Positions 1 to 64,000 of a stretch of DNA of 64,000 bases are shown here, in pieces (positions within the stretch are counted from its first letter, which is position 1; each line of letters opens with the position of its first letter). Both the position numbers and the translations under genes were made by a program. The notes beneath the pieces were generated by a model. The model made no database searches, was not told the origin of the DNA, and worked only from the letters and a program-made list of their open reading frames with translations. Location: positions 62,001 to 126,000 of IMG/VR virus record IMGVR_UViG_3300045973_000169, one strand, 5' to 3'.

Positions 1-194
1 TCGAAACTTATCGTCCTAAACAATTGACTGAAGATGATATTAGGGGTAAAATTTATAGGCTTATAACTGCTGGGTCTATTGAACAGCCTAACCTTCTTAA
101 TCTTGGTGATATTATGAAATATTTTAAAACTAATTTTGAAGGTCAATATGATGGTGCATTAGTATCTAAATTAGCTAAAAAGATGCTAGTATGA
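1..194 (+). CDS. GatB/YqeY-domain protein, C-terminal part (5' truncated by window)
   Basis: Frame 3 reads ETYRPKQLTEDDI...LGDIMKYFKTNFEGQYDGALVSKLAKKMLV*, resembling the YqeY C-terminus (YLPKQL...MG.IM...G..DG..VS). Confidence 0.7.
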   Translation, partial: ETYRPKQLTEDDIRGKIYRLITAGSIEQPNLLNLGDIMKYFKTNFEGQYDGALVSKLAKKMLV

Positions 195-287
195 TTTATA
201 TAATTGTATGGAATATAGTTCTAACATGTGCTGTTGGAGTACTTCTATATAAGGAACTTACACGAAAAAGTATTGAGGTAGAGTAAT

Positions 288-725
288 ATGTATCCACCAG
301 ATTATAATACTGGTGATGATGATATGGCTCCAGATGATAGAGGTAAAGTAGGAATGGGTGAATTTGCTGATATGGCTATTGATTCTATTATCAATGGCCC
401 TTATGGTATGTGGTCTCCTAGTTATAATTCGAGATATAATTCAAGCTATAGTAGACCTAAAAAGAGAATTTCATGTAATAAGTGTAATTCTACTATGGTT
501 TATTGGGAACAACTTTCTAGTGGAAGATGGTGCCTATATGATAGTGTTACTGATAAACCACATGTATGTCGTAAAGGTGATAATAAGAAAGATATAATTA
601 AACATAGACAAATTTACAGTTGTTTTAATTGTATCTATATTAATCATAAAGATAAGAGTTGTGATGAACATAACTTTATAACTACTTATGATTCTATATG
701 TAATGATTATGAAAGTAGTATATGA
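288..725 (+). CDS. hypothetical Cys/His-rich protein
   Basis: ORF with SD (gagg); CNKC...HVC and CFNC motifs. Confidence 0.6.
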   Translation: MYPPDYNTGDDDMAPDDRGKVGMGEFADMAIDSIINGPYGMWSPSYNSRYNSSYSRPKKRISCNKCNSTMVYWEQLSSGRWCLYDSVTDKPHVCRKGDNKKDIIKHRQIYSCFNCIYINHKDKSCDEHNFITTYDSICNDYESSI

Positions 726-900
726 CTGATGGTAAATTTTTTAATCCTTTCTCTATCAAACTTATGCTAATAATAGGGATTGTTTTAACTGTATGTTGGC
801 TAGCAGAAAGTGAACCTAAGAAGAAAGATCCACAACAGACTATTGTAATAAAAAATTATATATATCCTAAAGATATTGTATACAAAAATGTGAGTACAAA

Positions 901-1167
901 ATGAAAAATGCTTTTGAAATATATAGTGATGCAGAGAAACTTGAAGAACAACTTAAACCATTTCAATACTTTATGGCTGGATGTGGGATAACTGGTTTTG
1001 CGAGTGCTTTTTTAGCAATAATATGGTCTCCATTTGTTTATGGGGTATTTGGTTTGTTTTTAGCTGGTATTATTGCTGGGTTTCTTGTCCAATACGAAAA
1101 TAAAATTGGGCGATGGAAAAGAGAAGCTATTAGACTCTATGGTAGAGATGAAGAGGAGTATTGGTAA
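901..1167 (+). CDS. small membrane protein (2 TM)
   Basis: Two hydrophobic segments; stop overlaps RT start (TAATG). Confidence 0.6.
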   Translation: MKNAFEIYSDAEKLEEQLKPFQYFMAGCGITGFASAFLAIIWSPFVYGVFGLFLAGIIAGFLVQYENKIGRWKREAIRLYGRDEEEYW

Positions 1168-1925
1168 TGCTTGATCTTACTGATAAAAGATCCTTTTATA
1201 ATATATATCCTATTAAGAAGGCTAATGGTAAGATTAGGATTATACATGCTCCTAAAAAAGAACTTAAAGATGAACAGAAAAAGCTTGCAGATGCATTAGA
1301 AAAATGGTATAATCCTCCTGATTGTGTATTCGGTTTTATCAAAGGTAAATCTCCTAAAGACTTAGCTCAACATCATATTAATAAAGATTGGATTGTTACT
1401 CTCGATATTAAAGATTTCTTTCCAAGTATAACTAAAGCTCTGTTAAAAGAGTTATTAAGATTAGATGACTATTGGATAGAAGTTGCAACTTATGAAGATA
1501 AACTTATACAAGGTAGTCCAGCGAGTCCTATATTAAGTAATCTTGTAATGCTATGGCAGGATAAGTTCTTTGAAATGTATGCTTTTGTAAATGGGTATAC
1601 TTATAGTAGATATGCAGATGATTTAGTGTTATCAGGGATGGGTAAGCCTAAATGGGATTATATCAATTATATAGAGAGCCATTTAAATGGATTAGGTTTT
1701 AGATTGAATAAATCTAAGATTAAATTTATGTTTAAGAATCAAGAGCAAAGAGTTCTTGGTATTACAGTAAATGATAAGGTTAGTCTAAACCATAAAGTTA
1801 GAAAGAAGCTTAAAAATACGATTAAATATAATCCTATGAGCAATGTATTACAAGGCTATATGGCTTATGTTAATAGTATCAATAAAGATCAATTTAATAA
1901 AATAAAAGAACAAACAAAAGGGTAA
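1167..1925 (+). CDS. retron-type reverse transcriptase (compact, ~252 aa)
   Basis: K..G..R.I.AP, GF..GKS, LAQHH (NAxxH-like), LDIKDFFPSI, QGSPASPILSN, YSRYADDL, VLGITVN (VTG-like); ATG at 1167 overlaps upstream TAA. Confidence 0.92.
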   Translation: MLDLTDKRSFYNIYPIKKANGKIRIIHAPKKELKDEQKKLADALEKWYNPPDCVFGFIKGKSPKDLAQHHINKDWIVTLDIKDFFPSITKALLKELLRLDDYWIEVATYEDKLIQGSPASPILSNLVMLWQDKFFEMYAFVNGYTYSRYADDLVLSGMGKPKWDYINYIESHLNGLGFRLNKSKIKFMFKNQEQRVLGITVNDKVSLNHKVRKKLKNTIKYNPMSNVLQGYMAYVNSINKDQFNKIKEQTKG

Positions 1926-1928
1926 CAA

Positions 1929-2807
1929 ATGGAAGGCAATATTGAACCTATTGGTCTTTATAATCCGGAAATTGTAGATGCTAAACTATTAAAATATATC
2001 ATTCCTAATGGGAATCCAATTGAAACTATCTTTGCTCCCTTTATGGCAAAGATGTTCAAAAAGAGTAATGTAATTATTAAATGTAAGTTAGAAAAATTTA
2101 AAAAGAAATTTAATATTACATCTGACGTATTAGAACCTATGGAAGATATATGGAAGAACTTTGATGTTATAGTAGCTGGTGGGAAACTTATTGACTTTTG
2201 TAATAACAAAACTAAAGAAGAATCTACTAATGACTATGATATGTTTTTTATTTCCTCTACTCCTAATAAACAAGGAGAATATGGAACTAGTATTCATACA
2301 TACTTAACGAAAGAGTTGAAGTTTAATACTACCGCTACATTAAGTTATGTAACTGAATATATAAATGATAATCAAATTAAACTTCAAACTATAAATAAAG
2401 TATATGTTAATGCTGACCATATTTTAGAAGAGTTTGATATCAGAGCTTGTGCTATCTGTACGGATGGCAAGTATGTCTATTGGGTTAAGGGTGCTATTAG
2501 GGACATTAGAGATAAGCAACTTGTTATATTAAATCCTAAAAATAGTCCTCGTGGGATGCATAGGATAGTTAAATATATACAAAAGGGATATGAACTTAAA
2601 TTGCCAGATATGGCTTTGATAAGTATTAGATTCCTTGATGCTTTCTTTGGTTCGTCAGTACAACCTGATATCCAGCAAGAACTTATTAATAGGAATTTTT
2701 CTATTACTCGTAGTTCTATTAATATGGAAATGTATGATGAAATGGTTAATGGAAATACCCATGAGCTAGGTGATGCTGGTATAGAAGCAGCCACTACACC
2801 GTTTTAA
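1929..2807 (+). CDS. Pol-beta-superfamily nucleotidyltransferase-like protein
   Basis: VAGG...NDYDMFF and FDIRAC motifs, R..KY..KGY; resembles phage CCA/poly(A) polymerase head-like proteins. Confidence 0.65.
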   Translation: MEGNIEPIGLYNPEIVDAKLLKYIIPNGNPIETIFAPFMAKMFKKSNVIIKCKLEKFKKKFNITSDVLEPMEDIWKNFDVIVAGGKLIDFCNNKTKEESTNDYDMFFISSTPNKQGEYGTSIHTYLTKELKFNTTATLSYVTEYINDNQIKLQTINKVYVNADHILEEFDIRACAICTDGKYVYWVKGAIRDIRDKQLVILNPKNSPRGMHRIVKYIQKGYELKLPDMALISIRFLDAFFGSSVQPDIQQELINRNFSITRSSINMEMYDEMVNGNTHELGDAGIEAATTPF

Positions 2808-2887
2808 ACAATTGAATATTGAGAAAACCCATACTGTGTGGGTATGTTGTAACATGTAGTAAAATAAAACATTAAAAGGAAAAACAA

Positions 2888-3100
2888 ATGGAAAACGTAA
2901 ACAGTACAGTAGTAGAGTTCGCAAATGTTGACTTCGTAGCAGAATTGATTGGGGACCTTGATGCAGAGCATGTCCGTGATATGCTTTCTGATACTTACCA
3001 GTTTCTTGAGAATGCAGTTTATACTGAGTCTTATGATCCTGAGCTGGAGCAGAAGCGTATTATCTTCTCTGAGAAACTTGGCGATAAAGGTCAGTTTTAA
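2888..3100 (+). CDS. ubiquitin-like modifier (PRTRC protein C-like)
   Basis: 70 aa; EHVRD....Y..L.NA...F....G.KG pattern with C-terminal GDKG-QF; strong SD; upstream of E2/JAB/E1 genes. Confidence 0.75.
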   Translation: MENVNSTVVEFANVDFVAELIGDLDAEHVRDMLSDTYQFLENAVYTESYDPELEQKRIIFSEKLGDKGQF

Positions 3101-3131
3101 TTCTTATTATTACTAAGATTTAATTTTATAT

Positions 3132-3166
3132 AGCGTCTATGATAGAGATATCATAGGCGCTTTTTT
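3132..3166 (+). terminator. intrinsic terminator after Ubl gene
   Basis: agcgtctatgata-gaga-tatcataggcgct followed by T-run. Confidence 0.85.
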
Positions 3167-3179
3167 ATCTGAGGTTAAT

Positions 3180-3482
3180 ATGGATTATGAAACAAGCAAT
3201 AAGATTGTAGTAGAGATTTTAAAGTTATCTAATGAAGAATCAAAAGTATATGATTTTGCTGAAATAAGTAAGTTTAGTGAATCATTGCCAAAAGAAATAA
3301 CGATTAATAAATTTGTTAATAGTATCCCTGGTATAGATGAAAAGTTAGAAGAATTATTAGATTCTTTATCTGAGTATTATAACTCACAAACTATCTTTAC
3401 TAATCTTGGTGTTATCTTTGGGAAACTTGTTACAAATACAAATTTCGATTATTATAAAGAGATGCAAAATGAACAGATATGA
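3180..3482 (+). CDS. hypothetical protein in Ubl operon
   Basis: ORF with SD gagg. Confidence 0.6.
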   Translation: MDYETSNKIVVEILKLSNEESKVYDFAEISKFSESLPKEITINKFVNSIPGIDEKLEELLDSLSEYYNSQTIFTNLGVIFGKLVTNTNFDYYKEMQNEQI

Positions 3483-4293
3483 AGTTGGTAATCACTCAAC
3501 AAAAATATGTCAATCTTATATTGTTGCTGGTTTATATAAAAAAGGATTTTTAAAATCTAAAGCATTTACTTTCACTAATAATACAGAGGATCTACAAAAT
3601 AAATTACATCATATAATTAAATCATCTGTAAACAAAGAGATTGATAAAGATTTTAGAGAAGTATTTACTGAAGTTAGATTTTCAAGATGGCAGGGGCTAA
3701 GAGTAAGTTTGCTTTTAACTAATCAATATGGTAAATGGGCTATGTTTAAGGCTAGGTCTAAAGCTATCCTAGATAATGCTGCTATAGGTTTATCTGGAGT
3801 TATGAAATTAACTTTAAATGGTAACCTATTATCGTATGCATTTGATGGTTTAAGTAGTAGTATTAATCCAAGTCAGTATTCCAATAGTACAACTTTAATT
3901 AATATAAGAGAGACTTTAGATAATGTTATTAGTTGTATTATGTATATTCCATCTAGTATAGCTGAATTTGGTAACCTGGCTAAAGAGATTAATAAGATAG
4001 ATATTAATTACAATTATTCTATTAAAGATATTAGAGATATTTTTAATTCATGTCATATTCATTCTACTAGTCAAAGAGGTCCTTTAACTAACTTACAATT
4101 ATCTCTTAATACATTTATTGGGAATGATCTAGATGGACTTGAAGATAGACTTGGTACTATTGTAGATATTGAACCTAAGTATAAAGATTTATTTGTACAA
4201 ATGGAAGGTATGAGTTATTATCCTTCTCCAGGACTTGTTGAGCTATTAGAGTATTTAAATGTAACTATAGGAAGATTAAATGGACATCCTTGA
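3469..4293 (+). CDS. hypothetical protein in Ubl operon
   Basis: Long ORF (ATG MNRYEV at 3469), overlapping neighbours. Confidence 0.6.
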   Translation: MNRYEVGNHSTKICQSYIVAGLYKKGFLKSKAFTFTNNTEDLQNKLHHIIKSSVNKEIDKDFREVFTEVRFSRWQGLRVSLLLTNQYGKWAMFKARSKAILDNAAIGLSGVMKLTLNGNLLSYAFDGLSSSINPSQYSNSTTLINIRETLDNVISCIMYIPSSIAEFGNLAKEINKIDINYNYSIKDIRDIFNSCHIHSTSQRGPLTNLQLSLNTFIGNDLDGLEDRLGTIVDIEPKYKDLFVQMEGMSYYPSPGLVELLEYLNVTIGRLNGHP

Positions 4294-5014
4294 ACTTGAA
4301 GAAACAGAAGAAGTAAAAGTAGACAAAAAGACAAAGCCTATGTTTTCAATAAAGGTTTATGGGAATAATTGTATTGTCGATATTAACAATAATAATGGGA
4401 AAGGTAATACTATAAAGACTGTTAAGTTAGAGTCTTTAGTTAAAGCTTTCCAGAATACAGATACAAAAATTGAATCACCAATTTTACCATTGAATTGTAT
4501 CAGATATCAGGAGCATGGCTCTAATATATCTGTTATCTTATATCATCCGCCTAAGAAGTTCAATGCAACATGTTTTAAAGATGTATTTGAAGATTGTATT
4601 AGACCAGGGATTGTTATCAAATATATCTTAGGGTATAAGAATGATCCTAACTATGGTAGGTCTTATAATATCCAAGACTCTAGATGTTTTGGAGTGGTAG
4701 ATGACTTTGGTTTGTTCTCTAATAAGACTCAGTTATTTGGATTACCGTTTCCTAATATTAGCTCTGAAGGTTGGGTATGTTGGGGCTCTAATAGTATAGG
4801 TGGAGAGATTAGAGCTTTAACTGGATTGTATGTTTATATTGATAGGATTTTTAATAGTCCTTTTAATAGTCATATTTTCCATAATGCTTTACTTAAGAAC
4901 TATGGCATTAATGAGCCTAGAGATTTGTTTAAGTATATCCAAGGAAGAGATAGATTCCCTAATGAATTACTTGAGAATCTAGGTGCTAAGAATTGGACTT
5001 TAGGTAAACTATAA
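4280..5014 (+). CDS. prokaryotic E2-like conjugating protein (Prok-E2_D / PRTRC protein B-like)
   Basis: LPFPNISSEGWVCWGSN catalytic-Cys motif, followed by FNSPFN. Confidence 0.8.
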   Translation: MDILELEETEEVKVDKKTKPMFSIKVYGNNCIVDINNNNGKGNTIKTVKLESLVKAFQNTDTKIESPILPLNCIRYQEHGSNISVILYHPPKKFNATCFKDVFEDCIRPGIVIKYILGYKNDPNYGRSYNIQDSRCFGVVDDFGLFSNKTQLFGLPFPNISSEGWVCWGSNSIGGEIRALTGLYVYIDRIFNSPFNSHIFHNALLKNYGINEPRDLFKYIQGRDRFPNELLENLGAKNWTLGKL

Positions 5015-5802
5015 TGGGACAAATGACACAATCTAAACAGATATTCCCTATTATTGAGGGACTCCCTGAAGGTGGAGCTAAGTCATTTGTTACTTATTCT
5101 GTTTGTTCTAATGGTATCTTTCAAACTAGATTAGTTTGTGGTAAAGGGTCTATTACTACAAAGGTAGAAGGAATTAAAGGATTACCTGAAGGGAAAGAAT
5201 CAATTGATATCTTGCCTAGGAAAATCCCTATTTCTTACTTCTGGAAGATAGTTGAATTCTTTAGGCATGTTAAGGAAACGTTTAATGAAAAGCTTGAAGC
5301 TTATATTTTATTAGGTTATAACTTTGATGAAGATAAGTTTATGTTATATGTCCCAAAACATTCAGTTGGAGCTGCTCATGTTAAATATGATATTGAATCT
5401 TTTTGGAAAGATTATCCAGGATACTATTTAGTATTAGATGCTCATTTACATTGTGACTTTGGAGCTTTCTGGTCTGGGACTGATAATGCTGATGATAAGC
5501 GTGATAGATTCAGTATGGTTATTGGACATCAAGATAATCCTATTCCAGATGTTAAGCTTAGATTTGCTAATGGAGCTAAACATATAGATTATGATTTACG
5601 TGAACTCTTTACTAAAGAAACTGAAGATATTGACTTTGACTTTAAGAAAGCTATTAAGAATATAAGTTATACAAAGCCTGAGTTTGTAAAGACTAATACA
5701 GGATATGTTGGAAGAAATGATGTTTCTTTCTATGATTCATTAAGATTCAGAATAAAACAAGAAAAACAATTCAGTCTTCAAGAATTGTTCCCAGGATGGT
5801 AA
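5014..5802 (+). CDS. JAB/MPN metallopeptidase (PRTRC protein A-like)
   Basis: E (KLEAY) plus DAHLH..FGAFWSGTDNADD = JAMM HxH...S..D motif. Confidence 0.85.
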   Translation: MGQMTQSKQIFPIIEGLPEGGAKSFVTYSVCSNGIFQTRLVCGKGSITTKVEGIKGLPEGKESIDILPRKIPISYFWKIVEFFRHVKETFNEKLEAYILLGYNFDEDKFMLYVPKHSVGAAHVKYDIESFWKDYPGYYLVLDAHLHCDFGAFWSGTDNADDKRDRFSMVIGHQDNPIPDVKLRFANGAKHIDYDLRELFTKETEDIDFDFKKAIKNISYTKPEFVKTNTGYVGRNDVSFYDSLRFRIKQEKQFSLQELFPGW

Positions 5803-5894
5803 TAAATGGCAACAGATAGTTTTGATGAATTATTTAAATAGTATGATAAACATTGTCGTTATTAACATATAGCTCAAATATTAAGGAGACCTAT

Positions 5895-6626
5895 ATGGCG
5901 TATACTACAAATACATGGATTAATAAAGCTAAAGAAATTCATAATGATAAATACGATTATTCATTAGTTAATTATTCTGGGAATAAAAATAAAGTTATCA
6001 TTATTTGTAAATTACATGGCGAGTTTTTACAAATACCAAATGATCATACGCAAGGGAGAGGATGTCGTTATTGTGGGAGTGAGTCAAAAGGGAACTATAA
6101 AAAGTTGACTATTGAAGAATTTATTCTACGGTCTAATGTAAAACATAATAATAAATATGATTATAGTAAGTCTAGTTATAATGATGGATATAAGACAAAA
6201 ATATGTATAATTTGTCCTGATCATGGAGAATTCTTTTCAACTGGGAATAATCATTTAAATGGGAGTGGTTGTCCAATTTGTAATGAGTCCAAAGGTGAAA
6301 ACATAATACGTGAATGGCTTATTTCTAATAATATAGAATTTAGAATGTCATATAGATTTAAAGACTGTAAATCAAAACAACCTTTACCTTTTGACTTCTA
6401 TCTTCCAAATTTAAATATTTGCATTGAATATGATGGTGAACAACATTTTAAGGCTACATGGCCTAGAAATGATAAGGATATTGCTACGAAAAATCTTATA
6501 ATGTTACAAGGTAGAGATAAAATTAAAGATTTATATTGTATTAATAATAAAATAAAACTAATAAGGATCCCTTATAATAAATTCAAAAATATTGGACTTA
6601 TTTTAGAGGATAAAATAAAAGGATAA
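5895..6626 (+). CDS. free-standing homing endonuclease, Zn-ribbon repeats + PD-(D/E)xK domain
   Basis: Repeated KYDYS...IC..HGEF...H..G.GC..C modules, PFDFYLP..CIEYDGEQHF; SD ggag before ATG 5895. Confidence 0.85.
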   Translation: MAYTTNTWINKAKEIHNDKYDYSLVNYSGNKNKVIIICKLHGEFLQIPNDHTQGRGCRYCGSESKGNYKKLTIEEFILRSNVKHNNKYDYSKSSYNDGYKTKICIICPDHGEFFSTGNNHLNGSGCPICNESKGENIIREWLISNNIEFRMSYRFKDCKSKQPLPFDFYLPNLNICIEYDGEQHFKATWPRNDKDIATKNLIMLQGRDKIKDLYCINNKIKLIRIPYNKFKNIGLILEDKIKG

Positions 6627-6628
6627 AT

Positions 6629-7756
6629 ATGGATTTATCAGAAATGTTTAAGTATGGAAAAGTTAAATGTGCTCCTACTATGAATACTGAACAGAGGTTT
6701 TCTACTAATGTTCATATAGTTGGATGTGGAGGGACTGGAAGTAGACTAATCCCTTTAGTTGCTCAAGCAATAGCTATACATAACCAGATAATTGCAACTC
6801 AGCCTAATCATAAGGAATATCTTAAAGGACCTATTAATTTAGTCCTCTATGATTGTGATGAAGGCGTTGAGTTGAAGAATCTTGAAAGACAAGGATTCAT
6901 TCCTAGTGATATTGGGAAAAGAAAAGAAGTAGTATTGGCTGAAAGATATGGTGCATGTTTTGGCATTGATATAACTTATGTATCTGATAAGATTAAGTAC
7001 GAGAATACTGTCTTCTCTGGAGCCAATAATATATTCTGTGATTGTACTGACAATCTAAGTGCTAGAAGAGCTATTGAGGATATCTATTATAGGTATTATT
7101 CTAATTGTGTTCTTATTTCTGGTGGTAATGGTGAAGACTTTGGTCAAGCAATGGTCTCATTTAAGTCTAATAATACTAACTTAAATATGAAAACAAAGCA
7201 TTTTACTGATGAAATATTCAGACTGAAATCTTTAATTGATCATCCAGATGTTAAGACTAATAAGACTATTAATATTCTTCCTACTCTATTAGAGCTATAT
7301 CCTGAATTTAAAGATACTGAAGGTCCTAGTTGTGATGAGGTTTTATTAAGGAATGAACAATCTATGCCTATTAATAACCTTGTAGCTACTCTTATGTATA
7401 ATATCTTTTATAGTGCTATCAATGGAGATCCATTTACTTATAATATGGTTAAATGTAATCTTAGTAATACATTTGATACTAAGAAGATAACACATCCTAA
7501 AGCTATGTTTGAACTTTTAGTAAGTGGGGTTACTGGCAGTAAGAATGGATATGCTGCTATTGAAGAATGGCGTAAATTGAATATTGCTCGTACTGGACAT
7601 TTTGTTCTTGTTGCTGATGTAGTTAAGTTTTTAGAACAGTATAAAAAGAAAGCACTTAATATTGTTAATGGATATATACTTGATAACTGGAAGTTAACAC
7701 CAGCAGATCATATAGTTCTTAACAATGCTATTAAGACTGTTAAGGAGGAGGATTAA
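6629..7756 (+). CDS. ThiF/E1-like activating enzyme (PRTRC ThiF-like)
   Basis: VGCGGTGS, D..VELKNLERQ, G..K..VLAERY, DCTDN..AR, PSC candidate catalytic Cys. Confidence 0.9.
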   Translation: MDLSEMFKYGKVKCAPTMNTEQRFSTNVHIVGCGGTGSRLIPLVAQAIAIHNQIIATQPNHKEYLKGPINLVLYDCDEGVELKNLERQGFIPSDIGKRKEVVLAERYGACFGIDITYVSDKIKYENTVFSGANNIFCDCTDNLSARRAIEDIYYRYYSNCVLISGGNGEDFGQAMVSFKSNNTNLNMKTKHFTDEIFRLKSLIDHPDVKTNKTINILPTLLELYPEFKDTEGPSCDEVLLRNEQSMPINNLVATLMYNIFYSAINGDPFTYNMVKCNLSNTFDTKKITHPKAMFELLVSGVTGSKNGYAAIEEWRKLNIARTGHFVLVADVVKFLEQYKKKALNIVNGYILDNWKLTPADHIVLNNAIKTVKEED

Positions 7757-7757
7757 T

Positions 7758-7985
7758 TTGCCTTTATATGTAATTAAATGTTCAAATGAAGAATGTGATA
7801 AATTTAATATCACTTCTGAAGTTAGAATGTCATTTGAAATGTTAGGGATAACAATGTGTCCATCTTGTGGAAGTAAAATGATTCAAGAGGTTAGTAAGGT
7901 TGGATTTAATATCCAGGGATTCTGTCATAAGAATGGCTGGGAAATTGAGCATATGAATTATGATGGAACTAAACCAGACTGGTAA
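7758..7985 (+). CDS. FmdB-like zinc-ribbon protein
   Basis: TTG start after ggagga; PLYVIKC...C...CPSCGS. Confidence 0.7.
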   Translation: MPLYVIKCSNEECDKFNITSEVRMSFEMLGITMCPSCGSKMIQEVSKVGFNIQGFCHKNGWEIEHMNYDGTKPDW

Positions 7986-8481
7986 TATATTATTACATAT
8001 AAGTGGACCTTGTTTTAGTGGAAAGACTTATTTATTATCTCATTTAATTGAAGATTTTGCTGGGTTTAATGTTATCACTTTTGAAAAACATTTTGATAGT
8101 GATAATAAAACATTAAAACAAATGTATGGTCATTTCTATCAGGATATATTTAATACACTTGAAACATCTAATGTTATAGGTGAAAGTATATATAGTTCTA
8201 GTAATAAGATTCTTTATTGTAAGTTTAAGAATTTAATTAATATAGTTACATATCCAGATTATGAACATCATAAAAAGAACTATGATAGGTTTGTTGAGAA
8301 ATTTGGGAGTAGGGTAGCTAATAAAAGAACTGGGGGTTCATCAATTAGCTTTCTAAGGAATGATTTTATAACGAAGGGCTGTCCTCCTAATAAGATCCTA
8401 TATGATGGAAAGAATTATAATACTGTTAAAGAAGAGATAAAAAATGTATTTAGAAAATATAACAATTATAAAGCAATCTGA
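7960..8481 (+). CDS. P-loop kinase-like protein
   Basis: ISGPCFSGKT Walker A. Confidence 0.6.
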   Translation: MMELNQTGNILLHISGPCFSGKTYLLSHLIEDFAGFNVITFEKHFDSDNKTLKQMYGHFYQDIFNTLETSNVIGESIYSSSNKILYCKFKNLINIVTYPDYEHHKKNYDRFVEKFGSRVANKRTGGSSISFLRNDFITKGCPPNKILYDGKNYNTVKEEIKNVFRKYNNYKAI

Positions 8482-8749
8482 ATATGAAGGTGAATGTTCT
8501 ATTAAGCTTACTGATGAAGATGGTATGACTTTAATACTCAATAAGTTAATTATTGACTTGACAAATGGGGCAGAACCTGTTAAAATAGTTAAATTCAATC
8601 AGACACCTGTTGTAACTGGAAGCTTTATTGAAGGCATCAAAACTCATATTTTGGAGCTATGGCAAGATTACTTTAAGACTAGTCTTGCAGTTGGAGCATA
8701 TGTCGTTGATGGAGAAGGAATAACAAAACTATAAAGAGGGTAACAAAGA

Positions 8750-9139
8750 ATGGAAATTACAAAAGTACAAGTATGGAAAAACAAAAGTGAAACATTTGTA
8801 GCAAATTGCAGCGTTGAATTTGATGATGTATTTTTTGTCAAATGTAAAGTAGTTAAGTCAAGCAAAGATGGGTCTTTATTCATTTCTTGGCCTAATACCA
8901 AGGGAAAAGATGCAGATGGAAATGATAAGTATTTCCCAGATGCAGGTTTTGTTTTAGGTGAAGATGAAGAAACGAAATATGACTTTAAGAATGCTATTGA
9001 TGATCAGATTATCAAAGAGTATAATAAAGTTGTAGGGATTGATTCTGGTACGAAGAATGGTAAGAAGGATGAAACTCCTCCTGCTGATCCGACTCCAACT
9101 AAGAAAACCCCTGATATTAAATTTGGGCCTAAGAAATAA
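8750..9139 (+). CDS. SpoVG-like nucleic-acid-binding protein
   Basis: MEITKVQV...VEFDDVFFV..KVV...G.LFISWP pattern of the SpoVG fold. Confidence 0.7.
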   Translation: MEITKVQVWKNKSETFVANCSVEFDDVFFVKCKVVKSSKDGSLFISWPNTKGKDADGNDKYFPDAGFVLGEDEETKYDFKNAIDDQIIKEYNKVVGIDSGTKNGKKDETPPADPTPTKKTPDIKFGPKK

Positions 9140-9156
9140 AAAGAAAAGGAAACATA

Positions 9157-9657
9157 ATGCTTAAATTTAAAGTATCTAAATTAAAATCTACAATGGAAAT
9201 GTCTGTTTGGGAAAAGAAAGTTACTGGAGATACAGTTGAAATTGTAAACAAAGCTATATTAGAGATTGCTCCTGCTCTTGTTGATGCCCCAAAGGGTCAG
9301 CCTAAAGCTGGAGAAAAACGTTATGATTATGCTAAGAAAGTTAAGATTTCTTTTAATCCTACTGATATGCTAAAAGTAGCCTATAATCTTATTATGATGT
9401 CTTATGGGAATGAGATTGAATATAAGAAAATGGGTGATGCATCTAGAGCCAATGCTAATAGTTCAGGTATTAAATCTCTATCTATTAAGTTGAATGATAA
9501 AGGTTCAATTGCTATTAGTTTAAATGAAGATAAAGATGGCGCTAAATCTAGTGTATTTATTTATCTTGAAAAAGACGAAGCTTATGCTTTGGCTAAATGG
9601 TTTGAAGTAACTTATACTAAACTTTATAATAATCCTGATGCAAGTGAGGATGAATAA
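9157..9657 (+). CDS. hypothetical protein (possible ssDNA-binding, Whirly/PC4-like)
   Basis: RYDY.KK.K.SF pattern, acidic tail; weak resemblance only. Confidence 0.4.
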   Translation: MLKFKVSKLKSTMEMSVWEKKVTGDTVEIVNKAILEIAPALVDAPKGQPKAGEKRYDYAKKVKISFNPTDMLKVAYNLIMMSYGNEIEYKKMGDASRANANSSGIKSLSIKLNDKGSIAISLNEDKDGAKSSVFIYLEKDEAYALAKWFEVTYTKLYNNPDASEDE

Positions 9658-10259
9658 TGTATGGACCAGATGATTTAATTATTCGTAAGCCAGTAATGTA
9701 TCTTTATAATATGTCTGGTATGGTTCAGTCTATGTCTGTTGATTTCAAAAACAATAAGGTTGTAGATTCTATCCCAACAGTTAGACAGGATAATAAACTT
9801 GTCTTTAACTTAGATACAGACTCTTTTATAAATGCTAAATATGATTATTTATATTATGAATTTCTTATTGATAAAGAGATTCCAAGAGCTACATATTATG
9901 CTTATGTAAGGAATGATAAAAATCTTATTGATGATTTAACTAAGTTAGCTAATATGTCTTCTATGTTTGGAAGAGAGTCTGCTGATTTCTCATCTTATTG
10001 GAATATGGAATTAAAGAGATCTGATACTAAGTTTTATAAAGTAGAAATCTATGATGAAGATAAGCTTAATAAGCTCTTCCCTATAGATGTATTCCCAGAG
10101 CCAGGATACTTTCTTAGAAGGTATTTTAAGTTCAGTGAGTGTGATAAGCCTGCTAAGTCTAATATAAGTCTCCTACAGGATAAATATAGGACTAGAACAG
10201 GTAGCATCCGTGTTGTTGAATGGGGTGGCTGGATTGAAGGAAATACTAAAATAAAGTAA
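9657..10259 (+). CDS. conserved hypothetical protein
   Basis: RKPVMYLY N-terminal and VVEWGG C-terminal motifs. Confidence 0.55.
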   Translation: MYGPDDLIIRKPVMYLYNMSGMVQSMSVDFKNNKVVDSIPTVRQDNKLVFNLDTDSFINAKYDYLYYEFLIDKEIPRATYYAYVRNDKNLIDDLTKLANMSSMFGRESADFSSYWNMELKRSDTKFYKVEIYDEDKLNKLFPIDVFPEPGYFLRRYFKFSECDKPAKSNISLLQDKYRTRTGSIRVVEWGGWIEGNTKIK

Positions 10260-10455
10260 GGTGGTGATTAGACTGAAGAGAATTCTCATTACAATTTTTA
10301 CTCTTATTGCTTTCGCTACATCTGCTTTAGCTGTAGAAGTAGTTAAACCAGAAGTTAAAAAACCTGTAATTGCGAAGAAAGTAAAGGTTGCAAAACCAGT
10401 ACTTAAAGCAGTTTCAAGTGTTAAGAAAACAAAAAAAAAGAAGTAAGTTAATAGG

Positions 10456-10480
10456 GCTCAGAAATGGGCCCTTAACTTTT
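10456..10480 (+). terminator. probable intrinsic terminator
   Basis: gggctca-gaaa-tgggccc followed by T-rich tail. Confidence 0.6.
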
Positions 10481-10499
10481 CTAAAACAAAAGGTGCTAA

Positions 10500-11147
10500 A
10501 TGGCGACTGAATGTAATAATAAAAATAAAGAACTTGTATCAAGGCCAGAACTTGCTAGGATAATTAACTATGAGTTTAGCAATAAAGCTATCTCTATGCT
10601 TGAACTATTAGGTGATGGAACTGGGTTAGACTATTATATTGATAAATGTAATATAAAAACAATGTATGCTATTGAACGTCATAAAGATAATTTTAATAAG
10701 TTTTGTTATAGGATGAAAGATTTTTGGTTATATCCTCCATTAGTTCTTCATAAATCAAATGCTGAAATAGTACCTTTGCGAATTCAGTTGAATAAATTTT
10801 TTAATAATTTTACATATATATCTTTTGATGTTGTAAATCTAGATTTTTGTTCTTATCTATATGATAATGGGACTGAGAAATCTACTGGTTTTGTTATACG
10901 CAATATGTTTAAAAATAAAGCTGTTAAAGATAATGGTTTAGTGTTATTTACTTTTATGGTGAAAGGGATGGGTATTAACTTTAGTAAAGTGAATCCTATA
11001 ACTGAAGATGAAGATATAATTGATACTATTACATCTATAGGGCTAGAGAATGGATATATAGTCCATGATGCTTATCCTTCATTACATTATAAATCAAGTA
11101 AAAGTACAGAGATGGCTAATTATATAGTTAGAGTTAATAAAATATAG
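10500..11147 (+). CDS. putative SAM-dependent methyltransferase-fold protein
   Basis: MLELLGDG.G, AIE, FDVVNLDFC motifs. Confidence 0.5.
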   Translation: MATECNNKNKELVSRPELARIINYEFSNKAISMLELLGDGTGLDYYIDKCNIKTMYAIERHKDNFNKFCYRMKDFWLYPPLVLHKSNAEIVPLRIQLNKFFNNFTYISFDVVNLDFCSYLYDNGTEKSTGFVIRNMFKNKAVKDNGLVLFTFMVKGMGINFSKVNPITEDEDIIDTITSIGLENGYIVHDAYPSLHYKSSKSTEMANYIVRVNKI

Positions 11148-11420
11148 GAGTTACAAATGGAATATTATGTATTAGAAAAAGGCGTAGACACAAAAAGATA
11201 TTTAAAAGATTTCTGTGAGTCTATAACTAATGGTAAGTCTGATGAAACATGGACTTTAGATTTGTCTAAAGCTATGCTTTTCAATAAATATAATCCTAGG
11301 AAATCAGAAGTTACTAATGATCAATGGACTGTTTCGTTTGATAAAGAAGAACGTGTACGTTTTGTAACTAAAAAGTGTGAAGTAAAGATAGTCAGATAAA
11401 CCGATAGTACTGGAGCTTCA

Positions 11421-11882
11421 ATGGGCAGTAAAGATAAAGTAGTTGTATATCTTGATATAAATAATTTATTTCATAGATATAAAAAATTAGATTTTATAAA
11501 GTTAAAAGAATATATATCTGGAGCATATGATATTGTCAAGATAACAGCTTTTAATAGTATAGATCATACGAATCAAAATCAAATTAAGTTTAATACTTAT
11601 TTAAGTAATAATGGATATCGGATAGAAGATCCTGATGTAAATGTAATGAGCAATGTTGATTTTATGATCATCACTCAAATGGGGATGGATTCTAATTGTT
11701 TATCTCATACAGTAGTAATTATAGTAGCTTGTGATGGAGGGTATTCTTATACACTTAATGAACTTTCTAAGGCAGGATATAGAATTGTCACTATTGGATG
11801 TAAAGAGAATACAAATTTAAATTTACTAAAAGTCTCTGATGAAGTTGTTTATCTAGAGAATCTAAATGGAGTTATACTGTGA
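11421..11882 (+). CDS. NYN/PIN-fold ribonuclease
   Basis: VYLDINNL, NVD, ACDGGY, L..VSD motifs of NYN domain. Confidence 0.75.
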   Translation: MGSKDKVVVYLDINNLFHRYKKLDFIKLKEYISGAYDIVKITAFNSIDHTNQNQIKFNTYLSNNGYRIEDPDVNVMSNVDFMIITQMGMDSNCLSHTVVIIVACDGGYSYTLNELSKAGYRIVTIGCKENTNLNLLKVSDEVVYLENLNGVIL

Positions 11883-12958
11883 AATTTTTAGATGCATTTG
11901 ATATGCTTAAAACAGGCAAATGTGATAAGATTATATCTGATGATGCTTGTTGGTATTTTGAGAAGCAACATATAAATGAAGACCCTTATCTAAAGTCTAT
12001 AACTAAAGCTATTGAAATTGTTCAAGCTGAAGATTGGCAAGCTATTAAGTTTAAATGTTCTGAAGTGGTTATAGCAAGATGAGAATCGGATATAGTGAAG
12101 AACCTACTCCTTGGGCTGTGACTTGTAGAGAACATGGTTTGGTCTATATGGTTCGTGAACTATATATGGATCAATTATTTGCTGTTAATAGTAAATGGGT
12201 ATGTCCTATTTGCTTTAGAGAAGCTTCTTGGTCAGATGAAAACTATGATGCACATTGTGAAAGAGAAATGGCTGAAAGAGATATGCCTGGAGGTTTTAAT
12301 TGAATTTAACAGACCGAATTAAAGATCTTAATAAAATAATTATAGACTTACAAATATGTCTTAAGACTTATCTTATCGATCAAACAAAAGATATTAATGA
12401 AAGATGGGAATGTTATAAATTAGCATGTGATAATAATATTGCTAATGAAGAAGATAATTGGGGTCCAAGTCTTAATACTTTAGAAGCTCTTGGTATCGAT
12501 TCTTCATATGATTATCTTTATATTGAAAGACATCAATCTCAAGACTATACTGTTATGATTGAAAATCTTGAAGAAAGACTTGAGTATCCAAGAGAAACAA
12601 CTGGCATTTGGAAGAATATTGATTTAACTCAAGAAGCAATTAATAAAATCAAGGAAGAGATTCTTACTAGATTCCCAGAAAGAGGATTTCGACATGATTG
12701 GTAAAATGGTTAGAGTCTTTGATTGTCAAGAGATGCCTAATGATGTTAAAGATTATTTCTTTAAACATTATGGTGAAGGCAAGTCTAATGATTGTTATAT
12801 AAATGTATGGATTGAAGGTGATTGTGAAATCTCTGATCAAGACTGTACTAATGATTATGATTGTGAAAAATGTATCCATAGAAAATATAATATAGTTGAT
12901 CAATGGCTTTTAGATAATGGAGCTGGAGATGAAACTATAGTGAAAAGATGATGGTAAA

Positions 12959-14356
12959 ATGATAAAAACGTTTATTGATATACTAGAACAATTAGAGACT
13001 ACTACTGGGACTAATGATAAAATTGCTCTTATCAAAGAGAATAAAGATAACCTAGAGTTAAAAGAGTTTCTTAGACTTGCATTAGACAAGAATGTTACGT
13101 TCGGAATAGCTGAAATTGATGAATCAGTTACAAAGTTAACTTATGAAAATAAATATACTAATGTTGAAAGATTTAAAGTTTTAACTCATATGTTATCTAC
13201 CAGAGGTTGGACTGGCGGAGATGCTATGATCCAAATTGTAGCCTTTTTGAATGGATGTATTCCGCTTGAACATAAATGGTACAAGAAGTGTCTTCAGAAA
13301 GATCTTGCATCTATCGGGATTGGACAACGTTTATTTGAAGAAGCATATGATGAAAAAGGTTTTAAGTTCCGTTTAATGCTTGCTGAATCAGAAGAAGAAC
13401 TTGATTCTATCGATGATGAAGAAGGCTGGTTAGATAAGAAGGCTAATGGTGTATGTACTATTATTAGAGTAGAAGATACTAAAGTTAGTGTTATCTATGG
13501 TGGAAGAAATGGCTTAGTAGCAGATAGCTTTTATTTCTTACAAGAAGAGACTGAGAAGCTATGCTCAGACTCACGTGTTATGTCTGATTGCGTGTTTCAT
13601 GGTGAGACCCATGTCAATGATTGTCTTGAGAATACAATGACCTTATATGGCTTTAAATTTCGTCCTATGGAGGATTTCATTGGAGCTAAAGGTAAGATTA
13701 AAGAAAAAGCATATGCCGATTACTTAGCTAAAGAAAAAGAAGTTCTTGCATTTAAGAAAGATGCTAAATTCTGTATCTTTGAACAGTTGACATTAGATGA
13801 ATGGGATACCCAAACATGTACTAGAGATTGTGATGAAAGAAAAGAAGCTTTAGCTGAATTACAAAAAGTAATTACTGAACTTGGTCTTAAAAGAATAGAG
13901 ATTATACCTACAGAGAAAGTACCTAATCAATCAGTTGCTATTGAGAAAGCTCAAGACTGGATTAAGCGTAAGTTTGAAGGTGGTATTTATAAGAGAAGTT
14001 CAGGTTTCTATGAATGGAAAAGGTCTAGAAATTCTATTAAGATTAAAGAAGTAGTAGATTTTGAAATTGAGTTTGATTCATTTGAAATCCAAAAGAAGAA
14101 GCATAACCCAGATGGTACTCTTAAACCTCCTATGGCTGGTAAGGTATGGGGACATGATTTAAATGGGAATCAATATAAGATTGGTACTGGTAAAGCTTTA
14201 TCTGAAGCAGTAAGAATTGATATGCTTAATAATTGGGATACTAATTATAAAGGTAAGATTGGTACTTGTTCTGCTCAAAGACCTAGTGAAAAAGGAAAGT
14301 ATATTTGTGCTCGATTGGACATTATCCGTCTTGATAGAAATAGCTTGGAGGATTAA
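12959..14356 (+). CDS. ATP-dependent DNA ligase (T4 gp30-like)
   Basis: N-terminal DBD, MLA, motif I KANG, III FHGE, IV EGGIYK, V KIK, OB-fold IGTG, R.D. Confidence 0.88.
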   Translation: MIKTFIDILEQLETTTGTNDKIALIKENKDNLELKEFLRLALDKNVTFGIAEIDESVTKLTYENKYTNVERFKVLTHMLSTRGWTGGDAMIQIVAFLNGCIPLEHKWYKKCLQKDLASIGIGQRLFEEAYDEKGFKFRLMLAESEEELDSIDDEEGWLDKKANGVCTIIRVEDTKVSVIYGGRNGLVADSFYFLQEETEKLCSDSRVMSDCVFHGETHVNDCLENTMTLYGFKFRPMEDFIGAKGKIKEKAYADYLAKEKEVLAFKKDAKFCIFEQLTLDEWDTQTCTRDCDERKEALAELQKVITELGLKRIEIIPTEKVPNQSVAIEKAQDWIKRKFEGGIYKRSSGFYEWKRSRNSIKIKEVVDFEIEFDSFEIQKKKHNPDGTLKPPMAGKVWGHDLNGNQYKIGTGKALSEAVRIDMLNNWDTNYKGKIGTCSAQRPSEKGKYICARLDIIRLDRNSLED

Positions 14357-14433
14357 TGGCAACTTACTTTACAGCAGATTTACAAAAGAGTTATTAACAT
14401 TGGTAGTTAGTTAATGTCCAAGGAGTAACTCTA

Positions 14434-14988
14434 ATGATAAATAATGCTGGTAAAAATAATCCAAATTATAAACATGGATTACATTGTGAAATAAATTATT
14501 GTGTTTGTGGTAAAGAGAAAGATTATAGATCTGAATTATGTAAATTCTGCTCTGGCAAAGAATTACAAATTACTAAAGAACAAATTTTGGAATATCTTAG
14601 TAAATCTAAATCATTGCTTGAGCTTTCTAAATATCTTAATATTTCTAGACAATCTGTAACTAGATATATCAAAAAATATGATCTTGATATTTCGCATTTT
14701 AGCCCTGGACGAAATAGACCATATAGACTTGATCAGATATTTTGTATATCAGATACAAGAATAAATGGAACTGTTAAAAAATTTCTTATTGAGAATAAAA
14801 TATTAGAATATATTTGCTCTGAATGTAAATGTAAACCAATATGGAATAATATACTATTAGTTCTTGAATTAGATCATATAAACGGAAATAGTTTAGACAA
14901 TAGAATTGAAAATTTAAGATTCTTATGTCCTAATTGTCATTCACAAACAGATACCAACAAAGGTAAAAATTCTAAAAAGAAAGAATAA
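14434..14988 (+). CDS. HNH homing endonuclease
   Basis: LELDHINGNSLDNRIENLRFLCPNCHSQT; NNPNYKHG. Confidence 0.92.
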   Translation: MINNAGKNNPNYKHGLHCEINYCVCGKEKDYRSELCKFCSGKELQITKEQILEYLSKSKSLLELSKYLNISRQSVTRYIKKYDLDISHFSPGRNRPYRLDQIFCISDTRINGTVKKFLIENKILEYICSECKCKPIWNNILLVLELDHINGNSLDNRIENLRFLCPNCHSQTDTNKGKNSKKKE

Positions 14989-14990
14989 TT

Positions 14991-15538
14991 ATGAATAGTG
15001 AGGGAAATGCAAGTCGTGGTAAGGTTTATTTTACTGCTGACTTGCATTAGTTAATTTAGGTCATAGTAACATTATCCGTTATTGCAATAGACCTTTTAAG
15101 AGTGCAGAAGAAATGGATGATACTATTATCAAAAATTTTAATGCTATTCTTAAACCTAATGATGAGTTATATATTCTAGGAGATACTTGCTTTACTGGAA
15201 GAGATCTTCGTGGATATATGGCTAATATACCAGGTCAAAAGTTTTGTATTCTTGGGAATCATGACCCTAAACAATTTGATAGTAATATCTTCGCTTGGGT
15301 TAAAGATGTTAAGATGATTAAAGTTGGAGAGCAACATATATTCTTATCTCATTATGCACATAGACAATGGCCTCAGTCTCATTATGGAGCTTGGCATTTA
15401 TATGGACATGATCATGGGACTCTAGAGGATTTTGGAATGTCAACAGATGTAGGTGTGGATTCTTGGGATTATAAGCCTGTGTCTTTTGATCAATTAAAAG
15501 AAAGATTTAAAGGGCGTGAGCCCCGCAAACATCACTAA
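14991..15538 (+). pseudogene. calcineurin-like metallophosphoesterase, interrupted by an 8-nt insertion (15048-15055)
   Basis: YFTADLH*, then in another frame LGHSNIIRYCNRPF...ILGD...LGNHD...LSHY...LYGHDH...DVGVD. Confidence 0.75.
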
Positions 15539-15553
15539 AGAAAGGGAATCGTA

Positions 15554-15733
15554 ATGCAAACATTTGATAAAATTAAAGAATTAATTGCTGATGCTGAAGC
15601 TGATGTAGCCAAGGTTGATAAAGGGCAGAAAGCTGCTGCTAAACGTGTAAGGAAATTTCTTCAAGCTTTGATTAAAGCTGCTAAAGAAGCACGAGTAGAA
15701 GCTCTAGCAACTTATCGTCCGCCAACAGCTTAA
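15554..15733 (+). CDS. histone H1-like (Hc1-type) small basic protein, absent from ORF track
   Basis: MQTFDKIKELIADAEADVAKVDKGQKAAAKRVRKFLQALIKAAKEARV... (G.KAA..R.RK pattern). Confidence 0.7.
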   Translation: MQTFDKIKELIADAEADVAKVDKGQKAAAKRVRKFLQALIKAAKEARVEALATYRPPTA

Positions 15734-15741
15734 GTAAATTA

Positions 15742-16162
15742 TGGGGAAGGTATATATATGGTCCGTAGGGTTTATACCGTGCTATTAAGTTGGTGTTAGG
15801 ATAGCAAACTGATTATTGTTTAGATAATCTTTTAAAAGAAAAGCAGGACATCAACGTGCTCTTTCCTGCAAATGGGTTTCGAAAAGCATAAAACCCAAAA
15901 GCAGGAATGATCCCATCGCTCTCCTGCTGGGCCCTGGTCCCTGGACAAAAGGACCTGGTAAGGACCTGGCTGCGGTGGATCTGCAGCTCAGGATCCTGAA
16001 ACCGGATCCGTCAAATACGGCGGATCCTCGAAGCACGAGCACTCGAGACCGGGTGCTGCAGCTGGCCGGCGCTAGCGCTCTCCGCCTGCTGCGACGTCCC
16101 CAGTCTCCTCTCTCGAATTATAGTCCTCTACTAGGAATTGGCCTAGTAGGGGCTCCTATAAT
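15742..16162 (+). ncRNA. GC-rich structured, palindrome-dense non-coding element (unassigned)
   Basis: 113/180 G+C over 15901-16080; several hairpins with G-U pairs on + strand; strong 3' hairpin 16117-16162. Confidence 0.55.
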
Positions 16163-16188
16163 TAACTAACAAAATAAAGGAAGTATTA

Positions 16189-16800
16189 ATGGATACTTTA
16201 AAGTTTGTTCTTATAGAAGATACTACTGAAATAAAAAATATTTTAACAATTCTTGAATCTCAAAGTGATATCCAAATTAGCTTTATTAGTTTGGAATCTT
16301 TTAATAATAATTTTCCTAGATTCAGTGATATATTATATGAATATGCTCATCAAATTAAATCATTATACTGTCCTGTTATTGGAAATGTATTTGAAGATAG
16401 TGTTACTATTCTTAGTACATTAGAAGATATACTAGAAATTCCTATTAATCATATTGTTGTAGAGTCGAAACTGTATGATGATATTAAACAGTTAGTTGAT
16501 TTTTATCATGATGATTTACAAGATGGAAGTCTGAATATAAGTATCTATTGCAGTGCTTGGAATGAATCTAATGATGAGCTACATGGACCTATTGATTGTA
16601 TAGCTTATATTGAACGTAATAAACTACAAGGTGTTTATGTAAGTTTAGATACAGATGATTTTAATGGAATGCATATGTCTGCTGCTTTTAAATATACAGA
16701 CATTATATATGTAAAAGGAAAAGATTATTATACTGAACCATATACGAAAGGCTATATTGAATATAGATTTAATAAATGGTTAGTGGAGACTTTTGTATGA
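16189..16800 (+). CDS. hypothetical protein
   Basis: 203-aa ORF with SD. Confidence 0.6.
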   Translation: MDTLKFVLIEDTTEIKNILTILESQSDIQISFISLESFNNNFPRFSDILYEYAHQIKSLYCPVIGNVFEDSVTILSTLEDILEIPINHIVVESKLYDDIKQLVDFYHDDLQDGSLNISIYCSAWNESNDELHGPIDCIAYIERNKLQGVYVSLDTDDFNGMHMSAAFKYTDIIYVKGKDYYTEPYTKGYIEYRFNKWLVETFV

Positions 16801-17191
16801 GTTGGTATGGATTAGTATCTGAAGATGGGAAAGATGTTTCAATCGGAAGATGTTCATTCTGGATAGTGTTAGGTTTGATGATTTGGTTTTGGTTATTTAG
16901 TGTTTCAGCTATACCACCAACATTAATTACAGCATTTGAATGGGTTATGAGTTATAATTTTGGGAAGAAAGTATTATCAACTGCATCTACAGTTGTAACA
17001 GCTATAAAAGGATAAAGAAATGAAACCACATAATAAGAAAAAAGTAGAACATGTAAAAGATGGAAATGAATTCTTTAGAGTTCGTATTGTTGAGCAGTGT
17101 TGTTCCGATGCAAGAAAATTAGTTAATTTAATGTTAGTTCTTAACAAGTATAATTTACAGTTAGCATCTTACGTCTAAAAAGGAGGGCCTT

Positions 17192-18430
17192 ATGGCTAGT
17201 GGTAAAATTGCTGCTCGTCAGGCAGCAGAAGCTGAACGAAATGAAAAGTTGAAAGCAATATTACAAAATGAAACAAGAAAAATTGAAGAAGCTAAAGCCG
17301 CTAAAGGCCCAAAGAAGAAAGATGGATTTGCTTTATTAAATAGACTTTCACATAAAGCTATGGGTAAAGCAATTAGAAGTATTGCTACATATAAGCCAAA
17401 GTCTTATAATCCTGATAAACAATTAATTGATTTTATTAAACATTTATTCGTGAAGTATCCTGTTCCATATTTTATGTTTCAATGTATGGTTGAACAAGGT
17501 CCTATCAAATATGGAGAACCTGCAACTCATCGTAGAGGAGATGTTTACTTTGGTAGAGGACAGAATTATAAACCTGATGAATTTCTTTATTTACATGATA
17601 TTTATAGAGATTGGTTTTTCTGTATTGCTCAAGGTGGATCTTTTCAGAAATTAACTAAGAGTGTCTTTACGAAGAAAGAAGCTGTGTTATTTTTGAAAGC
17701 TCCATTTAATGAGAAAGAAATCCATATAAATATCTGGTGGGCTAAAATGAAAGCTCTTGATATCCCTAATTATATGATTCCTAGTCTTATTGATAAACTA
17801 TTTAGGAATAGACATATCTTTAGTGATGATGGACGGTTTATGGAAATATTACATTTCTTTGCTAATCATCATGCTGAAATAGAGAAACAAGAGTTTGATG
17901 AGATTACTGATTTTATTGATTGGAAGCTTAGACATGAGCCAGAGTTCCGTTATAAAGGCAGAACTGTCTCTTCTATGATTAAGCTTTCAAATGAATGGCA
18001 TGCTGCTCTTCAAAAAGCTAAACTTGGAAGTAATGTATCTTGGGCTGGATTTATGCATGAAATTTGGAAGCATGATGAAAAAGATTTTACTTGTGAAGTT
18101 GTTGAGCTTACATCTAATAAGCTTCTTTATAGTGAAGGAAGGAAACAAAAGCATTGTGTTTACTCTTATGTAGATAGATGTGCTAATGGACATTGTTCTA
18201 TTTTTTCATTTCGTGTTTATAAGAAATTCCTTCAAGGTGTTGATGCAGATAATAAACCTATATGGGATAAAGGTGAAGAGATTAAGAGACTTACTATTGA
18301 AGTCAATATTAAAGATAGAAATATTGTTCAAGTTAGAGGATCATTAAACAGGTCTGCAGAGTCTGATGAAAAGAGAATACTTAATCTTTGGGCAGGAGCT
18401 AAAGGTTTTAGTTTTAGTAGATGGTTCTAA
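17192..18430 (+). CDS. PcfJ-domain protein
   Basis: EL.S...L..EG..QKHCVYSY...C..G.CSIFS, TIEV, IVQVRG..N; SD aggagg. Confidence 0.85.
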   Translation: MASGKIAARQAAEAERNEKLKAILQNETRKIEEAKAAKGPKKKDGFALLNRLSHKAMGKAIRSIATYKPKSYNPDKQLIDFIKHLFVKYPVPYFMFQCMVEQGPIKYGEPATHRRGDVYFGRGQNYKPDEFLYLHDIYRDWFFCIAQGGSFQKLTKSVFTKKEAVLFLKAPFNEKEIHINIWWAKMKALDIPNYMIPSLIDKLFRNRHIFSDDGRFMEILHFFANHHAEIEKQEFDEITDFIDWKLRHEPEFRYKGRTVSSMIKLSNEWHAALQKAKLGSNVSWAGFMHEIWKHDEKDFTCEVVELTSNKLLYSEGRKQKHCVYSYVDRCANGHCSIFSFRVYKKFLQGVDADNKPIWDKGEEIKRLTIEVNIKDRNIVQVRGSLNRSAESDEKRILNLWAGAKGFSFSRWF

Positions 18431-18431
18431 T

Positions 18432-18863
18432 ATGAAAGAGTTTCATTTTAAAAGTAAAGGTAGAATAGAGTATAATCCTGCTAGAGGGAATCTTAAGAAG
18501 AAACCTGATTGGTGGGCTATATTACATTGTAGTGAAGAGATAACTCGATATTATAGATATTGGGTCTATAAGAGATATCATATTCCTTTAAGTAAACCAT
18601 CATGGGGCTCTCATATTTCGATTATAAGAGGTGAGAAACCTTATGATGATCAGATGCATTTCTGGAAGAAGTATGATGGCTTAGAGGTTGAATTTGAGTA
18701 CTCTCATAACGTAAGACAGAGTGGTGATACTACTGGTTGGGATAGACCTGATAGTTATTGGTTTGTGGATGTTAAATGTGATTTTCTTATTGATATAAGG
18801 AAAGAGCTTAATTTAAAATATGATTATGGTTTACATATGACTATAGGGAGAACTTGGTTATGA
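18432..18863 (+). CDS. 2H phosphoesterase-like protein
   Basis: Two HxS/T motifs: HISIIRGE and HMTIG. Confidence 0.7.
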   Translation: MKEFHFKSKGRIEYNPARGNLKKKPDWWAILHCSEEITRYYRYWVYKRYHIPLSKPSWGSHISIIRGEKPYDDQMHFWKKYDGLEVEFEYSHNVRQSGDTTGWDRPDSYWFVDVKCDFLIDIRKELNLKYDYGLHMTIGRTWL

Positions 18864-19159
18864 AATGTCCTTATGGATATCACTTTGCTGTGGACTGGGG
18901 AATGTTTCCTGAGTGTGATAGCGTATGCCCTAATCCAGAGTACCATTACTGTAAGACTGTTAGAAGTGAATGTACTCATAAAGCTGATTTTGGATCAGAG
19001 ATTATAGCAAATAGAGAAGCTAGGCTTCTATCAAATGAAAAAAGAAATTTTAATGGCTATCAGTGCAGTTACTGTGGTGGGTGGCATATAGGTCGTGGTT
19101 AAAAGTTTTTCTAAGCGGAACTGAGTTATTAACATATGTGCTAATGGAGGGCATATGTT

Positions 19160-19759
19160 ATGATAGGAATATATTTTATAAAGAATAAAATAAATAATAA
19201 AATGTATATAGGGCTTAGTACTAATATAGAAAATCGTTTTTTATTTCATAAACGAAGACTTTTAAGTAATACTCATAAAAATTCTCATTTTCAGTCATCT
19301 TTTAATGAAAATGGAATTGAAAATTTTGAATTTGGAATATTAGAAGAATGCATTGAAGTTATTCTATCTGAACGTGAGAAATATTGGATTTCTTTTTATA
19401 GGAGCCACAATCGAGAGTTTGGATATAATAAAACTTTTGGTGGGGAGTTTGGTAAAATGTCTGATGAAATCAATGAAAGAAGAAGGCAAAAACTTAAATT
19501 GCAAACTATTCCACAAGAAATGCGTGATAGAATCAGTAAAACATTAACTGGCAGAAAACAACCTAAAGAAGTAGTTGATAATAGGGCAAAGTCTTGTAGA
19601 AAATGTAATGATGAAATTGAGCAAAAAATAATAGATTTATATATTAATAAAAAATTAAATACTAAACAAATTTCTGAATTGTTGAATATAAAAAGAACAA
19701 CAGTTATTAGTATAGTTAAAAGGAATAAAAATGCTAGCAGCCCTAATGGGAACGTGTAA
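19160..19759 (+). CDS. GIY-YIG homing endonuclease
   Basis: GIYFIKN...YIGLS..R...E..W...GYN; C-terminal HTH. Confidence 0.92.
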   Translation: MIGIYFIKNKINNKMYIGLSTNIENRFLFHKRRLLSNTHKNSHFQSSFNENGIENFEFGILEECIEVILSEREKYWISFYRSHNREFGYNKTFGGEFGKMSDEINERRRQKLKLQTIPQEMRDRISKTLTGRKQPKEVVDNRAKSCRKCNDEIEQKIIDLYINKKLNTKQISELLNIKRTTVISIVKRNKNASSPNGNV

Positions 19760-20144
19760 TGGTAGTCTTTGGAGAGATGAATTAATCCCCCAATTAGAAG
19801 TTGATTATTTTAATCCTGTGGTTGCAGATTGGACTCCAGAATGTCAAGATGTTGAGCTTCAAAAAAGAGAAGAAGCGGATTTTGTTATCTATGTTATTAC
19901 TCCTAAAATGAAAGGCTTCTACTCTATTGCAGAAGCTGTTCATGATAGCTGTGATCAACCTTGGAAAACTATCTTTTGCTTCTTAATTGAAGACGAAGGT
20001 GAAACTTTTGATAAACATCAGATTAAATCTTTGGAAGCAACTGCTGCTCTTATATTAAGAAACGGTGGATTTATTGCTAAAGATCTTGCTGAAATTGCTT
20101 TTTGTGTTAATGCGGTAGCTAAAGCCTATGTCCAAAACAGTTAA
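19731..20144 (+). CDS. nucleoside 2-deoxyribosyltransferase-like protein
   Basis: GTCNGSLWRDELI...YFNPVV.DW...E.....D...YVITP.M.G.YSIAE. Confidence 0.75.
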   Translation: MLAALMGTCNGSLWRDELIPQLEVDYFNPVVADWTPECQDVELQKREEADFVIYVITPKMKGFYSIAEAVHDSCDQPWKTIFCFLIEDEGETFDKHQIKSLEATAALILRNGGFIAKDLAEIAFCVNAVAKAYVQNS

Positions 20145-20228
20145 GCTAATAATGATCACACCAGAGAACAAACTATATTAACTATGTAGTTATTAACAGT
20201 TACCATAATTAATAATTGGAGAACTGTT

Positions 20229-20999
20229 ATGCAAGATAGAGAATATATAATTTATTGTTTTTTAGATGAGAATAATAAACCTTATTATGTTGGACAAACT
20301 TATAATCTTAAGATGAGATTAAATGCCCATAATCAATTTATTTTAGATATTGAAGAAAAAAGATTACCATCTAAATACCCATATTATCGTAAGGCTAGAG
20401 ATTTATTTAAAAATGGTATAGGATTAAAAGTAAATATATTAGAAAATAATCTTACCAAAAAAGAAGCAGACTTAAAAGAGTCTGAATATATTAGTAAGTT
20501 TAGAAATGATATTTCCTGTAAGTTATTAAATATTTTAGCTGGTGGTGAATTTAATCAAAGAAATAAATTTGTGTCTGATGAAACAAAAAAGAAAATAAGT
20601 GAATCTAAAAAAGGGAAAAAACTTACAGAAAAACATAAAGAGTCTTTAAGAAATTGTGATAGGAAACAAAGGAACTGGACAGAAGAAGATAAAATTAAAT
20701 ATGCTAAAATGGCAAAAATAAATTTATTGAATAAACAAACTCCAGAGAGTATTGAAAAGATGCGTCAGTCTAAAGTTGGGCAAAAACATTCTGAAGAAAC
20801 TAAAAGTAAAATAGCAAGATTTGGGAAAGATCATAAAAGAGCAAAGCACTATTTGATTATTGCCCCAGATGGGACTAATTACGATATTCATGGACTTTCT
20901 TCTTTTTGTAAAGAATTTGATTTAAACCAAAGTGGACTATGGCATGCTCTTAATAAAGGAAATGGTAAATATAAGGGATGGCAAATTCAAGAACTGTAA
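20229..20999 (+). CDS. GIY-YIG homing endonuclease with NUMOD3 repeats
   Basis: IIYCF...YYVGQT..R...E...LLN; SDETKKKIS / HSEETKSKI repeats. Confidence 0.9.
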   Translation: MQDREYIIYCFLDENNKPYYVGQTYNLKMRLNAHNQFILDIEEKRLPSKYPYYRKARDLFKNGIGLKVNILENNLTKKEADLKESEYISKFRNDISCKLLNILAGGEFNQRNKFVSDETKKKISESKKGKKLTEKHKESLRNCDRKQRNWTEEDKIKYAKMAKINLLNKQTPESIEKMRQSKVGQKHSEETKSKIARFGKDHKRAKHYLIIAPDGTNYDIHGLSSFCKEFDLNQSGLWHALNKGNGKYKGWQIQEL

Positions 21000-22168
21000 A
21001 GTTAATTTATGTAAATGGGATTGGGGCTAACAATAATAAGTTCTATGATATGATCGATACAGAAGACGGATATTTTACTATTAAATATGGTCGAGTAGGA
21101 TCTACTGAAACTGTAGATAAGAAAGCTATTGGTAAATGGGATTCTGTATATAGAGAGAAGACTCGTAAGGGTTATAAAGATATTACTAAGTTGTATATAG
21201 AAGAGAAAGTGGATGTAGTTGATTTTGCTGATATTAGTGATTATGCTATTAAAGAGATAATTGCTAAATTGCAAGCTTATTCTAAGAAACAAGTAACTAC
21301 ATTCTATACTATCTCTGCTGAAAAAGTAACTAAGAAACAAGTAGATGAAGCTCAAACTATTTTAGATGGATTGATCCCATGTAAAGATGTTGAGTGTGCC
21401 AATAAGCTACTTATTGATTTATACTCTGTTATACCTAGAGCTATGAGTCATGTTAAGCATCATTTACTTTCTAGTTTTGAACAGAAAACTCTTGATAATA
21501 TGATAGCTAGAGAACAATCTATTCTTGACTCAATGGCTTCTTCTGTTAAGCAGGTTGAACTTGTAAGAGAGAATATAGATTCTAGTAAGACTTTACTTGA
21601 TGCTCTTGGTGTAGAAGTATATCAAACAATGCCTAGTGATGTAGATCTTATTAAAATGAAATTAGATAACTTAGTTGATAGATATTTGAACTCATTTAGA
21701 GTAGTTAACAAAAAGACTCAGGTTAAGTTTGATAATTTTGTAAATAAAATTGATAACAAAAAGACAGAGTTATTCTGGCATGGGAGTAGAAATGAAAACT
21801 GGATTTCAATACTTGAAACTGGTTTGGTCTTACGTCCGACCAATGCTGTTATTTCTGGGAAGATGTTTGGGTATGGCACCTACTTCGCAGACAAGGCTCA
21901 AAAATCCCTAGGATATACCTCTTCTTATGGTTCACTGTGGGCTAAAGGAAGTTCTAATGAAGCCTATATGTCATTGTTTGATGTCCATGTTGGGAATCAA
22001 TATATAGTTGAACAGAGTGAATCTAACCTTGATGCACAAAAGTTAAAGGCTAAAGGTAACTTTCATTCTACTTTTGCTAAAGCTGGTAGATCATTAATGA
22101 ACAATGAATATATTGTTTATGATGAAGATCAATCTACAATTAAATATCTTGTACAATTAAAAGGATAA
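20978..22168 (+). CDS. WGR-domain PARP-like ADP-ribosyltransferase
   Basis: NKFY...YGRVG (WGR); LY..IP regulatory-like region; catalytic WHGS, GKMFGYGTYFAD..KS.GY, NEYIVY (H-Y-E triad). Confidence 0.9.
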   Translation: MANSRTVKLIYVNGIGANNNKFYDMIDTEDGYFTIKYGRVGSTETVDKKAIGKWDSVYREKTRKGYKDITKLYIEEKVDVVDFADISDYAIKEIIAKLQAYSKKQVTTFYTISAEKVTKKQVDEAQTILDGLIPCKDVECANKLLIDLYSVIPRAMSHVKHHLLSSFEQKTLDNMIAREQSILDSMASSVKQVELVRENIDSSKTLLDALGVEVYQTMPSDVDLIKMKLDNLVDRYLNSFRVVNKKTQVKFDNFVNKIDNKKTELFWHGSRNENWISILETGLVLRPTNAVISGKMFGYGTYFADKAQKSLGYTSSYGSLWAKGSSNEAYMSLFDVHVGNQYIVEQSESNLDAQKLKAKGNFHSTFAKAGRSLMNNEYIVYDEDQSTIKYLVQLKG

Positions 22169-22286
22169 TAAATGGCAATTAAAACTAAATCTATAAATAT
22201 AATTGAAGTACAAGATTGGGATGCTTTAGTTGAAGAGACTTATGGTAAGCCATACTCATTTCAACAACAAGATGATTGTAAACCTC

Positions 22287-22494
22287 GTGGGACGAAAAGT
22301 TGCTCAGAAACCTTTACTCTTCTGAATTTAATGGAGACCCAAACGAAGGATATGTTGTTAGAGTCAGAGATGGATTCTCTTATGGAGATTTCCGAAAAAG
22401 CGTAGCTAAATATGTTAGACCTGGACATGTACAAACAGTTAAGCACTGGATGCATGGACAAGCCGTAATTAAAAATGGATTAAAGGAAAAATAA
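22287..22494 (+). pseudogene. C-terminal fragment of an RNA-ligase-family gene
   Basis: EGYVVR...F...F..SVAKYVR..HVQT..HW; no motif I or N-terminal part upstream. Confidence 0.65.
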
Positions 22495-23517
22495 AATGAA
22501 GAAATTAAGTATTGATGTAGTAGCAATAGTTGCAAATTATCTGATCTTAGTGTATGGTTCAACTACTACATTAGATGTTAAAGACAATCTTAGAAACCTA
22601 GGATTTAAAGCTAATCAGGAAGAAGTCAGTTCTTTCCTAGCTGAATATCAGGAAGCTTTTGAAGCTCAGAACTTTGTATTTGAAAGTGATGAGAAAGACT
22701 TTACTCTTGTCTATGAAGTAATTGCTCAAGGACGTAAGTCTTTTAGACGTTATTCTTTTGAAGAAGTAGTTGAAGATGTAGTTGATGGAACAGATCTTGA
22801 TCCTAAAACTTATATTGCAGCTCATATGAATGATAATTCTGCTGATCTTGCAACTAAGCTTGGTATCTCTAAAGGTTCAGTTATTGCTTATAAAAGCAAC
22901 ATTACAATGGGCCGTTAATAACAATTAAAAATCCTAGAAATAGGTTGGTGCAGAAAGATTGGTAGTCAAAATGACTCCGAGATGGAAAGCAAAAGAAGTA
23001 AGGAAACTTGCAAAGAATAAACAATATAACTATACATATTCATGTTTTCACTGGTTTGAAACTGAAGACAATAGAAAATTTGTTTATGCTAAAAGTGGTG
23101 AATGGAATAAAGATACTAAATTTTATATTGTTAAAAGGACAAATGAGCCTAATGATGTAGACTTTAAGTATTGGATTTATCCTATTCCACAAGAGCAAGC
23201 AATTAATAACAAATATAGAGAACCATGCATTAATTGGTTTGGTGGTCCTCGATATGTTATTGTTGAATTAAATACTAGATAATTAAAACCATTCCAAACC
23301 AGAAAGCGAACTGGGACAGTGTGGGCACGAAATAGGAAACTATGGATACTTAGGATCGGGAAACAAAGCTATACGGGAGTTCAATGGTCTCCTAGCAATC
23401 TAGTATTAAAATGCTACACACGCATACTATTCTAGGTAGTGAATTGTGTTAGTTATAGTTTAGAATAAACTAAAATTGGTTGAGGAATCTAGAATACAAT
23501 TAAAAGGGAGATCACAA

Positions 23518-23742
23518 ATGAAAACTCTAATGATTACACTATTCTCGTTCCTCGCAACGACCACTCAAGCTCTGGCCGCTACGGGGTTACGAGAAGATAA
23601 CAGTGGTATTTTTGTATGGGTATTTTTGGGCTTTTGTTCATTAATAGTTTTAATGCAAATGGTACCTGCATTCATCCTTGGTTCAAGTATGTTGCGAGCT
23701 GCTATCTCAAGTACCAAAGAGCAAACTGTTAAAAATAGTTGA
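23518..23742 (+). CDS. small membrane protein resembling a Geobacterales/Desulfuromonadia hypothetical family
   Basis: Signal-like N-terminus, then G.REDNSGI.VWVFLGFC.LIV..Q.VPA; less AT-biased codons than neighbours; recognised from memory only. Confidence 0.55.
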   Translation: MKTLMITLFSFLATTTQALAATGLREDNSGIFVWVFLGFCSLIVLMQMVPAFILGSSMLRAAISSTKEQTVKNS

Positions 23743-23866
23743 TAAAACTTATAGCTTAGTTTCCTAGATAAACTAAGTTGTAATATTAAGAAACATAGGT
23801 TAATAAGTATTATAGTTATTAACATTTATAAAGGGTCAAACATACCCTAAACTAAAGGAATATATT

Positions 23867-23974
23867 ATGCAAGTCCTACGCCAGTTACATTGTGATTATA
23901 GTAAACAACTCATTAATAATGAGAATTGGACAACTGTATCCTATGTATTTGCAGGACCAGGTACAACCACATAA
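23867..23974 (+). CDS. 35-aa leader peptide containing all 20 amino acids
   Basis: SD aaagga; MQVLRQLHCDYSKQLINNENWTTVSYVFAGPGTTT*. Confidence 0.7.
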   Translation: MQVLRQLHCDYSKQLINNENWTTVSYVFAGPGTTT

Positions 23975-23980
23975 TATAAA

Positions 23981-24036
23981 TCCCGACATTTAAAAGATAC
24001 TTACAAAGGCTCTAACTAAATGTTGGGGCCTTTTTT
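23981..24036 (+). promoter_or_regulatory. terminator/antiterminator switch (attenuator) upstream of tRNA array
   Basis: Terminator aaaggctctaac/gttggggccttt + T6; competing helix cccgacattta (23982-23992) / taaatgttggg (24017-24027). Confidence 0.75.
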
Positions 24037-24062
24037 CGTTGCTGTTTCGGCAACATTTATTT

Positions 24063-24229
24063 TAGTAGTTTTTCGTGGCTCCATTAAGAAGGCACCGGAT
24101 ATTAGATTTTACAGACTCCACGCTATTGATTGAATCTGAATTCAATCATATCGCGTAGCCCTTAAAAATCTAAGATCCTAGCCTTATTAAAAGATCCCCG
24201 ATGTAAAGCCCAGTAGAGCTTATCTACTA
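24063..24229 (+). ncRNA. long hairpin RNA with central bubble (6S-like shape, unassigned)
   Basis: Nested helices aaggc/gcctt, ggat/atcc, ttagatttt/aaaatctaa, bubble, cgc/gcg, tgattgaat/attcaatca. Confidence 0.5.
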
Positions 24230-24235
24230 CTTTAC

Positions 24236-24318
24236 GGATCATGAGGAGCATAGGTGACTCTAGACGGCTGTAACCCGTTGCCTCACGGTACCCTGTTCGA
24301 ACCGGGGATGATCCACCA
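24236..24318 (+). tRNA. tRNA-Tyr(GTA)
   Basis: Cloverleaf, gacgg-ctGTAac-ccgtt, encoded CCA. Confidence 0.9.
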
Positions 24319-24328
24319 ATAATATTAA

Positions 24329-24402
24329 CAGTGTGTACCGGGAGTCTGGTCCCCGCCTTGCCTTGGACGCAAGAAACGCAGGTTCAAATCCTGCCGCACT
24401 GA
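24329..24402 (+). tRNA. tRNA-Pro(TGG)
   Basis: cttgc-ctTGGac-gcaag; T-arm gcagg-ttcaaat-cctgc. Confidence 0.88.
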
Positions 24403-24480
24403 CATTGCCTTTTGACCCAATCATAGGGTTTAGACCAAAGTAGTTATTAACAATTAGAAATAAATTCTAGGAGTTATATT

Positions 24481-25077
24481 ATGCTGTGTTACTATGGTTG
24501 TGGTCAAGAGGCCGGGTTTGAATTAAAGAATGGAAGACATATATGTTCTTCATCATCAAATCAATGTCCAGTACAAAAAAAGAAAAATTCAGAGAATAGT
24601 AATAATAGATATTTTAAAATTAATGCCTCTGCTATTAAAAGTAAATGTAAGTTCTGTAACAAAGAGATTTCATCTACTAGTATTAAAGTTCATGAATTAA
24701 ATTGTTTTCTTAATCCAGAAAATATTAAATTATGTCCTGTATGTAATAAGCCAATTAAAAATTTTAGAAAATCAAATACATGCTCTTATGGTTGTTCGAA
24801 TACATTTTTTAGAAGCGGTAAAGATCATCCAAATTGGAAAGAGGATATAGATTGTGGATATAGAAAAATATGTTTTAGTGTCCATAAAAAAGAATGTATT
24901 ATATGTGGAGAAGTTAAAATAGTTGCAGTACATCATTTTGATGAAAATAAAAATAATAATAATATTGATAATTTAATTCCTTTATGTCCTACACACCATG
25001 TATATTGGCATTCAGGATATAAAAATGAAATTGAACAAAAAGTAATTGATTATAGAAATAAATTTAAATCTGCTTAA
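24481..25077 (+). CDS. HNH homing endonuclease
   Basis: HPNWK, CIICG...VHH.DEN..NN...NLIPLCPTHH. Confidence 0.9.
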   Translation: MLCYYGCGQEAGFELKNGRHICSSSSNQCPVQKKKNSENSNNRYFKINASAIKSKCKFCNKEISSTSIKVHELNCFLNPENIKLCPVCNKPIKNFRKSNTCSYGCSNTFFRSGKDHPNWKEDIDCGYRKICFSVHKKECIICGEVKIVAVHHFDENKNNNNIDNLIPLCPTHHVYWHSGYKNEIEQKVIDYRNKFKSA

Positions 25078-25173
25078 GTTCCAGTACATTCAATTATGCT
25101 GGGGAACGAGCACTAAAGAAGTGTAAGCTGAGTCTAAGAATGAGAGGTAGGTTGGCAGATTTAATAATAATGT

Positions 25174-25246
25174 TGCGGATTGTAAGTAATGGTTAACGAA
25201 AAGGCTCATAACCTTCTTCTTGTGAGTTCGAGTCTCGCATCCGCTA
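25174..25246 (+). tRNA. tRNA-Met(CAT), initiator-like 1:72 mismatch
   Basis: aagg-ctCATaa-cctt; T-arm gtgag-ttcgagt-ctcgc. Confidence 0.8.
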
Positions 25247-25269
25247 CTATGTTATTTTAGAGGAGGAAT

Positions 25270-25602
25270 ATGGAAAAGGCTTGTAAACATCATGGATTAA
25301 CTAAGTTTAGTCTACAAAAGTCAAATGGCAGAGAAACTTATTATTGTGTTAAATGTTATATGGAAAGACAGAATCGTACAAGGAATAATAAGAAAGAACA
25401 AGCTTTAACCTATAAAGGTGGTAAATGTTCAATCTGTGGGTATGATAAATGCAGTGCTGCTTTAGATTTCCATCATCTTAATCCTCTAGAAAAAGAAAGT
25501 AAAAATGATTTAAGAAATCTATCATGGGATAGATTAAAGATTGAACTTGATAAATGCATTCTTGTATGTGCTAATTGTCATAGAGAAATACATTTTAAAT
25601 AA
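25270..25602 (+). CDS. HNH endonuclease
   Basis: GGKCSICGY...ALDFHH..P..K...LVCANCHREIH. Confidence 0.9.
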   Translation: MEKACKHHGLTKFSLQKSNGRETYYCVKCYMERQNRTRNNKKEQALTYKGGKCSICGYDKCSAALDFHHLNPLEKESKNDLRNLSWDRLKIELDKCILVCANCHREIHFK

Positions 25603-25607
25603 GATAT

Positions 25608-25682
25608 GCACCGTGGGACGGCAGGAGTGGTCAGTAGCCTTTCACGCTACTCAGATGGGTTCGATACCCATACGGTGTACCA
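25608..25682 (+). tRNA. tRNA-Glu(TTC)
   Basis: gtagc-ctTTCac-gctac; CCA. Confidence 0.9.
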
Positions 25683-25686
25683 ATAA

Positions 25687-25764
25687 GCGGATGTACAGGT
25701 GAAGGGGCCACCAGGAGCCTTCCAAGCTTCAGATCGCGGGGTTCGACTCCCCACATCCGCTCCA
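25687..25764 (+). tRNA. tRNA-Gly(TCC)
   Basis: ggagc-ctTCCaa-gcttc; CCA. Confidence 0.88.
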
Positions 25765-25768
25765 AATT

Positions 25769-25844
25769 GCCTTTATAGCTCAGTGTGTAGAGCGTAGCCC
25801 TGAAGAGGCTAGCGTCCGGGGTTCGAATCCCTGTGAAGGCACCA
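25769..25844 (+). tRNA. tRNA-Phe(GAA)
   Basis: tagcc-ctGAAga-ggcta; CCA. Confidence 0.92.
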
Positions 25845-25849
25845 TTAAT

Positions 25850-25930
25850 GCCCTAGTAGCCACCGAAACTACGAATTTCGAGTTAGGTAATGGACTGCAA
25901 ATGCTAGTTCGAATCTAGTCTGGGGCTCCA
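25850..25930 (+). tRNA. atypical tRNA-Arg(ACG), no canonical D-arm, long variable region
   Basis: Acceptor gccctag/ctggggc, cgaaa-ctACGaa-tttcg, T-arm gctag-ttcgaat-ctagt, CCA. Confidence 0.7.
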
Positions 25931-25936
25931 AAATAT

Positions 25937-26023
25937 AGTACGGTGTCCGAGTGGCTGAAGGAACTGGTCTCCAAAACCAGAGAGATGACTCCAACGTGGG
26001 TTCGAATCCTACCCGTACTGCCA
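25937..26023 (+). tRNA. tRNA-Trp(CCA) with long variable arm
   Basis: ctggt-ctCCAaa-accag; variable arm gag-atga-ctc; CCA. Confidence 0.85.
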
Positions 26024-26041
26024 AATTAAAAAGGAAATAAA

Positions 26042-26419
26042 ATGCAAAAATTGGTTAGTAGTAAAGAAGAATATGTAAATATGAATGACTTTGTTTATGA
26101 TAAAAAGAAAATTTATGTTTATAGGCAGATAACTCCTAAGTTTGATAACTCAAGTGAGAAAGAAGTAAAATGGGGAATATTCTCTGAACATGCTGGTGAG
26201 TATGGTGGATATGGATTCATCATGTTAGGTAATTGTTCTAATGGATGGACATCTAAGCCAGAATGGAATAAAGATGTTAAAGAATATTTTTCTAAGATGA
26301 TTAAAAATAGCGGTTGTACTATAAGTGATATTTTAATTTTTAAAGATCTTAAAGATTTTTTAGGTTGGATGTCATATGAAGTTGGTGGTACAATTGGTTA
26401 TTTAAAATATTGTGAATAG
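26042..26419 (+). CDS. hypothetical protein within tRNA array
   Basis: ORF with SD aagga. Confidence 0.6.
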   Translation: MQKLVSSKEEYVNMNDFVYDKKKIYVYRQITPKFDNSSEKEVKWGIFSEHAGEYGGYGFIMLGNCSNGWTSKPEWNKDVKEYFSKMIKNSGCTISDILIFKDLKDFLGWMSYEVGGTIGYLKYCE

Positions 26420-26424
26420 TAAAT

Positions 26425-26520
26425 GGAAGAGCTGACCTCAAAGGCAGCGGGGCCCAGTCTTGAAAACTGGTAGCCGTCAGCAATGGCGGCGTGAGGGTTC
26501 GAATCCCTACTCTTCCTCCA
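26425..26520 (+). tRNA. tRNA-Ser(TGA)
   Basis: ccagt-ctTGAaa-actgg; long variable arm; CCA. Confidence 0.9.
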
Positions 26521-26526
26521 TTAAAT

Positions 26527-26558
26527 AGAAGGTTACCCAAGAGGACAAAGAGAAGTTC
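26527..26558 (+). pseudogene. orphan 5' fragment of a tRNA-Ser-type gene
   Basis: agaaggttacccaagagg..aagagaag resembles a Ser tRNA 5' half; ends just before GTTATTAACA. Confidence 0.55.
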
Positions 26559-26596
26559 CGTTATTAACACTTAGGTATAATCTAAGGAGTTAATAT

Positions 26597-27115
26597 ATGA
26601 AAATCTGCTTAAAATGTAATAAAGAGTTTAAGTCTTCTGGTATTATAGATGGCACTAAAAAGAAATTTGGGAATAGAAAATATTGTCTTGAGTGTTCTCC
26701 ATGGGGAAAGCATAATACACAGCCTCTTATAGAAACTGGGAAAATTAAAGAAGAGATAAGTGAACGTAGATGTTCAAGGTGCAATGAGGCAAAAGATATA
26801 TCTAGTTTTTATAGAAGTGGAGAAAAGCTTCTATCTATTTGTAAAGAATGCCATAAGAAATTAAGTAAAAAACTCTATGATGCTAAGATTGCTTCAATGG
26901 ATGAGTATAAGGCTAATTTAGGATGCTCAAAATGTGGGGATAAGAGACCTTATGTTTTAGATTTTCATCACAAAGATCCTCAAGAAAAAGAATTTTCTAT
27001 TTCTGATAAAGCCAGAGCGTCATTAGTTGTATTGTCAAAAGAACTTGAGAAATGTGTTTGTTTGTGTGCTAATTGCCATAGAGAAGAACATTATTTACTA
27101 AAAATGGAAGGGTAG
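26597..27115 (+). CDS. HNH homing endonuclease; last codons overlap tRNA-Ser(GCT)
   Basis: CSKCG...VLDFHH.DP..K...CLCANCHREEH. Confidence 0.9.
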   Translation: MKICLKCNKEFKSSGIIDGTKKKFGNRKYCLECSPWGKHNTQPLIETGKIKEEISERRCSRCNEAKDISSFYRSGEKLLSICKECHKKLSKKLYDAKIASMDEYKANLGCSKCGDKRPYVLDFHHKDPQEKEFSISDKARASLVVLSKELEKCVCLCANCHREEHYLLKMEG

Positions 27116-27193
27116 CCTAATTGGTAGGGAAGCTGTTTGCTAAACAGTCGGGATGTAAAAGTTCTGCGGGTTCAAGTCCCGCTCCTTCCTCCA
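27106..27193 (+). tRNA. tRNA-Ser(GCT)
   Basis: gctgt-ttGCTaa-acagt; long variable arm; CCA. Confidence 0.88.
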
Positions 27194-27212
27194 GCCTTCT
27201 GCCAAAAGTTTT

Positions 27213-27291
27213 GGTCTGTTAGTTTAGTCTGGCCTAAAGCACCTGCCTGTCGAGCAGGTTATCATCGGTTCAAATCCGATACAGACCGCCA
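27213..27291 (+). tRNA. tRNA-Asp(GTC)
   Basis: cctgc-ctGTCga-gcagg; CCA. Confidence 0.9.
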
Positions 27292-27299
27292 TACATTTA

Positions 27300-27375
27300 G
27301 GGGAATTAGCTCATTTGGTAGAGCAGGGGCTTTGCAAGTCTCAGGTGATCAGTTCGACTCTGATATTCTCCACCA
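27300..27375 (+). tRNA. tRNA-Ala(TGC)
   Basis: G3-U70 pair, ggggc-ttTGCaa-gtctc; CCA. Confidence 0.92.
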
Positions 27376-27381
27376 TAATAA

Positions 27382-27579
27382 AAGGGGTTAGTCCAGCGTG
27401 GTCAAAATTGCTTTAACATAAGGAGACATCCTAGTTCTAGTAAGATTTGATATTTTGAAATATGAGAATATTAGTAACCTTGGATCGTATGCCAATGAAG
27501 TGCTAAAAAGGTAATAAAGTAGACTTAAGACATTTACATTAAATTGTAATGAACATTGGTTAGAGTCCAGTACCCTTTG
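27382..27579 (+). ncRNA. miniature tmRNA-like / tRNA-like RNA
   Basis: Acceptor aaggggt/acccttt with G3-U, T-arm attgg-ttagagt-ccagt, P2-like helix attgctttaa/ttaaattgtaat, ~120-nt interior. Confidence 0.5.
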
Positions 27580-27583
27580 TCGA

Positions 27584-27662
27584 ATTTGTTTGTCTGGCCT
27601 GATTGGGAAGCACCTCCCTTACAAGGAGGCATATATAGGTTCGAATCCTATGACAAATACCA
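27584..27662 (+). tRNA. tRNA-Val(TAC)
   Basis: cctcc-ctTACaa-ggagg; CCA. Confidence 0.85.
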
Positions 27663-27663
27663 T

Positions 27664-27739
27664 AGTCTCATAGCTCAATTGGTAGAGCACCGCCCTGATA
27701 AGGCGGAGGTCGACGGTTCGAATCCATCTGAGGCTACCA
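27664..27739 (+). tRNA. tRNA-Ile(GAT)
   Basis: ccgcc-ctGATaa-ggcgg; CCA. Confidence 0.92.
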
Positions 27740-27743
27740 TTAT

Positions 27744-27819
27744 TGCCTCTTAGCTCAGTTGGTAGAGCATCAGATTTTGATTCTGAGTGTCGTGTGTTCG
27801 AATCACACAGGGGCTTCCA
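27744..27819 (+). tRNA. tRNA-Gln(TTG)
   Basis: tcaga-ttTTGat-tctga; CCA. Confidence 0.9.
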
Positions 27820-27823
27820 AAAT

Positions 27824-27899
27824 GCCGGTGTAGCTCAGTCGTTAGAGCGCCTCCCTTGTAAGGAGGATGTCGCGGGTTAGATTCCTGTCTCCGGCTCCA
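27824..27899 (+). tRNA. tRNA-Thr(TGT)
   Basis: cctcc-ctTGTaa-ggagg; CCA. Confidence 0.9.
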
Positions 27900-27907
27900 A
27901 AATATGT

Positions 27908-27993
27908 GGTGACTTAACGCAACGTGGATAGCGGTTCGACTGTGACTCGAATGCCGAAAGGATTACCGAGTTCGAATCTCGGAGGTCACACCA
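27908..27993 (+). tRNA. tRNA-His(GTG) with extended variable arm
   Basis: ttcga-ctGTGac-tcgaa; G-1; variable cc-gaaa-gg; CCA. Confidence 0.85.
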
Positions 27994-28380
27994 AATTAAA
28001 AAGGAAATAAAATGAGAAATATTAAAATCTCACATATTGCAAGTAATCATGTTGACTTTACATGTTGGAATTGTTATACATCTTTTGACTTAGAAGTTGG
28101 AGATGAAGTTATATGTCCTAAATGTAAAAATGTTCCTAGGGGAAAATAAAATGAATTATAGAATTGAACCAGTAGAATTTGTTAGACCTCGAAGTTGGGG
28201 GGATGTAGATCCTGTTACAAAAGAATTAACTGGTAGATATAAAGGGAAAACTCCTGGAGCATGTCAACCTGATGAATCTGTTATAACAGAAGAAAATGGA
28301 TTTACTGATATAGTTGTGCTAGGGCCTGGATTTAGTCCTGCAGAATATATTAGAAATAAAGAATTAAATAAGTAGTTTGT

Positions 28381-28413
28381 GGCTGGGTGGCGGAATGGTA
28401 GACGCAGCAGCCT
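28381..28413 (+). pseudogene. orphan 5' half of a tRNA-Leu-type gene
   Basis: ggctggg-tg-gcg-gaatggtaga-cgc-a-gcagc-ct stops at the anticodon loop, 3 nt before GTTATTAACA. Confidence 0.75.
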
Positions 28414-28451
28414 ATGGTTATTAACATGTATCCCTAAATCAAGAGGTACAT

Positions 28452-28895
28452 GTGAGAATTGATATACTAGAAAGAAAAAATGAAATTTTAATATGGATTT
28501 CAGAAAATAAATCAAAAGAATTTATCGCTAGAAAACTTAATTGTAAAAATGAAACATTAACCTCATATCTTAAAAAAATGGGGATTGAATATTATGGGAA
28601 TAAATCTGGCAAAGGTATGGCAGATTTAAAGACTAGGAAAAGTGCATTAGAATATCTCAAAGGCACTTATATTAAATCCCATCTTCTTAAATTAAAATTA
28701 ATAGAAGACAAAATAAAAGAACATAAATGCGAAAGATGCTTAATTTCTACATGGTTTGAACAATTGATTCCTTTAGAATTACATCATAAAGATGGAAACC
28801 ATTATAACAATGAATTAATAAATCTTGAATTATTATGCCCAAATTGCCATGCACAGTGTGATAATAATTCAGGGAAAGCAGTAAGAAAGAAATAA
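28452..28895 (+). CDS. HNH homing endonuclease
   Basis: KCERC...PLELHHKDGNHYNNELINLELLCPNCH. Confidence 0.92.
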   Translation: MRIDILERKNEILIWISENKSKEFIARKLNCKNETLTSYLKKMGIEYYGNKSGKGMADLKTRKSALEYLKGTYIKSHLLKLKLIEDKIKEHKCERCLISTWFEQLIPLELHHKDGNHYNNELINLELLCPNCHAQCDNNSGKAVRKK

Positions 28896-28898
28896 TTT

Positions 28899-28984
28899 GC
28901 CGGAGTGGTGGAATGGCAGACACCCCAGACTTAGAATCTGGTGTCCGTAAGGGCGTACTGGTTCGAGTCCAGTCTTCGGTACCA
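28899..28984 (+). tRNA. tRNA-Leu(TAG)
   Basis: ccaga-ctTAGaa-tctgg; long variable arm; CCA. Confidence 0.92.
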
Positions 28985-28992
28985 AATAAATA

Positions 28993-29058
28993 AGAGAAGT
29001 TACAGCAAACATTATATAAACTTTGACTTTAACTCAAACATAAAATAAATACTTCTCT
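28993..29058 (+). ncRNA. small anticodon-stem-loop mimic (UUA loop)
   Basis: agagaagt/acttctct closing stem, ACAGCAA, tttga-ctTTAac-tcaaa; no D or T arm. Confidence 0.45.
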
Positions 29059-29224
29059 GTCTTTTTTAATGGATAATGTTTAGTTATCTAGTTTTTAACT
29101 CTGTGGAGTGCTCGGTAATCCGTTGAATTCTCAACCGCTTAAATCGCACTCCTTCCACCATAACAAGCCATGGTGGAAATAAGAGATAGGAGTAATCCTA
29201 TTTTTTTTATAATTTTTAAAATAT

Positions 29225-29311
29225 TCCTCAGTGGTGAAATTGGTAGCCACAGCACACTGTTAATGTGCCGACGAAAGTCAACTGCTCGTTCGAGTCGGGC
29301 CTGGGGAGCCA
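29225..29311 (+). tRNA. tRNA-Asn(GTT) with extended variable arm
   Basis: gcaca-ctGTTaa-tgtgc; variable gac-gaaa-gtc; CCA. Confidence 0.88.
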
Positions 29312-29456
29312 CATTGTTTCAAATAATACTGTTTTGGTATTATACATTAGACTAGCCTCCTCTTTTAGGAAAGGCTCGTCGGCTTACTGCCTTTGATCTG
29401 GACTGATCAAAGCGTGAATAATTTAGTGGGAGAACCTTTCTCCCCATTATATCTTT

Positions 29457-29495
29457 TAGAGTTATAGGGCCTTCCTATAGCTCTTTTTCTTTTTG
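29457..29495 (+). terminator. intrinsic terminator ending tRNA region
   Basis: agagttatagg-gcctt-cctatagctct + T-run. Confidence 0.8.
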
Positions 29496-30128
29496 TAATA
29501 TCCTCTTTTGTAGTCCCTCTTGTTTTAAAACCCACCTCTTAGTAGTACCCCTTTATTAACACAACCTCTCTTGCAGTACACTAAAAATTTAGTAGGTAAT
29601 ATGTATATAAAATTAATTTTAAATAAAGAAGATTTAACTGGAACTTGTAAAGACTATCCTATAGACCAAATAACCTGTTCAAGTTTCAAATCCAGAGTAT
29701 GCTTAAAGATATTAGAAGCTAACTATGTAGTATATCTCCCTGGAGATTTTGACGGAGATGAAGTTAAGATACTTAAGGATAGACCATGATAGCATATAAA
29801 TTGTTCCGTCAACTTAAAAACGGTGAGATAGCTCCATTATTTATAAATAAAAAACTTAGACTTTCTCAGAATGTATGGTATAATGCTGAATCTCATCGTA
29901 CTAAAGGATTTGCTTTTAGACCAGGATTCCATGTAACATCTAAACCAGTAGCTCCTCATCTATCTGAAAAGGATAGAGTATGGAAACAAGTAGAAATAGA
30001 AGATTATGTAGAAATTAAACGTCCAGATTCACAAGGTGGATTATGGATGCTTGCACAACGTATGAAAGTACTAGACTCCACAATCTAACTATGGTTATTA
30101 ACAGATAGAGCAATGGGGGCTCTGTCTT

Positions 30129-30893
30129 ATGAATAAATTAACACAAGAACAATGGATTGATAAAGCTAATAAAATCCACAATTATAAATATGATTATTCT
30201 AAATTAAAATATACTCATAATAAAAATAAAGTTTCTATTACATGTAAAAAACATGGGATATTTCAACAGCTTGCTAGAAATCATATTTTAGGTTCTGGTT
30301 GTAAAGAATGTATGAAAGATTCTCTTTCTGATAAATTTGCATTATCAAAAGAAGAATTTATTAATAAATCAAATAAATTGCATAATAATAAATATGATTA
30401 TAGTAAAGTTAAATATAAAAATTATAATAGTATAATTTGTATCATTTGTCCTGAGCATGAAGAATTTTGGCAAGAAGCCAGTAATCATTTATGTGGCAAT
30501 GGTTGTCCAGCATGCAATGAATCTAAAGGTGAAGTGAAAATTAGATTATTTTTAAATAAATATAAATTTAATTATACTGTTCAAGAATGGTTTAAGAATT
30601 CTAATATTCAATGTAAAAATCCACAAACAAATACTAAGATGCCTTTTGATTTCTATCTCCCAGACTGCAATACTTGTATTGAATATGATGGTGAACAACA
30701 TTATAAACCACATTCTTTTGGAGCTGATAAATCAATTGAAACAAAAGAAAAAAATTTAAAAATAATGCAATATAGGGATAGTATTAAGACCTTATATTGT
30801 TTAGAAAATAAAATAAAATTAATTAGAATACCATATGTTATGTTTAATAATATAGATATTATTTTAATGAAAGAATTATTAAATGAGAAATAA
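30129..30893 (+). CDS. homing endonuclease, Zn-ribbon + PD-(D/E)xK (paralog of 5895-6626)
   Basis: KYDYS repeats, GCPACNESKGE, PFDFYLP..CIEYDGEQHY. Confidence 0.87.
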   Translation: MNKLTQEQWIDKANKIHNYKYDYSKLKYTHNKNKVSITCKKHGIFQQLARNHILGSGCKECMKDSLSDKFALSKEEFINKSNKLHNNKYDYSKVKYKNYNSIICIICPEHEEFWQEASNHLCGNGCPACNESKGEVKIRLFLNKYKFNYTVQEWFKNSNIQCKNPQTNTKMPFDFYLPDCNTCIEYDGEQHYKPHSFGADKSIETKEKNLKIMQYRDSIKTLYCLENKIKLIRIPYVMFNNIDIILMKELLNEK

Positions 30894-31583
30894 ATGTACT
30901 AAAGAAATTCCAATGATAAAAGATGCTATGGGTCAATGGGAACATGAAGGGGCTAAATGTATTGGTTCTAACTTTGATGATACTAAAGAGTATTGGGAAT
31001 GTTCTGATTGTGGTACTAAATGGAATATATATTATGAAAATTAAAGCTTATGGACTATGGTACTTAGCTAATAGAATGAAGGTATTATAATGGAAACTAT
31101 AATTGAGTTTGAACGTATTGGATATAAATGTAAAACAATTTCTTCAATCCAAACAATATATAAAACAAAAAAAGAATTTAGTGATAATTATACTATAGAA
31201 GAAGCTTTATCTGGAGAAGAGAAGGTTGGCTATCATTATAAATTTTATCTTGAAGATAATATTAAATATACATCGTCAATCGAAATTACATCATTAGAAA
31301 AAATTATATTTAAAGAAGATGCTAAGTATGAAATTAAAATACTTATTAAAGAGTTGGGATAAATAATGATAGTAGTTTATGAAGATACAATACTCGAGAA
31401 AATTAATAAAATAATTGTTGATAATAAGAGACCAATTTCATATATAGAATTAACTGATGTGGAATTTCTTCAATTTAGTGTTTTCTCTGGGCTTGGGACT
31501 CCAAAAATTATTAAAGATAAAAATGGAGATAACCATATTGGTCTATTTTATAAAGGTACAATTATCCGAAAGGAAAGAGTCTA

Positions 31584-32045
31584 ATGATTAATTACGATCA
31601 ATGTAAGAAGGAAACTGAAGATCATATTAGGAATGTAACTTTTTGGATTAATAAGCTTAATAAGATTATTGAACAGAGAGGACCTAATCATGATAGGAGT
31701 AAATTATATTCTCCAGAGATAGATGGTTTTGCTGCTATTGATAGACATACATTAGATACTAAGTTTGGAACTGCTGAATATCAGGAGAACTTAGATAAAC
31801 TTAAACCAGTATTAGCTAATCACTACGCTAAAAATAGACATCATCCTGAACATTATCCTAATGGGATTAAAGGTATGAATCTAATAGATATAGTTGAAAT
31901 GCTATGTGATTGGAAAGCTTCTACTCAGAGATATAAAGAAGGAAATATTTTGACTAGTATTGATATTAATGTTAAGAGATTTGGTATCTCAGATGATTTA
32001 GCTCAGATACTTAGAAATACAGCAGAACTATTTGAATTAGTATGA
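31584..32045 (+). CDS. HD-like phosphohydrolase (DUF5662-like)
   Basis: H...HDRSK...NRHHPEHY...EMLCDW. Confidence 0.7.
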   Translation: MINYDQCKKETEDHIRNVTFWINKLNKIIEQRGPNHDRSKLYSPEIDGFAAIDRHTLDTKFGTAEYQENLDKLKPVLANHYAKNRHHPEHYPNGIKGMNLIDIVEMLCDWKASTQRYKEGNILTSIDINVKRFGISDDLAQILRNTAELFELV

Positions 32046-32052
32046 GGGATTA

Positions 32053-32403
32053 ATGAAAGAAAAGAAAATTGAAAAAGATCCACATGGCAAAGATGCTCAT
32101 GAGGTAGGTAGTAAATTAGATCATGGTAAAGTTAAAGTGAGATTATTGTTTAATGATTTTCCAAGAGCCCTTTTAGCAGTCTCTAGGATTGCTACTTTTG
32201 GAGCTAATAAGTATACTGAACATGGTTGGCTTGAGGTTCCTAATGGAATTGAGAGATATGATGATGCTAAGGATAGACATATTCTTTATGGAGCTATTGA
32301 TCCAGTTGACCCTGATAGTGGGGAACTACATGCTGCACATGAAGCCTGGAATGCTTTAGCCAAGCTTGAACTTATGCTAAGGGAGATGGAAAAGAATGGA
32401 TGA
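32053..32403 (+). CDS. dATP/dGTP diphosphohydrolase-like protein (DUF5664-like)
   Basis: K.D.GK...TFGA.KY...W...RY.DA..RH...DPDSG.LH.AH.AWN. Confidence 0.8.
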   Translation: MKEKKIEKDPHGKDAHEVGSKLDHGKVKVRLLFNDFPRALLAVSRIATFGANKYTEHGWLEVPNGIERYDDAKDRHILYGAIDPVDPDSGELHAAHEAWNALAKLELMLREMEKNG

Positions 32404-32723
32404 TATTAGCGTCTATTGGGACCCACAACTAAGGAAATGGATAGCTGAATATGATGATGGAAAGTTTAATATTAAAGTTTCTAATGATGAGATTGAAAAA
32501 GCTCAGAAATCAATGACTAGATTAGTTAAAGCAGCTAAAGAAATAAATGGAGTTTTAAAATGAATATAACAACGTGTGCCCCACCTTCTTGCTCTTGCTT
32601 TGGTCTTGAGACTTATGATGATATTGATGGTAACAAGATGGTTGCTATTACAGATTCAACAGGTGGAGTAGTAATTGATACAGTAGAAGCTTTCCATAAA
32701 CTTGTTGGGCTTTATATGATTGA

Positions 32724-33119
32724 GTGTGTAAAATAATGGGATTAGCAGATATACTTAATTTTGCTATATCTTACATTATATTTACATTAACAGTATTTGC
32801 TATTTCAAGTGGATTGCTTTATAGCGAAGGTCCTAGAACTATTAGAGATTGGTGGTTAAGGAAATTTAAAGGGAAGAAGATTGAACATTTATTTATATGT
32901 CAGCTATGCCAAAGCTTTTGGATAGCAATGGCTTTACATTCTTTCTTTTTACCTTTTAGATTTATTATCCATTATATCTTAGTTTGTTTCTCTGTTGCAG
33001 GATGTAGTTGGTTGTTAGGAGGAGCTACTTTATTCTTCTTGAATGGAAAGTATGCATTTGAGCAATATGCTAAGTATAGACAAATGGAATTCAAAAGGAG
33101 ACAAGATGATCTTCGATAA
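32724..33119 (+). CDS. membrane protein (DUF1360-like)
   Basis: TM segments with CQLCQSFW. Confidence 0.55.
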   Translation: MCKIMGLADILNFAISYIIFTLTVFAISSGLLYSEGPRTIRDWWLRKFKGKKIEHLFICQLCQSFWIAMALHSFFLPFRFIIHYILVCFSVAGCSWLLGGATLFFLNGKYAFEQYAKYRQMEFKRRQDDLR

Positions 33120-34083
33120 GAAACTTTTCTTCACCGCTGGTGATAATGATGGATGTGCTTATTATAGGGCTAAATTACCTGCAGAGTTTCTAGGATATGA
33201 TTATAATTATGGGTTTCCAGTTCAGGATACAACAAAATTAGATGAAGCAGATATTATATTTATCCAAAGAGCTACACATGAAGAGTTCTTAAATATAATT
33301 CCTAGTTTAAAAAAAGCAGGGAAGAAAGTAGTTTATGAAGTAGATGATAACTTATGGGAGATCCCAGCATCTAATTCTGCTCATAGAGGATTTAATACTA
33401 AGGTATTAAAACTTATGGTCAAGATTATTAGATTATGTGATGCTGTTACTGTATCTACAATTCCATTAAGAAATTATTTTATTAATAATCTATTTCATGA
33501 TAATGTACATGTAATCCCTAACTTTATTCCTGATGTATTTCCTAAGAGAACTAACTTTAATGCTAAGACAACTATTGGATTTTGTGGTACTCCTACACAT
33601 AGATGGGACTTTGATAACCATTTAGTAAAAGCTTTAAGGTCTCTTAAAGAGAAATGTAGATTAGTTTTTGTTGGATATAATCCTATCCAAAATGATGCTG
33701 ATGAATTCATTAAATGGATTCCTTCTAATGAATACCATGAAACTATCAATAATCTGAACTTTGATATTACAGTTGCTCCTTTATTAGATAATGAATTTAA
33801 TAGATGTAAGAGTAATATTAAGTTTCTTGAGTTTGGAGCCATGGGAACTTGTTTTATTGGATCAAAAGTATATCCTTATAGTGAGACTGTTAAACCTGAT
33901 AATGGGTTTCTCATAAATTATAATAAAGATTGGTTTGAATTACTAGATACTTTAGTAGAAAATTTTGGAGCTACTTTACAAGTTGGCGAAAATGCTAGAG
34001 AATTTGTTAAAGACAATTTCACATATAAATATAATGGTCAATTTATAATTGACAAATATAAAGAACTATTGGATACATTATGA
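33106..34083 (+). CDS. glycosyltransferase (GT-B)
   Basis: GCAYYR..LP, FIQR, YEVDDNLW, VTVST, APL.DNEFNRCKSNIKFLE. Confidence 0.85.
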   Translation: MIFDKKLFFTAGDNDGCAYYRAKLPAEFLGYDYNYGFPVQDTTKLDEADIIFIQRATHEEFLNIIPSLKKAGKKVVYEVDDNLWEIPASNSAHRGFNTKVLKLMVKIIRLCDAVTVSTIPLRNYFINNLFHDNVHVIPNFIPDVFPKRTNFNAKTTIGFCGTPTHRWDFDNHLVKALRSLKEKCRLVFVGYNPIQNDADEFIKWIPSNEYHETINNLNFDITVAPLLDNEFNRCKSNIKFLEFGAMGTCFIGSKVYPYSETVKPDNGFLINYNKDWFELLDTLVENFGATLQVGENAREFVKDNFTYKYNGQFIIDKYKELLDTL

Positions 34084-34706
34084 GTTTAATGCAATACCAA
34101 GGTGTAAAAACATACAAAGGATCAAAAGTGCCGAATTCATTAGAATTGTTTATAAATTATTGTACTACGATTGAATTGCCAAGAGTGTTAGAGCTTGGTG
34201 TATATCAATCAATGCCTGGTAGAAGTACTATGCATAAGACATGGGTACCACATGCAACTGTATTCCATGGGACAGATATTGAAGCTGGAGAAGATGTAGA
34301 CTTTGTTGCTGATGTCCATAAACTTTCTGAGGTATGTGGAGAAAAGTCATATGATGTTATCATTAGTTGTTCTACTTTTGAACATTTTAAATATCCACAT
34401 ATTGCTGCTCTTGAGATATCAAAAGTATTAAGTGATAAAGGGGCTATATTTATTCAGACACATTCTACATTTCCTATTCATGCTTATCCATATGATTATT
34501 TCAGATTTACTGAAGAAGCTCTATCTGGATGTTTTGGTACATTAAATGGGATACAAGTTAAGAATACAGATTATACTTTCCCTGCCACAATTAGTTCTGC
34601 TGCAGATGGTGGTCCTCATCCAGCTTGGCTTAATGTTAATTTATTTGGGATTAAAACACATGAGACTCCAAAAGATTATTTATATGAATTGGATACAGAA
34701 CTATGA
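34080..34706 (+). CDS. class I SAM-dependent methyltransferase
   Basis: VLELG, GTDI..G.DVD.V.D, STFEH, H.YP.DYFRFT. Confidence 0.85.
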   Translation: MSLMQYQGVKTYKGSKVPNSLELFINYCTTIELPRVLELGVYQSMPGRSTMHKTWVPHATVFHGTDIEAGEDVDFVADVHKLSEVCGEKSYDVIISCSTFEHFKYPHIAALEISKVLSDKGAIFIQTHSTFPIHAYPYDYFRFTEEALSGCFGTLNGIQVKNTDYTFPATISSAADGGPHPAWLNVNLFGIKTHETPKDYLYELDTEL

Positions 34707-35431
34707 GCTTTGTGTTAGTTGATGATTCTGGAAAAGGACAGCTTTGTTGTTCTAAGAGTATAGATCTAGAACGTGGATGTAAGAATAAATGTATTGGCTG
34801 TTATGGGACTAAGACTAGTCTTATGGGAGCTGATAAATACTATAATCATATAGTACCAAAGGAATTTGATGAAAAGAAATTTAGAACCTCTGTCAAGAAT
34901 ACGGTTAGAAAAGGTTTCAAATTTGCTAGACTCGGGAAGCATAGCGATGCAGCAAATATCGAAAACTATGATACACTTAAGTCAGTTCTTAAGATTACTG
35001 GTGAAGGAGGTTTAAGACTAGTATTTGTATCAAAAAGTTTAAAATTTGATAAAGAAATAGCTAGACTTTTAAGAGACAAAGAGCATATATTACATATGAG
35101 TTTAGGTATGATTTCTGATGCTCAAAGTAATGAACAGAGAATAAAAGTATATAAACAGTATAGAGATTTTGATATTCGTGCACATTTAAGAATCACAGAA
35201 GATGTAACTAAGCCAGTCCCATTATATTTTAAAGGATATTCTGGTATTATTACTCCAATGAGATTTAGTTCTTTGTTTATTGCAAACTTATATGATGTAG
35301 ATATGAGTAAATATGAATTTGTCCATGGATATTATAAACCTAAAGTTATAGATCCTTCTTGGTCGACACATACTAATTGGTGTGGAGAAATCAATGGTGA
35401 AATTAAATGTTGTAAATGTATGGGAGAATAG
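34703..35431 (+). CDS. radical-SAM-like protein
   Basis: GCKNKCIGCY (CxxxCxxC). Confidence 0.65.
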   Translation: MSFVLVDDSGKGQLCCSKSIDLERGCKNKCIGCYGTKTSLMGADKYYNHIVPKEFDEKKFRTSVKNTVRKGFKFARLGKHSDAANIENYDTLKSVLKITGEGGLRLVFVSKSLKFDKEIARLLRDKEHILHMSLGMISDAQSNEQRIKVYKQYRDFDIRAHLRITEDVTKPVPLYFKGYSGIITPMRFSSLFIANLYDVDMSKYEFVHGYYKPKVIDPSWSTHTNWCGEINGEIKCCKCMGE

Positions 35432-38400
35432 AAAGTGATTGAGTTTACTAAACCTAAACTAGAGATTAAAGCCTATTATGAATGGGAAGAAGTAGAAAAT
35501 TGGTTAGATAGTTCCTTTAATGATGCTATGTATGTTGTGGCTGATATTAAAGCTATGCTATTTACTGATGAGAAACTAGGACCACAAACAGGGTTTAGGC
35601 TTATTAGTTTAGATAAAGAATATACACATGAAGATAAAAGAGTAATCAATGTCTATAGACATATGATGAAACATCTTCCTATTAATGATGAATCATTCTG
35701 GATTTATGTTGAACCGGAGAAAAGTAAATGAGTTGTGAAAAACACAAACTAAGAAAAAGAAAAGATTGTCCAGATTGCTTCCCTAATGGAGACACTGTAT
35801 TTCGTGTTGGGGCTACATTACCTGAAAATTTAAGTGAAAAAGCTATTGAGCAATTAACTACTGGAACTTGCCCACAGGTTGCTATTGATCTTGCTGAGAA
35901 GGTTTCCGACCATCTACTTAAAAACAAACTTGAGAAGAAAGGATTGAAGATAGTTCCTATCGAAGATCCTATTGCTGAGAAATTAACAGAGATTCTGATT
36001 GAAGGATTTGACCCTGGTCTTCCTATAGGTCATGATGGATTAATACAGCAAGTACCTAATCTAGATGACTATTATGCTTTTAAAACAGATGAGATTAAGA
36101 AACAATTAGATGAGATATTAGCATCTAAAGTTAAGTCTCTTACTAAGGAAATCAATAGTATTGTTTCTATTAAGTATGAAGCTCTTGATATTCCATTGAC
36201 TAGATTTAGTTTAAAGGTATTAGACTCTTTGCTTAATGATGGTTGGAAGATGATTAGTATTCTTACTAAGGAAGTAGCTAAAGTATCTGGACTTAAAGAG
36301 GATGGAGTTATATTCCAAAGAATAAGATGTACTTCTTGGAAGAAGACTCTTGAACAATGTAAGGAATTGTATAAGGGAACTAAATGAAATTGTTTAGTTT
36401 AGACAATATCAAAAAACTGCTTGAAGAAAAAAGGAAAAATGAAATGGCAATTGGAATCATTGGTAATATTACCACAAAGAAAATTTTAAGTGTTGAAAAA
36501 GGGAATGTTGATAAGCCAGGTGTTACTGGACAGAGAGTTGTTGCTTTTACTCTTGATGGAGATAATGATGTTAAAATCAAAATCTTACTTAAAGATAAAA
36601 TAGCAGTGACTGTCTATAATATGTTTCTTAAAGATACAAAGACTAAACATGCAACTATTGATCATGATGGAGTGATTGTTGACAAAGAAGTTTATGTTTC
36701 ATTTACAGAAGCTGACATTAGAGAAGTTCGTGCTAATAAAGAAATAGTATGTCAGAATCCTAAGAACCTACAATTTACATTTGACTATTTGGTACTTGGT
36801 TAATATGTATGATGTACTTGATTTAATCAAACCAAAGAGATTAGCTGAGGATAAAAGAGCTATATTATCGAAAGATTTTATAGCTCTAGATTTCTCTGAT
36901 ACACTTATTTATAAGCCATGTGAGACTAAGTTCCCTTTATGTGAGATATCTATAAAGGATTTATATTCAAGTAATTTTGATGAAGCTAATGAGATCAATG
37001 ATTTCACTTTCAAATTACCTGAACTAGAGTATACTGAAATAAGTATTAATGCTGGAGACGTTGCAGTTTTAAGTTCGATAAGCGCTGCTGGAGAAGATAT
37101 ATTCTTTTGTGGTTATATTGGATTTAGAATGAATTTATTATCATTCCTTACTTCTGGTTTAGTTTACTATAATGAATATAGAATTACTAAAGAAATTATC
37201 CCAATGCGTAATATAGATAATCAATGGATAGATTATTCTGTATATTACTATTTGTTTCAAATGTTTAAGAATCTCTCTGGAAAGAAAACTGACTTATTAT
37301 TAGTAGCTAAAAAAGATGATAAGCTTTATTTAACTAATAAAGATAAAGACTTTTATATTATAAGTAAAGAGCCAAGTAAATTTAAAACAGATAGTTTTGC
37401 TTCTATTAATAAGTTTTATACAGAACAAAAGTTCGGTAAAGAAACTGCAATTATAAAGAAAGAATGGATAGAAGGTAAAGATTCTTTTATAAAGCATCTT
37501 ATTAGACCATTAGATGATGTTTGCATGACTAAAGATTCTCCTAGTGTAATTAAATTAAGTAGTAATGGATATGAATTATTTATAAATAAGGAAAAACAAT
37601 GAGTGAAGAAGTACAAGAAGTCATTGAAGACATAGAGCTTGAAGAAATTGAAGGACTAGATACTATTGAGTATCATGGTAAAAGCTTAGATGAATGGGTT
37701 ACTATATTAACTATAGATCTTCCAAAATTGCCCTGTGGAGCACATGAAATGGGGAATGCAGTTATCTCTATTACTAATGCTTATGGGAAGGCTTATAATG
37801 CCTTTAATACTCTTCTGGTACTATGTTCTAAAGCAGAGAATCAATATAAAGCTGAGAAGTTTAGATTGATAGATGTATATCTTGTTGATTGTAAGAAAAA
37901 GAATCTTAAGCCTCCATCAAAAGAGAATGTTGAGATTATTGTTATAAATCAAGATAAAAATAAAAAAGTAAGAATGCTTATGGAAAGATATAAGATCTAT
38001 GATATGATAAAAAGCTTCTTTGAAAATAATACAAAAAAACTTGAGAAGACTCTATCTGCTGCAAAGGAACTCCTTTATATAAGTGGAGCCCATAGTAGAG
38101 TAGAACATAAAGGTAATATATGATATCGATTGGTGTTATTGGACGGAATTTAAACCATCTTAATTTTAAAAGTATCTTTGATATATTAGACCAAGGAGTT
38201 GAAGCTAATTTTTGGACATATAATAGATATTCGTTAGACAATGGGAAAACATATAATGGGTCTGATGATAAATATCTTATATTTCTAGCAACGACCCCTA
38301 AAGCTGAGAATGATAAAGACTTTGTAAAGTTCTCTGGAAAACCAAGTGAAGAAGAGATTGCAGAAGTAATGCAAGATTTCGTATATAGGATATGTAATGA

Positions 38401-40149
38401 AAATGATAATACTGAAAATACTGACGACTCTAATCCTATTACCATCACTGATTCAGTTGTGGATATTCAGGAAGTGGAAGAAGAAAAATTAAATGATGAC
38501 GTGGTTAGCAATTATGCTCCTGATTTATCTGATACTAACGATGTAGATGAAGAATATATGATCTCTGCTATAGAAGAAGGATTAGTAGAAAAGCCTACTG
38601 AAACTTGGTGGGAGCCATCATTAGTTGAGACTAAGAATCTTAATGGGATCATTGTTGAGTTTAATAATAAGACTGCTTATCTTGGGCTAGAAGATGCTGC
38701 AAGATTAAATGAATTACTTGTCCATATGAATACTAATGGATTAAAAATTGTTGATATTGTATGCGGGTAACAATCCCTAAAGGACATGAATTGTTTGTTG
38801 TCTTCTGGTATAATAAGAGTACATCTTACCAGTTTGTTCCTATTGAAGATTTCCCTAAACTTGAATCACGACTTCCAGTTGGATGTAGATTCCATGTTCT
38901 AAGTGAATCATATGATAAATTAAGGTGGAGTCCTTGTAAGTTGAATAGTAATTCTGAACAAGAGATTAAACTACATAGGCATAAATATTCTCTTACTAAT
39001 GAATCAATTCTTACTAATGTTGAATATGGGATAGAAAAGAAATCTTCTGATTTTGGTAAATTCTTTTGGAGAATTACTAATAGAAAAAACTTTATTAAGA
39101 ATATTGCTATTAGTTGTTTGGCACTAGGATATAATGTTAAAGTTACACAGAAGCAATTATATGTGAATGAATTCAAAATTAGTAGGGCTTTTGTAAGAGA
39201 TTTTATTAATGATATTAAAAGTTATATAATTTATAATAATCTATTCCCTTATGACTATATGTTATTTGAGAAAATGCTAAGTAATAAAATACTTACTACT
39301 TTAATTATCAGTAAGCAACTTGATTTAAATGATCTTGCAAAAGATGGGATTCTAGAAGTTCCTGTATTGTTAAATAAACTATTATTTTTCTTATATGGTA
39401 AGACATATAAGATTCAAAGTTTTGCTGATAATAATGGGAAGAAAGAAAGATGGGGCCTTGATCATCTTATTAAGTTAGCCCCAAGACGACAAAAGAAAAA
39501 GATTATGTATGCTGGTGTTGGTTATGATTTTTGTTCATTCAAAGGTACTCCTATACTATTTGTAAATGGGATTACAATAACATATCATCGACGGAGTAAA
39601 GGAATTAATAATGGTGAAAACAAAATTAGCAATAGTATCAGTCCCTGATAAGAATAAACACTTTGTTGTTCAGAGTACTGAAGAAGAAAGATGGATTATG
39701 GTTGGGGCAATTAGTATATCTGGTTCTATTGTTGGGATTGGTAGTACATATGAAGAAGCAGTTAAAGTTCTTGATAACTTAAAGGATTAAAAATGAAAAG
39801 ATATATGGTAGTAAAAGAAGTTAAACTTATCGCAGTAGATCAATATATGCTTAGAGATAATCTCTATGCTCTGACACATGCAATATCAACAGAGAATTTA
39901 TCCTGGTCTATAAGGAAAGTAGCAGAAGAAAAAGTAAGACAAATAATTTTAAATTTAAGGACATACTAAAATGGCAAAAAATAAAACTGAATTAACTCCA
40001 AAAGATATTCTTATTGTATTAAGTGAAGTTGGAGCTGTTGTTAACAATAATGCTTTAAGCACATACTTCTCTAAAAAAGGTGTTGTTATTAGCGCCAATT
40101 CAATTAGAGCTATTAAATCACATATCACGAGAAATGCATAAGGATTAAT

Positions 40150-40422
40150 ATGATAGGGATTTTAGCAACTATACTAACAATTGGATCTATATTACCCCAA
40201 ATAAAAAAGACATGGGAATCAAAATCAGTTGATGATTTATCTCTATGGCAAATGGTAATCCTTACAATAGGAATATTGTTTTGGTTACTATATGGTATTC
40301 AGATTCATGATACTGTTGTTATAGTTGCTAACTCTATTAGCTTATTGCTTCAGTTATTTATGATTGGAATGAAACAAATATATGGAAGTAAGGAATACAA
40401 ATGTCTAAAACACTTAAGATGA
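40150..40422 (+). CDS. SemiSWEET / PQ-loop small transporter
   Basis: LPQIKK..SKSV.DLS, WLLYG, VIVAN; 3 TM. Confidence 0.85.
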   Translation: MIGILATILTIGSILPQIKKTWESKSVDDLSLWQMVILTIGILFWLLYGIQIHDTVVIVANSISLLLQLFMIGMKQIYGSKEYKCLKHLR

Positions 40423-40492
40423 TTAACCTATACGACTCGGTATGCAATAACAAGTTAATAACATATATCTGAATTAAGTTGAGGTAAATGTT

Positions 40493-41032
40493 ATGAAAAT
40501 TTGTGGGAAATGTAAAGAAGAGAAAGATAGTTGTGAGTTTGCTAGTAATGTGTCAGCCAAAGATAAGCTTTCTAATTGGTGTAAAAAATGCATAAAAGAT
40601 AATGTGAAAAGAATTAAATTAGAAAAAGAAAAAGGGATTTATATACCAAAGGTTAGAAAGCCAAGACTAACAGAAGAAGATAGAATTAAAAGAAATGAAG
40701 AATTAAAAAGATATCATAGTAACTATAGATTAGATAATTTTGAACGTATACAAAAAGTTAAAAAAGAATATAGAGATAATATAAAAATAGAAGGAATTAT
40801 TGCTTATGGCGGGAAATGTTCTTGCTGTGGAGAGTCTGCCTATGAATTTTTAACTATTGAACATTTAAAAGGAAGAGACCCAAACGAGAAGAGACTCACT
40901 GGAAAGAAAATGTGGGCTAAGGCAAAAGCTGAAAATTACCCTGATAAATATACTGTTCTTTGTTTTAATTGTAATTGTGCTAAAGGAGCATTTGGAATAT
41001 GTCCACACCAGAATATAGTAACAAAAAATTAA
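40493..41032 (+). CDS. HNH-type homing endonuclease
   Basis: YGGKCSCCGE...LTIEH...LCFNCNCAKG. Confidence 0.85.
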   Translation: MKICGKCKEEKDSCEFASNVSAKDKLSNWCKKCIKDNVKRIKLEKEKGIYIPKVRKPRLTEEDRIKRNEELKRYHSNYRLDNFERIQKVKKEYRDNIKIEGIIAYGGKCSCCGESAYEFLTIEHLKGRDPNEKRLTGKKMWAKAKAENYPDKYTVLCFNCNCAKGAFGICPHQNIVTKN

Positions 41033-41541
41033 AGATCGTAAATTTATTTGCGGGGCCAGGCGCTGGCAAATCTACAACTGCTGCTGGTCTATTCTACCTT
41101 ATGAAAATTGAAGGGTTTAGTGTTGAACTAATTACTGAATATGCTAAAGAAAAAGTTTATGAAGGGCATTTTGGAACCTTATCAGACCAAATTTATATAT
41201 TTGGGAAACAACAAAGACGTGCGAAGAAGCTAATTGGTCATGTAGAATATGCTATAACCGATAGTCCACTTATGCTGTCTACCCTTTACAACAAAGACCT
41301 TAGTGACTCTTTTGAAGACCTAGTTTATGAAACATATAGTTCATATGAAAATATTAACTTCTTTATTAATAGATGTAAGCCTTATGTTAAAATAGGGAGA
41401 GAACAAGATGAATCAGAAGCTATTGCATTAGATAATAAACTAATTAGGCTACTATCTAATTGGGCTATTGACTATGAGAAGATAGATGGTTTATCTACAG
41501 CACCACAAACAATACTTGACCATATTAAAGGGATTAGATAA
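40999..41541 (+). CDS. P-loop nucleoside/nucleotide kinase-like (NadR/AAA-type) protein
   Basis: NLFAGPGAGKST, TEYAKE, ITDSP, GR.Q. Confidence 0.8.
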   Translation: MSTPEYSNKKLKIVNLFAGPGAGKSTTAAGLFYLMKIEGFSVELITEYAKEKVYEGHFGTLSDQIYIFGKQQRRAKKLIGHVEYAITDSPLMLSTLYNKDLSDSFEDLVYETYSSYENINFFINRCKPYVKIGREQDESEAIALDNKLIRLLSNWAIDYEKIDGLSTAPQTILDHIKGIR

Positions 41542-41932
41542 TGATTAAATTTTTAGCTAGATTTTTTAGCAATATATTAACAAGCAAATGGTTCTTCCCT
41601 TGCTTACAACTTTTGGCTCTTTTAATTGGAGCATTAGGGATTTAATGTGAGAATTGAAAGATGTAATGTATGTAATAGATGGATGGAAATAGATGAGAAT
41701 AATGAACTGTTTTGTCCATATTGTCTTGATGAGACTGATATTTGGAATACACTATAGAGGGAATAATGTTAGATAAATTAAAGAAAATTAAAAGTGATAT
41801 TGAGAAATTGATATTAAAAATGGACTCAGAAGGGATCTATGGACCTATTGGGTTCCTTGAAAGTTGCCTTGATGAGATTGAAATGGCAGTAGAAGAAGTT
41901 AATCTATTCTTTGCTGATGAGGAAGCAGAGTA

Positions 41933-42721
41933 ATGAAAGTTAAGTTAATTCATGCTACTCCATTAGATATCTTAGTTCAGGCTATCCGTAAATGCTATGA
42001 TAGTGGAAGTAAAAGTGATTCTGGATACTTTGAAAAGAATGAACAACTATTAGTTAATGAGAAGTATAAGTATAGATTAGGCGAGAAAGATGAAGCTCTC
42101 ATTAAGAGAGTAATTGAAGCTGGACATACATCTACTCTTGAACATATTAATTTTACATTTGACCTAGGTGGATACAGCAGAGCTTTATTGCAAGAGAAAT
42201 CACGTCATCGTCATGCTGCTGTAAGTGAACGTTCAACTAGATATTGTTTAAAGAAGCTCAAGGATATTAAGTCTTTAGTTACTGTACAAAGATTTCCATC
42301 TGGACAAGAAATCTTTATGTGTAATAAGCAAGAAGCTGCAAAGTATCTTGTTCTTACTGGAGATGAGGATGTAGACAATCTTTCTATTGAGGCTCTTGAT
42401 AGACTAAGACAATTGCTTGTTCGTAAACCTGAGCTTCGTAATGATGTAGCTAAATATCCTATTCCTGATTCATTGAGAACAGAATGTATCTTTACTATTA
42501 ATGCTAGGAGTCTAAGGAATTTATTTAGTCTTAGGATCAGTAAACAGGCTTTATGGGAATTCCAAAAGTTATGTTGCTATATGTATGAATCAATCCCTTT
42601 CCCATATAAATTTCTAGTTGATGATTTAGTTAATAAAGAGATATATGAATTCTGGATGGGTAGTGACAAACCAGCAGATGGTGGTCATGCTAACTTGTTT
42701 GAGAGGTATTATAGAGTATGA
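41933..42721 (+). CDS. thyX: flavin-dependent thymidylate synthase
   Basis: GHTSTLEH, SRALLQE.SRHR...SERSTRY, NARSLRN..SLR....A.WE. Confidence 0.93.
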   Translation: MKVKLIHATPLDILVQAIRKCYDSGSKSDSGYFEKNEQLLVNEKYKYRLGEKDEALIKRVIEAGHTSTLEHINFTFDLGGYSRALLQEKSRHRHAAVSERSTRYCLKKLKDIKSLVTVQRFPSGQEIFMCNKQEAAKYLVLTGDEDVDNLSIEALDRLRQLLVRKPELRNDVAKYPIPDSLRTECIFTINARSLRNLFSLRISKQALWEFQKLCCYMYESIPFPYKFLVDDLVNKEIYEFWMGSDKPADGGHANLFERYYRV

Positions 42722-43890
42722 GTACTTGTGTCCCGCTTCATGTTCATTCTGAAGGTTCAGTAAGAGATAGCATTAATAAAATATCAAATTATGTACAAAA
42801 ATGTGTTGAACTAAAATATACTGCTGCTAGTATTTCAGATCATGGATTCATGGGATATAATTATAAGTTCTATAAAGAATGTAAAAAGTATAATATAAAA
42901 CCTATTCTTGGACAAGAATTCTATTATACCCATGATAGAGCTGATAAGGGGTTAAATTATCATTTAGTCTTATACGCCATGAATGAGAAAGGGTATCAGA
43001 ACCTATGTAAATTAAGTTCTGACGCGTTTATTAATGGATTCTATAGGAAGGCTAGGACAGATAAAACAATCCTTGCAGAGTACTCTGAAGGCTTAATTTG
43101 CACTCCTGCTTGCTGCTTTGGTATGGCACAACAATATATTGTAAATGGTGAGATGGATAATGCAATCCAAGAAGTAAAAGATTTACAATCTATCTTTAAA
43201 GAGAATTTCTATCTTGAGATTCATGATCATGGGATTGAAGATGAAATTAAAATTAAGGATGAGTTTCGTAATATAGGGAATGACTTAAATATTAAAGTAG
43301 TCCCTGGAATTGATGTCCATTATACTAATAAAGAAGATCAGAAGATTCATGGTATCTTTAAGAATATTGCTTATGCTTCTGGAGGAGAAAAGGATAGTTC
43401 CTTTAATGGGACTGATTTCCATGTTCTATCTCCTGAAGAGATGGCAGTTAAATTTACTAAAGAAGAATTAGATAATACTCTTGAAATAGCAGATAAGTGT
43501 AATGTAGATTTTAAATTTACTGGTTACTTCTTACCTACATATGATATTCCTGAAAAAGAGTTTGATACATATGAATATCTTAGAACTATATGCTTCAGAG
43601 AACTTAAAAAGAAAGGTTTAGATTCTAACCCTCTATATGTAGAGAGATTAGAGTTTGAACTTAATATGCTCCATCTGGCTGACTTAGAGAACTATCTTCT
43701 TATAGTGTCTGACTATTGTAATTGGGCTAAGAATAATGATGTCCCTGTTGGACCTGGACGAGGATCTATGGGTGGTTCTATTGTAAGTTGGTTAACCAAT
43801 ATTACAGGAGTTGATCCTTTGAAATATGACTTACTTTTTGCAAGAGCTATCAACCCAGGTAGAAGTTTACAATTTGATTTTGGAGTCTAA
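42718..43890 (+). CDS. dnaE: DNA polymerase III alpha, N-terminal piece (PHP + start of palm)
   Basis: LHVHS..S..D, SDHG, KPILGQE, HL, DVHY, GPGRGS, ITGVDPLKYDLLFARAINPGR, then stop. Confidence 0.9.
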   Translation: MSTCVPLHVHSEGSVRDSINKISNYVQKCVELKYTAASISDHGFMGYNYKFYKECKKYNIKPILGQEFYYTHDRADKGLNYHLVLYAMNEKGYQNLCKLSSDAFINGFYRKARTDKTILAEYSEGLICTPACCFGMAQQYIVNGEMDNAIQEVKDLQSIFKENFYLEIHDHGIEDEIKIKDEFRNIGNDLNIKVVPGIDVHYTNKEDQKIHGIFKNIAYASGGEKDSSFNGTDFHVLSPEEMAVKFTKEELDNTLEIADKCNVDFKFTGYFLPTYDIPEKEFDTYEYLRTICFRELKKKGLDSNPLYVERLEFELNMLHLADLENYLLIVSDYCNWAKNNDVPVGPGRGSMGGSIVSWLTNITGVDPLKYDLLFARAINPGRSLQFDFGV

Positions 43891-44593
43891 TTATGTCTAA
43901 TAATCATAAATATTATGGTTGGTCTGGAAACGTTAGTTATAGAACAAATGTAATTAAAGCAACAAAAGAATGTGTATGTAATATTTGTAATACTACTATA
44001 AGAGAAGATGATCCAATGATTAAGTCTAATTTGTGGGTTAAATTCATGCCAACTTATCAAAAGAGTATTAAATCTTGTATTAAATGTGCTTCTGATCCCG
44101 TGGGCTTTATTTTTACTATAACTACTTTAATGAGAGAATTTATGGAAAAAGATAATATCCCAGATAAAAAACCGAAAAAGGTAAATAAAAATGGTAACAA
44201 TTAAAGATTTTACTAACCAAGAGTTAATTAATGCAATAGCAAAATGGTTAAACGAAGAATCTATATTAGAAGATAATAAATTTATTTCTTTTATATACAA
44301 TGATATTGCAGATAGACTTAAGTCTAATGAATGGTTAGAAAATATAAATGATAAATTAAAAAAGGAAAATAAATAATGGCAAGTCAAAAATATTGTAAGG
44401 TACAAGTAACGCTAGGAATTGGAAATCGTAAATCACAGGTAACTGATCCCATTGAAGTAGATGATGCAGTAAATACATTTGATGGAGAACTTAACACTCT
44501 GTTGCTCAATGTAGAAGATGCAATTAAAGCTCTCCCATGTAGTGATGGTAATTATACAAAAGTAAATATTGTAGATGCATTATGTACACTATA

Positions 44594-45295
44594 TGGTCTA
44601 CAAAGGGTTCCAGCATAATGAAAGATAATTACACTCATATACATTTTGTATTAGACCGTTCTGGTTCTATGGAGTCTGTTTGGAATGATACAATCGGTGG
44701 ATTTAATACATTTCTAAAGACACAAAAAGAAGCTGTTGGAGAAGCTACATTCTCATTAATTCAATTTGACCATGAAGTTATTACTGACTATTCATTTATC
44801 AATATCCAAGAGGTAAAAGAACTTGATAGAGAATCATTTGTTCCTCGTGGAATGACTGCTATGAATGATGCTATTGGGGTTGCTATTAATGATTGTGGTA
44901 AAGCTCTTGCTCTATTAGATGAGAGTGAAAGACCTGATAAAGTTATTTTTGTTATCTTAACTGATGGCGGAGAGAATGCTTCTAAAACATTTAGCCGTAG
45001 TAAAATTAAAGAAATGATTGAACATCAGAATCTTGTTTACAGTTGGGCTTTTATGTTCTTAGGTGCTAATATTGATGCATCTAAAGTTGGAGCTACACTT
45101 GGTGTTGATGCTGATTTTACTTCAGGGTTTGAAGCGAGTACTCGTGGTGTTTCCAATACATTTGGAACATTAGGGAATAAACTAGGAAATATGCGTAGTT
45201 CTGCTGGTCCATTATATTGTATGGGCGTAAAGTCTCCTATTGCTAAAGCTTCTTCTTATACTGTTGCTGAACGTGAAGAGATGAATCAAAAATGA
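44594..45295 (+). CDS. vWA-domain protein
   Basis: VLDRSGSM, G.TA..DA, ILTDG.ENAS MIDAS motifs. Confidence 0.85.
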   Translation, partial: WSTKGSSIMKDNYTHIHFVLDRSGSMESVWNDTIGGFNTFLKTQKEAVGEATFSLIQFDHEVITDYSFINIQEVKELDRESFVPRGMTAMNDAIGVAINDCGKALALLDESERPDKVIFVILTDGGENASKTFSRSKIKEMIEHQNLVYSWAFMFLGANIDASKVGATLGVDADFTSGFEASTRGVSNTFGTLGNKLGNMRSSAGPLYCMGVKSPIAKASSYTVAEREEMNQK

Positions 45296-45538
45296 TTAAA
45301 TGTCTAGACTGTGACTGGATGGAAATTAATTCTGGTTATCATGGATGCTATCATAATTGTACTCATGAATCATGTTTTGAAAATAGAGAATATGAAGGAT
45401 CTTGTTCTGAAAAAGCATTGAGTGGAGTAGACTCATTCTTTAGAGTAGTGCGTATAACTAACTTTGAAGTTAAGAATTGCAATCATGATTGTGTAGATTT
45501 TAAAAAGAAAAGATCAATATTAGATAGGATATTTTTAC

Positions 45539-47893
45539 GTGATTAAATACCATATAGATAGACCTATAGTTGAATATGTACAAGCTAATGAACGTTTTTT
45601 AGAATTAGATGATAATGAACATATTACACTATATAATGAAATTAAAAATGCTGTTCTTCAAGGAATAGACGATAAAATATTAAGTAAAGTATTTGATGAA
45701 GCTCCCTATATGAATGATAGCAGTATTAATTCCTATCTATTATGGGTACTCCATTTGACAAAAGATAAGCCTACTGGATTACAGAAGATTAAATCTCCTG
45801 GATCTTATTGTGATATCGACTTAGACTTCTCTCAAGAGAAGAGAGAAAAAGTATTTGATTATCTTGCTGAGAAATATGGCTCTACTAGAGTAAGTCATAT
45901 TGCTACATTTGGAACTATGGGAGCCAAGGCTGCTATCAGAAACTCTGCTAGGGCCTTGAGCTACCCAACTGAACTCCAGAATAAAGTAGCTAAATTTATA
46001 TCAGATGAACCTAAAGCAACTATTCAAGGGAGTATTGATGCTTCTAAAGAATTCCAAGATATGATTAAGAAATCTGAACAAGTTCAACATATTATATCTG
46101 TTGCAAAGAAGCTGGAAGGATTACCTAATTCACTTAGTGTCCATGCTTCTGCTGGTATTATATCTGATGTTGCAACTACTGATAGAGTTCCGATGATGGT
46201 ATCTGCTAAGAAGAATGATCCTATCACTGGGATTAGTGGATCTAAAGTTGTTTCTCAATTTGATATGAAAGATGTTGAAAATGCTGGTTTATTAAAATAT
46301 GATATTCTTGGTCTTAAGACTCTTGATATTATAAATGAAACAGTTAAGATAATTAAAAGGAATAAGGATATAGATATCGATATTGAATCGATTGATATGA
46401 ATGATCCTGGAATCTATAAACTTCTTAATGCTGGACATGTAACTATAGTATTCCAATTTGATGGAACTGCTGCTGCATATCTACCTAAGATTAAACCTCA
46501 AAATATAGATGAAATATCAGACTTAACTTCAATACTCCGTCCCGGACCGATGAGCATGGGAATGGTTGAGAGGTATGCTGAAGCTAAATTTGAGAATAAG
46601 AAATATGAATATGAATTGAAAGATCAAGCTCTTATTGCTAAAGTTTGGGAAATATGTTATCGTTCATATGGATTAATGATATACCAAGAACAAACAATTA
46701 AATGTTTTGTTGAGATAGCAGGATTCAATGAAATCGCTGCTGATAATGCTAGAAGAGCTATGGGTAAAAAGTTACCTGAAGAGATGGCTAAATTAGAAGG
46801 AGCGTTTGTTGAAGGTGGAATTAAAAAAGGCTATAACGAGAATGACCTTAAGACTTTATTTAAAGGGATCGCTGGATTTGCAGAATATGGGTTTAATGCA
46901 TCGCATGCAGTATGTTATTCTTTTATTACTTGTCAAACTGCTTGGTTATCCCATTATTATCCGTTAGAGTTCTTTACTGCTGCTATGACTATTGATGCAG
47001 GGAATACTGATGATATTAGACGTTATATCAAATCAGCTAAAGAAAGAAATATAATTCTTTCACCTCCTGATATTAATAAATCTGATAGTATGTTTACTAT
47101 TAAAGACGAATCTATTGTTTTTGGACTTAATGCTATTAAAGGTGTTGGTCCATCTACATCGAAAAAGATTATGGCTCGTAGACCTAAAAAAGGATATACT
47201 TCTCTTGGTCATTTTATTAGGCGTAATCTCGATTTGATTAATTCAAAGATACTTGAATCATATACGAAAGCTGGATGTTTTAAATCATTTGGTTATAATA
47301 AGCAATCTGTTTTAAATAGTATCCAGAATATATTGGATTTTATTAGTGTCTTGAAAGAGTATGATAAGTACAATACTTTCTTTGATCTTTGTAACATCTC
47401 ACTTGACAATTTTATAGATTCATGTATAATGAAAGATTCCCAAAAAGAAGACACATTATCTTATGAGATTGATTCTTTAGGTCTTTATATTAGTAAACAT
47501 CCTATGGATGTATATGATCTTAAAGGAATGAATGATCCTTCTTTTGTAGAATATTATGAGAATGAAGATGAATTTATCACTATAGGGTGTCTATCTGGAA
47601 TAGAAGTTAGAAAGACTAAAGCCAAACTAAATATGTGTAAGTTTAATATTGCATCTAGCATGTATAATCTTCCATGTATTATATTTCCTAAAGCATATTC
47701 TAAATATGTTAATGACCCTACTATCGCTGAAGGTAGAATGGTATGTGTCCAAGGAAGAATAAAAATTTCTGATACTGGTAGAGAATTAATTGTGAATGAT
47801 ATTCATGATAATATCGATAGGTATCTTGTTAGAAAAGTAATTAATAAAAATGAGTTTCCAATAAACTCCAAATTAACATTTATATTAGGATAA
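45539..47893 (+). CDS. dnaE: DNA polymerase III alpha, C-terminal piece (palm/fingers/HhH/OB)
   Basis: CDIDLDF, HAS.G, KYDILGL.TL, RPGP, IYQEQ, RRAMGKK, YGFNASHA, PDIN.S, GL..IKGVG, OB fold. Confidence 0.92.
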   Translation: MIKYHIDRPIVEYVQANERFLELDDNEHITLYNEIKNAVLQGIDDKILSKVFDEAPYMNDSSINSYLLWVLHLTKDKPTGLQKIKSPGSYCDIDLDFSQEKREKVFDYLAEKYGSTRVSHIATFGTMGAKAAIRNSARALSYPTELQNKVAKFISDEPKATIQGSIDASKEFQDMIKKSEQVQHIISVAKKLEGLPNSLSVHASAGIISDVATTDRVPMMVSAKKNDPITGISGSKVVSQFDMKDVENAGLLKYDILGLKTLDIINETVKIIKRNKDIDIDIESIDMNDPGIYKLLNAGHVTIVFQFDGTAAAYLPKIKPQNIDEISDLTSILRPGPMSMGMVERYAEAKFENKKYEYELKDQALIAKVWEICYRSYGLMIYQEQTIKCFVEIAGFNEIAADNARRAMGKKLPEEMAKLEGAFVEGGIKKGYNENDLKTLFKGIAGFAEYGFNASHAVCYSFITCQTAWLSHYYPLEFFTAAMTIDAGNTDDIRRYIKSAKERNIILSPPDINKSDSMFTIKDESIVFGLNAIKGVGPSTSKKIMARRPKKGYTSLGHFIRRNLDLINSKILESYTKAGCFKSFGYNKQSVLNSIQNILDFISVLKEYDKYNTFFDLCNISLDNFIDSCIMKDSQKEDTLSYEIDSLGLYISKHPMDVYDLKGMNDPSFVEYYENEDEFITIGCLSGIEVRKTKAKLNMCKFNIASSMYNLPCIIFPKAYSKYVNDPTIAEGRMVCVQGRIKISDTGRELIVNDIHDNIDRYLVRKVINKNEFPINSKLTFILG

Positions 47894-48123
47894 ACAATGT
47901 CATATAATCTTGCACGTAGAGTATTAAGAGCAGAAAAGAAAGAATTTGTAACATCTTGGAAAAAGAAAAATAAAGTTAGTGATCAAAGCATAGCTAAATA
48001 TATCTCGAATAAAAATAAGAAAATGAGTCTTGAAAATCAATATGAAGCGATTCTTGAGATTACATTTAATGCCTTGCAGAAGCAGGCAGAAGCAGCTAAA
48101 ACTCCTAGTGAAGAGGTAATTTA

Positions 48124-49242
48124 ATGGCTCCAAAAAAAGAGAAAGCAACTGTAAAAACATCTGGATTAACTTACGAAGAAGCAGTCAAGGTTGTTAAAGC
48201 AGCAAAAGGGTCACAAAGTATTATTGGATCTGAAATCCCTGAGTATTGTTCTGTTAGGAAAATTAGGACTGGTATCCCAACCCTAGATTATGAATTAGGT
48301 GGTGGTATCAGTGAAGGTCGTATTACTATTATGGGTGGTAAACCTAGTTCTGCTAAGACTACCACTACCCTACAAGGTCCGGTTTCAGCTCTTATTAATG
48401 AGATCAAAGCTAGTGGCGAAACAAAATTTGGACTTATTGTAGATTCAGAAGGCGGATATGATTCTCCTTATGCTAGAGCATTAGGTGTAGATGAAAAGTA
48501 TCTTATTATTAAACGTAAGAAAGTTATTGAAGATGCATTCCAAGAGATAGATGATCTGATTTCTATGGGACTTATTAAGTTTCTTGTTATAGATTCATTG
48601 GATACAATGGTTTCGAAGAAAGGTGATGATAATAAGTATGCTGCTACAATGGGTGGTACTGCTGGAGCTTTGGCTCAACATCTCCCTGTTTTATATGAAA
48701 AGATTATGGAATGGAATGTTACAACAATTATTATTAAACAAGCTCGTGTTAAGATTGGTGGTTTTAATCCAACTGGGAATGAGATAATTCAACTATCTGG
48801 TGGTTATGCACTAAAGCATCTAGCTGATAGTATTTTCATTGTAAACAGATTATCTAACAAGAATCTATCTTATACTCCTATCCAATTAAAAGCAGTTAAG
48901 ACTAGAAGCTCTAGACTTGGACTTATTATGGATATGCCTTTAGGCTCATGTGGGATTGATGTTGTTCATGATGCTATTGCTCTTGCTATTGGACATGGAT
49001 TGATTACTACGGGTGGCGGTGGTTGGACTCAGTTAGATGATGACCAAGGAAAGATCCTAGTCAGAGAACAAGGACTTGATAAATTTGTTGCTAAGATTAA
49101 AGATAGTGCTACATTAACCCAATCACTTATAGATAGTGTTTATCTTAATATTATTGATACTGCACTTGTTGGTAGGAATACTACTGAAGGTGGAGATCTT
49201 ATTTCCGATATTGAAAATGAGAAAGAAAAAGTAGAAGAATAA
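48124..49242 (+). CDS. recA: RecA/UvsX-like recombinase
   Basis: TG...LD..LGGG...GR, Walker A GKPSSAKTT, DSE, VIDS, Q.R..IG, SGG.AL.H. Confidence 0.85.
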   Translation: MAPKKEKATVKTSGLTYEEAVKVVKAAKGSQSIIGSEIPEYCSVRKIRTGIPTLDYELGGGISEGRITIMGGKPSSAKTTTTLQGPVSALINEIKASGETKFGLIVDSEGGYDSPYARALGVDEKYLIIKRKKVIEDAFQEIDDLISMGLIKFLVIDSLDTMVSKKGDDNKYAATMGGTAGALAQHLPVLYEKIMEWNVTTIIIKQARVKIGGFNPTGNEIIQLSGGYALKHLADSIFIVNRLSNKNLSYTPIQLKAVKTRSSRLGLIMDMPLGSCGIDVVHDAIALAIGHGLITTGGGGWTQLDDDQGKILVREQGLDKFVAKIKDSATLTQSLIDSVYLNIIDTALVGRNTTEGGDLISDIENEKEKVEE

Positions 49243-49321
49243 TGGCTATCGCAAAGCAATATGCAACACGTAATAAAAATTAGTTATTAACATATGTAAT
49301 TAACTATTTATGGAGTTACAT

Positions 49322-50074
49322 ATGAAACAAAAAATTAATTTATTAAATATAAGATTTGGCAGACTCCTGGTAATACAGGAGTCTGAAAAAACATCTTATA
49401 ATAGAACACAATGGCTTTGTAAGTGTGATTGTGGGAATGAAGTTAAAGTTGCTACAACAAGCTTACAATCGGGAGCTACTGTATCATGTGGTTGCTTTAG
49501 GATAGAGCAATGCAGTAAAAAACTTTCATTAGATTTAATTGGTAAAAAATTTGGGAAATTACTTGTTTTGGAAAGAAAAGGATCTCAAAAACTTAATGGA
49601 GAAAATTATAAATATGCAAGGTCAGTATGGCTTTGTTTGTGTGATTGTGGGAAAACTTATGAAGTTACAGGGCAATTACTTATATTAAATAAAGTTTGTT
49701 CATGTGGCTGTGCTTCAGTTATAAGTGGCGAAAAACATCATAATTGGAATCCAAATAAAACGGATGAAGAAAGGTTACAACATCGAGATACCAAAGAGTA
49801 TTTTAAATGGCGTAAATCTATATTCAATAAATTTAATTGGACATGCCAATGTTGTAAAGTTAAGAGACATTTAGGACTAAATGCACATCATATCCAAAAT
49901 TACTCAAATCATAAAGAATTAAGATTTAATATTGATAATGGTTTACTATTATGTAGATATTGTCATAGAAAATTTCATAAAGAATATGGTAGAAAAAATA
50001 ATAATATTTCTCAATTAAAGGAATTTTTACAAAATAATGAAAAAGAAACAGTACTGCACAAGGATGCTTCTTAA
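49322..50074 (+). CDS. HNH homing endonuclease
   Basis: FG.L.V...W.C.CDCG repeats, HHNW, AHHI...NG..LC..CH..FH. Confidence 0.9.
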   Translation: MKQKINLLNIRFGRLLVIQESEKTSYNRTQWLCKCDCGNEVKVATTSLQSGATVSCGCFRIEQCSKKLSLDLIGKKFGKLLVLERKGSQKLNGENYKYARSVWLCLCDCGKTYEVTGQLLILNKVCSCGCASVISGEKHHNWNPNKTDEERLQHRDTKEYFKWRKSIFNKFNWTCQCCKVKRHLGLNAHHIQNYSNHKELRFNIDNGLLLCRYCHRKFHKEYGRKNNNISQLKEFLQNNEKETVLHKDAS

Positions 50075-50957
50075 TAATGCTTGCTATATGGCTAAAGATT
50101 ATAGCTATTTTATAAATGGAAAGTGTTCTAATTGCCATTGGTGTTATAGGTATTGTTATAACTATAAACCAAAGACTTATCTTTCAAGATGGATACATGA
50201 AGAATTAAAATATAATGATGACTTGTATATGGCTCCAATATTTATTAGTAGGTATTGTGAGCCATTCTTGTCACCAAATTATAGAAAACATTCCTTATAT
50301 GTAGCTAATAACTTTATAGAAAATGGTAGTCAAGTTATATTTAATACTTTAGGTGGAGAGCATTTTGATAACATAGAGGTTATAGATTTCATAAAGAAAA
50401 ATAACTCAAAGATTATGTTACAGTTTAAGATGTTTAATACTGATAATACTGAAGCTGGTAAGATTATAAGAAATTCTTTTTCTCCTAATATGGAGAATAG
50501 ATTTGATACAATTAAGAAATTTGATTTTGTTGATAGAGTAATAGTCATTGATCCATTAATCTTAGGGGTTAATGATATTGATTTTAAAAATATAATAATT
50601 AAAGTAAATGAAATTGGAATAAAAAAAGTTATTATAAAACAACTATTCTCAACTGATTACTTTAAACATTACCTTGAATTACATACTGGGAAAAGTAGTT
50701 TCTTATCTGAACAAGTAGGGAAGTTTTGGACTTATAATAATCATGGACTCTTAAAATCATTGCTTGATGGATTAGAATTATGCTATAAGTATAATATAGA
50801 TGTTCAATTCTGTAATAATAGAGAATTAAATAAAGTATTAAATAATAAAAAATACAATAACTGCTGTATGCTAGAAAATCCTATTGGACTATACGATATA
50901 GATAAACCCAAAATGGATAGAAAAGGCAGTAGTATAATTAGGTTTAATAATGAATGA
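50037..50957 (+). CDS. radical-SAM-like protein (SPL-like)
   Basis: CSNCHWCY Cys cluster, S..CEPF, IDP. Confidence 0.55.
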   Translation: MKKKQYCTRMLLNNACYMAKDYSYFINGKCSNCHWCYRYCYNYKPKTYLSRWIHEELKYNDDLYMAPIFISRYCEPFLSPNYRKHSLYVANNFIENGSQVIFNTLGGEHFDNIEVIDFIKKNNSKIMLQFKMFNTDNTEAGKIIRNSFSPNMENRFDTIKKFDFVDRVIVIDPLILGVNDIDFKNIIIKVNEIGIKKVIIKQLFSTDYFKHYLELHTGKSSFLSEQVGKFWTYNNHGLLKSLLDGLELCYKYNIDVQFCNNRELNKVLNNKKYNNCCMLENPIGLYDIDKPKMDRKGSSIIRFNNE

Positions 50958-51876
50958 AAAAAAATGCTATATAATGGATTATAGTTTTTATATATATAAT
51001 GGGGCTTTTGCTTACCCTGATTTACAAAATAAAGCAGGATTTAAAACAGGAGCCTTGTATCATGTATCTAATTATTTAGTACCTAAATTACGTGAGAACT
51101 ATGAGACTATCCTTATATTTGATCCTCCAAAAGCAGACTTAGATAGAACACAAATGCTTGCTGATTATAAAGGTAATAGACCTCCTACTCCTGAGTATAT
51201 AAAGAATCAGATGTTGTTAGGGCAAGAACTATTCCCTCTGACAGATAAAGTATTATGCTATGCATCTGAAACAGAAGAGTCTGATGATGTAATGGCTACT
51301 ATTGCTATTAGTAAAGCAAGGGATGGATATAAAGTTGTTGTTGGGTCTGATGATAAAGATATGTTTCCATTATTAGGATACAAGAATATAACCCTATTTA
51401 GACAAAAACAATACTTTACAAAAGAACATTTTGGCCCTTACATGAAAAAGAAACACAATATTGATTTCACTGACCCTTCTAGGTTTGATGAATTCTTAGC
51501 TATAATTGGAGATTCAGCCGATAACTATAATGTTATAAAAGGACTTGGACCAAAAGCTGCTGAGTATTTTCTTACTAAGTATAATCATATACTTGACCTA
51601 TGGGATGACTGGGATAATGTCGAAGAAAAATATAGAAAAAAACTATTGAAAAGTTGTAGTGGTTATAATTGTAAGAAATGTAAATCATGCGATATTAAAG
51701 GTACTGATTTAATTAAACTAAAAGATGAATTGAATCTTAGTTTACAATTAGCACAATTAAACACTAAAGCAAAATATAAATTATTAAATGTAAAGTCTGA
51801 TAAATCAGCTTTTATTGATAAGATATATGAATTAGAATTAAGGCATTTAATGAATAATGCCCAACTGTTTTTCTGA
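50950..51876 (+). CDS. 5'-3' exonuclease / flap endonuclease (PolI N-terminal-like)
   Basis: FD, YKGNR, ESDDVMA, SDDKD, GDSADN...IKGLGPK.A. Confidence 0.9.
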   Translation: MNEKKCYIMDYSFYIYNGAFAYPDLQNKAGFKTGALYHVSNYLVPKLRENYETILIFDPPKADLDRTQMLADYKGNRPPTPEYIKNQMLLGQELFPLTDKVLCYASETEESDDVMATIAISKARDGYKVVVGSDDKDMFPLLGYKNITLFRQKQYFTKEHFGPYMKKKHNIDFTDPSRFDEFLAIIGDSADNYNVIKGLGPKAAEYFLTKYNHILDLWDDWDNVEEKYRKKLLKSCSGYNCKKCKSCDIKGTDLIKLKDELNLSLQLAQLNTKAKYKLLNVKSDKSAFIDKIYELELRHLMNNAQLFF

Positions 51877-52347
51877 GGAATAAATGAATTTTTTTAAAAA
51901 TAAGACTAACCTACAAAAGATTAGTGTATGTCTAGGTATTATAAAAGGCTGTATCTCTTTAGCTCTTTTAACTAATCTTGGCAACCCTGATTTTAAACAA
52001 TACGATCAAAAAGTACAAGACAACAATAGATTTGGAAGGAAGTTTTAATGGAAATTAATAAAGATAATATTGAATTATTTATAACAAATCAAGGACTTAT
52101 AATTGGAGAAAGACAACGTGCTTTTTCTGAAGTTGTTAGATTAATAAATCCTTTACTTCTTATTAAGAATAATTCTGGTATTTATTTAACTGATCTCTTT
52201 ATGGGAGAGCAATGGATTATAATCCCACACTCTTACTGTATGCAGATTTCAGTAAATGAAACAATTAAAGATGAATATATAAAAGAAGTAGAGAAAAATA
52301 ATAGCTCTATCATTCTTCCAAATGCAGATAAAAGGATCATTCTATAA

Positions 52348-54801
52348 ATGATAACAGATATTCATGAGTTAATCGCTCAGTTAAAACTACGACTCCCAGA
52401 CTATTTAGCATTACATGGAGTAAGTGAACCAAATAAAAAGTTTCTCTGTTTATTCCCTGGACATACTGATCAGAACCCGTCTATGCAAATGCATAAATGT
52501 GGGACATTTGTTAATTGTTTTTCTGGCGGTCACCATGGAGATATCTTTACAGTAGCTAATTGGCTAGAAGATAAACCTCTTGACGGAGAAGACTTTATCA
52601 AAGATAATGTTTATTATCTAGCTGATCTACTTGGTATTAAATATAGTATCTGCTCTACTAATTCAGAGAAGATTGCATTAAAGAATAATTATCTTAGAGC
52701 ATATAAGACTGTTGCATCTTATATTGAATTTACTGCTGATAAAACTCCAACTCCAGCTTTTGAAAAAGAGATGGTTAAAAGAGGCTGGGCAGTTAAGAAA
52801 TCAATAGGACTTGGACTAGGATGTGTCCATTCGTTTAAAGATGTATTGAACTTATTAAAAGCAAATGATTTTACTAATGAGTTTATTGATCTATGTGGAT
52901 TAATGAGAGCTGATTTGTTTAATCCAGATAATGTTCTCTTTACAATCTATGATGCTTATGGTAGACCAATTGCCTTTTATGCTAGAGATACAAAATTTGA
53001 AGAAAAGAAAAAGGCTTATGAAGCAAGAGACAAGATGGATATGTCTCATTCTAAAGTCCCAATGAAATTTAATTCAACTGCTAACTTTACTGGGATATAT
53101 GAAAAATCATTGAATCCATATGGTATTCATGATATTAAGAATTCACATACAGTAATTGTAGTTGAAGGACATGGATGTAAACATTCCCTTAGATTAGCTG
53201 AGATTGATAATGTTATAGCTCTTGGTGGCTTGGCTTTCAATGAACAGTTAGTTTCTAAGCTTTCTAGTTTAGGTGTAACTAAATTAGTCCTTACATTAGA
53301 TAATGATGATAAAGGAAAAGAAAAGCTTAAGTCTATTATTAGACAATATTATGGTAAACTCCCATTAGACTTATCTGTGTTAGATATGGCATCTGTTTAT
53401 AATGATGTTAAAGACCCAGATGAATTTTTAAGAAAATATAATGTTGAAGCCTTTAAACAAATACCTGAAAAGAATGCACTCGAATGGATTGCTATTACAG
53501 AGTTATTTGAAAAGGGTGATGCTTATGTAGTATTACAAGATCTACTTCCTTTGATTGCACTTGAAAGATCTCCTATTAATCGTAGGAGAATTGAAGGTTT
53601 AATCTCTGATATTACTGGAATTGATAAGAATGATATTCATGATGAGGTAGAACAAAAGATTACTCTTTCTAAAGACCGTAAAGGTGAGGTAGCACTCAAG
53701 ATATTAGATGAGGCTAGAGAGCTTCTTATATCTAATCCTAGTGCCATTGATGCAGTAACTAATCTTATATCAAGTCGTCTTGGTAATATTAATAAAACAG
53801 ATACAGATGAGGATCTATACTCTAGCAATGAAGTTCTAAGAAGTTTAGCTCTTCAGGAAGAAAGAGAAGACTCTGGAGTTATAGATCCTATTATTAGAAC
53901 TGGTTGGGAAGAGTTTGATTCTAAGATCCAACTTCCACAAGAAGAAGCATTCTGTTTAATTCCTGGTGCTCCTAATACTGGGAAGTCAAGTTTATGTTTG
54001 TGTGCTGCAAATGGTATTCTTGATAATGATCCTGATGCTATTGTTATCATTCATAGTACTGATGATAGTAGAGCTGTTTATTTTAATCGTCTTGTAGCTA
54101 ATAAAGCTAAGATTAATATGAACTGGATTAAACGTCCTAATCATTATTTAGATGAGACTCTTGCTAGAAGAAGAAAAGATGCATATAAAGAATTGACAGA
54201 ACATATTAGAAGTGGTAGACTTATCATTAAAGATGTTATGCATGGTGATACGGTAGAGTATCATGGTAAGTTAGTTCAGTATATAAGAGATAAGAATCCT
54301 AGCAAAAAGATATTTAGTGTATGTGATAACTTTCATAGACTAGGTACTGAAATTGGGTATGATGATAGTCGTGTAAAATATAAATATACATCTGGCTTAA
54401 TGAAATCATATACTACAAAATATGGGATTGTTGAATTTTGTACTGTTGAAATGAATAAGATGAGAATGTATGAGAGACATACAACTGCTGAAACTATTGC
54501 AGAAGCTGCAAGTTTACAGTTTGATGCTAACTTAATTATATTTTTATATAATGAAATTAATGCTTTAAGAGAAAATGCTAAAATGGTATTCCCTTCTACA
54601 ACAATGGACTATCATCCAGTTGCTGGATATTTACATAAGCCAACAACAAAACCTCTTATCGAAGCTTTAGTCCTAAAGAATAAAGTATCAGAATTCAAAG
54701 GTAGTTTATGGTTTAAGTTCCATCCAGAGCTAGCTAATTATGATCCTATCTCTTATGAGGAAGTTAAACAAATTACTGCTGATGGAGAAGAACAAGGCTA
54801 A
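52348..54801 (+). CDS. DnaG-type primase fused to DnaB-like helicase
   Basis: CLFPGH.D..PS Zn finger, TOPRIM VVEG / LDNDDKG / KDPDE, Walker A GAPNTGKS, LKNK. Confidence 0.9.
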   Translation: MITDIHELIAQLKLRLPDYLALHGVSEPNKKFLCLFPGHTDQNPSMQMHKCGTFVNCFSGGHHGDIFTVANWLEDKPLDGEDFIKDNVYYLADLLGIKYSICSTNSEKIALKNNYLRAYKTVASYIEFTADKTPTPAFEKEMVKRGWAVKKSIGLGLGCVHSFKDVLNLLKANDFTNEFIDLCGLMRADLFNPDNVLFTIYDAYGRPIAFYARDTKFEEKKKAYEARDKMDMSHSKVPMKFNSTANFTGIYEKSLNPYGIHDIKNSHTVIVVEGHGCKHSLRLAEIDNVIALGGLAFNEQLVSKLSSLGVTKLVLTLDNDDKGKEKLKSIIRQYYGKLPLDLSVLDMASVYNDVKDPDEFLRKYNVEAFKQIPEKNALEWIAITELFEKGDAYVVLQDLLPLIALERSPINRRRIEGLISDITGIDKNDIHDEVEQKITLSKDRKGEVALKILDEARELLISNPSAIDAVTNLISSRLGNINKTDTDEDLYSSNEVLRSLALQEEREDSGVIDPIIRTGWEEFDSKIQLPQEEAFCLIPGAPNTGKSSLCLCAANGILDNDPDAIVIIHSTDDSRAVYFNRLVANKAKINMNWIKRPNHYLDETLARRRKDAYKELTEHIRSGRLIIKDVMHGDTVEYHGKLVQYIRDKNPSKKIFSVCDNFHRLGTEIGYDDSRVKYKYTSGLMKSYTTKYGIVEFCTVEMNKMRMYERHTTAETIAEAASLQFDANLIIFLYNEINALRENAKMVFPSTTMDYHPVAGYLHKPTTKPLIEALVLKNKVSEFKGSLWFKFHPELANYDPISYEEVKQITADGEEQG

Positions 54802-55505
54802 TGAACTTAATATATAAACAACATATAAATAACTATATCTTTTGTCCTTACTTGTATGCTAAGAATATTTTAGCAAATAAGTATGGGCAGAAGTCTGAAG
54901 GTGATTATAAAAAGTTTAAAGACTTTTTAAATGATACAGCTTCTTATGAAATGAAAAATAATACAAAAATGAATTTATCTGAATATAGAACTGGGTATAC
55001 AAATAGGTTCTATAGTAGTAAGTCTGATTTATTCAATAAAGATCTAACTGGATTAGTGTCTAAGTTAAATAATATCTTTTCTCCATTTTCTGATAATCTT
55101 TTTATTGGGTATAATCTTCCTGTTGAAATTGTTATTCCTGGAACTCAAAATGTCTATAAAGATACAATATCATATCTTATGACTGATCTTGAAGATACTA
55201 AGATTATAGCAATTGAGATAGAAGATCTATCAGGAGATAAATTCAATTTTTATAAAAAAATGCTAAAAGATTGGCCTCAGTATTATACATTATATTCTTA
55301 CTTAGCATATAAGTTTGATAGAATGGTTGAGGTTATTATTTTAGACCCTATCCTTAATGAGAAGATTGAAATGGTCTTTTTAAAAGATAGACATAAAGAT
55401 GACCTAAAAGAACTAGGTGATATCATAATGCCAATTGAAAAGAATATACTCTATAAGAATTTCTTTGCCTGTGGTAATTGTGAATTAATAGGAGATTGTA
55501 AATAA
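54801..55505 (+). CDS. degenerate Cas4/AddB-like Fe-S PD-(D/E)xK protein
   Basis: N-terminal Y..CP and C-terminal CGNC....C. Confidence 0.45.
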   Translation: MNLIYKQHINNYIFCPYLYAKNILANKYGQKSEGDYKKFKDFLNDTASYEMKNNTKMNLSEYRTGYTNRFYSSKSDLFNKDLTGLVSKLNNIFSPFSDNLFIGYNLPVEIVIPGTQNVYKDTISYLMTDLEDTKIIAIEIEDLSGDKFNFYKKMLKDWPQYYTLYSYLAYKFDRMVEVIILDPILNEKIEMVFLKDRHKDDLKELGDIIMPIEKNILYKNFFACGNCELIGDCK

Positions 55506-55961
55506 TGGATTTAGTTACATGTAGTTGTGGTAGTACATTGTTTGAAAATATAATTACAATGGAGTTTGATAAAACAGACTTTAGGGTATGGAGCTATGCT
55601 TCAAAGTTAGTCCCTGCTGTTAGTTGTATCCCTGTTGCTAAGTGTCTTGCATGTGGTAGAATTACTATTCCTTCTACATCTATGATGGGCAAGCATAATG
55701 GAGACCCAGAAGTTAAAGCTTATGCACAATTAATTGATATTGCAGATAAGATCAACAAAGCTATTAGTGATAGAGAATTAAATGTTGCAATTGATTTAGC
55801 TTTCTTTGCTAATATATCAAATAGACTAGATACACTTGAGAATAAAGTATGTGGCTGTAAAGCTCCTGAAATTACTCAAGAGCTTAAAGATCTACGTTCA
55901 GAAAAGGCGTCTAAATCTGCTGTTTCAAATGATACTCCTAAACCTAAAAGGTCTAAAAAAG

Positions 55962-56333
55962 GTGTCTAAACAACAAGTTGAAGTAGAAAGACTTTTATCT
56001 CTGTTATATAATGACTTAGAATCAGAGATAGATTTAAGTAAAATAACAAATGTTAAATTACATAAAGGGATTCGAGTTGATATTTGGATCCCTTCTATTA
56101 GATGTATTGTTGAAATACATGGTATACAACATCATAAACCAAGTGGATTTGGTAAAGATAAAGTTGAAACTCTTAATGTATTCAATAGACAGCTAGATAG
56201 AGACTCCAAATTAATTACTATATGTAATCGATTTGATATTAATTATGAACAAATAGACTATAACGAGAAAGTAGATTTTACTAGTCTTGTTAGGAGATTT
56301 AATAAATATGATGAGAGCAAAGTTGAAAGTTGA
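55962..56333 (+). CDS. PD-(D/E)xK (Vsr-like) nuclease
   Basis: RVDIWIP...IVEIHGIQH...RD..L. Confidence 0.65.
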   Translation: MSKQQVEVERLLSLLYNDLESEIDLSKITNVKLHKGIRVDIWIPSIRCIVEIHGIQHHKPSGFGKDKVETLNVFNRQLDRDSKLITICNRFDINYEQIDYNEKVDFTSLVRRFNKYDESKVES

Positions 56334-56543
56334 ATCTGTCACTAAAACAGAAGGCAACGAGATTTTAAAAATGAGAGCAGTATGTAAACTAGGTGGCTAT
56401 CCAAATGATGGAACAGATGAGGATAATACATTTGCTTTATGGACTCCTGGAGCAACATTAGAAATGTTTATCACTAATCCTGCTCTATATGGTAAGATTA
56501 AGCCAGGCCAGAAATTTTATGTTGATTTTACTTTGGCAGAATA

Positions 56544-57164
56544 ATGTATATAGGAATCGATCTTGCTCTTCGTAATATAGGAGTTGTGGCACTTAGTAAA
56601 ACTGGTAATCTTATTAACTTTAGATTAATTACATCTGATCCTAAGAAGATTAATGGTGAAGATCTACTTATGTCAAATAAGATTAGTTTAAATGGAGCTA
56701 TTTATTCATGCATTAATGCTAATAAAAGTGAAGTTTTAAATATAGGACTTGAAGGACTTGCCTTTGGTAGTCCAAGCGCACTAATAGATTTGATAGCAGC
56801 TAACCATTGGATAACTAGAATTGAAATAAAGAAAGATGGATTTCCATTAACTGTTATCCCTCCTAGGGCTTGGCTTAAAGAGTTTGTCACAAAAGATGTT
56901 CTAGCAGATTGGGCTAAACGATTCCCAGTAGTTAGAGCTAAAAAGAAAATGAAATTAACAAAAGAAGAAAAGGCTGCTAATACTAAATCAAAAGCTGCGA
57001 TTCGTAAAGAATCAAAAGAGATGATTTACAATAAGGTGCCTGCTAAGATAAGAGAGCAGTTCGAAGCTTATCTTGAAAAAAATAAATTACCTAAAGATGG
57101 GAAATTAGATTTATCTGATGCTTATCATTTAGCTAATTATATTAGGAAGAAAAATGGAACCTGA
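56544..57164 (+). CDS. RuvC-like Holliday junction resolvase
   Basis: YIGIDL...G, GLEG, P..W.K, D.SDAY. Confidence 0.8.
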   Translation: MYIGIDLALRNIGVVALSKTGNLINFRLITSDPKKINGEDLLMSNKISLNGAIYSCINANKSEVLNIGLEGLAFGSPSALIDLIAANHWITRIEIKKDGFPLTVIPPRAWLKEFVTKDVLADWAKRFPVVRAKKKMKLTKEEKAANTKSKAAIRKESKEMIYNKVPAKIREQFEAYLEKNKLPKDGKLDLSDAYHLANYIRKKNGT

Positions 57165-58008
57165 GATATTAGAAGATGAAATTATAAATGAAATCTCTTT
57201 GACCAATATTCCATCTAACAAGACACGTAAAAAAGTAAGACAATTTAATGAGTTTAGTGTAGTAACTAAGCTTATTAAGAAGTATAAGCAAAAAGAAGAT
57301 GAGAAAGTATTATTAGAGATAATAAAAGCGTTAGAGGGAATCATAAATACATTTACTATCATAGTATGTCCAGGTGACCCTTCTCAACAGATATACCTTA
57401 ACCCTTATATGAAAAAGTTTATTGGAATGTTCTTAACTAAAGAAGAACAGAACAGTACGACATATATGACTTATATGCAAGCTGTATATAGGATTAGATG
57501 GGTTATGAGATATTGGACTTATGAAGATCTATATGCAGAATTAATTAAACTACTTGTTGATATAGTTAAGAAGATTAGAATCATTGGTGATTGTGATTGT
57601 ATCTATTATATTCAGTTTGTTATGAAGTTTAAGATGCATGGGCTTGTAGTTAAAACTGCAAAGGATATTATGGTAGACATTAAAGAAATGCCTACTGATT
57701 TCAATGCTACATCACAGAATGATGGCTATGAAGATACACTTGAAAGATTAACACTTGGACCAGATAATTATAAATATGAAGATAGACTTATTGAAAGTTT
57801 ATATGATGAGATTGATTTAGATATTCTCACCAATAAAGAAGATGTATTTAAATATTTTTGTTCTTATGAAAAATATATTATTTATCTACATGAATATTTA
57901 CTATTGACACCTCAGAAGATTTCGTCTATACTTAAAGAATCTCTTGAGGAAGTAACCGACCGATTAGATGACATTAAATACAAGCTTGAACAATTCACAA
58001 GCAACTAA
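57154..58008 (+). CDS. divergent sigma-70-like transcription factor
   Basis: Region-2-like YEDLYAE..., C-terminal HTH EKYII.L.....T.QKIS.IL..S...V. Confidence 0.55.
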   Translation: MEPEILEDEIINEISLTNIPSNKTRKKVRQFNEFSVVTKLIKKYKQKEDEKVLLEIIKALEGIINTFTIIVCPGDPSQQIYLNPYMKKFIGMFLTKEEQNSTTYMTYMQAVYRIRWVMRYWTYEDLYAELIKLLVDIVKKIRIIGDCDCIYYIQFVMKFKMHGLVVKTAKDIMVDIKEMPTDFNATSQNDGYEDTLERLTLGPDNYKYEDRLIESLYDEIDLDILTNKEDVFKYFCSYEKYIIYLHEYLLLTPQKISSILKESLEEVTDRLDDIKYKLEQFTSN

Positions 58009-58237
58009 AGGAAGAATAACACATGAGCGTACAATTAGAAGACAAAGTAGTAAATCTTGAAAATCAGGCTTATATCACTTACTTACAAATCAATTCACTA
58101 ATTAAACAACTAGCTGAATTAAAAGTAATTGAGACAGAAGCTCTGATCAAAGACATGGATGACCTTAACAGTAAGCTAGTTGAGGCTGTCGAAGCTGAGA
58201 TCGAGAAAAGCAAGACAGAAGAAACTGTAGAAGAAGT

Positions 58238-58264
58238 AGCGGCTTATTAAGCCGCTTTTCTTTT
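58238..58264 (+). terminator. intrinsic terminator
   Basis: agcggctt-att-aagccgct + T-run. Confidence 0.75.
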
Positions 58265-58273
58265 GGAGAAAAG

Positions 58274-58723
58274 ATGACTGATAATTTTATGATTGTAAAA
58301 TTTAAGAAGTTATCACCAGAGGCTATTATCCCCCAGCAGACCATTGGGAATGCTGGGATGGATATGACTGCCATCTCTTTTAAAGAGACTGATGATTACA
58401 CTGAATATGACACTGGCATTGCTGCAGAAATTCCTGAAGGATATGTAGGATTATTATTCCCAAGATCAAGTAACTCTAATATGGACTTACTGCTTTGTAA
58501 TAGCGTTGGTGTTGTGGATTCTGCTTATAGAGGGAGTATCCGTTTTAGATATAAACTTGTTGCAAATGATGAGAAAAAGAAAGTTTTCTATACTGTTTAT
58601 AATGTTGGCGATAGAGTAGGCCAACTAATAATTATGCCATATCCTACAATTAGATCATTAGAAGTAGATGAACTCTCTCCTACAGATCGTAATAATGGTG
58701 GCTTTGGGAGTACTGGTAAATGA
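58274..58723 (+). CDS. dut: trimeric dUTPase
   Basis: AGMD, PRSS, GVVDSAYRG, GDRVGQ, R..GGFGSTG. Confidence 0.95.
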   Translation: MTDNFMIVKFKKLSPEAIIPQQTIGNAGMDMTAISFKETDDYTEYDTGIAAEIPEGYVGLLFPRSSNSNMDLLLCNSVGVVDSAYRGSIRFRYKLVANDEKKKVFYTVYNVGDRVGQLIIMPYPTIRSLEVDELSPTDRNNGGFGSTGK

Positions 58724-59082
58724 AACTAAGAGTTACTAAAGTAAGATATGATGCTGTTGTTACAAAAGGAGCTTTATTCTTTTGTGATGAAGAAGATACA
58801 GTTGTTGCCCCTAATAGTGTTGTGCTATTAAAGACCGGAGTTAAAATTGCTGTTCCTTGTGAATATAAACTTGACATTAAGCTAATTGAAGATTTTATAG
58901 ATAGTGATATCGTCCTTCTTGGAGATACTGTTGCTCCATTAAAAATGGGGGCTGAGTTAGGGCTTATTGTTTCTAATGTAGGTCGTAAACAATTAAGAAT
59001 AGATACAGGTACAAAGATCGCTACATATAATATAATCAAATATGAAGATTATGAATTAGAGGATTTAGATGGCGTTGACTGA
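58720..59082 (+). CDS. dUTPase-fold paralog lacking catalytic motifs
   Basis: V.P...LLKTGVKIAVP, V.N....I..G.KIA; no RSS, GxxDxxY or motif V. Confidence 0.55.
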   Translation: MKLRVTKVRYDAVVTKGALFFCDEEDTVVAPNSVVLLKTGVKIAVPCEYKLDIKLIEDFIDSDIVLLGDTVAPLKMGAELGLIVSNVGRKQLRIDTGTKIATYNIIKYEDYELEDLDGVD

Positions 59083-59665
59083 TAACATTAGAGAAGAGTT
59101 TGTTAAACATTGCTTAGAAGATAGAGTTCTTTTAATAAATGGACCTATAGAGGATAGCATAGTAGAAGATACTATTATGCAAATTATCCATTGGAATAAA
59201 GAAGATACTATCGAAGAAGTTGATTCGAAGACTTACAATCGTAAAGACTTCCCTATTAAATTATATATTAATTCTAATGGTGGAAGTGCAACTGAATGTT
59301 TCTCGTTGATAAATGCAATGCAATCTAGCAAGACACCTGTACTTACCTTTGCTTTAGGTAAAGTGTATTCTGCTGGATTCCTTATTTTTATTGCTGGACA
59401 TCTTAGATTTGCTCAGAAATACAGTTCAATGATGTATCACCAGACCTCTTACATCAGAGGTGGAGAACAACAGTATCATGAAGAAATGCTTGAGTATGAT
59501 AAGCATGTTCAAAAAGTTGCAGAGGATATCGTTATGCAACATACTAAGTTCCCTAAAAAGAAGTTAGATGAGATTAAGAAATCTAAACAAGATTTCTATT
59601 TCCTTGCTAGTCAAGAAGAAGATCTTTATAGATCAAAATATAAAGTATTTGATTTTTATTACTAA
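59069..59665 (+). CDS. clpP: ClpP-like serine protease
   Basis: LYINSNGG, YSAG (Ser), MYHQ (His), D.Y. Confidence 0.85.
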   Translation: MALTDNIREEFVKHCLEDRVLLINGPIEDSIVEDTIMQIIHWNKEDTIEEVDSKTYNRKDFPIKLYINSNGGSATECFSLINAMQSSKTPVLTFALGKVYSAGFLIFIAGHLRFAQKYSSMMYHQTSYIRGGEQQYHEEMLEYDKHVQKVAEDIVMQHTKFPKKKLDEIKKSKQDFYFLASQEEDLYRSKYKVFDFYY

Positions 59666-59701
59666 ACCAACAATATAATGTTATGGAGTATTTAATATAG
59701 T

Positions 59702-61912
59702 ATGAATGAATATAAATTAAAAGGTATTCAAAAAGAAATTTGGATTAAAAAGTATAAAGCCGATACAGATTTATGTATAGAAGATACTTGGAGACGTGTA
59801 GCTAAATGGGCTGCATCTGCTGAAGAGCCTTTACTTAGAGCTGAATGGGAAGAAAAGTTCTATAGTATACTCTATGACTTTGTATTTATCCCTGGTGGAA
59901 GAATTACTGAAGCTGCTGGTACAAAAAATAGTTATGCAAATAATTGTTTTGTATTAGACATTGAAGATAATTTAGAAGAAATATTTGAAACAGTTAAACG
60001 TACTGCTATGATCTCTAAGAAGAATGGTGGCACAGGGATTTGTTTTGATAAGATTAGACCAGCCAATGCCCCATTATCTGGTGGTGGCGTTGGTTCTGGT
60101 GTTGTATCATTCATGAGAGTCTTTGATGTATCATGTGATGTAATTAAAACTGGTAGTAAAAATAGACGTGCTGCTCTTATGGGAATTCTTGGAGTACAAC
60201 ATCCTGAGATCTTTGAGTTTATTGATGCTAAGAGACAGCAAGGTGTTCTTACTAACTTTAATATCAGTGTTTCAATTACTGATGATTTCATTGAAGCTGT
60301 TAAGAATGATGCTGATTGGGATTTAGTATTTGGTGGAGTTGTTTACAGGACAGTTAAAGCTAAAGACCTATGGAATAAACTTTGTTATTCAGGTTGGATG
60401 TTTAATGACCCAGGTATCTTCTTTAAAGATACAACAAATAAGTATAATAATCTTTATTACATAATGGATTTTAGTTGTACTAATCCTTGTGGAGAGTTAC
60501 CTTTATTCCCTTGGGGAGCTTGCTGTTTAGGCAATGTTAATATGACTAAGTTTATCATTAACCCATTTTCAGATAATCCTGAATTTGATTTAGGTAAATA
60601 TTATGGTGTATTGGCTATTGCTACTAGATTCTTGGATAATATCTTAGATGTCACTCAGTATCCATATGAACAAAATAAAGAAATAGCTTTACGTGATAGA
60701 CGTATTGGACTTAATCCTTTTGCTGGATTGGGTGATACATTAGCAATGATGAAGCTTCCTTATGATAGTAGCAAAGCAAGACAATTTGCTAAACAAATAG
60801 CTAAACAAGCTTGTGAAACAGTTTATTTAGCAAGCATTGATTTGGCTAAAGAGAAAGGTGTATTCCCTTCTTTTGATAAAGAAAAGTATTTAAATTCTAA
60901 TTTCATATTTAATCGCTTTGGAGAAAACTCTAAAGTCCTTTATGGTCTTGAGAATGTTGGTCCACGTAACTCTGCAGCACTTACATTGCCTCCAGTTGGG
61001 ACAGGATCTATCTTAGCTTATAATATATCATCTGGTATGGAACCTATCTTTGCTAGAGAATATTGGAGAGATTTCTTGCAGCCAGATGGAACTAAAGACA
61101 AAGAACTAATGGAAGATTATGCTTGGGGGCTTTGGAAGAAATTAAATCCAAATTCATATGTCCAAGAGGATCTAAACTCTACTGATAAAAAATGGAATGT
61201 TCCTGATTACTTTAAGACTTCTATGGAAATCGATCCTAAAGATCATATCTTGATGCAAGCTACTCTTCAGACTTATGTAGATGGCTCTATCAGTAAGACT
61301 GCTAATCTGCCTGCTGAGTATACATTAGAGGACTATAAAGAACTCTTAATGTTTGCTTGGGATAATGGATTGAAAGGCTTCACAACATTCCGTGATGGAA
61401 CTCGTGAAGGTGTCTTATCAACTACAAATGATAAGGCTAAAGAAACCCCTGTAAGAGAAACATCTATTAAGCCTAAGAGACCACGTAAGCTTAAAGGCGA
61501 AACATATCAGATCCCTGAGCATGATGGTAATAATACTTACTGTACTATTAATCAGAATGAAGGTAAGCCTTGGGAAATATTCTTTAACTCTAGTGGACAG
61601 AACTATGAATGGTTTGCTGCTATTGGAAGATTAGCTTCTAGGATTATGCGTAAGACTGGAGATATTGATTCTGTTATTGGTGAATTAAAACAAATCAAGG
61701 GTGAAGGATTCTTTACTCAAGATTATGGTTTTGTAGAATCGAGACCACAACTGGTTGGGCTTATGTTAGAAGAATATTACAAAGGTCTCACTGGTGAAAT
61801 TAAAACTGAATCTATCATAGGTCAGTGTGAAATCTGTGGTGGTAATCTAGTTAAACGTGGTGGTTGTGTTCAATGTGAAGCTGGCTGTGTAGAATCATAT
61901 AAGTGTGGATAA
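59702..61912 (+). CDS. nrdJ: class II (adenosylcobalamin) ribonucleotide reductase
   Basis: PGGRI, NCF, GGTG, RRAA.M, TNPCGE, CCLG, PPVGT, SSGMEP, SISKT.N, C-terminal Cys cluster. Confidence 0.92.
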   Translation: MNEYKLKGIQKEIWIKKYKADTDLCIEDTWRRVAKWAASAEEPLLRAEWEEKFYSILYDFVFIPGGRITEAAGTKNSYANNCFVLDIEDNLEEIFETVKRTAMISKKNGGTGICFDKIRPANAPLSGGGVGSGVVSFMRVFDVSCDVIKTGSKNRRAALMGILGVQHPEIFEFIDAKRQQGVLTNFNISVSITDDFIEAVKNDADWDLVFGGVVYRTVKAKDLWNKLCYSGWMFNDPGIFFKDTTNKYNNLYYIMDFSCTNPCGELPLFPWGACCLGNVNMTKFIINPFSDNPEFDLGKYYGVLAIATRFLDNILDVTQYPYEQNKEIALRDRRIGLNPFAGLGDTLAMMKLPYDSSKARQFAKQIAKQACETVYLASIDLAKEKGVFPSFDKEKYLNSNFIFNRFGENSKVLYGLENVGPRNSAALTLPPVGTGSILAYNISSGMEPIFAREYWRDFLQPDGTKDKELMEDYAWGLWKKLNPNSYVQEDLNSTDKKWNVPDYFKTSMEIDPKDHILMQATLQTYVDGSISKTANLPAEYTLEDYKELLMFAWDNGLKGFTTFRDGTREGVLSTTNDKAKETPVRETSIKPKRPRKLKGETYQIPEHDGNNTYCTINQNEGKPWEIFFNSSGQNYEWFAAIGRLASRIMRKTGDIDSVIGELKQIKGEGFFTQDYGFVESRPQLVGLMLEEYYKGLTGEIKTESIIGQCEICGGNLVKRGGCVQCEAGCVESYKCG

Positions 61913-62708
61913 AAATATGAAATTTTTAATACAAAAAGACTTCCCTACACAAAAAGATGCTGAAGAGATATTAGATATTGTTAGCCATTATCCTTATGAG
62001 ATATTAGATGTTGATCCATTTTCAAATGATACTTTATTTAATCTTAATGATAAAAACTATATTCCTTACTGTTCTACTTTTTTATTTGAAACATTATTCA
62101 AGTTAAATGTAATTGGATTAAACTACAATTTAAATACAGCAAGTTATGAAGTATTTACTTCTAATAGAAATGATATGCTTAATAATAATGTTTATAATAT
62201 TAAAGATGCTATTGAATTTTTATCTATTCAGCAAAAAGGAAAACTCTGGTTCTGTAAACCAGCTGAAAAAGCTAAGATCTTTACTGGTTCAGTTGAAGCT
62301 TCTGAAGAATGGGTTGAGTTTTTACAAGATAAAGTTGAATGCAAAAGCTCTGGATCATATAAATTAGAACTAGATACTAAACTAGTCTTAGATACTCCAA
62401 AAGTAATTTATTCTGAATACAGATGGTTTATCGTAGATAAAAAGATTATTTCTGGGAGTATGTATAAGAAGAATGGACAGTTGTTTTCTGAAGAAATTCT
62501 AGATCGAGATATGACTAAAGAGGCTCAAGAATTTGCAAACAAATGGTTGCCTAATGATAATTGTGTTATGGATTTAGCTTTAACTAAAGAAGGATTAAAA
62601 GTAGTAGAATTCAATTGTATAAATAGTTCAGGTTTTTATAAATGCAGTAAGTACAAAGTATTTAAAGCCTTATGGGGATACTTTAGTACTGGAGAAAATA
62701 ATGGTTAA
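61905..62708 (+). CDS. ATP-grasp (R2K-like) protein
   Basis: F.KP....K.FTG, EYRWFIV, VMD, VVEFNCINSSGFY. Confidence 0.8.
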   Translation: MDKNMKFLIQKDFPTQKDAEEILDIVSHYPYEILDVDPFSNDTLFNLNDKNYIPYCSTFLFETLFKLNVIGLNYNLNTASYEVFTSNRNDMLNNNVYNIKDAIEFLSIQQKGKLWFCKPAEKAKIFTGSVEASEEWVEFLQDKVECKSSGSYKLELDTKLVLDTPKVIYSEYRWFIVDKKIISGSMYKKNGQLFSEEILDRDMTKEAQEFANKWLPNDNCVMDLALTKEGLKVVEFNCINSSGFYKCSKYKVFKALWGYFSTGENNG

Positions 62709-64000
62709 AAAATTTGTATTAGATACATCGGTTCTATTACATGAACCAAATAGTATTTTTAAATTTGGGAACAATGAAGTTATTCTTCCTATAACAGTTA
62801 TCGAAGAACTAGATAACTTTAAAAAAGATCAACGTGAGGTGGGCAGAAATGCCCGCCAGATCGCTCGAATATTAAATAAGCACCTAGATGACGGTAGCAT
62901 TAAGAATGGCGTTGTAATCAATGATGAAGGCGGAATTCTTCGTGTTGATATTAGATACTCACTTGAAGCACACAATGTAGATTTACCTTTAGACTATTCA
63001 GTTAATGACAATAGAATTATTAACTGTGCTTATATCAATGATGCTATAATCGTTTCAAGAGATGTTAATTTGAGAATTAAAGCTTCTGCTTATAACATTC
63101 CATCTGAAGATTATAAGAATGATAAGTTAGATGTAGATGATTCATTTACTGGGCATGGAATATTAGATGTGTCACAGGCAATGATTGATCAAATCTATGA
63201 AACTAATTTCTTACCTTTAAATGATCCTAATGTTGAAGTCTATCCTAATAAGTGTTTCTTATTAAGAAGTACAAGTAACAGTAAACAATCTGCTTTAGCT
63301 AGATACTATGCTCCTCTTAAAGAGCTTAGATTACTAGCTCAAGATCAGAAGACTATGGGACTACTGCCTAGAAACAAAGAGCAGCAATATGCATTAGACG
63401 TATTGACAGATCCTGATATTAAATTAGTCACTTTGGTTGGTAAAGCTGGATGTGGTAAGTCCCTTATGGCTTTAGCTGCAGGTCTTGAATGTGTAGCTGG
63501 TCAGAAGCTATATAAGAAACTATTAGTATATCGTCCAATCGTTCCTATGGGAAATGATATCGGTTTCCTTCCAGGAGACATGGATGAGAAACTAGGTCCT
63601 TGGATGCAACCTATCGCTGATAATATTGATTTTATTATGGGAGATATTACACCAGAGGATAAGCCTAAGATTAAGAAACCAAAAGTTAATAAAGCTGATG
63701 GTATCCCTAATCTAGATAAAGGTGAGAAAGCAGCAGGGAAAATCTCTCCTACACAAGAGTTAAAGCAATGGGGTCTATTAGAACTCGGAGCTGGTACATA
63801 TATAAGAGGGAGAAGTATCCCTGGACAATTTATTATCTTAGATGATGCACAGAACTTTTCTATTCATGAGATTAAGACTTTTATTACTCGTGTTGGAGAA
63901 GGAACTAAGATTATTCTAACTGGAGACCCAGCTCAGATTGATGCACCTTATTTAGATGCAACAAACAATGGGCTTACTTATGTAGCTGAAAGAGCTAAAC
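62701..64000 (+). CDS. phoH: PIN-PhoH protein (3' truncated by window)
   Basis: MVKKFVLDTSVLLH (PIN), G.AGCGKS, GFLPG, RGRS, DDAQN, TR.GEG.K..LTGD..QID. Confidence 0.92.
   Translation, partial: MVKKFVLDTSVLLHEPNSIFKFGNNEVILPITVIEELDNFKKDQREVGRNARQIARILNKHLDDGSIKNGVVINDEGGILRVDIRYSLEAHNVDLPLDYSVNDNRIINCAYINDAIIVSRDVNLRIKASAYNIPSEDYKNDKLDVDDSFTGHGILDVSQAMIDQIYETNFLPLNDPNVEVYPNKCFLLRSTSNSKQSALARYYAPLKELRLLAQDQKTMGLLPRNKEQQYALDVLTDPDIKLVTLVGKAGCGKSLMALAAGLECVAGQKLYKKLLVYRPIVPMGNDIGFLPGDMDEKLGPWMQPIADNIDFIMGDITPEDKPKIKKPKVNKADGIPNLDKGEKAAGKISPTQELKQWGLLELGAGTYIRGRSIPGQFIILDDAQNFSIHEIKTFITRVGEGTKIILTGDPAQIDAPYLDATNNGLTYVAERAK

Follow-up and report, generated by a model that had tools for sequence, protein, structure and literature searches.

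A predicted ubiquitin-like conjugation operon of the PRTRC/type-6d kind in a jumbo phage from a pond

A six-gene stretch in IMG/VR record IMGVR_UViG_3300045973_000169 raised the question of whether a large phage can encode its own ubiquitin-like (Ubl) protein-tagging cascade, and, if so, to which known kind it belongs and what it does. The record is a 206,638-bp virus genome from a pond metagenome and is rated 100% complete by CheckV. We analysed a window of 64,000 nucleotides (positions 62,001 to 126,000 of the record). A preliminary description made from sequence alone had noted a Ubl gene with its own terminator, two unknown ORFs, an E2-like protein, a JAB peptidase, and a ThiF/E1. That observation was confirmed, with all ORFs at the positions given. 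The interpretation attached to it was partly supported, as detailed below. The tag precursor, trimming peptidase, E1 and E2 enzymes, and three accessory proteins form a complete set that is a divergent, ParB-less relative of the uncharacterised bacterial PRTRC cassette, and related phages make the tag as polyubiquitin-style tandem precursors. This suggests that some large phages tag proteins during infection.

Gene content of the cluster

The cluster lies on one strand and contains two genes absent from the preliminary description, a homing endonuclease and a zinc ribbon (Table 1). Overlapping stop and start codons link the small, large, E2-like, and JAB genes. About 30 relatives, almost all metagenomic, keep the same gene order, and the order Ubl - small - large - E2 - JAB - E1 is conserved from this phage to Bacillus, Salmonella, and Vibrio phages.

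Table 1. Features of the cluster and the ClpP-like gene, in window coordinates.
Position	Strand	Feature	Length	Remarks
2888..3100	+	Ubl precursor, predicted beta-grasp of the PRTRC_C/Prok_Ub type	70 aa	Ends LGDKGQF; mature end predicted at Gly68, followed by the tail QF
3132..3167	+	Intrinsic-terminator-like hairpin plus T-run	 	Hairpin at 3132-3161; 13-bp stem, 5 GC pairs, 4-nt loop
3180..3482	+	Small accessory protein, clade-specific	100 aa	Overlaps the next gene by 14 nt
3469..4293	+	Accessory alpha/beta-helical protein, clade-specific	274 aa	Overlaps the E2 gene by 14 nt
4280..5014	+	E2-like conjugating enzyme (Prok-E2_D)	244 aa	LPFPN...GWVCWG; predicted catalytic Cys167 in VCWG, Asn159 in FPN
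5014..5802	+	JAMM/JAB metallopeptidase, predicted Ubl-precursor maturase and possible deconjugase	262 aa	Complete E..HxH..S..D motif
5853..6626	+	Free-standing homing endonuclease (DUF723/treble-clef zinc finger type)	 	Insertion, not a component of the system
6629..7756	+	ThiF-type E1 adenylating enzyme	375 aa	Roughly 95-aa C-terminal extension; crossover-loop Cys235
7758..7985	+	FmdB-type CxxC..CxxC zinc-ribbon protein	about 75 aa	TTG start; last gene of the cluster
59069..59665	 	ClpP-like gene	 	51 kb away

Profile searches assigned all three enzymes. The E2-like protein matched Pfam Prok-E2_D (PF14460; E 2.9e-8) with 34.1 bits, above the gathering score of 25, and NCBIfam PRTRC_B at 1e-5. 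C167, N159, and P156 were invariant across phage and Dina homologues. The JAB protein matched PRTRC_A at 1.1e-12 and Prok-JAB at 5e-4 (20.4 bits, just under the cut-off of 25), and its E95, H144, H146, S154, and D157, which complete the E ... HxH x7 S xx D zinc-binding catalytic motif of JAMM/MPN+ metallopeptidases, were invariant. The E1 matched ThiF at 1e-13 and PRTRC_ThiF at 1.7e-21, with invariant G32/G34/G35 loop, R87-Q88, K99, D141, and S234-C235. These catalytic residues were retained across divergent phage homologues with 18-30% identity. No solved structure was detectable by sequence for E1, E2, or JAB.

The two ORFs of unknown function are real and conserved in relatives. The 100-aa protein was conserved in position and sequence in 8 loci, had no family hit, and had no similarity to PRTRC_E or to the small proteins of other sub-clades. 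The 274-aa protein had 7 homologues, with K29, S30, K45, K51, and N271 invariant. Its AF2 model (pLDDT 77, pTM 0.76) was mixed alpha/beta and gave no informative fold match, and hhalign found no match to Dina PRTRC_F or to the Bacillus, Salmonella, or Vibrio phage counterparts. These proteins had been proposed as adaptors or substrates. Neither role could be shown, since there was no sequence or fold match and the complex prediction, which the preliminary description had named as a check, gave no answer. The 274-aa protein is a candidate specificity factor or substrate.

The zinc-ribbon gene is a conserved last gene of the cluster in this clade, of unknown role. Its real start is the TTG behind a Shine-Dalgarno sequence, AAGGAGGAGGA, inside the E1 3' end, and an alignment of 5 homologues begins MP(I/L)Y. 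It was present after E1 in the nearest relative (locus L002), in three other related loci (L015, L019, and L020), and in two contigs seen without their DNA, with Zn_ribbon_8 hits in relatives at 6.4e-10. The homing endonuclease matched phrog_559 (4.4e-57), DUF4379, and DUF723. It was the only part of the region with DNA matches in isolated phages, namely to endonuclease genes of Staphylococcus, Streptococcus, and Yersinia phages, and was absent from the same junction in L002, where only 12 nt separate JAB and E1.

The Ubl precursor and its predicted processing

Whether the first ORF is a beta-grasp at all had been set out in advance as a point on which the interpretation could fail. The AF2 model (pLDDT 80) is a small beta-grasp with beta-beta-alpha-beta-beta elements and a floppy C-terminal tail. 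The top AFDB cluster matches were "PRTRC system protein C" with TM by query of 0.57-0.69, and a unit of the Enterococcus-associated poly-Ubl scored 0.76, although PDB fold matches were weak (E at or above 0.03, TM 0.4-0.56). The window's own protein had no direct hit to PF14454 or TIGR03738, but of 18 family members (relatives or units) 11 hit TIGR03738 (best 4.6e-5) and 10 hit PF14454. Membership of this Ubl in PRTRC protein C is therefore neither secured nor excluded by these searches. F60, K67, and G68 were invariant in 18 relatives or units.

The proposal that the JAB trims QF to expose Gly68 was strongly backed by comparison. The Ubls of relatives always carry G-x-K-G followed by 0-5 variable residues: some end exactly at GTKG with no tail, and others have the tails GSEI, C, CAL, LLSQI, RF, A, or AIA. 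Tandem precursors had 5 units in Bacillus phage Edson, 4 units in KLEB27-3 and an Enterococcus-associated 216-kb contig, and 3 units in Vibrio phage D69, P0014. Each unit ends in KG and the last is followed by a short tail. As in eukaryotic polyubiquitin and ubiquitin-fusion precursors, these head-to-tail units must be cut after the terminal glycine, while the window's own gene is the single-unit form. The units are about 57-68 aa and end in K-G rather than G-G, the predicted processing enzyme is a JAMM peptidase encoded in the same operon, and there is no sequence relationship to the eukaryotic precursors beyond the beta-grasp fold.

The suggestion of excess Ubl expression was also backed. 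The hairpin after the Ubl gene folds at -22.6 kcal/mol (z = -4.8), and none of 200 shuffles folded as well. An equivalent stem-loop of different sequence lay at the same place in all 15 homologous operons examined, with folding energies of -17 to -38 kcal/mol. We consider it a likely partial terminator that gives an excess of Ubl mRNA, although no transcript data were available.

These features favour protein conjugation over sulfur transfer, in which a ThiS/MoaD-like carrier would be thiocarboxylated by the E1 for thiolation of a cofactor, tRNA, or phage DNA. The E1 belongs to the ThiF/MoeB family, with secondary NCBIfam hits to ThiF and MoeB models, the Ubl has a C-terminal glycine, and the phage carries 13 tRNA genes and radical-SAM genes. 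Urm1 and SAMPs show that both roles can coexist. However, the 206-kb genome contained no sulfur-relay partners, with no rhodanese, cysteine desulfurase, MoaE/ThiG, or PP-loop ATPase or thiolase, though the host could supply these. An E2-like protein with invariant Cys was always present, and tandem precursors, variable tails, and an excess-expression terminator fit a consumed tag rather than a recycled carrier. Iyer et al. also note that these operons lack links to metabolic enzymes (PMC1779556, PMC3417536). We therefore regard a sulfur-carrier role as very unlikely.

Relationship to PRTRC and other Ubl systems

The nearest described kind is, as had been proposed, the PRTRC cassette (TIGR03734-03742), operon type 6d of Iyer, Burroughs and Aravind 2006 (PMC1779556), exemplified by Ralstonia phage Dina gp02-gp07. 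Both have a Ubl with a conserved C-terminal K-G, a family-D E2 with Cys, a JAB, a ThiF-type E1, and a large non-enzymatic-looking protein between the Ubl and E2, and both are carried on mobile elements. The order is colinear with Dina's annotated C-F-B-A-ThiF, and Dina's Ubl also carries a cleavable-looking extension, 63 aa after GRKG. The gene set and order agree with type 6d, as does an E2 with FPN instead of HPN plus a downstream histidine (H198 in FNSH). That histidine, called "absolutely conserved" in 6d E2s, was replaced in the Edson, Arash, and D69 homologues. The "alpha-helical protein" of type 6d and PRTRC_F have a counterpart here by position only, the 274-aa protein, whose model is mixed alpha/beta rather than all-alpha.

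By curated cut-offs, however, the cluster is not a PRTRC member but a divergent sister clade. The best NCBIfam hit of the E1 scored 76.6 bits against 144.75 for TIGR03736, making it a homologue rather than an equivalog, protein A scored 47.9 against 101.8 (TIGR03735), and protein B scored 25 against 131.45 (TIGR03737). ParB, reported as unseen in the window, was absent from the complete genome, with no TIGR03734 or PF02195 match while controls responded. Proteins D, E, and F were also absent: the 100-aa and 274-aa proteins had no NCBIfam hits, hhalign against Dina's E and F gave probabilities below 1%, and no PRTRC_F-like fold match was found. Instead there are the two clade-specific proteins and a zinc ribbon, the host element is a lytic-type jumbo phage, some members have tandem precursors, and all have a terminator after the Ubl gene. 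The PRTRC kind is experimentally untouched, and no biochemical data exist for any such system.

Bil (BilABCD) is likewise a stand-alone Ubl, E2, JAB, and E1 operon that conjugates a Ubl to lysines without an E3 (PMC11601596, PMC10557695), but it is a host defence that tags a phage tail protein. Here the E2 family differs (Prok-E2_D) and the element is the phage itself. PADLOC models gave no hits for the Ubl, E2, or JAB and only E1-E2 at E 0.0019 for the E1, and there was no sign of the BilD tandem E1. Bub (6E) and CBASS Cap2/Cap3 are bacterial E1/E2(/JAB) conjugation machines on mobile defence islands. Bub uses serine oxyesters and a DUF6527 protease, and Cap2 is an E2-E1 fusion acting on a CD-NTase, whereas here E1 and E2 are separate, both keep an invariant cysteine, and no CD-NTase or DUF6527 was present.

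Because host E1/E2/JAB systems act against phages (PMC10097602, PMC10557695, PMC11601596), the cluster could instead be a decoy or antagonist of Bil, type II CBASS, or Bub, with the phage JAB stripping host conjugates and the Ubl, E1, and E2 titrating or mis-charging host enzymes; the phage would then not be tagging targets of its own. Homologues of the upstream neighbour carry a precomputed Pfam hit to Gad2, an anti-defence family. We find this reading very unlikely, since the full catalytic equipment of all three enzymes is conserved over deep divergence, which a decoy would not need, and the enzymes are closest to PRTRC and not to Bil, Cap2, or Bub. The same module also sits on plasmids and ICEs as PRTRC, where no phage conflict of this sort is evident.

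Proposed mechanism and possible targets

We consider a phage-encoded Ubl protein-conjugation cascade of the PRTRC/type-6d kind the likely explanation. In this model, a leaky terminator keeps the mRNA of the 70-aa precursor in excess over the enzyme genes, and the JAMM peptidase removes the two residues after Gly68 or, in relatives, would cut tandem precursors into units. The E1 would then adenylate Gly68 and take the Ubl onto Cys235, from which it would pass to Cys167 of the E2-like protein and be attached to lysines of one or more targets. The JAB may also reverse the mark. The translationally coupled 100-aa and 274-aa proteins and the trailing zinc ribbon evolve fast and are clade-specific, and in this view most likely give target specificity or are themselves substrates. 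Our analysis establishes the gene set, catalytic motifs, predicted fold, conserved G-x-K-G end with variable tails and poly-Ubl forms, and conserved terminator, while every chemical step, the direction of transfer, the target, and the biological role are inferred. Thioester intermediates and isopeptide-linked conjugates were not assayed, and only the residues required for them are shown to be conserved. Bub systems show that such cascades can use unexpected chemistry, oxyesters in that case (PMC11601596).

The preliminary description had also suggested that tagging might counter host defence or, with the phage ClpP, direct proteolysis. The ClpP link has no support, since the only ClpP-like gene is distant and showed no conserved linkage. 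A counter-defence role and the identity of the targets remain inference. The cluster lies among early or auxiliary genes (retron-type RT, a Gad2-like protein, NYN, SpoVG) rather than the structural module, and the likeliest purpose is therefore host takeover or counter-defence during lytic infection.

An unlikely possibility is that the cascade modifies the phage's own proteins, such as virion or replication proteins or the 274-aa protein itself, for assembly, stabilisation, or protection from host proteases or Bil-type tagging. The lambda TAPI/TAPK precedent links a Ubl and a JAB with tail assembly (PMC1779556), and the 274-aa protein has three invariant lysines. In phage Arash, the E1- and E2-like proteins are labelled "structural" because they were detected by LC-MS/MS in particle preparations. 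However, the operon in our phage lies far from structural genes, and the Arash preparation also contained RNA polymerase and ribonucleotide reductase, so detection shows expression, not virion residence.

Composition of the cluster

The cluster lies in a 206,638-bp virus record that was rated complete and that came from a pond metagenome, and the window is bases 62001–126000 of that record. The sequence has 30% G + C, every gene is on the + strand, and the replication genes resemble those of Bacillus jumbo phages only distantly. Nine tightly packed ORFs lie between 2888 and 7985, and the 100-aa, 274-aa, E2 and JAB genes overlap by 1–14 nt, which suggests translational coupling. The E2-like protein matched Pfam Prok-E2_D above the gathering score and PRTRC_B at 1e-5, the JAB protein matched PRTRC_A at 1.1e-12, and the E1 matched ThiF at 1e-13 and PRTRC_ThiF at 1.7e-21. 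The homing endonuclease between JAB and E1 (phrog_559, 4.4e-57) was the only part of the region with DNA matches in isolated phages and was missing from the JAB–E1 junction of the closest relative. It is therefore an insertion and not a component. The observation made in the preliminary description, a phage cluster of Ubl, E2, JAB and E1 genes, was confirmed and extended.

Coordinates of the features in the window and in loci of related phages and contigs
Sequence	Coordinates	Feature	Length
Window	1161-1925	Retron-type reverse transcriptase
Window	1929-2807	Protein upstream of the cluster	292 aa
Window	2888-3100	Ubl	70 aa
Window	3180-3482	Accessory protein	100 aa
Window	3469-4293	Accessory protein	274 aa
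Window	4280-5014	E2-like protein
Window	5014-5802	JAB
Window	5853-6626	Homing endonuclease
Window	6629-7756	E1
Window	7758-7985	Zinc ribbon (TTG start)
Window	8750-9139	SpoVG-like protein
Window	11421-11882	NYN-domain protein
Window	20978-22168	Protein with WGR and PARP catalytic domains	396 aa
Window	24329-28981	Cluster of 13 tRNA genes
Window	26425-26516	tRNA gene near the Rfam tRNA-Sec threshold
Window	42718-43890	DNA polymerase III alpha, PHP plus start of the NTPase domain
Window	44582-45295	ORF between the polymerase ORFs	237 aa
Window	45539-47893	DNA polymerase III alpha, remainder
Window	59069-59665	ClpP-family protease
L003 (Salmonella phage Arash, OQ632216)	107-307	Unannotated Ubl ORF	66 aa
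L003 (Salmonella phage Arash, OQ632216)	102-320	gp251c, overlapping ORF in another frame
L004 (Bacillus phage KLEB27-3)	718-1425	gp199, 4 tandem Ubl units
L006 (Vibrio phage D69)	3388-4179	3 tandem Ubl units
L007 (Bacillus phage Edson)	1815-2714	5 tandem Ubl units
L010 (Enterococcus sp. 4E1_DIV0656, 216-kb contig)	8001-8744	4 tandem Ubl units
L015 (related locus)	7273-7848	Insertion site in the cluster
L019 (related locus)	4006-5418	Enlarged E1
Contig of P0003 (Ubl relative)	5915-7438	Enlarged E1

The Ubl precursor and its relatives

The 70-aa protein had no direct family hit. A word-indexed search of 5.8 billion proteins found one relative, 66% identical, that ends exactly at LGTKG. An exhaustive profile search of 1.84 billion representatives found about 13 true relatives, of which nine were single units of 65–73 aa carrying G-T-K-G, plus one (P0008) with A-T-K-G, followed by nothing or by 1–5 variable residues, and two were tandem forms. 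F60, K67 and G68 were invariant. With these sequences, AlphaFold2 gave a beta-beta-alpha-beta-beta domain with a disordered tail from residue 63 (pLDDT 80). Matches to PDB were weak and were to other small beta-grasps, namely the protein L and G B1 domains and several UBL domains and ubiquitin. A search of the AlphaFold-DB clusters placed “PRTRC system protein C” entries at the top, with probability 1.0 and TM 0.57–0.69, followed by TGS and UBL domains. Eleven of 18 family members or units hit TIGR03738 and ten hit PF14454. The preliminary description had specified that its reading would fail if this ORF were not a beta-grasp, and, within the limits of a prediction, the model does not contradict it on this point.

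A single-protein scan of IMG/VR with the E2 and a tblastn of the E2 against 50,697 phage records both found nothing, and only profile and E1-based searches reached relatives. E1-based tblastn found homologous clusters in the isolated large phages Arash (Salmonella), KLEB27-3, Edson and WH1 (Bacillus), D69, D181 and D148 (Vibrio), and ME3 (Acinetobacter), as well as a fully annotated PRTRC (E-C-F-B-A-ThiF) in Ralstonia phage Dina. The metagenomic Ubls led to eleven further loci, and an IMG/VR scan gave eight more. An E2 profile search found 31 clusters in 5.8 billion proteins, all unnamed except one from an Enterococcus sp. assembly. The clade is rare and undescribed. The order was everywhere Ubl, small, large, E2, JAB and E1, with small and large swapped in Arash. 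An unannotated Ubl ORF ending GTKG heads the Arash cluster, where the GenBank record instead calls gp251c.

Several relatives encode the Ubl as a polyubiquitin-like gene. Edson encodes five head-to-tail units of 56–57 aa, each ending AGTKG, plus a 15-aa tail, and KLEB27-3 encodes four units ending AGVKG plus 7 aa. The Enterococcus-associated contig encodes four units plus one residue, P0014 (a Ubl relative) has three units plus one residue, and D69 has three units joined by linkers. In Edson, KLEB27-3, D69 and the Enterococcus-associated contig, each unit ends in (T/V)KG, the last is followed by a short tail, and the genes are annotated only as hypothetical proteins. Dina’s protein C has 63 aa after GRKG. 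Together with the variable short tails, this is the signature of a modifier that must be cut after the terminal glycine, and the co-encoded JAMM peptidase, with its intact E..HxH..S..D motif, is the obvious enzyme. Because the Ubl ends in K-G, trypsin leaves only a single-Gly remnant (+57.02 Da), which has the same mass as carbamidomethylation.

A stem-loop followed the Ubl gene in all 15 operons checked, usually with a T-run and with unrelated sequences, and the hairpin in the window had z = −4.8. No RNA run contained the locus, and terminator read-through was not measured. This conserved punctuation, like the tandem genes, says that the Ubl is needed in large excess over the enzymes, which fits a consumed tag. 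A sulfur-carrier role is disfavored, since the genome has no rhodanese, cysteine desulfurase, MoaE or PP-loop enzyme and since the E2, the poly-precursors and the excess-expression design argue against it. It is not excluded because the host could supply partners.

Catalytic residues were invariant at 17–30% identity. These were Cys167 and Asn159 in the E2 and, in the E1, the nucleotide loop, Arg-Gln, Lys, the Mg-binding Asp, and Ser234-Cys235 in the crossover region. The conservation of all three active sites disfavors a pure decoy or deconjugase role. Self-directed tagging of phage proteins remains possible. In Arash, proteins of the cluster are labeled as structural proteins, but we rejected the idea that these labels show virion packaging, as they show only that the proteins are made.

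Predicted function and comparison with known systems

The interpretation in the preliminary description was partly supported. Its biochemical reading, a Ubl precursor trimmed by JAB followed by an E1–E2 thioester relay to protein targets, is well supported by comparison, although the chemistry itself was inferred and not assayed here. The biological role is open, with host takeover or counter-defense the best guess. The preliminary description had also proposed coupling to the phage ClpP for proteolysis. We rejected this for lack of support, because the ClpP-family gene (PF00574, 1.9e-20) lies 51 kb from the Ubl cluster, between replication genes and ribonucleotide reductase, with no linkage.

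The cluster is the operon type 6d of Iyer et al. 2006 (PMC1779556), later named PRTRC, which was predicted to conjugate a Ubl and was later speculated to be a selfish system acting “like R-M at the protein level” (PMC3417536). By curated cut-offs the proteins in the window are not PRTRC equivalogs, and ParB, D, E and F are absent. The cluster differs from Bil in E1 architecture and E2 family, from Cap2 in having no fusion and no CD-NTase, and from Bub in keeping cysteines and lacking DUF6527 (PMC11601596). We found no experimental paper on the PRTRC/6d class and none on phage versions, no assigned function, and no solved structure detectable by sequence.

Bacterial E1/E2/JAB systems have recently been shown to be antiphage weapons. 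A ParB-less version conserved in jumbo phages would put ubiquitin-like tagging on the virus side of the conflict, and its tandem precursors and built-in excess of tag over enzymes point the same way. A more far-reaching hypothesis, which the evidence permits but which we consider less likely than not, is that a clade of large lytic phages runs its own complete ubiquitin-like tagging system during infection, with polyubiquitin-style precursors, an operon-encoded maturase and clade-specific specificity factors, to mark host proteins such as immunity or proteostasis factors for inactivation. This would be the viral mirror image of Bil and CBASS and the first function assigned to the PRTRC/6d class. 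The cluster also gives an independent prokaryotic-virus example of the polyubiquitin gene design, and Edson, KLEB27-3, Arash and D69 offer culturable entry points to the biochemistry of the whole class.

Accessory genes, insertions and other genes in the window

Accessory proteins. The 100-aa and 274-aa proteins were conserved within the sub-clade of the window, but hhalign showed no similarity to the proteins at the same positions in other sub-clades or to PRTRC E and F of Dina. An Atlas feature search for these middle genes was uninformative. The 274-aa protein modeled well with AlphaFold2 (pLDDT 77, pTM 0.76), and K29, S30, K45, K51 and N271 were invariant, but the model had no real match in the AFDB clusters, PDB or the Atlas. 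VIA-align gave a best Z of 8.1 to aminotransferase small domains and pterin-dehydratase-like two-layer sandwiches, which is within the stated background. A three-chain prediction of E2 with the 100-aa and 274-aa proteins returned no answer. The score of 0.70 fell only to 0.65 when E2 was replaced, and we did not use the prediction as evidence. A 70–75-aa FmdB-type zinc ribbon followed E1 in every member of the sub-clade. In the window it starts behind a strong ribosome-binding site and should be counted as part of the cluster. In some relatives the E1 is enlarged to 470–507 aa, and in one of them it carries a precomputed BRCT domain hit, hinting at a link to phosphoprotein or DNA-damage signaling.

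Insertions. The cluster is a hot spot for selfish insertions, with DUF723/HNH endonucleases between genes. Among the related loci, insertions were found inside JAB in L012/L013, L018 and one further contig, and after the Ubl gene in L014 and L018. LAGLIDADG genes on the opposite strand split the JAB gene into two ORFs in several relatives, which could mean an intron or intein. In L015 an NT5C gene is inserted after the Ubl gene.

Flanking genes. The retron-type reverse transcriptase (retron St85 RT model, 4.6e-50; PADLOC RT_III-A, 6e-54) and the 292-aa protein lie directly upstream and are syntenic with the Ubl cluster in most relatives. No msr/msd RNA was sought. Homologs of the 292-aa protein carry precomputed PF26128 (Gad2) hits, and the Gad2 label comes only from these, as our own Pfam scans did not reproduce it. 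The SpoVG-like and NYN-domain proteins are encoded downstream, and SpoVG is syntenic in the closest relative (L002), L015 and the P0003 contig.

Other genes. The PARP-domain protein (7e-24) is a PARP-like ADP-ribosyltransferase in a phage. One of the tRNA genes scored just over the Rfam tRNA-Sec threshold (48.9 vs 47 bits). The DNA polymerase III alpha subunit is split into two ORFs about 1.6 kb apart, with the 237-aa ORF in the gap, which could be an intron, an intein or a homing-endonuclease interruption.

What the first reader, a model, noticed from the sequence alone, without database searches (positions are those of the whole stretch)
5858..49324. Shared GTTATTAACA element plus RBS-occluding hairpins in front of 10 endonuclease genes
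Seen: the near-palindromic 10-mer lies 25-34 nt before each start, and the leader folds over the SD/start region. Examples: catatag/ctatatg (5866-5897), taacatatgt/gcatatgtta (19130-19160), taacagtt/aactgtta (20194-20229), acatgtatc/ggtacatgt (28424-28453), agatagagc/gctctgtct (30103-27), catatgtaatt/agttacatatg (49291-49324). Known: T4-type homing endonucleases (e.g. I-TevI) are silenced on early read-through transcripts by an RBS hairpin and are expressed from a late promoter that starts inside the hairpin. Inference: GTTATTAACA is this phage's late promoter, possibly read by the sigma-like protein at 57154-58008, and unrelated nucleases have converged on it.
Basis: partly seen in the sequence, partly recalled or inferred. 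Interest (0 to 1): 0.6.

Follow-up and report, generated by a model that had tools for sequence, protein, structure and literature searches.

The report
Shared promoter-like motif before phage endonuclease genes
An uncultivated 207-kb pond phage puts the same 10-base promoter-like signal, usually with an RNA hairpin that hides the ribosome binding site, in front of nearly all its selfish homing-endonuclease genes; the same signal precedes virion genes, so this looks like the known phage T4 trick rebuilt with a different promoter.

Summary
GTTATTAACA occurs 10 times in the window, all on the + strand, against 0.26 expected. Nine copies lie 25-34 nt before endonuclease genes. The tenth precedes a 35-aa ORF with no nuclease similarity.

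Genome-wide (206,638 bp) there are 28 copies of the palindromic core GTTA-W-TAAC. Every one has an A as its 10th base on the strand of the downstream gene. Fifteen of 18 endonuclease genes carry the motif.

Leaders of the endonuclease genes are much more folded than other leaders. The 5' arm starts inside the motif and the 3' arm covers the ribosome binding site and start codon.

The motif, mostly as GTTAATAACA, precedes virion genes without hairpins. In one case it follows an intrinsic terminator that the scan called, and in another a G+C-rich hairpin that the scan did not call. It is kept at orthologous virion-gene sites in five related phages, once at the cost of an Asn-to-Ile change.

A relative lacking one endonuclease gene shows that the motif lies at the 5' edge of the inserted cassette.

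No RNA data exist, so promoter activity, late timing and the link to the sigma-like protein remain inferred. This is a new member of a known kind of regulation.

The parts
5858..5867 (+). GTTATTAACA copy before the phrog_559-type nuclease gene 5895-6626. Hairpin spans 5866-5897.
   Evidence: MFE -7.2, z -1.95
14390..14399 (+). GTTATTAACA copy before the HNH gene 14434-14988. Hairpin spans about 14398-14436.
   Evidence: MFE -9.5, z -1.5
19125..19134 (+). GTTATTAACA copy before the GIY-YIG gene 19160-19759. Hairpin spans 19130-19160.
   Evidence: MFE -13.2, z -4.1
20189..20198 (+). GTTATTAACA copy before the GIY-YIG/NUMOD3 gene 20229-20999. Hairpin spans 20194-20229.
   Evidence: MFE -10.1, z -3.05
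22914..22923 (+). A-form GTTAATAACA, 35 nt before an unannotated 107-aa ORF (22959-23282). Not a nuclease.
23815..23824 (+). GTTATTAACA copy before a 35-aa ORF (23867-23974) upstream of the tRNA cluster. No nuclease similarity, and the ribosome binding site is not occluded.
24443..24452 (+). GTTATTAACA copy before the HNH gene 24481-25077. Weak hairpin spans 24448-24476.
   Evidence: MFE -5.1, z -1.35
26560..26569 (+). GTTATTAACA copy before the HNH (phrog_2255) gene 26597-27115. Hairpin spans 26562-26595.
   Evidence: MFE -10.6, z -3.9
28417..28426 (+). GTTATTAACA copy before the HNH gene 28452-28895 (GTG start). Hairpin spans 28424-28453.
   Evidence: MFE -11.4, z -3.2
30094..30103 (+). GTTATTAACA copy before the phrog_559-type nuclease gene 30129-30893. 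Hairpin spans 30103-30127.
   Evidence: MFE -12.4, z -3.3
40454..40463 (+). A-form GTTAATAACA before the HNH/EndoVII-like gene 40493-41032. Hairpin spans 40458-40494.
   Evidence: MFE -10.8, z -3.9
49283..49292 (+). GTTATTAACA copy before the HNH gene 49322-50074. Hairpin spans 49291-49324. The whole cassette, about 49268-50066, is absent from relative G001.
   Evidence: MFE -9.5, z -2.6
25270..25602 (+). Truncated HNH gene (110 aa) without an intact motif; only GTTATTTTAG lies upstream.
57154..58008 (+). 284-aa sigma-factor-like protein with sigma2-like and sigma4-like domains. It is the candidate reader of the motif, but the link is untested.
   Evidence: No Pfam or PHROG hit.

Best explanation
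GTTAWTAACA is a single-element promoter of this phage clade, comparable to a -10 element, that drives virion-module genes and so is presumably late. It has no conserved -35 partner.

Free-standing and insertion-borne homing-endonuclease cassettes carry this element at their extreme 5' edge. The cassette order is promoter, short leader, ribosome binding site, nuclease ORF, and often a re-coded replacement 5' end for the gene they invaded.

In the window's genome the leader usually forms a hairpin. Its 5' arm begins inside the motif; the terminal CA plus the next base often pairs with the AUG. Its 3' arm covers the ribosome binding site and the start codon. Read-through transcripts from the surrounding replication and nucleotide-metabolism operons contain the whole hairpin and should be translationally silent. 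Transcripts that start a few bases downstream of the motif lack the 5' arm and should be translatable.

What is shown: the motif statistics, its strand rule, the hairpin statistics, the cassette boundary, and the conservation before virion genes.

What is inferred: promoter activity, the start-site position, late timing, and recognition by the sigma-like protein at 57154-58008.
For: 1. Enrichment and direction. The genome has 19 T-form and 10 A-form 10-mers, against about 1.35 and 1.6 expected. All 28 palindromic cores have an A at position 10 on the strand of the downstream gene, and only one has it on both strands. Of the 29 10-mers, 22 have a same-strand start codon within 45 nt, against 2 of 58 for TATAAATA.

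2. It is the most enriched intergenic word apart from the Shine-Dalgarno sequence. No conserved upstream element accompanies it.

3. Virion genes in the minus-strand structural module carry it: an 813-aa tail protein, a 243-aa virion protein, a 318-aa Ig-like protein, a 93-aa protein, and a site upstream of the 394-aa gene that precedes the major head protein gene. The strongest predicted terminator of that region ends 14 nt before the motif at genome 200745.

4. Conservation. In five relatives (major head protein 68-89% identical), the 10-mer is kept at orthologous sites while the flanks diverge. After the head gene it follows terminator hairpins of unrelated sequence. Inside a coding region the T/A switch turns Asn into Ile while the motif is preserved.

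5. Hairpins. For the 15 endonuclease leaders the mean z is -2.2 and Stouffer z is -8.6. Against 229 other genes the median MFE is -10.3 versus -3.7 (p = 1e-5), and ribosome-binding-site pairing is 0.61 versus 0.40 (p = 2.5e-5). Leaders of virion genes with the motif are unstructured (z +0.36). Pairing of the ribosome-binding-site and start region falls from 0.74 to 0.44-0.45 when the RNA 5' end is placed 5-7 nt past the motif.

6. Cassette edge. Relative G001 lacks the endonuclease gene at 49322-50074, and the motif starts 0-3 nt from the 5' junction. Other junctions lie 19-26 nt upstream of the motif.

7. At least seven nuclease sequence families share it, including HNH types, GIY-YIG, a treble-clef type, and LAGLIDADG in G001.

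8. The published T4 paradigm has the same architecture (PMC2988022; PMC2677866).
Against: - No transcript data exist. The only run holding this DNA is the source pond metagenome.
- No canonical sigma region 2, T7-type RNA polymerase or Rpb2 domain was found in the genome. The sigma-like assignment rests on language-model features and on modest structural scores (Foldseek E >= 0.019, VIA Z up to 9.3), which are common for helical proteins.
- The core is a perfect palindrome, which is more typical of a dimeric regulator site than of a -10 element.
- In relative G001 the motif-fronted endonuclease leaders are not significantly folded (mean z -0.28), and 2-3 of the 15 own leaders lack a hairpin.
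- The major head protein gene has no motif directly upstream. The nearest copy is about 1.4 kb upstream, lying 203 nt before the preceding 394-aa gene.
- Some relatives lack the motif where it was examined: L044 after its head gene, and L036 across 21 kb.
- A few copies lie inside genes or before nothing recognisable (genome 60544 and 145177, window 23815).
Confidence: 0.65

Rival explanations
1. The palindrome is an operator for a dimeric phage DNA-binding regulator, either a repressor that silences nuclease and some virion genes or an activator. It would not be the core promoter element, and the true promoter would be elsewhere or host-type.
For: - The core GTTA-W-TAAC is a perfect 9-bp palindrome.
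- I-TevI-type autorepression at an operator overlapping a late promoter is known (PMC2988022).
Against: - The strict one-sided 10th base (28 of 28) and the gene-strand orientation are not expected for a symmetric operator.
- No second conserved element lies nearby.
- The cassette junction lies 0-26 nt upstream of the motif, leaving no room for a separate cassette-borne promoter.
- The placement directly after a terminator calls for re-initiation.
- Sigma-70-type consensus sites are not enriched: 82 found against 80.5 expected.
Confidence: 0.13
2. The element acts in RNA. It would be a cleavage or binding site for an endoribonuclease or translational regulator that removes or masks the 5' arm of the hairpin on polycistronic transcripts.
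For: - The strand specificity fits an RNA-level signal.
- The motif forms part of the stem in 12 of 13 hairpins.
- T4 has RNA-level controls of this general kind (PMC3014915, listed but not read).
Against: - Virion-gene copies have no hairpin.
- One virion-gene copy sits just downstream of a called intrinsic terminator, and another after a G+C-rich hairpin that the scan did not call; little RNA should cross these.
- The palindromic symmetry points to recognition of double-stranded DNA.
- The fixed 22-38 nt distance to start codons suits a promoter with a short 5' UTR.
Confidence: 0.1
3. The motif is a mobility signal: a cassette end, a recombination site or a shared homing target. It would not be an expression signal.
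For: It lies at or within 26 nt of the 5' insertion junction in four of the five cassettes compared with G001.
Against: - It precedes conserved, non-mobile virion genes at orthologous sites in five relatives.
- Nucleases of three unrelated catalytic superfamilies cannot be expected to share one target.
- There is no matching copy at the 3' ends of the cassettes.
Confidence: 0.03
4. The copies are leftovers of duplicated leader DNA, or chance matches in an AT-rich genome, with no function.
For: - Some nuclease genes are paralogues.
- One or two copies are expected by chance.
Against: - Leaders outside the 10-mer are not alignable.
- The nuclease families are unrelated.
- Enrichment is 10- to 40-fold.
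- The 10-mer is conserved across phages whose flanking sequence has diverged.
Confidence: 0.01

Closest known systems
Phage T4 / Aeh1 control of I-TevI, I-TevII, I-TevIII, segB and mobE by a late promoter plus a hairpin that sequesters the ribosome binding site (reviewed in PMC2988022)
   Same: - The nuclease ORF is co-oriented inside earlier transcription units.
- A hairpin covers the ribosome binding site and the start codon.
- A short promoter element without a -35 partner, also used by virion genes, lies in the 5' arm, so promoter-initiated RNA cannot form the hairpin.
- Several nuclease genes sit in the tRNA cluster, as segB does in T4.
   Different: - The promoter word is GTTAWTAACA, not TATAAATA, which is not promoter-associated here.
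- The phage is unrelated: Pol III alpha replicase, no close relative among known phages.
- The candidate factor has sigma2-like and sigma4-like domains.
- About 83% of the nuclease genes use the device, whereas seven T4 free-standing endonuclease genes are described as promoter-less cassettes.
- Nothing has been tested experimentally.
Metagenomic 'fractured genes' loci (Dassa et al. 2009, PMC2677866)
   Same: - Free-standing nuclease genes are inserted in replication and nucleotide-metabolism genes.
- Hairpins lie upstream of the start codon in 15 of 16 cases, and many contain a late-promoter word.
- The nuclease 3' end overlaps the restart of the downstream gene, as seen here at 20978, 40999 and 50037.
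   Different: - Those loci use the T4-type TATAAATA element.
- They are flanked by split inteins. No intein halves were looked for or seen here.
T4 late promoters read by gp55/gp33, and SPO1 gp28/gp33-34 phage sigma cascades (from general knowledge)
   Same: A phage-encoded, highly divergent sigma-like factor is encoded among replication genes, and a short phage-specific promoter word precedes virion genes.
   Different: No sequence similarity to gp55 or to the SPO1 factors was tested or found. The motif is palindromic. Timing is unknown.

Membership tests
T4-type late-promoter / ribosome-binding-site hairpin control of homing endonuclease genes | The nuclease ORF lies in the same orientation inside a transcription unit of earlier genes, so read-through transcripts exist. 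| tested here: met
   All window nuclease genes are on the + strand between replication, nucleotide-metabolism and tRNA genes, with 20-60 nt gaps upstream. Read-through itself is inferred.
T4-type late-promoter / ribosome-binding-site hairpin control of homing endonuclease genes | A stable RNA hairpin sequesters the Shine-Dalgarno sequence and/or the start codon. | tested here: met
   12-13 of 15 leaders fold this way. Stouffer z is -8.6. Mann-Whitney p = 1e-5 against 229 other genes. Not met in relative G001 (z -0.28).
T4-type late-promoter / ribosome-binding-site hairpin control of homing endonuclease genes | A promoter is placed in or at the 5' arm, so its transcripts cannot form the hairpin. 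| tested here: inconclusive
   The position is met: the 5' arm starts at motif positions 1-12, and predicted ribosome-binding-site pairing drops to background for 5' ends 5-7 nt past the motif. Promoter activity and the start site could not be tested, since no RNA run exists.
T4-type late-promoter / ribosome-binding-site hairpin control of homing endonuclease genes | The same promoter type drives late (virion) genes. | tested here: met
   The motif lies before tail, virion, Ig-like and head-module genes. It follows terminators and is conserved in five relatives. 'Late' is inferred from gene function.
T4 late promoter (gp55-dependent) | Consensus TATAAATA at -10. | tested here: not met
   TATAAATA occurs 58 times, with only 2 near gene starts. 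The motif here is GTTAWTAACA.
Sigma-70 family (the ORF at 57154-58008) | Sequence match to the sigma region 2 and region 4 profiles. | tested here: not met
   No Pfam or PHROG hit, even at E <= 5. PF04542 and PF04545 genome scans do not hit this ORF.
Sigma-70 family (the ORF at 57154-58008) | Two-domain sigma2 + sigma4 fold. | tested here: inconclusive
   The AF2 model has pLDDT 78.7. The listed Foldseek PDB hits (about 50 shown of 420) are nearly all sigma factors or sigma-containing RNA polymerase complexes, but with E >= 0.019. VIA gives Z 7-9.3. Residues 226-284 superpose on sigma4 domains at 2.0-2.8 A over 56-59 residues, and residues 35-174 on SigW sigma2 at 2.6 A over 90 residues. ESM Atlas feature score is 0.97 to phage sigma clusters.
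Homing endonuclease genes (the downstream ORFs) | Nuclease family domains, and presence/absence polymorphism between related genomes. | tested here: met
   HNH, GIY-YIG, LAGLIDADG_3 and phrog_559 hits. The cassettes differ between the window genome and G001 at precise junctions. Cleavage activity was not tested.

The most novel reading that the evidence does not exclude
The endonuclease genes do not simply borrow the phage's late promoter. They share a portable 5' regulatory module made of the T-centred form GTTATTAACA plus a leader whose first bases pair with the AUG. This module would be exchanged among unrelated nuclease families and be functionally distinct from the A-centred form used by virion genes, for example in strength, timing or a dedicated regulator. 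That would amount to a clade-wide 'licence plate' through which the phage, or the selfish genes themselves, co-ordinate all nuclease expression.
Probability: 0.2. Interest if true: 0.6.

Novelty: new member of a known kind. Interest (0 to 1): 0.45.

Why it matters
- It gives a testable promoter consensus, and a candidate sigma factor, for an uncultivated clade of roughly 200-kb freshwater phages with no characterised relative.
- The T4 solution for taming homing endonucleases appears to have arisen again with different parts, and here covers almost every nuclease gene in the genome.
- It defines the minimal mobile cassette precisely: promoter, leader, ORF, and a replacement gene start.
- For annotation, the motif marks late transcription units and cassette boundaries in this clade.

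Tried and rejected
- **RNA evidence:** Laying its contigs on 17500-23400 (5,901 letters, within the operators' limit) showed only the source contig and one unreliable 28-nt-sided joint.
- **Close relatives in the annotated phage collection:** none by DNA, and only about 22-28% identity by protein.
- **Searches for related loci:** the Pol III alpha query in viral contigs found nothing. The RecA-profile scan found one close relative (G001) and others at about 25% identity that lack the motif. The metagenome scan added nothing.
- **Phage RNA polymerase or canonical sigma:** PF04542, PF00940 and PF00562 were absent. PF04545 gave only a weak hit in a GIY-YIG gene's HTH domain.
- **Group I introns:** none at Rfam gathering score in the window, in the other own-genome loci searched (L001-L004, genome 1-62,500), or in G001. 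The insertions in G001's polymerase gene therefore remain unclassified.
- **The 35-aa ORF at 23867:** no similarity to any protein of the genome.
- **Upstream -35-like element:** none conserved.
- **Literature search for the 10-mer:** only genome-editing tag oligonucleotides turned up.
- **Procedural notes:** the costly word-index protein search was used once, for the sigma-like ORF, because the family scans left it open. No alternative genetic code was used.


Full report
**Context.** The window is bases 62,001-126,000 of a single 206,638-bp viral contig with 33.8% G+C. The only sequencing run that holds it is a pond metagenome. It has no close relative in the annotated phage collection. The window encodes a two-part DNA Pol III alpha, RecA, a primase-helicase, ribonucleotide reductase, dUTPase, ClpP and 17 tRNAs. 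A crude gene call gives 292 genes. These run on the + strand from 13 to 126 kb, and on the - strand from 126 to 206 kb. PHROG hits identify the minus-strand block as the virion module: major head protein, portal, tail proteins and virion structural proteins.

**The observation.**
- GTTATTAACA occurs exactly 10 times in the window, always on the + strand.
- Second-order Markov simulations give a mean of 0.26 and a maximum of 2.
- Nine copies lie 25-34 nt before ORFs that hit HNH, GIY-YIG or phrog_559 (treble-clef) nuclease families.
- The copy at 23815 precedes only a 35-aa ORF with no nuclease similarity.
- All six quoted hairpins are recovered as minimum-free-energy structures at the quoted coordinates.

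**The motif genome-wide.**
- The core GTTA-W-TAAC is a perfect 9-bp palindrome. The genome holds 28 cores.
- In every one, the 10th base read on the strand of the downstream gene is A. Only one core has an A on both sides.
- There are 19 T-centred and 10 A-centred 10-mers, against about 1.35 and 1.6 expected.
- Of the 29, 22 have a same-strand start codon within 45 nt.
- Apart from the Shine-Dalgarno sequence, it is the most enriched word in intergenic DNA.
- Nothing upstream of it is conserved.
- Local phmmer plus family scans find 18 nuclease-like genes. Fifteen carry the motif. The three without it are a truncated HNH gene, a fragment, and one intact HNH gene.

**Hairpins.**
- For the 15 motif-fronted nuclease leaders, the mean z against dinucleotide shuffles is -2.2 and Stouffer z is -8.6.
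- Against 229 other genes with a recognisable Shine-Dalgarno sequence, the median MFE of positions -40 to +6 is -10.3 versus -3.7 kcal/mol (p = 1e-5). Mean pairing probability of the Shine-Dalgarno and start region is 0.61 versus 0.40 (p = 2.5e-5).
- In 12 of 13 hairpins the 5' arm begins within the motif. Often the motif's terminal CA plus the next T pairs with the AUG.
- Moving the RNA 5' end in silico from upstream of the motif to 5-7 nt past it lowers pairing from 0.74 to 0.44-0.45, which is near background.
- Leaders of non-nuclease genes that carry the motif are unstructured (mean z +0.36).

It is present there.
- Motif copies, mostly GTTAATAACA, precede:
  - an 813-aa tail protein;
  - a 243-aa virion structural protein;
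  - a 318-aa protein with weak Ig-like similarity;
  - a 93-aa protein next to the portal gene.
  - One further copy lies 203 nt upstream of the 394-aa gene that precedes the major head protein gene.
- The strongest predicted terminator of that region (11 pairs plus a T-run, after the head gene) ends 14 nt before the motif at genome 200745.
- A G+C-rich hairpin, which the scan did not call as a terminator, precedes the copy at 193251.

**Relatives.**
- Five viral contigs were found through the major head protein, at 68-89% identity. They keep the 10-mer at orthologous places, and always on the gene strand.
- After the head gene, three of them (L042, L043, L045) have terminator hairpins of unrelated sequence followed by the invariant 10-mer. 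In a fourth, L044, the terminator is not followed by the motif.
- Inside the 3' coding part of the gene before the 394-aa gene, the 10-mer is invariant in all five phages compared (own genome, L042, L043, L045, L046) while neighbouring codons vary. In one phage the central A-to-T switch changes Asn to Ile. The constraint there is therefore on the nucleic acid, not on the protein.
- A contig whose sigma-like protein is 67% identical (L038) keeps the A-form after a large gene that precedes a small one, an arrangement resembling that at own genome 130432; orthology of these genes was not tested.
- A more distant relative (47% identity) shows no copy in 21 kb.

**The motif travels with the cassette.**
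- Relative G001 (a 28.9-kb fragment, RecA 81% identical) is syntenic with genome 91.8-112.9 kb and has six exact copies.
- It lacks the nuclease gene at window 49322-50074. The insertion begins 0-3 nt before the motif, cuts off the first 13 codons of the downstream gene, and supplies a re-coded new start from the nuclease gene's 3' end.
- The same stub-and-restart pattern is seen at 20128/20978 and at 40401/40999.
- G001 has three insertions in its Pol III alpha gene. Each carries a motif-fronted nuclease gene: LAGLIDADG, phrog_559 types, and one antisense. In two, the motif lies 24-26 nt from a junction; in the third, 255 nt.
- G001's leaders, however, fold only weakly (mean z -0.28), so the hairpin is frequent but not obligatory.

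**The sigma-like protein.**
- The ORF at 57154-58008 has no Pfam or PHROG hit.
- Its ESM Atlas feature neighbours are phage sigma-factor clusters, with a score of 0.97.
- It has 38 homologues on phage-like contigs of up to 211 kb.
- An AF2 model built from their alignment has pLDDT 78.7.
- The listed Foldseek matches (about 50 shown of 420) are nearly all sigma factors or sigma-containing RNA polymerase complexes, although weak (E >= 0.019).
- VIA-align gives Z up to 9.3. The C-terminal 59 residues superpose on sigma4 domains at 2.0-2.8 A, and residues 35-174 on a sigma2 domain at 2.6 A.
- I regard 'sigma-like' as probable. Its link to the motif is an untested inference.
- No other RNA polymerase or canonical sigma was detected.

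**Mechanism and comparison.**
- The architecture matches the one established for I-TevI/II/III, segB and mobE. It also matches what was noted in metagenomic fractured-gene loci, where a late promoter inside the 5' arm of a hairpin covering the ribosome binding site restricts translation to promoter-initiated late transcripts (PMC2988022; PMC2677866).
- The differences here are:
  - a different promoter word, since TATAAATA is not gene-associated in this genome;
  - an unrelated phage lineage;
  - a different kind of candidate factor;
  - near-universal use by the genome's nuclease genes.
- A palindromic operator, an RNA-level site and a mobility signal were each considered. They are less likely for the reasons given under the rival explanations.

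**Unexplained.**
- Nuclease genes prefer the T-centred form (14 of 15 here, 5 of 5 in G001). Virion genes prefer the A-centred form (8 of 13 non-nuclease sites here). The two forms nevertheless interchange at orthologous sites.
- The internal site about 200 nt upstream of the 394-aa gene implies a long 5' UTR or another role.

**Verdict.** The feature is real and strongly non-random. It is best read as a clade-specific late-type promoter carried by homing-endonuclease cassettes, together with a translational hairpin. That makes it a new member of a known regulatory kind. Promoter activity, timing and the reading factor remain to be shown.

Noticed in passing
window 49242-49283 / 50037-50074; 20128-20181 / 20978-20999; 40401-40472 / 40999-41032: Nuclease cassettes sit a few codons inside the next gene. 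An orphan N-terminal stub ORF ends at the motif. The 3' end of the nuclease gene overlaps a re-coded replacement start of the invaded gene (for example SKTVKLI against SRTVKLI).
   Followed up: partly
window 42718-43890 and 45539-47893; L013/L014 (G001): DNA Pol III alpha is encoded in two ORFs separated by 1.65 kb of small ORFs, in both this genome and G001. G001's C-terminal part is further interrupted by insertions of 1123, 1280 and 953 bp. Each holds a motif-fronted nuclease gene, one of them antisense. Rfam finds no group I intron, and 953 is not a multiple of 3, so how the gene stays functional is open.
   Followed up: partly
window 24236-29311: A cluster of 17 tRNA genes is interleaved with five HNH genes (24481, 25270, 26597, 28452, 30129), reminiscent of segB in the T4 tRNA region. 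Rfam scores the tRNA-Ser(UGA) at 26425 marginally as tRNA-Sec (48.9 bits against a 47-bit cut-off).
   Followed up: no
whole genome; window 22914 and 40454 for the A-form: The central base of the motif correlates with gene class. The T-form goes mostly with nuclease genes and the A-form mostly with virion genes, yet the two forms swap at orthologous sites in relatives.
   Followed up: partly
window 20978-22168, 6629-7756, 58274-59082: A PARP-catalytic-domain protein with a WGR domain, a ThiF-family protein, and two adjacent dUTPase-like genes.
   Followed up: no
window 23815-24235: A motif copy, a 35-aa ORF and about 260 nt of non-coding sequence lie just upstream of tRNA-Tyr. This may be a late promoter for the tRNA cluster, or the remains of a lost cassette.
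   Followed up: partly
L009 3436-3445 (genome 203445) and orthologous sites in L042, L043, L045, L046: A motif copy is conserved inside a coding region, a constant 190-203 nt upstream of the 394-aa gene that precedes the major head protein gene. It is followed by a conserved GACCCCACACT word.
   Followed up: partly

What the first reader, a model, noticed from the sequence alone, without database searches (positions are those of the whole stretch)
5806..50074. Homing endonucleases sit between an orphaned gene 5' stub and a recoded replacement N-terminus
Seen at six protein genes: a short dead stub upstream of the endonuclease matches the N-terminus of the gene downstream of it. 5806-5841 MATDSFDELFK* vs E1 MDLSEMFK. 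14356 MATYFTADL vs 14991 ..KVYFTADLH. 19102-22 KVFLSGT (frameshifted start) vs MLAALMGT-CNG. 20128-81 MSKTVKLIMITPENKLY* vs PARP MANSRTVKLIYVNGIGANNNKFY. 40401 MSKTLKMINLY vs MSTPEYSNKKLKIVNLF. 49242-83 MAIAKQYATR vs MKKKQYCTR. In four cases the new start overlaps the endonuclease 3' end. Three unrelated nuclease families (HNH, GIY-YIG, PD-(D/E)xK) show this. Inference: a splicing-free invasion strategy in which the element lands in the first codons of a gene, destroys its own target site and rescues the gene by supplying a new translation start. The stubs would mark the cleavage/insertion sites.
Basis: partly seen in the sequence, partly recalled or inferred. Interest (0 to 1): 0.8.

Follow-up and report, generated by a model that had tools for sequence, protein, structure and literature searches.

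The report
Homing endonucleases carrying replacement gene starts
In this pond phage, selfish nuclease genes sit inside the first (once the last) codons of host genes and a tRNA, each next to a substitute copy of the displaced gene end while the old end survives as a dead stub; this splicing-free way of invading genes is known from fungal mitochondria, and I found no phage report of it.

Summary
The pattern is real. All six stubs read as described. Five are supported beyond chance or by relatives; site 1 is not. Endonuclease-free relatives start the same genes at the stub position with stub-like sequence: L057, L012, L014, L065 and L005.

At site 3 the family consensus (M)KKVFLGGT|CNGS equals stub plus body. 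The same GIY-YIG gene sits at the identical nucleotide junction in four phages.

Introns are excluded in practice. There are no Rfam hits and only 37-59 nt of non-coding space. One stub has an internal stop and another has lost its ATG.

I found two further firm cases: a tRNA-Leu 5' half and a mirror-image C-terminal case.

I also found a shared leader in front of 10 of the 11 endonuclease genes. It is the palindromic motif GTTATTAACA plus a hairpin over the start codon.

Caveats:
- At site 2 the replacement start is 8 nt out of frame, so that gene looks dead.
- At sites 1 and 4 the nearest endonuclease-free relative carries the "new" N-terminus, so which copy is native is unsettled.
- Cleavage sites and target immunity are untested.

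The closest precedent is the fungal mitochondrial mobile ORFs that carry replacement C-termini. This is a new variant of a known kind.

The parts
5806..5856 (+). s1 stub: MATDSFDELFK*YDKHC, a putative old start of the ThiF/E1 gene. This is the weak case.
   Evidence: Its ATG follows the stop of the upstream JAB gene directly, as the ThiF ORF does in L057. Similarity is not significant.
5858..5867 (+). Leader motif GTTATTAACA of the s1 cassette. The hairpin runs 5866-5897.
5895..6626 (+). s1 homing endonuclease, with DUF723/DUF4379 zinc fingers and a DUF559-like C-terminal domain.
6629..7756 (+). ThiF/E1-like gene with the functional start MDLSEMFKYGKV.
14356..14384 (+). s2 stub MATYFTADL(H), the old start of the metallophosphoesterase. 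Its ATG overlaps the ligase stop.
   Evidence: L057 starts MAIYWSADLHFGH. 93 of 110 homologues have the same spacing.
14390..14399 (+). Leader motif of the s2 cassette.
   Evidence: hairpin z=-3.4.
14434..14988 (+). s2 HNH homing endonuclease (HNH_3/HNH plus NUMOD1/HTH).
14991..15050 (+). s2 replacement N-terminus ORF MNSEGNASRGKVYFTADLH*. It is out of frame with the gene body.
15048..15055 (+). The 8 nt TAGTTAAT that break the frame between the replacement N-terminus and the body.
   Evidence: Identical in the Logan contig of run X1.
15056..15538 (+). Phosphoesterase body LGHSNIIRYCNRPF..., with no in-frame start before M at 15113.
19102..19122 (+). s3 stub KVFLSGT. The ATG is lost. This is the old start of the nucleoside 2-deoxyribosyltransferase-like gene.
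   Evidence: The same junction occurs in L060, L063 and L146.
19125..19134 (+). Leader motif of the s3 cassette.
   Evidence: z=-4.6.
19160..19759 (+). s3 GIY-YIG homing endonuclease with a C-terminal HTH.
19731..20144 (+). NDT-like gene. Its functional start MLAALMGT|CNGS overlaps the HE 3' end.
20128..20181 (+). s4 stub MSKTVKLIMITPENKLY*, the old start of the PARP/WGR gene.
   Evidence: The L005 PARP starts MATRTAKLLMITPENNNKFY. L004 has the stub MAKMIKLIM.
20189..20198 (+). Leader motif of the s4 cassette.
20229..20999 (+). s4 GIY-YIG plus NUMOD3 homing endonuclease.
20978..22168 (+). PARP-like gene (WGR plus PARP catalytic domain). Its functional start overlaps the HE 3' end.
28382..28413 (+). 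5' half of a tRNA-Leu-like gene, ending at the anticodon loop. It is a stub upstream of an HNH cassette.
28417..28895 (+). Leader motif (28417-28426), hairpin and HNH endonuclease (28452-28895). The complete tRNA-Leu follows at 28899-28984.
30038..30088 (+). C-terminus GLWMLAQRMKVLDSTI* attached to gene 29786-30088. This is the copy in use in the mirror-image case.
30094..30893 (+). Leader motif (30094-30103) and a DUF723-type endonuclease (30129-30893) that is 53% identical to the s1 enzyme. The small ORF 30883-31044 follows.
31052..31090 (+). C-terminal stub GLWYLANRMKVL*. Its TAA overlaps the ATG of the next gene (31090).
40401..40433 (+). s5 stub MSKTLKMINLY, the old start of the AAA_28 P-loop gene. 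Its ATG lies inside the 3' end of the upstream gene.
   Evidence: L014 starts MNNLKIIY at the same position.
40454..41032 (+). Leader motif in its reverse-complement form GTTAATAACA (40454-40463), hairpin and HNH-type endonuclease (40493-41032).
40999..41541 (+). AAA_28 gene with the functional start MSTPEYSNKKLKIVNLF, which overlaps the HE 3' end.
49242..49283 (+). s6 stub MAIAKQYATRNKN*. Its ATG overlaps the stop of the recA-like gene.
   Evidence: It is colinear with endonuclease-free L012 up to TATGCAAC.
49283..50074 (+). Leader motif (49283-49292), hairpin and HNH endonuclease. The ORF runs from 49310, and the likely start is the ATG at 49322, which follows GGAG.
50037..50957 (+). 306-aa gene of unknown function with the functional start MKKKQYCTR, which overlaps the HE 3' end.
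24443..25077 (+). Leader motif plus HNH endonuclease in the tRNA array. No stub was recognised.
26560..27115 (+). Leader motif plus HNH endonuclease overlapping the start of tRNA-Ser(GCT) at 27106. A possible weak tRNA 5' stub lies at 26527-26559.

Best explanation
These are free-standing homing-endonuclease (HE) cassettes lodged inside the terminal codons of their target genes. Neither an intron nor an intein is involved.

Each cassette has three parts:
- a common leader: the palindromic motif GTTATTAACA plus a hairpin that buries the ribosome-binding site or start codon of the nuclease gene;
- the nuclease ORF;
- a diverged second copy of the displaced gene end, which is the copy now in use. 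Its start codon and often its Shine-Dalgarno sequence lie in or just after the nuclease 3' end.

The other copy is left as an untranslated, decaying stub that still abuts the neighbouring gene.

Shown here:
- the anatomy;
- presence/absence polymorphism among relatives;
- stub-like starts in endonuclease-free alleles;
- recurrence of one cassette at one exact junction in four phages;
- absence of intron features;
- saturation of synonymous sites between the two copies.

Inferred:
- The structure arose when an HE cut the gene near its end and the break was repaired from a diverged donor that offered homology on the gene-body side only. This is one-sided, illegitimate double-strand-break repair.
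- Such repair imports the nuclease gene together with the donor's gene end and strands the recipient's own end.
- Once formed, the stub plus the gene body can serve as the two homology arms for ordinary homing.
- The leader probably delays or limits nuclease expression, as in phage T4.
- The host gene is normally rescued. Site 2 appears to have lost that rescue.
For: Anatomy and coordinates.

Nuclease identities.

Statistics:
- Stub versus new N-terminus: s2, s4 and s5 P<0.01, s6 P=0.05.
- s3 stub versus the family N-terminus: P=0.0007.

Endonuclease-free relatives with the gene starting at the stub position:
- L057 phosphoesterase MAIYWSADLHFGH;
- L012 MATQKIYATR..., colinear DNA from the upstream gene into the stub and then into the body;
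- L014;
- L065 MNGKVFLGGTCND;
- L005 PARP ..LMITPENNNKFY.

Family-typical stubs against atypically extended functional copies:
- s2: 93 of 110 homologues have the stub's spacing;
- the C-terminal case.

Recurrence:
- The same GIY-YIG enzyme (59-61% identical) with the same GGxACT|GAG junction, a stub and an overlapping new start occurs in L060, L063 and L146.
- The same enzyme occurs without a stub in L148 and L149, as expected of a donor-type arrangement.
- L004 keeps the stub, 13 tail codons of the nuclease and the new start after the nuclease ORF was deleted at an AATG microhomology.

Extra cases: a tRNA-Leu 5' half and a C-terminal mirror image.

Deep divergence of the two copies: 36 of 51 residues are identical, but only 10 of 34 identical residues keep the same codon.

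No introns.

Leader:
- Motif exact 10 times against 0.42 expected.
- 9 of the 10 exact copies precede nuclease genes.
- The motif is absent from endonuclease-free L057.
- It is present before nucleases of further families in L004, L012, L014 and L146.
- Hairpins are predicted in 10 of 10 leaders, with z<=-2 in 9.

Precedent for the mechanism: one-sided illegitimate break repair in T4 intron homing, and T4 endonuclease-specific promoters plus RBS hairpins (PMC2988022).
Against: - At s2 the replacement N-terminus is 8 nt out of frame with the body, so the gene is not rescued in this genome. The same sequence is in the Logan contig.
- The s1 stub is not statistically distinguishable from chance.
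- At s1 and s4 the closest endonuclease-free relatives (L057, L059) carry the window's 'new' type N-terminus at a native gene junction. The window PARP is uniformly about 63% identical to L057 PARP with no visible conversion tract. The stub could therefore be the imported copy there.
- Every stub ends 0-20 nt before the leader motif. Random microhomology joining does not predict this regularity.
- No RNA data exist for this phage, and only one DNA run holds it, so splicing is excluded by anatomy only.
- No cleavage or homing was demonstrated.
Confidence: 0.75

Rival explanations
1. The cassettes are self-splicing introns (group I or II) that encode endonucleases. The stub is exon 1 and is spliced to the gene body.
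For: At s2, stub and body would join in frame to give the family motif DLHLGH (..GATTTACA|TTTAGGTCAT), and the alternative start is out of frame. One JGI annotation labels a homologue of the s3 enzyme 'group I intron endonuclease'.
Against: - No group I or II match at the gathering threshold over the whole window, nor at E<=1 over 5.7-31.2 kb and 40-51.2 kb.
- Only 37-59 nt of non-coding sequence lie upstream of each nuclease ORF, and 0-2 nt or an overlap downstream. That leaves no room for a ribozyme core.
- The s1 stub contains a stop codon and the s3 stub has no start codon.
- The in-frame join at s2 would need splice sites after A and after A. The group I rule is U before the 5' site and G before the 3' site (my own reading of the sequence).
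- An intron has no need for a second copy of exon 1.
- L004 keeps the new start without the nuclease.
Confidence: 0.03
2. The same architecture, with the polarity reversed. The functional gene end is the resident one, and the stub is foreign DNA that travels with the nuclease cassette as a relic of a former host's gene.
For: - L057 and L059 (endonuclease-free) have the window's functional-type N-termini for ThiF and PARP at native junctions. The PARP body shows no conversion tract.
- The s3 stubs of the window and L063 share the lost ATG and 26 of 33 nt, although their upstream genes are unrelated.
Against: - Stubs keep the typical stop/start overlap with the neighbouring resident gene, and at s6 they are colinear with the endonuclease-free relative from the upstream gene into the stub.
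- At s2, s3, s5 and the C-terminal case the stub is the family-typical form and the functional copy has an atypical extension.
- The nuclease 3' ends overlap the functional starts. This ties the nuclease to that copy.
Confidence: 0.15
3. The stubs are scars of ordinary mosaic recombination at gene boundaries between diverged phages. They are unrelated to nuclease action, and the nucleases merely occupy intergenic space.
For: Gene neighbourhoods around these genes differ among relatives. Nuclease genes are known to sit at boundaries of genetic exchange (PMC10448857).
Against: - In a 64-kb window, 7 to 9 of 11 nuclease genes are flanked by such duplications.
- The duplicated segment always belongs to the gene that touches the nuclease.
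- The s3 junction is identical in four phages.
- I did not scan nuclease-free gene boundaries systematically, so the contrast is not quantified.
Confidence: 0.05
4. The similarities are chance, or the stubs are small functional upstream ORFs.
For: The stubs are short (7-17 codons). s1, and the internal comparison at s3, are not significant.
Against: - The remaining sites are significant.
- s3 matches the family consensus.
- Stub positions are colinear with endonuclease-free relatives.
- The s3 stub lacks a start codon in two phages.
- The tRNA and C-terminal cases cannot be upstream ORFs.
Confidence: 0.02

Closest known systems
Mobile endonuclease ORFs (mORFs) of fungal mitochondria that form hybrid genes. 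Examples are Allomyces macrogynus atp6 and Glomus sp. atp6, atp9, cox2 and nad3 (PMC3630166).
   Same: An endonuclease ORF is inserted at the end of a host gene. It brings a diverged replacement copy of the gene terminus that is used in place of the native one. The native terminus persists beyond the ORF as an unused remnant, and no splicing is involved. The window's case at 29786-31090 has exactly this C-terminal polarity.
   Different: - Most cases here are at the 5' end. The element therefore has to supply a translation start and ribosome-binding site, or the 5' half of a tRNA.
- The nuclease is a separate ORF, not fused in frame to the host gene.
- The host is a bacteriophage.
- At least seven sites occur in one 64-kb stretch.
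- All cassettes share one leader motif and hairpin.
Free-standing homing endonucleases of T4-like phages (seg and mob genes; intronless homing) (PMC2988022; PMC2330249, listed).
   Same: - GIY-YIG and HNH enzymes lie between or at genes without an intron.
- Their presence varies among relatives.
- Signals for downstream host-gene expression are embedded in the nuclease gene.
- There are endonuclease-specific promoters and hairpins that sequester the RBS.
- SegB sits in a tRNA gene cluster.
   Different: The review of the T4 cases describes intergenic insertion without a duplicated, diverged gene terminus or a stub. I found no mention of duplication in it.
One-sided, illegitimate double-strand-break repair during T4 intron homing, as summarised in PMC2988022.
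   Same: It provides a demonstrated route by which an endonuclease-containing segment enters a site that has homology on one side only. The other junction forms at microhomology.
   Different: It is an experimental outcome with engineered substrates. Here it is only inferred as the origin of natural structures, and it does not by itself explain why every stub ends next to the leader motif.
Group I intron-encoded homing endonucleases, for example I-TevI and I-Bth0305I (PMC3239194, listed).
   Same: The nuclease families are the same. The insertion lies inside a coding sequence or tRNA at a precise position. The flanking gene segments can serve as homology arms.
   Different: There is no ribozyme, and the gene is kept intact by a duplicate terminus instead of by RNA splicing.
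Genes split by endonuclease insertion, such as Aeromonas phage Aeh1 nrdA split by mobE. I recall this from my own knowledge and did not check it here.
   Same: A free-standing nuclease sits inside a host coding region without splicing.
   Different: There the two gene pieces are both translated and assemble into a working protein. Here one piece is a dead stub and is replaced by a duplicate.

Membership tests
Free-standing homing endonuclease gene | Encodes a nuclease of a recognised HE family. | tested here: met
   Pfam finds HNH, HNH_3 and GIY-YIG with NUMOD1 or NUMOD3. PHROGs labels all of them homing, HNH or intron-encoded nucleases. The s1-type C-terminal domain is nearest to DUF559/DUF2726 (lead only).
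Free-standing homing endonuclease gene | Not embedded in an intron or an intein. | tested here: met
   No intron families were found. At most 59 nt of flanking non-coding sequence is available. The ORFs are separate from the host genes and in other frames.
Free-standing homing endonuclease gene | Presence/absence polymorphism at the same locus among related genomes. | tested here: met
   L057, L012, L014, L059 and L065 lack the nuclease. The window, L060, L063, L146, L148 and L149 have the s3 enzyme.
Free-standing homing endonuclease gene | Site-specific cleavage of the endonuclease-free allele and gene conversion into it. | not testable with these tools
   This needs enzyme assays or phage crosses. 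Contigs of the only run that holds the phage show no endonuclease-free variant.
Group I intron with an endonuclease ORF | Ribozyme core (P1-P9) flanking or surrounding the ORF. | tested here: not met
   Rfam finds nothing at the gathering threshold or at E<=1. Non-coding space is 37-59 nt upstream and 0-2 nt or an overlap downstream.
Group I intron with an endonuclease ORF | Exons join into an intact reading frame at U|...G| splice sites. | tested here: not met
   The s1 stub has an in-frame TAG and the s3 stub has no ATG. The only in-frame join at s2 needs A|...A| (my own reading).
Group I intron with an endonuclease ORF | Spliced RNA is observed. | not testable with these tools
   No RNA run holds this sequence.
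Intein | In-frame insertion within the host protein, with protein-splicing blocks. | tested here: not met
   The nuclease ORFs have their own starts and stops and are out of frame with the host genes. Pfam finds no intein domains.
Mitochondrial-type mORF / hybrid-gene element | An endonuclease ORF at a gene end, accompanied by a replacement copy of that end in phase with the gene. | tested here: met
   In phase at s1, s3, s4, s5, s6 and the C-terminal case. Not in phase at s2, where an 8-nt break intervenes.
Mitochondrial-type mORF / hybrid-gene element | The native terminus persists beyond the ORF as an unused remnant. | tested here: met
   Stubs at 5806, 14356, 19102, 20128, 40401, 49242, 28382 and 31052.
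Mitochondrial-type mORF / hybrid-gene element | The remnant resembles the relatives' native sequence more than the inserted copy does. | tested here: inconclusive
   True for s2, s3, s5, s6 and the C-terminal case. The opposite holds for s1 and s4 against L057 and L059. All relatives are only about 50-70% identical.
Mitochondrial-type mORF / hybrid-gene element | C-terminal position, often fused in frame to the host gene, in a mitochondrial genome. | tested here: not met
   Seven of the eight firm or probable cases are 5'-terminal. The ORFs are separate. The genome is a 206.6-kb phage contig.
T4-type endonuclease expression control | A hairpin that sequesters the RBS or start codon of the nuclease gene. 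| tested here: met
   Predicted in 10 of 10 leaders, with z from -1.0 to -4.6. This is in silico only.
T4-type endonuclease expression control | A dedicated middle or late promoter placed so that its transcripts lack the 5' arm of the hairpin. | not testable with these tools
   The motif GTTATTAACA sits at the right place, but no transcription start data exist.
Transposon with target-site duplication | Identical short direct repeats of fixed length, together with a transposase. | tested here: not met
   The repeats are 21-54 nt, of variable length, and saturated at synonymous sites. There is no transposase.

The most novel reading that the evidence does not exclude
The stub is not only a scar. 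In this reading, [stub + common leader + nuclease + replacement terminus] is a self-contained homing unit. It would be a third general solution, beside introns and inteins, that lets homing endonucleases live inside essential sequence. At least five nuclease families in this phage clade would use it, on protein genes and tRNA genes alike.

The stub would be kept under constraint as the left homology arm, as an operator bound by the nuclease itself (compare I-TevI autorepression), or as both. The shared palindromic leader would be a clade-specific control element that every incoming nuclease gene must acquire.
Probability: 0.3. Interest if true: 0.8.

Novelty: new variant of a known kind. Interest (0 to 1): 0.6.

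Why it matters
Homing endonucleases are usually said to avoid killing their host gene in one of three ways: by hiding in a self-splicing intron, by hiding in an intein, or by staying intergenic.

This phage shows a fourth route used repeatedly. The element sits inside the first codons of a gene and brings a spare copy of those codons with its own start signals. That route needs no RNA or protein splicing.

Three consequences follow:
- It explains short 'orphan' ORFs and apparent gene-start anomalies next to nuclease genes in phage annotations.
- It creates hybrid genes, and so drives exchange of gene termini between diverged phages.
- It offers natural pairs of cut and uncut target sequences for at least six uncharacterised nucleases, which helps in mapping their specificity.

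The shared leader suggests that a phage imposes a common expression control on all its resident selfish nucleases.

Tried and rejected
- **Near-identity search in INPHARED:** a megablast of 18 kb found no match. tblastn found only distant relatives.
- **Read and contig laying on the only run that holds the phage (X1, pond DNA):** one identical contig, with no endonuclease-free variant, no indel at the s2 break and no joints. It gives neither population nor RNA evidence.
- **Intron search:** negative at all thresholds.
- **'Immunising' N-terminus idea at s3:** I considered that ALMGT in place of FLGGT marks endonuclease-linked alleles. I rejected it. L063, L146, L148 and L149 have the nuclease with FLGGT, and L061, which has ALMGT, has no recognisable nuclease upstream.
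- **Conversion tract in PARP:** sliding identity of the window against L004, L057, L003 and L005 showed no clear tract.
- **Excess conservation of the s3 stub:** its identity (26 of 33 nt) lies within the range of the neighbouring coding windows, which run from 34 to 50 of 60 nt. I do not claim it as significant.
- **Relatives with an in-frame s2-type extended N-terminus:** none were found among 150 representatives.
- **Translational bypass or frameshift at s2:** considered from the sequence and set aside. The products would lack the conserved LGH or gain LVN.
- **tRNA stubs at the 24443 and 26560 cassettes:** none is convincing.
- **PDB sequence search with the s1 nuclease:** no hit.
- **Literature:** six searches found no phage report of this architecture. 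The library lacks most subscription journals, so absence is not proof.

Full report
**Source and context**

The window is positions 62001-126000 of IMG/VR contig IMGVR_UViG_3300045973_000169 (206,638 bp). It has about 30% G+C and all genes lie on the + strand. One pond-metagenome DNA run holds it. The Logan contig of that run is identical over 14300-20290. No deposited phage is close to it.

**Check of the observation**

I scored each 78-nt region upstream of the cassette, in three frames, against the first 35 residues of the downstream gene. The null was 3000 random windows.

| Site | P (stub vs new N-terminus) |
|---|---|
| s1 | 0.29 |
| s2 | 0.002 |
| s3 | 0.83 |
| s4 | 0.003 |
| s5 | 0.007 |
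| s6 | 0.05 |

The s3 stub KVFLSGT matches the N-terminus of the protein family. About 115 of 120 homologues begin (M)K(K)VFLGGT|CNGS, and P=0.0007 against random windows. Stub plus body therefore recreates the family start.

s1 remains unsupported by sequence (P=0.12).

The nucleases are:
- HNH at s2, s5 and s6;
- GIY-YIG at s3 and s4;
- at s1, a DUF723/DUF4379 zinc-finger enzyme with a DUF559-like C-terminal domain, probably of the PD-(D/E)xK clan.

A syntenic 161-kb Logan contig (locus L057; ThiF 54% identical) has JAB followed by ThiF, ligase followed by phosphoesterase, and PARP, all without any nuclease gene.

- **s2.** The L057 phosphoesterase starts MAIYWSADLHFGH, against the stub MATYFTADL. 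In 93 of 110 representative homologues the Asp of DxH lies at index 6-8, as it does in stub plus body MATYFTADLH|LGHSNIIRYCNRPF.
- **s6.** L012 (58% identical) runs colinearly with the window from the recA-like gene, through the overlapping TAATG, into MATQKIYATR. Past ..TATGCAAC it continues colinearly with the window's functional copy.
- **s5.** L014 (68% identical) starts MNNLKIIY inside the 3' end of the upstream gene, as the stub does.
- **s4.** The L005 PARP starts MATRTAKLLMITPENNNKFY, against the stub MSKTVKLIMITPENKLY*.
- **s3.** L065, from the same sample, starts MNGKVFLGGTCND with no nuclease upstream.

**Recurrence of the s3 cassette**

Homologues of the s3 GIY-YIG enzyme (59-61% identical) sit in front of the same gene in other phages.

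- L060, L063 (with L064) and L146 each have a stub ending GGxACT, followed by GAG, a leader, the nuclease and a new start that overlaps or directly follows the nuclease 3' end. The junction is identical to the nucleotide in all four phages.
- L146 belongs to the clade of L057 and carries the same GTTATTAACA leader.
- L148 and L149 have the nuclease overlapping the gene start but no stub. That is the arrangement expected of a donor.

In L004 (PARP 57% identical) the s4-type nuclease ORF is gone. What remains is the stub MAKMIKLIM fused at an AATG microhomology to the last 13 nuclease codons (..NNGKYKGWTIKIL*), followed by the new start MDYKNIIKLIYVG. The new start therefore works without the nuclease and without splicing.

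**Further cases I found in the window**

- **tRNA case.** Positions 28382-28413 are the 5' half of a tRNA-Leu-like gene, ending at the anticodon loop. An HNH cassette follows, and then the complete tRNA-Leu at 28899-28984.
- **C-terminal mirror image.** Gene 29786-30088 ends GLWMLAQRMKVLDSTI*. A cassette follows: the leader, a DUF723-type nuclease 53% identical to the s1 enzyme, and a 53-codon ORF. After it comes the stub GLWYLANRMKVL*, whose TAA overlaps the ATG of the next gene.
- Seventy-nine homologues show that this stub is a genuine family C-terminus. The closest relative ends ..GGMWYLAERMKVLE*.
- The window holds 11 nuclease genes, and no further paralogues were found. Seven have firm flanking duplications (s2-s6, the tRNA-Leu case and the C-terminal case). 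Two have weak ones (s1 and the 26560 cassette).

**The shared leader**

- GTTATTAACA occurs 10 times exactly, all on the + strand, against 0.42 expected. None of 100 shuffles reached 10.
- Nine of those copies lie 25-40 nt before a nuclease start. The s5 nuclease has the reverse-complement variant GTTAATAACA.
- The motif is absent from the 21-kb endonuclease-free L057, apart from one chance-level 9-mer.
- In L004, L012, L014 and L146 it precedes DUF723-type, HNH and LAGLIDADG nucleases.
- All ten leaders fold into a hairpin. The 5' arm starts in or just after the motif and the 3' arm ends at the start codon, with the Shine-Dalgarno sequence in the loop or the 3' arm. z-scores range from -1.0 to -4.6, and nine are at or below -2.
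- An orphan motif copy at 23815, with no nuclease behind it, does not fold this way.
- This matches the T4 pattern of endonuclease-specific middle or late promoters with RBS-sequestering hairpins (PMC2988022). The promoter role here is inferred.

**Introns and inteins**

- No group I or II intron family matches, at the gathering threshold over the whole window or at E<=1 over both regions.
- Only 37-59 nt separate a stub from its nuclease start. The nuclease stop either abuts or overlaps the new start.
- The s1 stub carries an in-frame TAG. The s3 stub lacks an ATG in both the window and L063.
- The in-frame join at s2 would violate the group I splice-site rule.
- The nuclease ORFs are out of frame with the host genes, so they are not inteins.

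**How it most likely works**

The two copies of each gene end are old alleles and not fresh duplications. Of 51 aligned residues 36 are identical, yet only 10 of 34 identical non-Met/Trp residues use the same codon.

Stubs keep the native stop/start overlap with the neighbouring gene. The functional copies often carry atypical extensions: +9 residues at s2, +6 at s5 and +4 at the C-terminal case.

The simplest origin runs as follows:
1. A nuclease that lives just upstream of gene X in one phage, overlapping its start, cuts X in a co-infecting diverged phage.
2. That phage's upstream neighbour is different, so homology exists only on the gene-body side.
3. Repair copies the donor's X terminus and the nuclease gene.
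4. The other end is joined illegitimately, which strands the recipient's own terminus.

T4 experiments show that such one-sided repair occurs (PMC2988022). Afterwards the stub and the body give two homology arms for ordinary homing. Diverged repeats also protect the nuclease gene from loss by repeat recombination, although L004 shows that microhomology deletion still happens. These steps are inferred.

**What does not fit**

- **s2 is broken.** The replacement ORF MNSEGNASRGKVYFTADLH* is followed by 8 nt (TAGTTAAT) before the body, so the body is out of frame. There is no in-frame start before Met 15113, which lies beyond metal-binding motif I. The Logan contig agrees. The gene is probably dead here. 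The rescue is therefore not universal, or has decayed.
- **Direction is unsettled at s1 and s4.** The endonuclease-free L057 and L059 carry the window's functional-type N-termini at native junctions. The PARP body shows no conversion tract.
- **Every stub ends 0-20 nt before the leader motif.** Random end-joining does not predict this.
- **The window and L063 stubs share a lost ATG** although their upstream genes are unrelated. Their identity (26 of 33 nt) is within the range of nearby coding windows.

**Comparison with what is known**

The closest described system is the mobile endonuclease ORF of fungal mitochondria. It carries a foreign replacement C-terminus and leaves the native one downstream. 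Examples are Allomyces atp6 and Glomus atp6, atp9, cox2 and nad3 (PMC3630166). The window's C-terminal case has that same C-terminal polarity, although its nuclease is a separate ORF and not fused in frame.

The 5'-terminal cases differ in three ways:
- they must supply translation starts, or a tRNA 5' half;
- the nuclease is a separate ORF;
- all share one leader.

Free-standing T4 seg and mob genes share the enzyme families and the regulatory logic, but are described as intergenic and without duplicated termini.

Six literature searches found no phage report of this architecture. The library lacks most subscription journals.

**Verdict**

The following remain untested, or fail at one site each:
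- rescue of the host gene (fails at s2);
- sequence support for the stub (fails at s1);
- whether stubs mark cleavage sites;
- whether the new copy is immune to cleavage;
- which copy is resident.

I rate it a new variant of a known kind, with interest 0.6.

Noticed in passing
window 4280-7756: The window carries a phage-borne ubiquitin-like conjugation trio. It consists of an E2-like gene (4280-5014, homologous to the L057 gene carrying Pfam Prok-E2_D), a JAB peptidase (5014-5802) and a ThiF/E1 (6629-7756). The s1 nuclease sits between JAB and E1.
   Followed up: partly
window 42718-47893; L014:7148-8150: DNA polymerase III alpha is in two pieces (42718-43890 and 45539-47893), with five small ORFs between them. 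In relative L014 the leader motif and a 302-aa nuclease follow the same break point (..LFARAVNPGRSL). The split is therefore probably another endonuclease insertion site.
   Followed up: partly
window 24236-29311: Seventeen tRNA genes are interleaved with five HNH genes. A weak tRNA-like sequence with anticodon CAT lies at 25176-25244 (Rfam 23 bits, below threshold). ARAGORN did not call it.
   Followed up: partly
window 23815-23824 and 22914-22923: An orphan exact copy of the leader motif at 23815 has neither a nuclease gene nor a hairpin behind it. It may be a relic of a lost cassette. A one-mismatch copy at 22914 precedes a 107-aa ORF (22959-23282) that has no nuclease signature.
   Followed up: partly
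window 15048-15055: Eight bases (TAGTTAAT) put the replacement N-terminus of the phosphoesterase out of frame with its body. The independent Logan assembly of the same run agrees. I cannot tell whether this is a dead gene or unexplained recoding.
   Followed up: partly
L012:442-1140: In a close relative the same leader motif precedes a LAGLIDADG endonuclease. Five nuclease families in this phage clade therefore use one leader.
   Followed up: no
L004:1228-1956 and 3420-3842 (minus strand): The relative carries a complete DUF723-type nuclease with the leader motif on the minus strand. It also has an inverted 140-aa fragment of the same family between the ligase and PARP genes.
   Followed up: no
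L057:5461-7089: The endonuclease-free relative carries adjacent reverse-transcriptase (RVT_1) and Gad2-family genes.
   Followed up: no
window 19102-19122 vs L063:1845-1868: The s3 stubs of two phages share the loss of the ATG (TAA|AAGT..), a Gly-to-Ser/Arg change and 26 of 33 nt. Their upstream genes are unrelated and the nuclease is only 60% identical. The stub may be under constraint, or the block may be inherited as a unit.
   Followed up: partly
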